A stretch of DNA of 22,476 nt from Nannocystales bacterium. Lineage in GTDB: Bacteria > Myxococcota_A > Polyangia > Nannocystales > Nannocystaceae. Of this stretch, positions 1 through 22,476 are shown in pieces (the first letter of the stretch is position 1; the number at the start of each line of letters is the position of its first letter). The position numbers were made by a program, and so were the translations under genes. The notes beneath the pieces are model-generated. The model was not told where the DNA came from and ran no database searches. It saw only the letters and a program-made list of their open reading frames with translations. The DNA lies in contig JBOEGF010000071.1 of NCBI GenBank assembly GCA_050633305.1, positions 1 through 22,476 of the forward strand, read 5' to 3'.

Positions 1-126
1 GCCCTCGCCGAGGTGCTCTGGGCTCCCTCGCTGCGGCCTTTGCTCACTGGCGTGGTGCGGTGACTCGTGTTTAGGGGACCGCGCCGGGCGTTTTCAATCG
101 GGAGGTTCGCCGGTAGTCTGCGCCCG

Positions 127-1740
<1,614 letters not shown>

Positions 1741-1864
1741 TGCGGTTCCGCGACCGAGTACAACGGCCGTCGGCTGCGCCCGCGTGGACCCTTCTGGGCG
1801 TCCGCGGCGCTCGGATTGCTCCAGGCGGCCCAAGGCGCTGGCGCAGCCTGCTGAACGTGGCACC

Positions 1865-2272
1865 ATGAAGGAGATGCGGTCGCTTCTCTTGTTGGCCCTG
1901 GCCGGGCTTGGCGCATGCGCCACGCCGGGGGCGTCGGCACGCTCGCTGCACTACGTCGACGACGCGTTGGTCTACTCCAACCCGCCGTCCGCGTTGGCGT
2001 ACGAGGCATACCTTCGAGCACGCGTTGCATTGTCCAGTGAGCCACCCAGGCTCGAGCAGGCGCGCGCGGAGATCGAGGTCGCCCTCCACTACGACCGTCG
2101 CGCTCCCCATCTATGGTCGACCCAGGCCGAGATCGCAGCCCTTCAGGGTGACGACGAAGCTGCCGTGAACTCGGCCGAGCGAGCGCTCGCTCTGCGTCCG
2201 GGTTACGCCCCAGCGCGGGCGGTGCTGACCGACGTTCGTGGTGGTCCCCGGGCTGCCCACGTCCCCGGCTGA
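1865..2272 (+). CDS. Lipoprotein with TPR-like repeats
   Basis: Signal peptide MKEMRSLLLLALAGLGAC with lipobox. Helical TPR-like segments 'ARAEIEVALHYDRRAPHLWSTQAEIAALQGDDEAAVNSAERALALRPGYAPA'. Confidence 0.7.
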   Translation: MKEMRSLLLLALAGLGACATPGASARSLHYVDDALVYSNPPSALAYEAYLRARVALSSEPPRLEQARAEIEVALHYDRRAPHLWSTQAEIAALQGDDEAAVNSAERALALRPGYAPARAVLTDVRGGPRAAHVPG

Positions 2273-2379
2273 GGGACGTCGGTCTCCGCCGTACTGCACT
2301 GCGGCCCCATCGTGAGGGGCTGGTGCGCGGCTTCCATTCGTGGCAGGCCGACCATGGCTGGCGGCCCGTCGATGTGGCC

Positions 2380-3080
2380 TCAGACCGTAAAGGGGTTGTT
2401 GTGGGGGGCCGCATGTCCGGCGGCCTGCCACCGGGCGAGTTGGGCCTCTTCCCTCGCTTTGGCTTTCTTGGCGCGGTGGACTCCCCACCCGCTTCCCACG
2501 AGCCCGAGAGCCCCGGCCACCAGGAGAAACCACGAGCGCTTTGGGTGGGGGGTCTCGTCGAGTTCGATGACCGGTTCGTCGGTACGAAAGCCCCGTAGCC
2601 CTTGGTCGAGGAGTCTGCGGTCCGTCGAGTCAACGCGCGCCGTCATGCCCGTGCGCGGGGTCTTGAACAGCGCCGTCGAGGCCGCGAGCGGGGTGGTGTC
2701 CGGGGTCGCCTCCGGCTCGTGCTCTGCTGCATCGAGGGCTTCCAAGACGGCGGGGTCGTCGACCTTCAGGATGCCCGCTTGCTCGCCCGTGCGTGGATCG
2801 CTCAGAGCGACAACAGGGAGTCGCTTCCGCGGTCGTCGAATACCAACACGGAGTTCTCGAAGTCGGGCTCGCACGCAGACACGTCGACCCAGGCGCCGGG
2901 GCCGAGCTCGGCGGCTAGACCATCGCGGCACGGGTGGATCGTGGGGGCGGGGTTGTCGCTCGCCTCGAGCGTGCCCTGGACGCCGACCAAGAGGCCCAAC
3001 GTGCTGAACGCGAGGCCCAACGCGGGCGCGGTGAAAAGGTGCTTGTTCCGCCGAGGCGGGTGTCCGAGCGGTGGCACCAC
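2380..3080 (-). pseudogene. Membrane protein gene split by a single-base frameshift near 2816-2820 (or a sequencing error)
   Basis: ORF 2802-3080 (N-terminal TM, then ...FENSVLVFDDRGSDS) reads on naturally in another frame (VVALSDPRTGEQAGILKVDD...TM SWFLLVAGALGLVGSGWGV...). One extra C in the minus-strand run TCCCTG would fuse them. Confidence 0.6.
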
Positions 3081-3124
3081 TGCGGCGTATCACCAGGCGC
3101 GGCACCGGGCCAAGCGCGGAGGGC

Positions 3125-3589
3125 TCAGAGGTACGTGCTGAGGTAGAGAACCAGGCAGTACCAAGGCATCCCGGCGAGCAGCAGGGCGCGGCGGGCCTGC
3201 GAGATGCTGGGGCGGTCGCCACCTTTGATCAGCGCAGCCACGGCAACACACCACGAGAAGGCGGCTGTGACGACGGCCAGTGCGAACGCCTTGAGGACGT
3301 AGGGCGCGAACATCGGCAGGAGCGCGCCGAGTCCGGCGACGAGGGTGAGCCCAACGGGAACCGTGGCGCTGCCCAATGCGATCCGGGCCAACCAGTTCGG
3401 TTGGTCCGAGGCTGCGGACGAAGGCTTGCGCAGGAAGGAGACGACCCACGCGAGCAAGAAGGTGAAGGCGCCCAGGAGCGCAAATGCGATGCCGCCCAGC
3501 GCGAGGATCTCTTGGATCCGCTGCAAGAGCTCCCGAAGCCGGTCGAGGTCGGGGAGTCCCAGGAGGACGTAGTTCGCCAAGACCACCAT
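3125..3589 (-). CDS. Hypothetical multi-pass membrane protein
   Basis: 154 aa with about four hydrophobic segments; co-oriented with the downstream minus-strand gene. Confidence 0.7.
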   Translation of the reverse strand: MVVLANYVLLGLPDLDRLRELLQRIQEILALGGIAFALLGAFTFLLAWVVSFLRKPSSAASDQPNWLARIALGSATVPVGLTLVAGLGALLPMFAPYVLKAFALAVVTAAFSWCVAVAALIKGGDRPSISQARRALLLAGMPWYCLVLYLSTYL

Positions 3590-3689
3590 GGAAGCAGTGT
3601 AGCACCGCGGTTTGCTCGCGCATGAACCGTCGGCGCCGAGTGCGGAGGTCGACCGCGCAGGGCGGCCGGTTTCGCGTACCGTGCCCGCG

Positions 3690-4277
3690 ATGGAGCCTCA
3701 GGCCCTAGTCTTCGACTTCGACGGGACGCTGGTCGACAGCATGCCGATGCACTTCCGCTGTTGGCAGCTCGCGCTAGAGCCATTCGGGCTCACGTTCGAC
3801 CACGAGACATTTCAGAACTGGGGCGGGGTCCCAACCCGCGAAATCGTCGGCCGGCTGAGCCGAGCCCAAGGGGTTACGGTCGATGTGGAGGTCGTCATCG
3901 ATGCGAAGGAAACGCTGACCCGCGCGCACGCGCATGAGGCCGCCCCGATCGAGCCGGTTCTCTCGATCGCGCGGACTTCCCGCGGCGTTCTGCCGATGGC
4001 GATTGCGACCGGTGGTCCTCGCGCGCTGATCGGGCCGCGCATGGAGGCGCTTGGCATTCACGACTGGTTCGGCGCGGTCGTGACTGCCGACGACGTGACG
4101 CGCGGCAAGCCCGAGCCCGATCCGTTCCTGCTCGCGGCCAAGTTGCTCGGCGTCGACCCGACCCGCTGTCGCGCCTACGAAGACGCGCCGTCCGGACTCG
4201 CCTCGGCCCGCGCGGCGGGCATGGAGGTGATCGACGTCGCGACGCTCATCGGCCCAAACGTCGAACCGCGGATGTGA
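3690..4277 (+). CDS. HAD-family phosphatase (beta-phosphoglucomutase/YqaB-like)
   Basis: HAD motif I FDFDGTLVDS, motif II AIATGG, and GKPEPDPF...YEDAPSG motifs III/IV. Confidence 0.9.
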   Translation: MEPQALVFDFDGTLVDSMPMHFRCWQLALEPFGLTFDHETFQNWGGVPTREIVGRLSRAQGVTVDVEVVIDAKETLTRAHAHEAAPIEPVLSIARTSRGVLPMAIATGGPRALIGPRMEALGIHDWFGAVVTADDVTRGKPEPDPFLLAAKLLGVDPTRCRAYEDAPSGLASARAAGMEVIDVATLIGPNVEPRM

Positions 4278-5160
4278 AGCTCGACTGGCTGCGGAATCCC
4301 GCCTGAGCAGCGGCGTCCGATACGGCCAGCATGCCGTCGGCGAGGAGCGCTTGGCAGCGACGAACTTTGCGGAGCTGCAAGTACTCGCTCAGCGGCACGC
4401 CGATGGTGGCACTGAACTCGGCCTTGAACGCCGAGCGTGGGACGCCGGCGATCTCGGCCAGTTCACCGAGCGTCCATGCGTGGGCTGGGTTGCCCTCGAT
4501 CGCCTTGAGCGCGCTGCGGATCCCGAGGGAGGCGAACATGCCGAACAGGCCGAAACGGTCGTCTTGGGCCCCCGCTGCTCGAACCAAAATCTTGCCGAGT
4601 ATCGCCTCCGCAAGCCGGGCTGCGACGTACCGGTCGCCGACGCCGGGCATGAGCACGAGCTTGCTCGCCAGCAGCATGATCTCGACAAGGTCGGCCTCGG
4701 GTCGGTCGATCACGGCATGCCCGGTGACCTCGGGTGCGTTGTCCTCGGTCGCGGGTACGTCGAAGGGGAGTGTCATCAGGCGTGCCTCGACCTGTCCCCC
4801 GGTGGCATAGTTGTGCACGGTGCCGTGGGGCAGGTCTCCCTCGTGCTCGATCAGGTGTGTGTCGTCGATCGGTAGGCGAGAGCCAACCGTGTGGGGGACA
4901 TCGCGCGGCAGGAGGAGCATTCCTCCCTGCGGGATCCGCACCGGCGACTCGCCCAAACCGTCCACGAGTGCGCTGCCTTGGACCATGCAGTGCACGACCG
5001 CGTGCTTCGAGCCTGGGTACCGGACGCCCCACGGGCCGTTGAAGGACCACTGCTCCACGTACGCCGACTTCGCCCCGGATGCGCGCGCGACGTCGCTGAG
5101 CGGATCCGACGGGGCGTGCGTGGGAGCGACGCGGTTCGACGAGGCGCGAAAGAACGGCAT
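4246..5160 (-). CDS. AraC-family transcriptional regulator with N-terminal cupin domain
   Basis: 'DPLSDV...PWGVRYP...HCMVQG...LLLPRDVPH' cupin, then 'PAHAWTLGELAEIAGVPRSAFKAEFSATIG...AAQAGFRSQSSF' AraC HTH. The 3' end overlaps the convergent HAD gene by 32 bp. Confidence 0.88.
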   Translation of the reverse strand: MPFFRASSNRVAPTHAPSDPLSDVARASGAKSAYVEQWSFNGPWGVRYPGSKHAVVHCMVQGSALVDGLGESPVRIPQGGMLLLPRDVPHTVGSRLPIDDTHLIEHEGDLPHGTVHNYATGGQVEARLMTLPFDVPATEDNAPEVTGHAVIDRPEADLVEIMLLASKLVLMPGVGDRYVAARLAEAILGKILVRAAGAQDDRFGLFGMFASLGIRSALKAIEGNPAHAWTLGELAEIAGVPRSAFKAEFSATIGVPLSEYLQLRKVRRCQALLADGMLAVSDAAAQAGFRSQSSFTSAVRRLGR

Positions 5161-5262
5161 GCCCCGGAGCGTACCGGGGCGTGGGGCGGTCCATGCCCAG
5201 CGGAAACGGTTCTGCGCCGGTCCGCCTTGCCTCGGCTCTCACACTGGAGTACATGGTCGCAC

Positions 5263-6951
5263 ATGGTCCGCTCCGGTTTGCCGCTCGCTCTCGCCCTCTC
5301 GTTGACCGCGTGTGGGGCTGCCACGGCCGAGTCCGGCTCCGCGGCTGAAACGGTCGGCGGAAAGGCCGACGGCATCGGCGACGGCGAGCTGTGTCCTCCG
5401 ACCGTCGCCTTGAATGCGGGGGTCGGTTCGGCGAAGCGTTGCTACGAGGTGGGCTCGGGGCAGTTCGTCCCCACCGCCTGCTGCGAAGACCTGTGCGTCG
5501 GCGCATCGATGCGCGAGCAGAGCAACGGGGACCGCTGCGCGTGGACCTCTGAGCCTGGCCTGGAGGGCGCGACTCAGGGTCAGTTTGCACCGCAGCTTTG
5601 CTGTGACCTCAACGAGGACCTCGCGTGTGGCCGTGCCACGAGTTCAGGCGATGCGTGTGTCGATCCTCAGACGGGCGCCGTGGTCGAGGACGCTTGCTGC
5701 GCGGACGAGCCTGCCGCTTGCCACCCCTCGATCGCCTCGGCGATCTCCGGGTGCGTCTACGCGCAGGTCGAAAGCCTGAGCGAGGAAGGGCTCCCGCTCC
5801 CAACCCAGCGCGCACTGTTCGAGGCGTGCACCGCAGAGCTCGATGGCGTTGCGGGTCTGATCGACCAACGGTGTGCGTTCCAGCCGGAGCTCGCGTTCTG
5901 CGGTCTCGACTTCGAGACGGTCGCGAGCGAGTTCATCGCGCCATGTGCCGTCACTGAGCAGGACCGCTACGGGTGCTCGTTGGGCCTGACCTACGCCAGC
6001 ACGCCGATGCAGGCTCACATCACGACGGTGGACCGGGTCGAGTACACCTTGGCCTCGGCTCAGGGCGCAGGCCCGACCCAGCAGGCTCAGATCGCGGCCG
6101 CTGCAAGTGGGGTGTACGGCGAAACACTCACCTTGAGCGAGGCGTTCGACAGGGTCGACGCGGGCCGCATCAACGTGGTCGAGTTCTACGACCTGAGCAA
6201 CAACGCCGCATACACGGCGATCGAGTTCGGTGCGGGAGACACGTCGGTCGGCGCGTTCTTCCTGGCAGGAACCACGCAGAACATTGCGGACATCGGTGAT
6301 GGCGACATCCTCAACTGCGACGCCCCGGTGGGGTCGGGCGGGAACCTCTGCGCGCACAACGACGATTGCGCGGACGGCTTCCGCTGCCAGGGGAGAGCCG
6401 ACGAGCCCAACCCGATCAGCACCCCGGTGGGCCTGTGCATCGATGTGAACGCGCCGTCATCGTTCGAGGACTGCACCAGTCTCCGCGGCTGCGAACAGGG
6501 CTACTGCGCTGGCCTGGTCGCCTTCGACGGCACGGGCATGTGCTCGCCCGGATGGATGTTCGGGGAGCGCAGCAACGACGAGTTGCTGGCCGTCGATGGA
6601 ACTTCAGCGCGCAGTGACGTGCTGCTCTACGGTCAGGCGAGCGTGCCGATGGATCTCGAACTGACGCTCGAGCTGTTCCACGACATCGATACCGCGGACC
6701 TCACGGTGGAGCTGTTGATCCCCGGATACGAGGGCAGTCCCGACGAAGACCGGCCCCGGATCACGGTGTGGCCTGCTGAAGGCGTCACGACGCCGCACCC
6801 CACAGGAGGCCTCGTGACGATTCCGGTTCGAGCGTTTGGCGACGAGTCGATCAACGGAGCCTGGACGGTGATTGTCAGCGAGGACGGCCTCGATGGTGTG
6901 GGCGGCGGGGTCTTCGGCTGGACGCTGGGCTACAGCAGCCGGTGGGACTGA
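5263..6951 (+). CDS. Cys-rich secreted lipoprotein with C-terminal proprotein-convertase P-domain-like fold
   Basis: Lipobox LTAC, GKADG motif, many Cys/CC pairs. The C-terminus 'HDIDTADLTVEL...FGDESINGAWTVIVSEDG...GWTLGY' resembles a P-domain. Start set at ATG 5263. Confidence 0.72.
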   Translation: MVRSGLPLALALSLTACGAATAESGSAAETVGGKADGIGDGELCPPTVALNAGVGSAKRCYEVGSGQFVPTACCEDLCVGASMREQSNGDRCAWTSEPGLEGATQGQFAPQLCCDLNEDLACGRATSSGDACVDPQTGAVVEDACCADEPAACHPSIASAISGCVYAQVESLSEEGLPLPTQRALFEACTAELDGVAGLIDQRCAFQPELAFCGLDFETVASEFIAPCAVTEQDRYGCSLGLTYASTPMQAHITTVDRVEYTLASAQGAGPTQQAQIAAAASGVYGETLTLSEAFDRVDAGRINVVEFYDLSNNAAYTAIEFGAGDTSVGAFFLAGTTQNIADIGDGDILNCDAPVGSGGNLCAHNDDCADGFRCQGRADEPNPISTPVGLCIDVNAPSSFEDCTSLRGCEQGYCAGLVAFDGTGMCSPGWMFGERSNDELLAVDGTSARSDVLLYGQASVPMDLELTLELFHDIDTADLTVELLIPGYEGSPDEDRPRITVWPAEGVTTPHPTGGLVTIPVRAFGDESINGAWTVIVSEDGLDGVGGGVFGWTLGYSSRWD

Positions 6952-6981
6952 GTTCACCTCTTTTGCCCCCCCGGGTGCCCG

Positions 6982-7398
6982 CTACGGGGTCTTGGCCTCG
7001 GGTCCGTTCGGGCGCTCGACGAAGTAGCGCGTCTCCTCTTGGTCGCGCTCCCAGTCCGCGCGCGAGCCGTAGAAGATGTGGTTCTTGAAACCGGCATCCA
7101 GCGGGTCGTCGAGCGTGCCCGCGGTCAGGTAGATGTTGTTCTCATCTTCTTCGGCCGGCAGGGGCGTGCCACACGTCTTGCAACGCGTGATCGTGTAGCT
7201 GGGGCGTAGTGCGTACGTGACCCGATGGTCCTCACCGCTGAGCCACTCGAAACGCTCGCGCGGAACGACGACGATCGTGTTGCCTGCCCCCCCGCTGGCT
7301 TTGCGGCAATTGGAGCAGTGACACATCCACACGCCGTCAAACTCGCCGTCGATCGCGTAGGTGAGCGCGCCACACAAACAGCTTCCCTTGCGTCGCAT
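6982..7398 (-). CDS. GFA-family (Mss4-like, Zn-binding) protein
   Basis: GSCLCG...CHCSNCRKASG...CKTCGTPL motifs; start at ATG 7398. Confidence 0.9.
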   Translation of the reverse strand: MRRKGSCLCGALTYAIDGEFDGVWMCHCSNCRKASGGAGNTIVVVPRERFEWLSGEDHRVTYALRPSYTITRCKTCGTPLPAEEDENNIYLTAGTLDDPLDAGFKNHIFYGSRADWERDQEETRYFVERPNGPEAKTP

Positions 7399-7470
7399 GA
7401 GCAGAGTGTATGTCGGCGAACCTCCGGACGAGCAGCTCCGAGCCCGCGTTCCCCGCTCCCGACGTGCTTC

Positions 7471-7510
7471 AAAAAAGCAAAGGGCCTCGCAGTTCACCTG
7501 CGAGGCCCTT
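7471..7510 (-). terminator. Rho-independent terminator downstream of the tRNA 3' end
   Basis: 13-bp perfect stem AAGGGCCTCGCAG/CTGCGAGGCCCTT with a 5-nt loop, followed on the minus strand by TGCTTTTTT. Confidence 0.8.
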
Positions 7511-7516
7511 CTTCAG

Positions 7517-7558
7517 TACACACGGCAGGAGTCGAACCTGCGACTTTCGGCTTCGGAA
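7517..7558 (-). tRNA. 3' half of tRNA-Arg(CCG): truncated fragment serving as attachment site of the integrated element
   Basis: Minus strand reads TTCCGAA (anticodon loop, CCG), GCCGA, AAGTC, GCAGG TTCGACT CCTGC (T arm), CGTGTGT, A. The 5' anticodon stem, D arm and 5' acceptor strand are absent. Confidence 0.85.
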
Positions 7559-7689
7559 ATGGTGAAAACGGGCTCCCATGGAGTACCGCCAAGGGCCTAA
7601 AACTGCCCTGAACCTGTCCCTACGAGGGGGCCCAGAGCGCTTTCAGCTGGCGTCGATGGTAGTCGTCGGTAGCTTGTTGGAGACGTCTT

Positions 7690-9075
7690 ATGCCCCCCGA
7701 GCGTCCCCTGGAATCACCACCTTCTGGCCGTCGAGACCGTCCGTCCCGGTCTCGCGTCTTGTCCGACCGGCAGCTCCAACGCCTGCCGATCGGCGAGCAC
7801 GCCGTGGGTCAGGTCCCCGGCCTCGTCGTCCGAGTGCGGGCGAAGAGCGTGAAGATTTTCGCCCTGCGATACCGAAACGACGCTGGGAAGAAACGCATCC
7901 TCACCTTGGGTCGGTACCCCGACGAGTTGTCCTTGGGCGATGCTCGCGCACGGGCCAGCGAGGCACGGCTTGCGATTCGTGAGGGGCGGGACCCGTTCGC
8001 GGAGCGCACCGCGCGGAAGCGTGCCGCGGAGGAGAACGGGGAGAGGACGATCGAAACTGCAATCGGCTGGTGGCTGGATGGTGTCGAACGCAGACTCTCG
8101 CCCTCGACGCTTCGGACGTACCGGACGTCGGCACGCAAGTTCGGTGACTGGGCGAAGCGTCGCGTGTCGCTCGCGTCTGAGCTGGACCGTGGGGCCCTGG
8201 CGAACTTCCGGGCGTTCCTCACCACGCAGCCGAAGGCTCTCCCGGCCCGCGGGAAGGGCCGCGGCCGCAAGCGGGTTACAGAGGCCCGGTGCTCCCCGGT
8301 CGGAGTCAACCGCGACCTCCGGTGCGTGAAGACGATGCTCGGTGCGTTGCGGAAGGCGGGCTGGCTACCGCTGCTCGACAGCGACGCGATCACGGACAAC
8401 CTCGCGGCTCTGCCGATCCCGCACGAGGCCCCGCGGTACTTCTCCAAGCTCGAGATCCGCCAGCTCCTGGCCGCCTGCCAGGAGCACGACGAGTCGATTT
8501 TCAAGCAGACCAGGTTCGAGCATGCCCGTGGGCTTCCTGGGGGGACGCCGAGACACCCTCCGATTCGCCCGTTTACCCTGTTCCTCCTCCTGACTGGATG
8601 TCGCCGGGGCGAGGCTTTGTCGCTACGGTGGACGGACGTGGATCTAGATTCGGTTGACCAGGATGGGAAGCCTCTGGGGGAGCTGCGCCTGCAGGCTTCT
8701 GACGTAAAGACACGAACGGCGCGAACGGTCTTCCTCGACCACACTCCCTTGTTGCGCTCGATGCTGATCGAGATGCGCGACAACGCGAAGGGAGAGCGGG
8801 TCTTCGAAGGCCTCACCGCCGGAGCTGTTGAGTCTGCGCGCAAGCGCTTGTTGCGAGAGCACAGCGCGATCGCGTTCCTGTGGAAGGACTTTAGGTCAAC
8901 GGCGGCGACATACCTGACGAATGCGTCGGGGATCTTCGGGTCCGCGACGATTCACCAGTCGGCGCGGCAGCTTGGCCATAGCGCGGCTGTTGCTGAGCGG
9001 CACTACCTTGGCGTGCTGCGCGGGATCCCGAAGACGGCGAGGACGCTGGAAGAGGCGATGGGGGTGGAGGGGTGA
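7690..9075 (+). CDS. int: Tyrosine recombinase/integrase with N-terminal arm-binding domain
   Basis: Arm domain 'VPGLVVRV...FALRYR...KKRILTLGRYPDELSLGDARARA'. Catalytic LTGCRRGE (R), KTR (K), KDFR (HxxR position), LGHS, RHY (Y). The start could be slightly downstream. Confidence 0.93.
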   Translation: MPPERPLESPPSGRRDRPSRSRVLSDRQLQRLPIGEHAVGQVPGLVVRVRAKSVKIFALRYRNDAGKKRILTLGRYPDELSLGDARARASEARLAIREGRDPFAERTARKRAAEENGERTIETAIGWWLDGVERRLSPSTLRTYRTSARKFGDWAKRRVSLASELDRGALANFRAFLTTQPKALPARGKGRGRKRVTEARCSPVGVNRDLRCVKTMLGALRKAGWLPLLDSDAITDNLAALPIPHEAPRYFSKLEIRQLLAACQEHDESIFKQTRFEHARGLPGGTPRHPPIRPFTLFLLLTGCRRGEALSLRWTDVDLDSVDQDGKPLGELRLQASDVKTRTARTVFLDHTPLLRSMLIEMRDNAKGERVFEGLTAGAVESARKRLLREHSAIAFLWKDFRSTAATYLTNASGIFGSATIHQSARQLGHSAAVAERHYLGVLRGIPKTARTLEEAMGVEG

Positions 9076-10667
9076 GGTCACAGGACGAGCTACCTGAAGT
9101 GCACTGGGCCGTTGCGCACCAGCGTGCACCCGCCGTTGACCCCTTCGCCGCGCCGCCTTGGGCCGTGCCGCATCCGGCGGAGCACGAGCACGCATGTGGC
9201 GGGTCCGACGAAATGCCATCGGTGTCTTGCAACCTCGGCCCGTCGTTCAGACCGGAGGGGTTGCCGGACTCGGAGTGGGAGGAGCGTCCAGAGCATGTTG
9301 ACCCTGAACCCAGGCTAGACGCCGCGCGTCGCCAACTCGTAGAGGCCGCTGAGAGACGTGGACTCGCGGAGCGGTTCTCGGTCAAGTTCTCGTGGGCGTC
9401 GAGGGCAAGCGGCGCAATCGACCAGGAGGAACTCGTACAAGCTGCGCGGATGGGGATCGTTCGCCGTGCAGCGAGCTTCAAGCCGAAGACCGGAACGTTC
9501 GAGGGTTGGTTCCGCAGTGCGAGTGCGAGCGTTTTGGTGGCGAGCGAACGGTTCACAACGTGGGTGCGCCTGGGGGCCAAGGCCGAGATTCGGGCGCTCA
9601 TCGACTCCTCCGGACACGACGTCTCGCTTGACCGTAACCATCGCGAGAGGCTCCGCAGGCAAGAGAAGGCGGCTGAGCTGTTCGACACGATCATGGGCCG
9701 GGCGCCTACGACGGATGAGCTTGCCTTCGTGCTCGGCACCACGCCCGATAGGGTCGCGCCTTTTCCTGGGCGAGCGGAGCCGCAAACGGAACTCGGGCGG
9801 GCAGAGCCCAGCGATCGGAGGGGGGTCGCCGGCGATGAAGACGTGGGGTGGGCAGACGTTGTCGCGAATGGACACCGCACCTCCGGAGTACTCGAAGAAT
9901 GGGATTTCTCCGCTCCCGAGGCACTCGAGGAAGAATGGGCTAACACGGCTTCTCCGGTGGTAGTCGATGCGGAGACGACCCCCAACTCGCAAAAGGCCCA
10001 AGGCGCAGAAGCCCTTGAGCCCGCAGACCGGATATATCTCCACGTGTACGGTCGCCGGTCCCCCTTTACTGAGAGGCTTCGTAGGCTGGCGGGAGAGCGG
10101 GCGGTGGCAGGGCGGAAACGACTCGCTGCCGCATTTGAGCGCGCCTCGAGGGCCCACAAAGCTAGCGACCCCGACTTCGCAGATGCCGCAGAGGTTTTCC
10201 GCCTCGCGTGGCTCTCGTGGGAGAGGGAAGTCGCATGGGAACGGACCCAAGCGCTAGCACCCAGAGCGAGGCCGCTGGCGCAGCCCTCGATGTTGAATCC
10301 TCAGACGAGAGAGTTTGGGAAGGCACTCGGGAGGATCTTTCCGCAACTCGGAAAGCAGGTCCCGGCCGTACAACCGCGGCCGAACGCGCGCCGCGCCGCT
10401 CGTACGTGGGTGTCCGCGGTCTTGGACCAGGCGCCGGGGCTATCCTCGAAGTCGCTCGCAGCGTTCGTACGCGGGGTCGAGGGTCTCCGCGCCGATGGGG
10501 CCGCGGGCGGGCGGACAGTAGTGGAACTTGCGAGGAACGGCCGGAACGTCTCGGTGGTGTTCGCCAACGGCGAAGCGCTACACGGCCGTGCGGTGGGTCG
10601 AGCCCTTGATGAGGAAAAAAAAATGCGAGGGCGGGCCGCTACCGGGGCACCGGAAGCCAGTGTGTAA
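9072..10667 (+). CDS. Divergent sigma70-like protein (regions 2 and 3 recognisable, region 4 degenerate) with N- and C-terminal extensions
   Basis: AARRQLVEA and EELVQAARMGIVRRAASF (region 2.1-2.2), RFTTWVRLGAKAEIRALI (2.3-2.4), MGRAPTTDELAFVLGTTPDRV (3.0-3.1), GDEDVGWADVV (3.2). GTGA overlap with the integrase stop; start uncertain. Confidence 0.7.
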   Translation: MRSQDELPEVHWAVAHQRAPAVDPFAAPPWAVPHPAEHEHACGGSDEMPSVSCNLGPSFRPEGLPDSEWEERPEHVDPEPRLDAARRQLVEAAERRGLAERFSVKFSWASRASGAIDQEELVQAARMGIVRRAASFKPKTGTFEGWFRSASASVLVASERFTTWVRLGAKAEIRALIDSSGHDVSLDRNHRERLRRQEKAAELFDTIMGRAPTTDELAFVLGTTPDRVAPFPGRAEPQTELGRAEPSDRRGVAGDEDVGWADVVANGHRTSGVLEEWDFSAPEALEEEWANTASPVVVDAETTPNSQKAQGAEALEPADRIYLHVYGRRSPFTERLRRLAGERAVAGRKRLAAAFERASRAHKASDPDFADAAEVFRLAWLSWEREVAWERTQALAPRARPLAQPSMLNPQTREFGKALGRIFPQLGKQVPAVQPRPNARRAARTWVSAVLDQAPGLSSKSLAAFVRGVEGLRADGAAGGRTVVELARNGRNVSVVFANGEALHGRAVGRALDEEKKMRGRAATGAPEASV

Positions 10668-10740
10668 GTAGAGGCCCCGAGCGATGGTGCACGCGGCTTC
10701 TCAAACGTCGACACCGGGCGAGAGCCCAGGAGAAACCGCC

Positions 10741-10956
10741 ATGCACACACCTTCCCACACGCCAGCCCCCGCGACAGGCCATGTCCGAGTCCGCCCCTCT
10801 TCGATCCGCCGCGCTCGCCAGATCGCGCCCCGCGTCGGTCTCGTCGTAGACGCCGGCGGGAGGGAGCGCGTGCCTACGCATAGCGACGTGCTTCGCGAAG
10901 CGGTCCGCCGCGGGTTGGAATCGCTGGAGGCCGAGTTCTGCGGGGGGTCGCGATGA
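10741..10956 (+). CDS. Ribbon-helix-helix (CopG/Arc-like) regulator
   Basis: Beta-strand HVRVR, helix SSIRRARQIA, second helix THSDVLREAVRRGLESLE; AGGAG RBS upstream. Confidence 0.6.
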   Translation: MHTPSHTPAPATGHVRVRPSSIRRARQIAPRVGLVVDAGGRERVPTHSDVLREAVRRGLESLEAEFCGGSR

Positions 10957-11183
10957 CGCTCGAACTCGACAATCTGCCGCCGATGCTGGTCGCGAGCGAG
11001 GTCGCGACGCTACTGAGGATCAAGACGAAATCCGTTTGGGAAAGACGTCGCCTGGGCAAGCCGCCGCAGGCGGTCAAGGTTGGTGGCCGACTGCTCTACC
11101 CCCGCGACGACGTCCTGGCGCTGCTGCGACCCACCGCGGAGCCTGCCGCGAACGACAGCGGTACGGAGGTTCGGCATGGTTGA
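10953..11183 (+). CDS. AlpA/excisionase-like helix-turn-helix protein
   Basis: 'MLVASEVATLLRIKTKSVWERRRLGKPPQAVKVGGRLLYPRDDVLALL'; ATGA-coupled to the RHH gene. Confidence 0.85.
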   Translation: MTLELDNLPPMLVASEVATLLRIKTKSVWERRRLGKPPQAVKVGGRLLYPRDDVLALLRPTAEPAANDSGTEVRHG

Positions 11184-11448
11184 GGTCGACTACGAAGCCC
11201 GACGGGCCGAGGCCGACCTCGTGATCCTGCGCTCCGATGTCTGGCGAGCCCAGGCGCATGAGCGCGAGCTTGCCCAGCCACTCGCCGACTCATTCGACGA
11301 GCGGTTGGCCGAGACCTGCCGCGAGTTCCCCGAGGTGCCTCCGGCCGAGGTCCGCCGAGGCATGCAGCAGCTCGACGCGTGGACCGTCATGCGGATGGGC
11401 CAGATCGCCTGCCTGGCCCCGCTTGGGCACCTGTCTTCCGTCCGATAG
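11176..11448 (+). CDS. Hypothetical protein
   Basis: GGAGG RBS before ATG 11176; overlaps the AlpA stop; 90 aa, helical-looking. Confidence 0.6.
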   Translation: MVEVDYEARRAEADLVILRSDVWRAQAHERELAQPLADSFDERLAETCREFPEVPPAEVRRGMQQLDAWTVMRMGQIACLAPLGHLSSVR

Positions 11449-11477
11449 CTCCACGTAGGCGGTGTGCGTCTGCGTTG

Positions 11478-11542
11478 GGCCTCCCCAGCGAAATCGCTGC
11501 TGGGGTCTGTTGCTCCCCGTGGTTCGGGCCCACGGGGAGCAA
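11478..11542 (+). other. Intergenic double hairpin upstream of the primase gene (candidate attenuator or structured RNA)
   Basis: CCCCAGC...GCTGGGG stem (11483-11505) and a 13-bp perfect stem TTGCTCCCCGTGG/CCACGGGGAGCAA (11510-11542). Confidence 0.5.
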
Positions 11543-11594
11543 GCGTATTCCAACCTGCCCGCGCACACAGGCCGCCCGAGTGCCTGCACACCAC

Positions 11595-13793
11595 ATGACG
11601 ACCACACCGGACTTCGTAGAACACTACAGAGCTAACGGTTGGGCCACGATTCGAGCCCACGCCGCTTCCAAACAACCCATCGGAGCTTGGCAGGGCCGCA
11701 CGGACGAGGCCGAGGACTTCGGTCCGGGGGAGAACGTCGGGGTACGCCTCGGCGCTCCCTCGGGCGGTCTCGTCGATGTCGACCTCGATTGCGACGAGGC
11801 GGTCGCACTCGCCCCACTGTACCTCCCGACCACAGCCACGTTTGGTCGCGCCTCGAAGCCGAAGTCCCATTGGGTCTACCTGTGCCCCGAGCTTGACCGG
11901 TCCAAGAAACCGCCGAACACCGGGGTAGAACTCCGAAGCACGGGGCTACAGACCATCGTGCCGCCCTCGATTCACACCTCCGGAGAGGCCATCGAGTGGA
12001 CCGATGCGTCGCCGGTGGCAGCCGTGGCCGGGACGGAGCTGCTCCCTGCGTTCGGAAGACTGGTCACCGCCACGGTGCTGGCCCGTTGCGCCCCAAAGCT
12101 CCAAGAGGGCAGGGGGATTCACCACGCGGTCCTGGCCGTCGCTGGAGCCATGTGGCGTGAAGGCGCTACAGCGGAACAGGCTCGGGCGGTCATCCTCCCA
12201 GCGCTCGAGCTTCACGCGGGCCCCGACAACGGGCACAGGTTCGAAGCCATTGACGCGACATGGGACGAAGGCAACGACCGCAACCGTTCGGGCTGGCCCA
12301 CGGTCAAGGAGTTGTTCGGCGACGTCGCGACCACCGCCCTGAAACGCTCGGTAGAGCTGTGGACAGAGCCGGCACGTGTTGAAGAGGACGAAGGCCGGCC
12401 TCAGGTCGACCTCAACGGCGATTTGGGCGAGGCAGTCGACCAGGTCGTCGAGATCCTCGCCCGTCGCCCGTCAGAGCGCGCGCGCCTGTTCCGAGGGCAG
12501 GGAGCCCTTTGTACGATTGATGGGCCGTGCGACCACAACCGTCTCGCCGTCGAACTCGCACGGCTGATCGCATTCGTTCGCGGAAACCAAAAAGGAGGCT
12601 CGGTGCCGGCGCTCCCGCCACGAGAGTTCGTCGCGCGACTGGCCTCCGTCTTGGCTCTGGACGAGCGCATCCCCGAGCTACGGGGCACGTGGTCGGGTCC
12701 GCTGCTGCACGCCGACGGGTCGGTCCGCACGGAGGCCGGCTACGACAGCGACACCAAGTTGTGGTGCGAGGGGTTCGCGGGTGGCCCCGAGACCGGTACG
12801 ACCCACGAGGAGGCAGTCGCCGCAGCCCAGAGGATTCTCGGGTTCGTTCACGCCGGGCAATGGCAGGGGCCCGAGGACGTCGGGGCGTTCCTCGCTCACG
12901 TCCTGACGGTCGCCGCCCGGCCGATGATCGAGGGCAGCGTTCCTGCTTTCGTCTACAGTGCGTCGGCGACTGGGGCCGGGAAGACGACGCTTGCGAGGAT
13001 GGCGGGCCTTCTCGGCGGGGGGTGCTCGGACTACACGGAGCCCAGCGTCAACGACGATGCTGAACTCGCGCGGCGACTCGACGAGCACGCGCACCGTCCC
13101 GCGGTCGTCCTCGATAACCTCCGCGGCGTGTTCCGTACGGCTCTCCTCGAGGGAGCCGTCACCGGCGGGACTCTCCCGGTTCGCCGGCTCTATATCGGCC
13201 CTGTTGTCGTTCTGTGGCGTGCTGTCCTCGCGATCACCTCGAACGGCGCGGAAATCGGCCGCGATTGGGTCCGCCGCTCGCTCCCCGTCCGGCTCGCTCC
13301 GGCGAAGCTCGACACGAAACGGGACCTGCTCGAGGAAGCCGAGGGCGACCTGCAGCTCCGCGCGGACGCGGTGACCATCGTGCGTGCCTGGCTCCTCAGC
13401 GGCGAGGAGCCGGCGTGTGCCTCGCTCGCTTCGTTTGCCGAGTGGAGCCGCGTGGTGGCGGGCGCGGTCGCGTGGGTTGGCGGTGGAGACATCGTGACCA
13501 CCTCACGGGCGGCCGCAGAGGAGCTTGCGGCGACGGACGAGGACGACAGCGGGATCCTGGATGTCATCGCCGACTGGCTCAAGAAGACAGGCCGGACAGA
13601 CTTCTCCAGCCGCGAACTCTACGATGCCGCGCAGCTGCCCGCAGCACGGCTCGGCCCCCTGGGGGAGGCTCTGGGCGAGTTTGCCAGCGTCCGGAAGCTC
13701 GCCCGGCGACTCGCACGAACCCACGACTCGCGTCGTGCCATCACCTACAAGACCGTCCGGGGTACCCGGCGCTGGATGATCGTCGATCGCTAA
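11595..13793 (+). CDS. Bifunctional primase-polymerase (Prim-Pol) fused to a P-loop helicase-like domain
   Basis: Prim-Pol motifs NVGVRLG, LVDVDLD, SHWVY, ELRSTGLQTIVPPSIH. C-terminal Walker A ATGAGKTT, Walker B VVLDN and ITSN (SF3-like). Start at ATG 11595. Confidence 0.88.
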   Translation: MTTTPDFVEHYRANGWATIRAHAASKQPIGAWQGRTDEAEDFGPGENVGVRLGAPSGGLVDVDLDCDEAVALAPLYLPTTATFGRASKPKSHWVYLCPELDRSKKPPNTGVELRSTGLQTIVPPSIHTSGEAIEWTDASPVAAVAGTELLPAFGRLVTATVLARCAPKLQEGRGIHHAVLAVAGAMWREGATAEQARAVILPALELHAGPDNGHRFEAIDATWDEGNDRNRSGWPTVKELFGDVATTALKRSVELWTEPARVEEDEGRPQVDLNGDLGEAVDQVVEILARRPSERARLFRGQGALCTIDGPCDHNRLAVELARLIAFVRGNQKGGSVPALPPREFVARLASVLALDERIPELRGTWSGPLLHADGSVRTEAGYDSDTKLWCEGFAGGPETGTTHEEAVAAAQRILGFVHAGQWQGPEDVGAFLAHVLTVAARPMIEGSVPAFVYSASATGAGKTTLARMAGLLGGGCSDYTEPSVNDDAELARRLDEHAHRPAVVLDNLRGVFRTALLEGAVTGGTLPVRRLYIGPVVVLWRAVLAITSNGAEIGRDWVRRSLPVRLAPAKLDTKRDLLEEAEGDLQLRADAVTIVRAWLLSGEEPACASLASFAEWSRVVAGAVAWVGGGDIVTTSRAAAEELAATDEDDSGILDVIADWLKKTGRTDFSSRELYDAAQLPAARLGPLGEALGEFASVRKLARRLARTHDSRRAITYKTVRGTRRWMIVDR

Positions 13794-13940
13794 ATATCGC
13801 TATTTCGTCGGTGGTGGCTCGGGTGACCACCCCCCCTACTCAGCGTGATCAGTTTTTCTTATATAGGGGGAGATGGGCGGGTGGGTCACCTGAAGCCACC
13901 TAACCCACGAATAGCGCTATCTGATCGCTATTAGCGATAG
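13785..13940. promoter_or_regulatory. Putative replication origin: long imperfect inverted repeat around an AT-rich core, with ATCGCTA repeats
   Basis: Arms about 13798-13838 and 13864-13916 flank GTTTTTCTTATA. ATCGCTA/TAGCGAT occurs at about 13786, 13796, 13924 and 13932. Lies directly after the primase-helicase stop. Confidence 0.6.
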
Positions 13941-14031
13941 CTCGCGCATGTCCTTCGCAGGCATGCACCCAACACCCACGCGCCCCGGCTCGGTCTTCCC
14001 CGCGCCGGATCGCGGGCGTGCCTACAACCCA

Positions 14032-14313
14032 ATGAACGAACCCACACAACCGAAACTCCCCTGGTCCTCCGTGCGTGAGGCTGCCGCTGCCGCCCTCGAA
14101 GACCTCGACAACCCAACGGCATGGCTGGCCCTGCTCGACGCCACCACGAGGTACCAACAGGCGGCCTCTGCCGGCCTCAACCGCGGCACCCGTTTCCGCC
14201 TGGTCGCCTCGATTGCAGGTCGACCGGATGGCACGACCGAGGAGCGGCTCGCTGCTTGCTCCGCCCTTGCGTCACTCCCCAGGCCGGCCGCCGCGGTTGC
14301 GCGCGTGCACTGA
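14032..14313 (+). CDS. Hypothetical protein
   Basis: Ala/Leu-rich helical ORF in the + strand gene run; start uncertain (13948 or 14032). Confidence 0.55.
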   Translation: MNEPTQPKLPWSSVREAAAAALEDLDNPTAWLALLDATTRYQQAASAGLNRGTRFRLVASIAGRPDGTTEERLAACSALASLPRPAAAVARVH

Positions 14314-14339
14314 CCCCAACCCCACGAACGCCCGACACC

Positions 14340-14651
14340 ATGATCGAAGACACCACGACCGCCGAACCCCTCGGCCTCGTCGAACTCGCCGCAGAATCCC
14401 GCACACTTCTGGTCCACGTCGCTGAGGACCCGGAAGAAACTCCCGAACGACGCAATCACGCTCGAGTAGGACTCATGCGTATCCTCGACGACGAGGAACT
14501 GGACACGCTCCAAGCAGCGATGTCCGGGAACCGAGAGGACGTCCGGCTCTACTGTGGCGTGATGGCCTACACCCTCCTCGGCCCCGAGCCCTCGCCTGAG
14601 GAGTTCCGCTACTACGCCAGCGCAGTGCTGGATTCAGGTGCCAATGGCTAA
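14340..14651 (+). CDS. Hypothetical acidic protein
   Basis: MIEDTTTAEPLGLVELAAES...; overlaps the start of the next gene, as in an operon. Confidence 0.6.
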   Translation: MIEDTTTAEPLGLVELAAESRTLLVHVAEDPEETPERRNHARVGLMRILDDEELDTLQAAMSGNREDVRLYCGVMAYTLLGPEPSPEEFRYYASAVLDSGANG

Positions 14652-15192
14652 GGGGAAGCGCGCGCCATCGCCCCCCCGCACGGATGCTGTCAACTGCCAT
14701 AGCCGACGAGGCCGACGCGTCCAGCTGTCCGAAGATGCCCTCCTACGTGCCCTGGAGTCCGGCAAGGACGTTGACACCATTGCCTCCGCCAACAGGTGCT
14801 CTCCCCGAACGGTCGCCCGTCGCATCGCCGCCGCACGTGCTCTCCACGGGCCAGGCTGGGGTAGGCCGTCAGACCCCGAACCTCCACCAGCGCCCAAGCT
14901 CCCCCCGATCCCGACCAGCGGCGTTCCCGACTGGGCGGGCCTGGTAGACGCCGGGCGCGGCGTCGTCTGGCAGGGGATCAACGGAGAGCTGAGCCCAGAC
15001 CCCAAGGACCGTTTGAGGGCCTGTGAGGTCGCTTTCCGTCATGCGGACACGCTCCGGTCCGAGGACCGCGGCCACGAGGAGGTCGACCACGCAGACCTCC
15101 TCGCACGCATCGAGGCGGCAACGGCCCCGCCGGAGCCCAACGTGTCCGAAGGGGACCTGGCCCCCGAGGGCACAGGCGCACCGGGCGCATAG
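14644..15192 (+). CDS. HTH protein, possible terminase small subunit
   Basis: N-terminal HTH 'DALLRALESGKDVDTIASANRCSPRTVARRI' and later 'DPKDRLRACEVAFRHA', reminiscent of TerS oligomerisation helices; located after the replication module. Confidence 0.45.
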   Translation: MAKGKRAPSPPRTDAVNCHSRRGRRVQLSEDALLRALESGKDVDTIASANRCSPRTVARRIAAARALHGPGWGRPSDPEPPPAPKLPPIPTSGVPDWAGLVDAGRGVVWQGINGELSPDPKDRLRACEVAFRHADTLRSEDRGHEEVDHADLLARIEAATAPPEPNVSEGDLAPEGTGAPGA

Positions 15193-15198
15193 GGCCGA

Positions 15199-15269
15199 GG
15201 CGGCAGGCGCTGGGCCTGTTTCGACCGAATAGGCCCAGCGCTGATCATGGGCGATCGCCCATAGCCGCC
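15199..15269. repeat. Nested inverted repeats upstream of the serine recombinase
   Basis: GCGCTGGGCCTGTT/AATAGGCCCAGCGC (15207-15241), perfect 16-bp palindrome ATGGGCGATCGCCCAT (15247-15262), outer GGCGGC/GCCGCC pair. Confidence 0.7.
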
Positions 15270-15315
15270 CAGGCACGCCGGTTGCGGCCCATCCGGTCCC
15301 GGTTACCACCATCCC

Positions 15316-16110
15316 ATGCCCCGCGCCGTCGCCTACATCCGAGCGAGCACCGCCGACCAGACCCAGACCCTCGACGCCCAGCGCGAGCGGATCGCCGCCT
15401 GGGCCGAGCGCGAAGGGGTCGAGGTCGTCGCCTACCACGTGGACGCAGGGGTCTCGGGCACCACGCCCGCCCACAAGCGCACTGGGCTGACCGACGCCCT
15501 CCTCGACGTCGAGACACACCGCGCTGATCTCCTCGTCGTCACCACGCGTGACCGCCTCGCCCGGTCGGCTCTCGACGCCGCCCTCCTCGACCGCGACCTC
15601 GCCAAGCTCAAGGCCCGCGTGGTCGCTGTCGACGGCGACGCAGCCAGCAACGCCGACACCGATGAAGGCCGCCTGGTCCGCACCATCCTCGACGCCGTCG
15701 CCGAGTACGAAGCGGCGAGGACCCGAGCGCGCACCCGGGCGGTCCTCCGCCACCGTCGCCAGCAGGGCCTCCGAACAGGCGGCCGCCTGCCCTACGGCTT
15801 CGACGAACTCGAGGGGCGCCTCATCCCGTACGAGCCCGAGCAGAACGCACTACGCCGGCTCTACGAACTCTCAGACGCCGGCATGTCCCAGCGCCGGATC
15901 GCGACCATCCTCGACGCCGAGCGATGGCCCACCCGTGGCGAGAAGTGGCACCGCTCCTTGGTGCGGCGCCTGCTCGAACGACGGGCCGAGAACGTCCCGG
16001 CGGCCGCGGAGGACCGCTGGGTCTATGGGTCAATGGGTCTAGCGTCGCGGCAGGATCTCTTTCCGGAGCAGCACGATCAGTTCCCCCAAGCACGCATAAG
16101 CTCGAACTAA
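15316..16110 (+). CDS. Serine recombinase (resolvase catalytic domain plus partial recombinase DNA-binding domain)
   Basis: AVAYIRASTADQ (catalytic Ser), DAGVSG, R-x-GL, RDRLAR, AEYE, GGRLPYGF, GMSQRRIATILD...KWHRSLVRRLL. Confidence 0.9.
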   Translation: MPRAVAYIRASTADQTQTLDAQRERIAAWAEREGVEVVAYHVDAGVSGTTPAHKRTGLTDALLDVETHRADLLVVTTRDRLARSALDAALLDRDLAKLKARVVAVDGDAASNADTDEGRLVRTILDAVAEYEAARTRARTRAVLRHRRQQGLRTGGRLPYGFDELEGRLIPYEPEQNALRRLYELSDAGMSQRRIATILDAERWPTRGEKWHRSLVRRLLERRAENVPAAAEDRWVYGSMGLASRQDLFPEQHDQFPQARISSN

Positions 16111-16746
16111 CGGGTCTTCCCCTCCGCCCTCAGCATCGACAGAGGCCGCGACGCTCACGAATCGGTGGATCAGCAGCCCTGCGTCCTCTGAAACGTACAA
16201 CATTGCAGCAAACGCAGCTCCTTGCATCGCCGTCGTGGCTTCTCGGAACGCCTCGCCGGCCTGGACTTTGATTGCTGTGTCGGCCGCGACCACGCCTGCG
16301 GCGTGGTACATCCCCGCATCGCTCAGGAAGACAGAGGCCTGCGAGTAGAGGGTTTCGACAGTCTCCAGTCGCCTGGCTTCGAACGCCTTGGTACGTTCCG
16401 CTTCAAGGGAGAGGGAGTGTCGACGCAGGTCGTCCGTCTCGTTCCGAATGGCGTCGACCTGATCTCCCACGGTCTTCAGATATGCCTCGGCGTCCTTCCG
16501 AAGCGACATTTCGTGGCTTAGGAGCCGAGTCTTCGCGCCTTCGTCCAGGTCTGTCTTCACCGCAGCTAGACGAGTCTTCATGCCCTCATCCAGCGTCGTC
16601 TTCACTTTGGCCAGGTCCTCGGCGGTAGTCCGCTCGATGGTCTTCTTGACGAGGTGCCAAAATATCCCGAGCACCCCTAAGAAGACCAACGCCGCCAGGG
16701 GCGTGACGCCGAAGCCAGTCTCGATCAGCTTAGCTACGTCCTTCAT
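16039..16746 (-). CDS. Membrane-anchored coiled-coil protein (paralog A)
   Basis: N-terminal TM LAALVFLGVLGIFW, heptad-rich middle, motif HSLSLEAERTKAFEARR. Confidence 0.75.
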   Translation of the reverse strand: MKDVAKLIETGFGVTPLAALVFLGVLGIFWHLVKKTIERTTAEDLAKVKTTLDEGMKTRLAAVKTDLDEGAKTRLLSHEMSLRKDAEAYLKTVGDQVDAIRNETDDLRRHSLSLEAERTKAFEARRLETVETLYSQASVFLSDAGMYHAAGVVAADTAIKVQAGEAFREATTAMQGAAFAAMLYVSEDAGLLIHRFVSVAASVDAEGGGEDPLVRAYACLGELIVLLRKEILPRR

Positions 16747-16812
16747 CCCCGGACCGTAGAATACTCTAGCGCACTGCGTGCGTTCCCGGTAAAGCTCCCA
16801 ACTCGTCCGCGA

Positions 16813-17700
16813 TCAGCCGGGCTCTACAGCTTCGGTGGTCGGGCTCGTCCCAGGCTGCGAGTGCGGCGTCTCTCCAGTCGGAAGGGTTTCCCCCTCGACG
16901 TCGTCGCTGGCATCGGGCGACCGTTGCCCGGATCCTGGGGAGGTGAGGCCGGTCTGGACAGGGGAGAGCAGCTCGCCCCGCAACGCGACCAGGAGGCGGC
17001 CGATCGTCCGATGGGCGTCGTCTGAGGTCGTAGCGACCTGGCCGAGAGCCATCATTCGTTCGTCGCTGCCCGGGGGCGCGCCCACGAACTCTGATATCGC
17101 CTCACTCGTCTTGGAGAACACGCCGCAGGCCTTGAGCAGCACCTTGTAGAGGTCGCGGGACAGATAGAGCGAGGCAACCCGGGCTGACTTGTAGACGTCG
17201 GCAACAACGCGCGCGCAGTCACTGCGGACCCGCTCCATGACCTGCTGAGCCTCGCGGGGAGGGAGATCCTCCTCGGCGGCCTCGACCGAGATCGCGCCCA
17301 TGGTGAGAAGGTGGAACAGCTCGTTTGCCTCGGCTGCCAGCTCCGCACAAAGCTCCGCCCGCCTCGCCTCGAAGTTCCGCCGTCGCTCCGCCTCCAGCCC
17401 GAGCGAGTGTGCCCGTAGCTGCTCCGCCTCACGCTCAACGCCGCGCAGCTCCGACCGCAGCGCCGCCAGGCTCCGCTCGTGCTCCCGCTGCTGCGCGGTG
17501 AGCCGGTCCGCGATGTCCGCCTTGTGGTCCTCGAGCTTCTTCGCGAGGTCGTTCCGGTGTCCGTCGATCCCCTGTTGGATCGCCGAGTCCAGCCCGCGCT
17601 CGAACAGCTTGCGACCGACCCAGACGCCCGCGACTACGAGGCCGGCCGCGACAACTGATCCCCCAACGTAGTCCAGTACGAGATCGAGCGATTCGAACAC
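16813..17700 (-). CDS. Membrane-anchored coiled-coil protein (paralog B)
   Basis: N-terminal TM GGSVVAAGLVVAGVWVG, coiled coil, motif HSLGLEAERRRNFEARR. Start set at GTG 17700 by comparison with paralog A. Confidence 0.75.
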   Translation of the reverse strand: MFESLDLVLDYVGGSVVAAGLVVAGVWVGRKLFERGLDSAIQQGIDGHRNDLAKKLEDHKADIADRLTAQQREHERSLAALRSELRGVEREAEQLRAHSLGLEAERRRNFEARRAELCAELAAEANELFHLLTMGAISVEAAEEDLPPREAQQVMERVRSDCARVVADVYKSARVASLYLSRDLYKVLLKACGVFSKTSEAISEFVGAPPGSDERMMALGQVATTSDDAHRTIGRLLVALRGELLSPVQTGLTSPGSGQRSPDASDDVEGETLPTGETPHSQPGTSPTTEAVEPG

Positions 17701-17812
17701 GGACAGGACTCTACCAATCCCGGGGCCCCACCGGCCCCTCACCCGAACCGGGCCCACCCGCACGAACGCGGAGCCCACAACCCACCGTGGAGGAAACCCA
17801 GATGCCCGAAGG

Positions 17813-18028
17813 ATGAAACCCAAGAAGACCCCCCGACACACCACCGAACTCTCTGAGTTCCTGATCTGCAAATGCGGCGACCCGTTCTGCGACGGTACCG
17901 ACCCGGCCGGGAAGCTGAAGCCCCGGCGACCGGCCGACTACATCGAGAAGAACGAGTCAGGAACGTTCCGAGCCGCCGCTCGGGCCCGCATCGACGGACT
18001 CAAGAAACGCCGTCGCCGATACGGCTGA
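17813..18028 (+). CDS. Small basic protein with CxC-x4-C cluster (possible metal-binding)
   Basis: ICKCGDPFCDGT motif and Arg/Lys-rich ends; followed by a terminator-like hairpin. Confidence 0.5.
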   Translation: MKPKKTPRHTTELSEFLICKCGDPFCDGTDPAGKLKPRRPADYIEKNESGTFRAAARARIDGLKKRRRRYG

Positions 18029-18038
18029 ACGACAACCC

Positions 18039-18078
18039 GCCGGCCTCTACCTCGCTCGAGGTCGGGGCCGGCTTCTTT
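18039..18078 (+). terminator. Rho-independent terminator
   Basis: GCCGGCCTC-T-ACCTCG/CGAGGT-C-GGGGCCGGC hairpin followed by TTCTTT. Confidence 0.6.
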
Positions 18079-18101
18079 CGACCCAACCCACGAACCGAAC
18101 C

Positions 18102-18560
18102 ATGAGACCCGAAGAACAAGCCCTTCGAAACATCGGCATGCCCCACCGTATCGATGTTCCCCCAACCCTCACCACCGAGATCGCCGACACCCTCGGCCTG
18201 ACACCCGCAGACACGCAAGCGTTGGCCGACCACCTCGCCCAACGTACTCCGCATCCGAACGGCGCGCCCGAGTTCGACGTCGGCCAACCCGTCGCTCCGT
18301 TCGCAAGGGCACTCGCAACCAACTACAGCGACGACGGCCTGAGCCGCCTCGCTTCGCTGCGCGGGCTACACCGCCAACGGGACGAAGCGGACGCGGACCT
18401 GCGCACCCGCCTCATCGCCGACGCGGGTGCCCGCGTGCTCACCGGTGACCAACTCACGACGTTCGCGACCCTCCGCGGCTTGACCCGTGGGCCAGACGAA
18501 TCCGATCCGGAGTTGCGCACACGACTCCTCGCCGACGCCGTCGCTCGCCTCGCGGCCTGA
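18102..18560 (+). CDS. Small protein with two baseplate-J-like 'L..LA..RGL.R...E.D..LR.RL' repeats
   Basis: GLSRLASLRGLHRQRDEADADLRTRL and GDQLTTFATLRGLTRGPDESDPELRTRL. Start 18102 or 18138. Confidence 0.65.
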   Translation: MRPEEQALRNIGMPHRIDVPPTLTTEIADTLGLTPADTQALADHLAQRTPHPNGAPEFDVGQPVAPFARALATNYSDDGLSRLASLRGLHRQRDEADADLRTRLIADAGARVLTGDQLTTFATLRGLTRGPDESDPELRTRLLADAVARLAA

Positions 18561-18568
18561 ACCACCCC

Positions 18569-18991
18569 ATGCCGAGAAGTAGAAAGCCCGAATCCAATCT
18601 TGAGAGCGTGGCGGACGAACTCGCCCACGCCCTTGGCTCGTCTCCCGAGGACAGACAGTCGCTACGCGAACACCTCGCCCGGCCGATCCCCGATCCCGAC
18701 CGCGTCATCACCCACGACCTGGATCACCCGATCGCTGGCTTCGGTCGGCTGTTGGCCGCGGCCTACACGGGCAACAGCCTGAGCCTCCTTGCGGCCAAGA
18801 GGAACCTGCACCGTCGCCGCGACGAATCCGACGCCAGCGTACGCGCCCGACTCTGCGCGGACGCAGCGGCTCGTCTTGCGTCAGAAGCCGAGGTGCGTCG
18901 TCGCCTCATCGAGGACGGCGAGGCTCGTTCCAGAGTCGATGCCATGGAACAGGCCCGCCCGTTCTCGAAGAACCACTACTTCAACACCTAG
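18569..18991 (+). CDS. Paralog of the preceding gene with one baseplate-J-like repeat
   Basis: Shared N-terminus (ELAHALGSSPEDRQSLREHLA vs EIADTLGLTPADTQALADHLA) and GNSLSLLAAKRNLHRRRDESDASVRARL. Confidence 0.65.
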   Translation: MPRSRKPESNLESVADELAHALGSSPEDRQSLREHLARPIPDPDRVITHDLDHPIAGFGRLLAAAYTGNSLSLLAAKRNLHRRRDESDASVRARLCADAAARLASEAEVRRRLIEDGEARSRVDAMEQARPFSKNHYFNT

Positions 18992-19009
18992 CCCCACCCA
19001 ACGCCCGCC

Positions 19010-19789
19010 ATGACCAACACGAAGAAGAGAATCCACCCACTCTGCGAAAAGTACCCAGACGTCTCGAGCCCCGAGGCACACATCGCTTCCTTCGAAGCAG
19101 CCGCCCGCGACGCGGAGTCGTTCGAGGACGAAGACGTCCGCGAGAAACTCTGGCTCGGAGTTCAGGCCGGGGGAACGATCAGGAAAGTCGGTTCCAAGTA
19201 CGCCATCGTGGTCGACGTGCCTGAGAAGGCGCTCCGACACATCGCCCGGTACGAGCACGGCGAGAGGATCGGGTACTGGGATGGACACATGAGCCAACGG
19301 ATCTGGAACGAGCTGTTCCCGAACAACGAGCTTGGGCAGGAGCCGATTCCGGACCTTCCCCCGATGCCCAGTGTTGACGCGCTCGCGGCCGAACTCGCAT
19401 CCGATCGCGGGCTGTTTGGCTACACCACCGACGACGACGGCCTCATCGTTCACGCTCCGTTCGGTGGCGAGCCTGCCGGCGCGCAGACTCGTTTCGCGCT
19501 GAGGACTCGGACCTGGCCCGGGTCTATCGCGGCAGCCGCAGCCGCGGTGTCTCAGCTCCAGGGGTATGCGGCGCAACGAAACGAACTCGTCCTCGCGCTT
19601 TGCGGAGACGACACTCGGGCGGCCTGGTGCTCGTCCATGCGCGAGCGTGTCGAGGTTGTCGATGCGGTCGCACTCGGGGAGCTGCATCCGACCTCGGATG
19701 AGGAACTCACTCGTTGGGCGTTCGCGGACGCGTCGCGCTGGCGCCTCGCCCGGGCATCGTTCCTCCGTCTGCAACCCGCCGCAGAATGA
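19010..19789 (+). CDS. Hypothetical protein
   Basis: 259 aa with protein-like composition; stop overlaps the DUF2213 start (ATGA). Confidence 0.7.
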   Translation: MTNTKKRIHPLCEKYPDVSSPEAHIASFEAAARDAESFEDEDVREKLWLGVQAGGTIRKVGSKYAIVVDVPEKALRHIARYEHGERIGYWDGHMSQRIWNELFPNNELGQEPIPDLPPMPSVDALAAELASDRGLFGYTTDDDGLIVHAPFGGEPAGAQTRFALRTRTWPGSIAAAAAAVSQLQGYAAQRNELVLALCGDDTRAAWCSSMRERVEVVDAVALGELHPTSDEELTRWAFADASRWRLARASFLRLQPAAE

Positions 19790-20919
19790 AGCGCTATCGA
19801 CGATATGACTTCGTTTGCCCCTTCGTGTTCCGGGACGAGGCTCCATCCCGGACGGTTGGGTCAGCGACCCACACGGACGAGGGCTACCTGCAGGTCGACG
19901 GCTACCTCGCGCGCTCGGGCCTCCTCGAGTACTCCGACGGCGTCGAGAGCTGGACGGAGTACCGATCAAAGCAGGAGGTACACGAGGCTGCGGCCTCCTG
20001 GCTGCGCACGCCGGTCACCGACGAACACCCCGAAGAAATGGTCGACTCGTCCAACTGGACGCAGCTCGCCCGAGGCCATCTCCTCCACTCGGTCAGCATC
20101 GAGACGCTGGCGGACGGGGAAGACTACATCCGAGCTTCACTGCTCGTGACCGACTTGTCGCTCGTCGACAAGATCACCAACGCTCGCGGACCTCGCGAAC
20201 TCTCGATCGGATTCACGGCGGCAATCATGCCGACCGAGAACGGTCTCGCCGACGACGGCACCCGCTGCGACGCGGTCCAACTCTCACTCGAAGGAAACCA
20301 CGTCGCAGTGGTCTCCAAGGGCCGAGCAGGCCCCGCGGCGCGTCTCCTCATGGACGGAGCCGCCTACCTCAGCATGAACCCACGAATCGACACCTCCAAG
20401 AAGCTCGTACAGATCGTCGGCCCCGACGGTCGGCCCTTCCAGGCCCCCGCGTGGCTCGCTGCGATCTACGAGAAGACCCTGGTTCCCAGCCAGCCGCAGC
20501 CGGCCGCACCGGCAGCCCCAGCGGCTCCGCCTCCTGCACCCGCACCTGCGGCACCGGCAGCGCCGCAGGCACCGGCCATGGCCCAACTCGACGTCGCCGG
20601 GGAGTCGGTCGAACTCCCGCAACAGCTGGTGTCTCAGCTCCAGGCCTTTCTCGCGACGCCGGAGGGGCGGGCGGCCGAAGACCGCGCGATTGCGGAACGA
20701 GGACACGCGGCGGATGCCGCGGAGGTAACCAAGGAGTTCATGGTTCGCAGCGGCTTCGACGGAACAGGGGACATCTCCTATGCAATGTTTGAGGCATTCA
20801 AGCAGCGCAGGATGGCCGCTGCCGCTGCCGACGCGCCTCGACAGGACGCAGCGGACGAAGACGAGGTCGACGAGGACCATCCCGCGGTTCAGTTCATGGT
20901 CCGCAACGGCTACCGCTGA
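19786..20919 (+). CDS. DUF2213-family phage head protein (putative prohead protease with scaffold-like C-terminus)
   Basis: Motifs TDEGYL...ARSGLLEY, YRSKQEV, PVTDEHP, RELSIGF, DAVQ...NHVAVVSKGRAGPAARL, then a Pro/Ala linker and acidic tail. Start ATG 19786. Confidence 0.85.
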   Translation: MKRYRRYDFVCPFVFRDEAPSRTVGSATHTDEGYLQVDGYLARSGLLEYSDGVESWTEYRSKQEVHEAAASWLRTPVTDEHPEEMVDSSNWTQLARGHLLHSVSIETLADGEDYIRASLLVTDLSLVDKITNARGPRELSIGFTAAIMPTENGLADDGTRCDAVQLSLEGNHVAVVSKGRAGPAARLLMDGAAYLSMNPRIDTSKKLVQIVGPDGRPFQAPAWLAAIYEKTLVPSQPQPAAPAAPAAPPPAPAPAAPAAPQAPAMAQLDVAGESVELPQQLVSQLQAFLATPEGRAAEDRAIAERGHAADAAEVTKEFMVRSGFDGTGDISYAMFEAFKQRRMAAAAADAPRQDAADEDEVDEDHPAVQFMVRNGYR

Positions 20920-20932
20920 CGGAAGCCGGCCC

Positions 20933-20960
20933 GCCGCCACGTCACCTTCGGCGTGGCGGC
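20933..20960 (+). terminator. Hairpin after the DUF2213 gene (no U-tract)
   Basis: GCCGCCACG/CGTGGCGGC 9-bp stem. Confidence 0.35.
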
Positions 20961-21008
20961 CCAGAACGAGGACTGGATAGACCGCCGGCGAGGAGCTAGT
21001 GGTGGAGC

Positions 21009-21416
21009 GTGAAACGTCTCGCGCTTTCTTGTGTGCTGGTGCTCGGCTGCGACATGTCCGAGGAGGACATGCTCGCGGCGGAGGCGACGGAGATTCGATT
21101 CAGCGAGTCCGCTCCGGGTGACCCGGTGCGGGTCGACCCGTGCGACTACACCGACGACCCCGGATTCGTTCTCACGCCCGACGAGGTGTTGGTGCCGGAC
21201 CTGTGCCTCTCCCTGATCCCGAACGTCGAAAGCTGTTGGGTCTCAGACTACGACGAGCCCAACGACCTGGACCCACTCCCCGGAGCACCCGAACTCGACA
21301 TCTGGTGCGAGTTCGACTGCGACGGGGAGGGGCTCGAGGTCGCGCGTGTGCTGGCGAGCTTCCCTGGCCCCGACGAGGGGCCAGAGCACTACGCTATTCC
21401 GAATCCGTGTCTTTGA
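21009..21416 (+). CDS. Acidic Cys-containing lipoprotein
   Basis: GGAG RBS; MKRLALSCVLVLGC lipobox; six further Cys; Asp/Glu-rich. Confidence 0.65.
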   Translation: MKRLALSCVLVLGCDMSEEDMLAAEATEIRFSESAPGDPVRVDPCDYTDDPGFVLTPDEVLVPDLCLSLIPNVESCWVSDYDEPNDLDPLPGAPELDIWCEFDCDGEGLEVARVLASFPGPDEGPEHYAIPNPCL

Positions 21417-21528
21417 GTGGTGGGGAGGAGGAGTGACGCCTGGGATGCCTGTTCGCGTCGGACGCTGTGCTGCGGTGTCCAGAGCAACTTGGCCAACTCG
21501 CTACCTGGAGCGAGACGCTAGCCTCTGC

Positions 21529-21906
21529 TCACACATCTTCGCCGGCATCGGAGTCTTGGGCGTTGAGCTGTTCGACGGGGGATGGGAGCGGAACGGACTC
21601 TTTCTGCTCCTCGTGGGCCGGCACTCGAAGGTGCTCGAACCGGTAGATCGCGTAGAGGACCAACGAGGCGCCGAAGAAGCAGAATACGAGGCCCGGGCCG
21701 CCGCGGCCAAGCGTGAACTCCACCCCTTGACCGGCCGATTCCGGAAGCTTTGCGCGGATTTCGGCTCCGCCGAGGAACACACCTTCGATGAACAGTCTGT
21801 AGCCCAGGTACGCGAACATGCCGCCGAGGCCAGCGACAGATACAGGGAACCCGTTCTTCTTCGGGTCAAGGAGGGCCCCGAGTATGCGTTCGGCTGGTGA
21901 TGCCAT
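21529..21906 (-). CDS. Small two-TM membrane protein
   Basis: TM1 VSVAGLGGMFAYLGYRLFIEGV, a beta-like loop, TM2 GPGLVFCFFGASLVLYAI. Confidence 0.65.
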   Translation of the reverse strand: MASPAERILGALLDPKKNGFPVSVAGLGGMFAYLGYRLFIEGVFLGGAEIRAKLPESAGQGVEFTLGRGGPGLVFCFFGASLVLYAIYRFEHLRVPAHEEQKESVPLPSPVEQLNAQDSDAGEDV

Positions 21907-21984
21907 TCGTAGATATCGTGAGCCTAACAAGCTTGTCTGGAGGCCACCAGGGCATTCCCGACTAGCGCGCCCTCCGGCCGACGA

Positions 21985-22476
21985 CTAGTCGCCAGATTCC
22001 TGTGAATCCGCTGCGCGAACTTGGCAGCGACGGACGTCCCGGAGGAAATCCGGCATTTGAGGTCCGCAGATCGGTGCATCGCCCCCTAAGTGGAAGGTGT
22101 CGTCGTGTCGTTCGACATTCTCCGCGCCCACTAGGATCTCTAGACGCCGCGCGAGTTGTTCGGCGTCCCAACGTCCCCGTGCAACTAGGCGGACGGACAG
22201 ACCGTCGACACACACGACCTTCAAAACTCTGCACCGGTCGTGGGGGGGAGTGGCAGGCAAGCTGTCGGGGCGGGCGACCTCGTCGCGCTCCCCACCGTCC
22301 ACATCGTCCGGTGGAGAGAGCACTACTCCTCGGCCGGTCTCGTCGCGATCTCCACCGTCCACATCGTCCGGTGGCGCCAGCACTACGCCTTGGACGCCAG
22401 TATCGACCATCCCCGAGTTTAGTTGCCGATAGTTCTCTTGAGAACCGGCGATCCAGCGTAAGTCCTCGCCGTAGCA
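21985..22476 (-). CDS. Hypothetical protein, 5'-truncated by the window edge, with an internal 20-aa repeat
   Basis: The frame stays open from 22410 to the window end (CYGEDLRWIAGSQENYRQLNSG-M...). Confidence 0.5.
   Translation of the reverse strand, partial: CYGEDLRWIAGSQENYRQLNSGMVDTGVQGVVLAPPDDVDGGDRDETGRGVVLSPPDDVDGGERDEVARPDSLPATPPHDRCRVLKVVCVDGLSVRLVARGRWDAEQLARRLEILVGAENVERHDDTFHLGGDAPICGPQMPDFLRDVRRCQVRAADSQESGD
22279..22390. repeat. Two-copy tandem repeat, 60-bp period
   Basis: CTCGTCGCG...CCACCGTCCACATCGTCCGGTGG...AGCACTAC.CCT at 22279-22330 and 22339-22390; encodes GVVL(A/S)PPDDVDGG(D/E)RDE. Confidence 0.85.

Follow-up and report, generated by a model that had tools for sequence, protein, structure and literature searches.

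A contig of 22,476 nucleotides from a Nannocystales bacterium (the window; genome G000, 92% complete in 90 contigs) carries a tRNA island from position 7515 to its right end. The island opens with a 44-bp att repeat (7515–7558, minus strand), a copy of the 3′ end of tRNA-Arg(CCG). It is followed by an open frame for a tyrosine integrase with an Arm-binding domain (7690–9075; Arm-DNA-bind_3 1e-15, phrog_1 4e-39; genes are on the plus strand unless stated), in which the catalytic R, K-x-x-R, H and Y motifs can be read by eye. The next gene (9072–10667) encodes a sigma-70-like protein with partial r2/r3 similarity under the cut-offs; the sigma-like factor proposed in a sequence-only reading of the window agrees with a Sigma70_r2 match (1e-3), but the score lies under the cut-off. 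The small ORF at 10684–10956, labelled RHH in that reading, has no match in Pfam, PHROGs or NCBIfam, which leaves the label unconfirmed. Pfam and PHROGs scans identify an HTH_17/excisionase-like regulator at 10953–11183 (HTH_17 3e-6, above cut-off; weak MerR_1; phrog_66), which is AlpA-like in position but is not matched by the Pfam AlpA family. A further small ORF (11176–11448) has no assignment.

The Prim-Pol primase/helicase gene (11595–13793; 7e-13) has an N-domain 76% identical to that of a prophage in a genome of the same genus (G006) and a C-domain 48–51% identical to related phage contigs; IMG/VR, scanned for the primase, yielded a single marginal match. Directly after its stop codon lies a probable origin (13798–13915) with long imperfect inverted arms (z −5.2) around an A/T-rich core, and a similar hairpin is found 3′ of the primase in four of five other primase loci (mononucleotide shuffles). 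The integrase, the Prim-Pol/helicase and the ori-like region therefore stand as first described. Two small ORFs (13948–14313 and 14340–14651) have no assignment.

The gene at 14644–15192 encodes a protein with an HTH and a helical part, 41% identical to a G006 prophage gene and 39% to a gene of a second island described below. Its HTH is homologous to phage genes, one of which precedes TerL by eye (E 0.004). No TerS family matches it, and fold searches of its model gave nothing at E ≤ 0.001 and are uninformative. We infer a putative TerS; the HTH of the earlier TerS-like call stands, and its support is weak. The sequence-only reading had passed over an intact serine recombinase at 15316–16110 (Resolvase N and a partial Recombinase domain, 3e-31). 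Two paralogous membrane-anchored coiled-coil ORFs follow on the minus strand (16039–16746 and 16813–17871), then a 71-aa ORF with a Cys cluster (17813–18028), two paralogous mini-proteins (18102–18560 and 18569–18991), a 259-aa orphan (19010–19789) and a DUF2213 prohead protease gene (19786–20919). The right part holds a signal/lipoprotein-like ORF (21009–21416), 55% identical to a G006 prophage gene near the integrase of that prophage, and two minus-strand cargo ORFs (21529–22457), the last of which is 5′-open up to an IS66 sequence at the contig edge. A promoter and terminator scan gave signals at or under chance.

Boundaries of the island and the IS66 junction

The att repeat is 100% identical over 44 bp to positions 3301–3344 of another contig of the genome, C24, where the intact tRNA-Arg(CCG) gene (c3302–3376) expected beyond the right edge is located. 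The proposed tRNA att is thereby confirmed, with the island starting at 7515 rather than at 7552. An exact empty att site is present in four of six genus relatives. The island is real and bounded.

The contig breaks off because it ends in an IS66 terminal sequence (22458–22476, plus strand), which had been overlooked; the island resumes at C24:21–3344. That stretch contains a truncated ORF, a sigma-like gene, HigBA and a Schlafen AlbA_2 gene, and then the att site and tRNA. It holds no virion module, the finding past the right edge that the sequence-only reading had set as the mark of an ordinary prophage. The IS66 target duplications on the two sides mismatch, and DNA of undefined length may therefore be missing at the junction. 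ORFs are truncated on both sides of the gap, and an IS66-linked deletion has probably damaged this copy. With the gap at the contig junction open, the island measures at least 18.3 kb. The IS66-flanked contigs C46, C48, C62, C7, C22 and C12 were considered as the missing middle and rejected, as they carry no phage structural genes (by eye; tblastn).

MCP, portal, TerL, sheath and baseplate J searches found none in the window or in the G000 genome, in line with the earlier claim that MCP, portal and TerL are lacking. The MCP, sheath and TerL searches were positive in G006 and negative in G000 and in G003, the genome with the second island. When 240 related-phage proteins were compared with the 90 G000 contigs, no virion genes or structural remnants were among the matches. 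phrog_264 has no match in G000, with a control that likewise matched nowhere. Full head, tail and lysis modules, as in an intact prophage, were not found in the island, with the junction gap open.

A sister island and related myophages

The G003 island (12.7 kb) is bounded by a 48-bp att at tRNA-Asn, has a different integrase and shares eight genes in the same order with the G000 island; it also lacks virion genes. The gene set thus recurs at a second att-bounded site in another tRNA, whereas the sequence-only reading had taken a lack of recurrence as the sign of a one-off decayed prophage. The primase was not found in the G003 island, whose assembly contains frameshifts. A tRNA-Ala call inside its serine recombinase is taken as spurious. 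The paralogous coiled-coil ORFs and the Schlafen AlbA_2 gene are common to both islands. The 71-aa ORF (G003 counterpart 64%) was found in these two genomes only, out of 400, and none of its 13 IMG/VR matches was confirmed; the 259-aa orphan is likewise limited to the two (two of 72 genomes) and is its own sole match in the protein database. The complete two-island set occurs at two loci in 400 class genomes, with none added from IMG/VR. As a separate observation, genome G001 holds TerL-carrying islands of 14–15 kb.

A full-length version of the ORF that is truncated on C24 lies within about 130 bp downstream of the G003 scaffold gene, with no structural block between them. This bears on the possibility that the G000 island is an ordinary prophage that recently lost its structural region to an IS66 deletion, or whose structural region was left unassembled, as the mismatched target duplications, the ORFs cut short at either edge of the gap and the 92% completeness of the genome might suggest. 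Given the G003 arrangement, the lack of structural remnants in 90 contigs and a scaffold that is not of phage type, we regard such a deletion as very improbable.

The DUF2213 myophage that was to be sought in the same genome exists in the same genus, as the temperate G006 prophage (assembly 72% complete), but none is present in G000. Genes of both islands are 41–76% identical to this prophage, which is the closest relative of primase-N (76%), baseplate J (73%), integrase (66%) and protease (59%). The DUF2213/phrog_264 myophages of the Nannocystaceae (the G006 prophage and G072–G075) appear to be the source of the protease, the TerS-like gene, the primase domains, baseplate J and one integrase. 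In these phages the genes for decoration, MCP, tail, TerL and portal come after a canonical scaffold; the islands have none of these. The island resides in a Nannocystaceae myxobacterium, and sequence similarity suggests that its parts come from a temperate DUF2213 myophage of about 50 kb of this genus. The complete related phage G075 measures 52,348 bp, and the two islands (at least 18.3 kb and 12.7 kb) correspond to 0.35 and 0.24 of it.

The DUF2213 scaffold is remodelled while its protease stays intact

The gene at 19786–20919 combines a DUF2213 prohead protease (DUF2213 2.5e-31; phrog_530 head maturation protease 1e-42) with a remodelled scaffold (about 20377–20919) in one fusion protein. 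It is the sole DUF2213 copy in the genome, as the sequence-only reading had it, and when contigs were scanned with the DUF2213 alignment, the G006 contig was the sole match. The protease part is intact, with His81 and Ser140 invariant in the alignment, and the proteases of the elements cluster with that of the G006 phage (89/99, not starred). In the scaffold part the phage helix is lost and the C-terminal F-x-x-x-x-G-Y motif of the phage is doubled; the motif is present in two copies in four of five database proteins of the element type and never more than once in the 11 of the phage type. The remodelled scaffold is found in six divergent proteins, three of them stand-alone forms (150–200 aa) without protease; genomic context is available for two loci, and P0002, P0003, P0018 and P0019 are seen as proteins without context, P0003 coming from a contig of 13.5 kb and P0018 from one of 7.8 kb. 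Against 400 class genomes, the scaffold alignment gave three matches, two of them the input genomes and one weak (G243, 1.8e-5, in a 662-aa frame). The 72 family genomes added one weak match with an internal stop, and none of 83 pattern matches in IMG/VR was confirmed. The predicted model of the DUF2213 protein is of low confidence (pLDDT 45), and its fold search found nothing at E ≤ 0.001. We do not accept the hairpin-helix as significantly duplicated in tandem, since the second copy, visible from alignment and predicted secondary structure alone, scores E 0.2–0.9 in two of six element-type proteins and is undetected in four.

The two mini-proteins (18102–18991) probably derive from the N-terminus of a baseplate-J/wedge protein. 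Their hhalign probability against baseplate J is 5.8%, which alone is not significant, but a truncated baseplate J (phrog_6, 2e-19) fills the same slot in the G003 island; the earlier baseplate-J-like assignment is retained in this weak form. A baseplate-J HMM found nothing significant in the G000 ORF set (8,372 ORFs plus the element proteins), the minis included, and the ORF at 18102 has no match among longer proteins. The mini-protein profile gave five weak extra matches in 72 genomes, all unrelated host proteins or off-frame. The minis are under purifying selection, with a dN/dS of 0.33 that only two of 450 neutral simulations reached. Genes common to both islands have dN/dS values of 0.31–0.68 (seven of eight computable), well above those of host genes (0.09 and 0.17).

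Relaxed dN/dS, rarity in genomes, the IS66 damage, the truncated baseplate J and missing primase in G003, and the many genes closest to one prophage would all suit a reduced (cryptic) prophage. Both islands would then descend from a virion-less G006-type prophage whose leftover fragments drift slowly without preferential packaging. We consider this unlikely. The att sites differ (tRNA-Arg(CCG) here, tRNA-Asn in G003, tRNA-Met(CAT) for the G006 prophage), and the different tRNA sites and integrases imply movement after the shared core had formed. The related phage sets yielded no match to the serine recombinase, the ORFs at 17813 and 19010 or the remodelled scaffold (G006 being 72% complete); the gene order is unlike that of the phage, with no decoration or MCP gene after DUF2213; and motif doubling and the selected, duplicated minis are gains, not decay.

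The cargo raises a further alternative. HigBA scores 7e-20 and 4e-17 against the PD-Lambda-2 A/B models, and together with the Schlafen gene in both islands, the stand-alone scaffolds without protease and the cassette retained in the primase-less G003 island, it would fit an anti-phage decoy island. Here the scaffold and baseplate mimics would act as dominant-negative myophage inhibitors beside HigBA and Schlafen, and the island would not be packaged by hijacking. We judge such a decoy improbable, as the island retains a primase, an ori, a TerS-like gene and an intact protease, which speak for propagation rather than sabotage, and its size appears satellite-like.

Relation to known satellites

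The reading we favour, and to which we give about an even chance, is a PICI-like phage satellite whose interference cassette combines a scaffold mimic with baseplate stubs, here in a probably damaged copy. Neither a virion module past the right edge nor a lack of recurrence was found, and both outcomes favour the satellite proposed in the sequence-only reading; against it stand the lack of a helper prophage, the missing primase in G003, the IS66-linked loss at the contig junction and the recovery of only two loci.

In the available text of the sources for the PICI definition (PMC6092414, 10.1101/2022.09.14.508007), PICIs are about 12–15 kb, one-third of the helper, as against at least 18.3 kb here, 12.7 kb for the sister and 52.3 kb for the related phage. 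The integrase and att lie at a locus unused by the one mapped related prophage (at tRNA-Met(CAT)), the HTH_17 gene stands for the AlpA/MerR/Stl regulator, and the primase-replicase module with ori is present in the G000 island. No capsid homologue or capsid morphogenesis gene of known type was found, which, as far as the available text goes, is optional in PICI type B. The island has no intact structural or lysis gene, but it does carry a prohead protease and probable baseplate-J stubs.

Gram-negative PICIs (EcCICFT073, PmCI172; SatelliteFinder PICI type B) resemble the island in their tRNA att, integrase, HTH regulator, primase-helicase and ori, in lacking a full virion or lysis module and, less surely, in a TerS-like gene and a size of about one third of the helper. 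The island differs in having no capsid-protein homologue and in its DUF2213 protease-scaffold, baseplate-derived stubs, serine recombinase and sigma-like genes; moreover, many of its genes are near helper-type phage genes and not PICI-exclusive, and the sister lacks a primase. Since the int-HTH-primase-ori-TerS backbone is that of an ordinary PICI-like element, the claim of a new type falls on the interference cassette alone. cf-PICIs may, in the available text, carry a head serine protease and TerS, but their MCP, portal, TerL, head-tail adaptor and connector were not found here. Pfam and PHROGs scans of the 20 window ORFs gave no match to Sid, Psu or Delta, as anticipated for P4 Sid/Psu. The PLE markers RepA, CapR, NixI and LidI did not appear by name in the general family scans.

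TcaP of Vibrio PLEs is an external scaffold. PLEs resemble the island as satellites with a sigma-70-like gene and their own tail or baseplate parts; according to the available text, they carry TMP, TAC and BhuB as full substitutes (PMC12987554), whereas the island has baseplate-J N-terminal stubs only, a Prim-Pol instead of RepA and a temperate candidate helper. The available text on SaPIs describes CpmB as binding the capsid site of the helper scaffold through a RIIK motif common to both proteins (PMC6893505). By analogy, the island may likewise encode a short protein resembling a scaffold in which the C-terminal motif of the helper scaffold is retained, although this motif is F-x-x-x-x-G-Y and doubled, the module can be protease-fused and no CpmA equivalent was found.

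For such a PICI-like satellite, helper infection would trigger excision and replication from the island's own ori, and the TerS-like protein would guide the TerL of the helper towards the DNA of the island. The scaffold, which may also be translated by itself from an internal Met (20377), would compete with the helper scaffold for capsid protein via the doubled C-terminal motif, as in SaPI CpmB. Small or aberrant heads would result, which the island's own protease could mature, while the baseplate-J stubs would poison or alter the assembly of the wedge. As cargo, HigBA and Schlafen would serve defence or stabilisation. It is possible, though doubtful, that the islands go further and represent the first myxobacterial satellite family, its helper-derived protease-scaffold re-engineered with a doubled capsid-binding motif, fused here and stand-alone elsewhere, into an independently evolved, CpmB-like internal size redirector. 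Duplicated wedge minis would accompany it and block or tune tail assembly of the helper, and the G001 islands would be a second packaging variant with the same backbone.

Our literature search turned up no publication that links phage satellites to myxobacteria or Myxococcota, and no satellite paper among those found on DUF2213, as far as their available text goes. What appears new is a DUF2213 protease carrying a remodelled scaffold with a doubled phage C-terminal motif. If the satellite reading is true, a satellite gene arose from a helper gene, from intact phage scaffold via protease with remodelled scaffold to stand-alone scaffold. That reading also points to a specific peptide motif as a candidate for capsid binding and size control, and to a candidate baseplate-wedge inhibitor. 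The PICI model forbids tail genes in the available text of its sources (10.1101/2022.09.14.508007, PMC6092414), which suggests that, on the same reading, detection models of this kind may miss such elements.

Boundaries and gene content of the island

The island starts at window position 7515 and runs off the right edge of contig C71, all of which the window spans, to continue on contig C24 of the same genome. Window 7515–7558 is identical over 44 bp to C24:3301–3344, the 3' end of the intact tRNA-Arg(CCG) that the sequence-only reading had expected on rightward extension. In four of six genus relatives (G001, G003, G004 and G005), the GFA gene found left of the att site directly adjoins this tRNA; in G006 the wider flanks are kept but further small genes intervene, and in G002 the right flank alone is present. 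Given these empty sites, the left part of C71 and the right part of C24 are the true host flanks. The AraC and GFA genes are separated by an inserted 686-aa Cys-rich, secreted-looking ORF (window 4891–6951), which is apparently missing at that spot in the four empty-site relatives.

IS66 termini lie at the end of C71 and the start of C24. The 8-bp flanks at this junction are unequal and ORFs are cut on either side, so some DNA has been deleted or left unassembled; the island measures at least 18,267 bp plus the IS. Within its C24 portion (21–3344) lie a truncated ORF, a gene weakly matching sigma-70 r2, the HigB/HigA pair and a Schlafen AlbA_2 gene. HigB/HigA (L001 1515–2221) shows similarity to PD-Lambda-2 A and, over the N-terminal part only, to B, and a 60-bp tandem repeat (85%; window 22271–22390) lies within the last cargo ORF. 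IS66 is multi-copy at contig ends of this genome (C2, C7, C11, C12, C16, C17, C22, C24, C34, C46, C48, C56, C65, C69 and C71); some of these ends can be paired through an 8-bp target duplication, several cannot, and this suggests rearrangements. Another island begins on C28 (16097–17462) with an excisionase-like gene and an integrase 37–41% identical to those of G003 and G006.

Firm calls were obtained for an integrase, an HTH_17 regulator, a Prim-Pol/helicase, a serine recombinase and a DUF2213 protein (PHROG head maturation protease). Integrase, Prim-Pol/helicase and DUF2213 had been recognized from sequence alone; the RHH gene proposed with them is without support, and the sigma-like gene scores under cut-offs. 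Close homologs (∼ 60%) of the island's serine recombinase occur in other mobile regions of G003 and G004 (L036 15077–15874, L038 15217–15978 and L040 near 19343), one of them near a tRNA-Arg(CCT).

The region after the primase, earlier called ori-like, folds as long inverted arms around an A/T-rich core (z −5.18, 0/200 shuffles). Of five other primase loci, all but that of G006 share this layout 3' of the primase, at z −3.2 to −6.9 relative to mononucleotide shuffles, and this recurrence supports a predicted replication origin. Two loci of G068 (L085 6939–12518 and L086 5486–9033), both cut by contig ends, have integrase–HTH–primase starts resembling the left arm of the island, L085 with the same inverted repeat after the primase.

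The TerS-like protein (ORF 14644) consists of an HTH and helices. It has relatives among phage genes, including one that precedes TerL by eye (E 0.004), but searches for a TerS family or fold gave no match.

A sister island in G003

A second att-bounded island, 12.7 kb long with 48-bp repeats at tRNA-Asn(GTT), is present in G003, assembled from two contigs with a 1-kb overlap (94% identity). Its sequence is frameshifted, possibly through assembly errors. The two islands have eight genes in common order at 35–65% identity: the TerS-like gene, the serine recombinase, coiled-coil genes, ORFs 17813 (71 aa) and 19010 (a 259-aa orphan), the scaffold module, the ORF truncated on C24, and AlbA_2. No primase and no virion genes were found in the G003 island, and its integrase is of a different type, 66% identical to that of the G006 prophage. 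The unlike sites and integrases imply that the common core formed first and moved later. The common genes are under selection, though loose (dN/dS 0.31–0.68 for the 7/8 computable; two host genes have 0.09 and 0.17). Recurrence of the gene set is otherwise thin: 19010 occurs in 2/72 family genomes and 17813 in 2/400 class genomes, and the remodelled scaffold described below has no new locus in the 400 class genomes.

Where this island has two mini-proteins (ORFs 18102 and 18569), 42% identical to each other, the G003 island has the N-terminal half of a baseplate J protein, 73% identical to that of G006. The mini-proteins reach only 5.8% probability against the baseplate-J profile. Their own profile ranks baseplate-J proteins first to third among 240 phage proteins (E 0.075–0.31; a fourth ranks low), and an Atlas structure search returns GpJ and wedge clusters first (TM 0.36–0.37). 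Together with the synteny, this makes the baseplate origin first proposed for them likely, though short of proof. The pair has a dN/dS of 0.33, and the observed pN/pS was reached in 2/450 neutral simulations.

Two further islands of 14–15 kb with 45-bp repeats lie in G001, at tRNA-Thr(CGT) (L042 3275–18519, C91) and tRNA-Arg(TCT) (L134 3456–17516, C60). Both carry a TerL-like gene, 78% identical between them at the DNA level, along with a serine recombinase and a distal integrase, and neither matches a related-phage capsid or portal; they may represent a variant of the same backbone with TerL added.

Related myophages and the absence of virion genes

DUF2213 relatives sit in myophages, in the order protease–scaffold, decoration, MCP, tail, baseplate, TerL, portal. 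The G075 phage is complete (52,348 bp, terminal repeats); in it, a long distance separates the TerS-like HTH and the protease–scaffold–MCP block from TerL, portal and a Mu-F-like gene, which come after the tail genes. The family akin to the G006 prophage includes L102–L104 (G075), L105–L109 (G074, G072) and L060–L064. A prophage of this kind, whose integrase lies at tRNA-Met(CAT), is present in G006, of the same genus, assuming that the phage contigs of this fragmented, 72% complete assembly form one prophage. This prophage provides the island's closest matches: the primase N-domain (76%), the protease (59%), ORF 21009 (lipoprotein-like; 55%) and the TerS-like protein (41%). Descent within a lineage of reduced prophages is a reading to which we give a minor but real share of belief.

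DUF2213 is single-copy in the source genome, and Terminase_6N is absent from this 92% complete assembly. Of 240 related-phage proteins, 26 matched the genome, with no MCP, TerL, portal, sheath or baseplate among them, in agreement with the earlier failure to see a major capsid, portal or TerL gene. Across five genomes, MCP and sheath queries matched in G006 only, and the TerL family in G006 and G001 (control positive in 5/14). An ordinary prophage, recently broken, is very improbable in our estimation. We regard a phage satellite as having about an even chance.

Remodelled scaffold and known satellites

The scaffolds of the island's DUF2213 protein and two database proteins, P0002 and P0003, have 165–184 residues, versus 193–268 in the other 24 full-length rows, and lack a helix carried by most phage scaffolds. 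The three protease domains group with that of G006 (89/99, not starred; tree of 28 rows). A scaffold-only search returned five proteins: P0003, two stand-alone homologs (186 and 200 aa), and two low-complexity or repeat matches, which were dropped. The scaffold gene of G003 is likewise stand-alone.

Two copies of the phage C-terminal motif F-[LM]-x-x-x-G-Y are found in four of five element-type database proteins, P0002 having one match and a degenerate copy seen by eye, whereas 11/11 phage-type proteins have one copy at most; in G003, the second copy straddles a frameshift. A second hairpin–helix unit, visible in the alignment and the model, is not significant. By analogy with SaPI CpmB, a precedent for motif-based capsid-protein binding (PMC6893505), the motif may bind capsid protein. 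That the island is a decoy defence island we consider unlikely.

By the criteria of PMC6092414 and 10.1101/2022.09.14.508007, the left arm works like that of a type-B PICI. With no clear answer on TerS, on size or on the rule against structural genes, we do not file the island as a PICI. The cf-PICI and P4 tests place it outside both groups. No literature pairing phage satellites with myxobacteria or Myxococcota was found. PLEs offer a precedent for tail parts in satellites (PMC12987554), and in marine satellites, according to PMC9618062, TerS is close to that of co-occurring phages.
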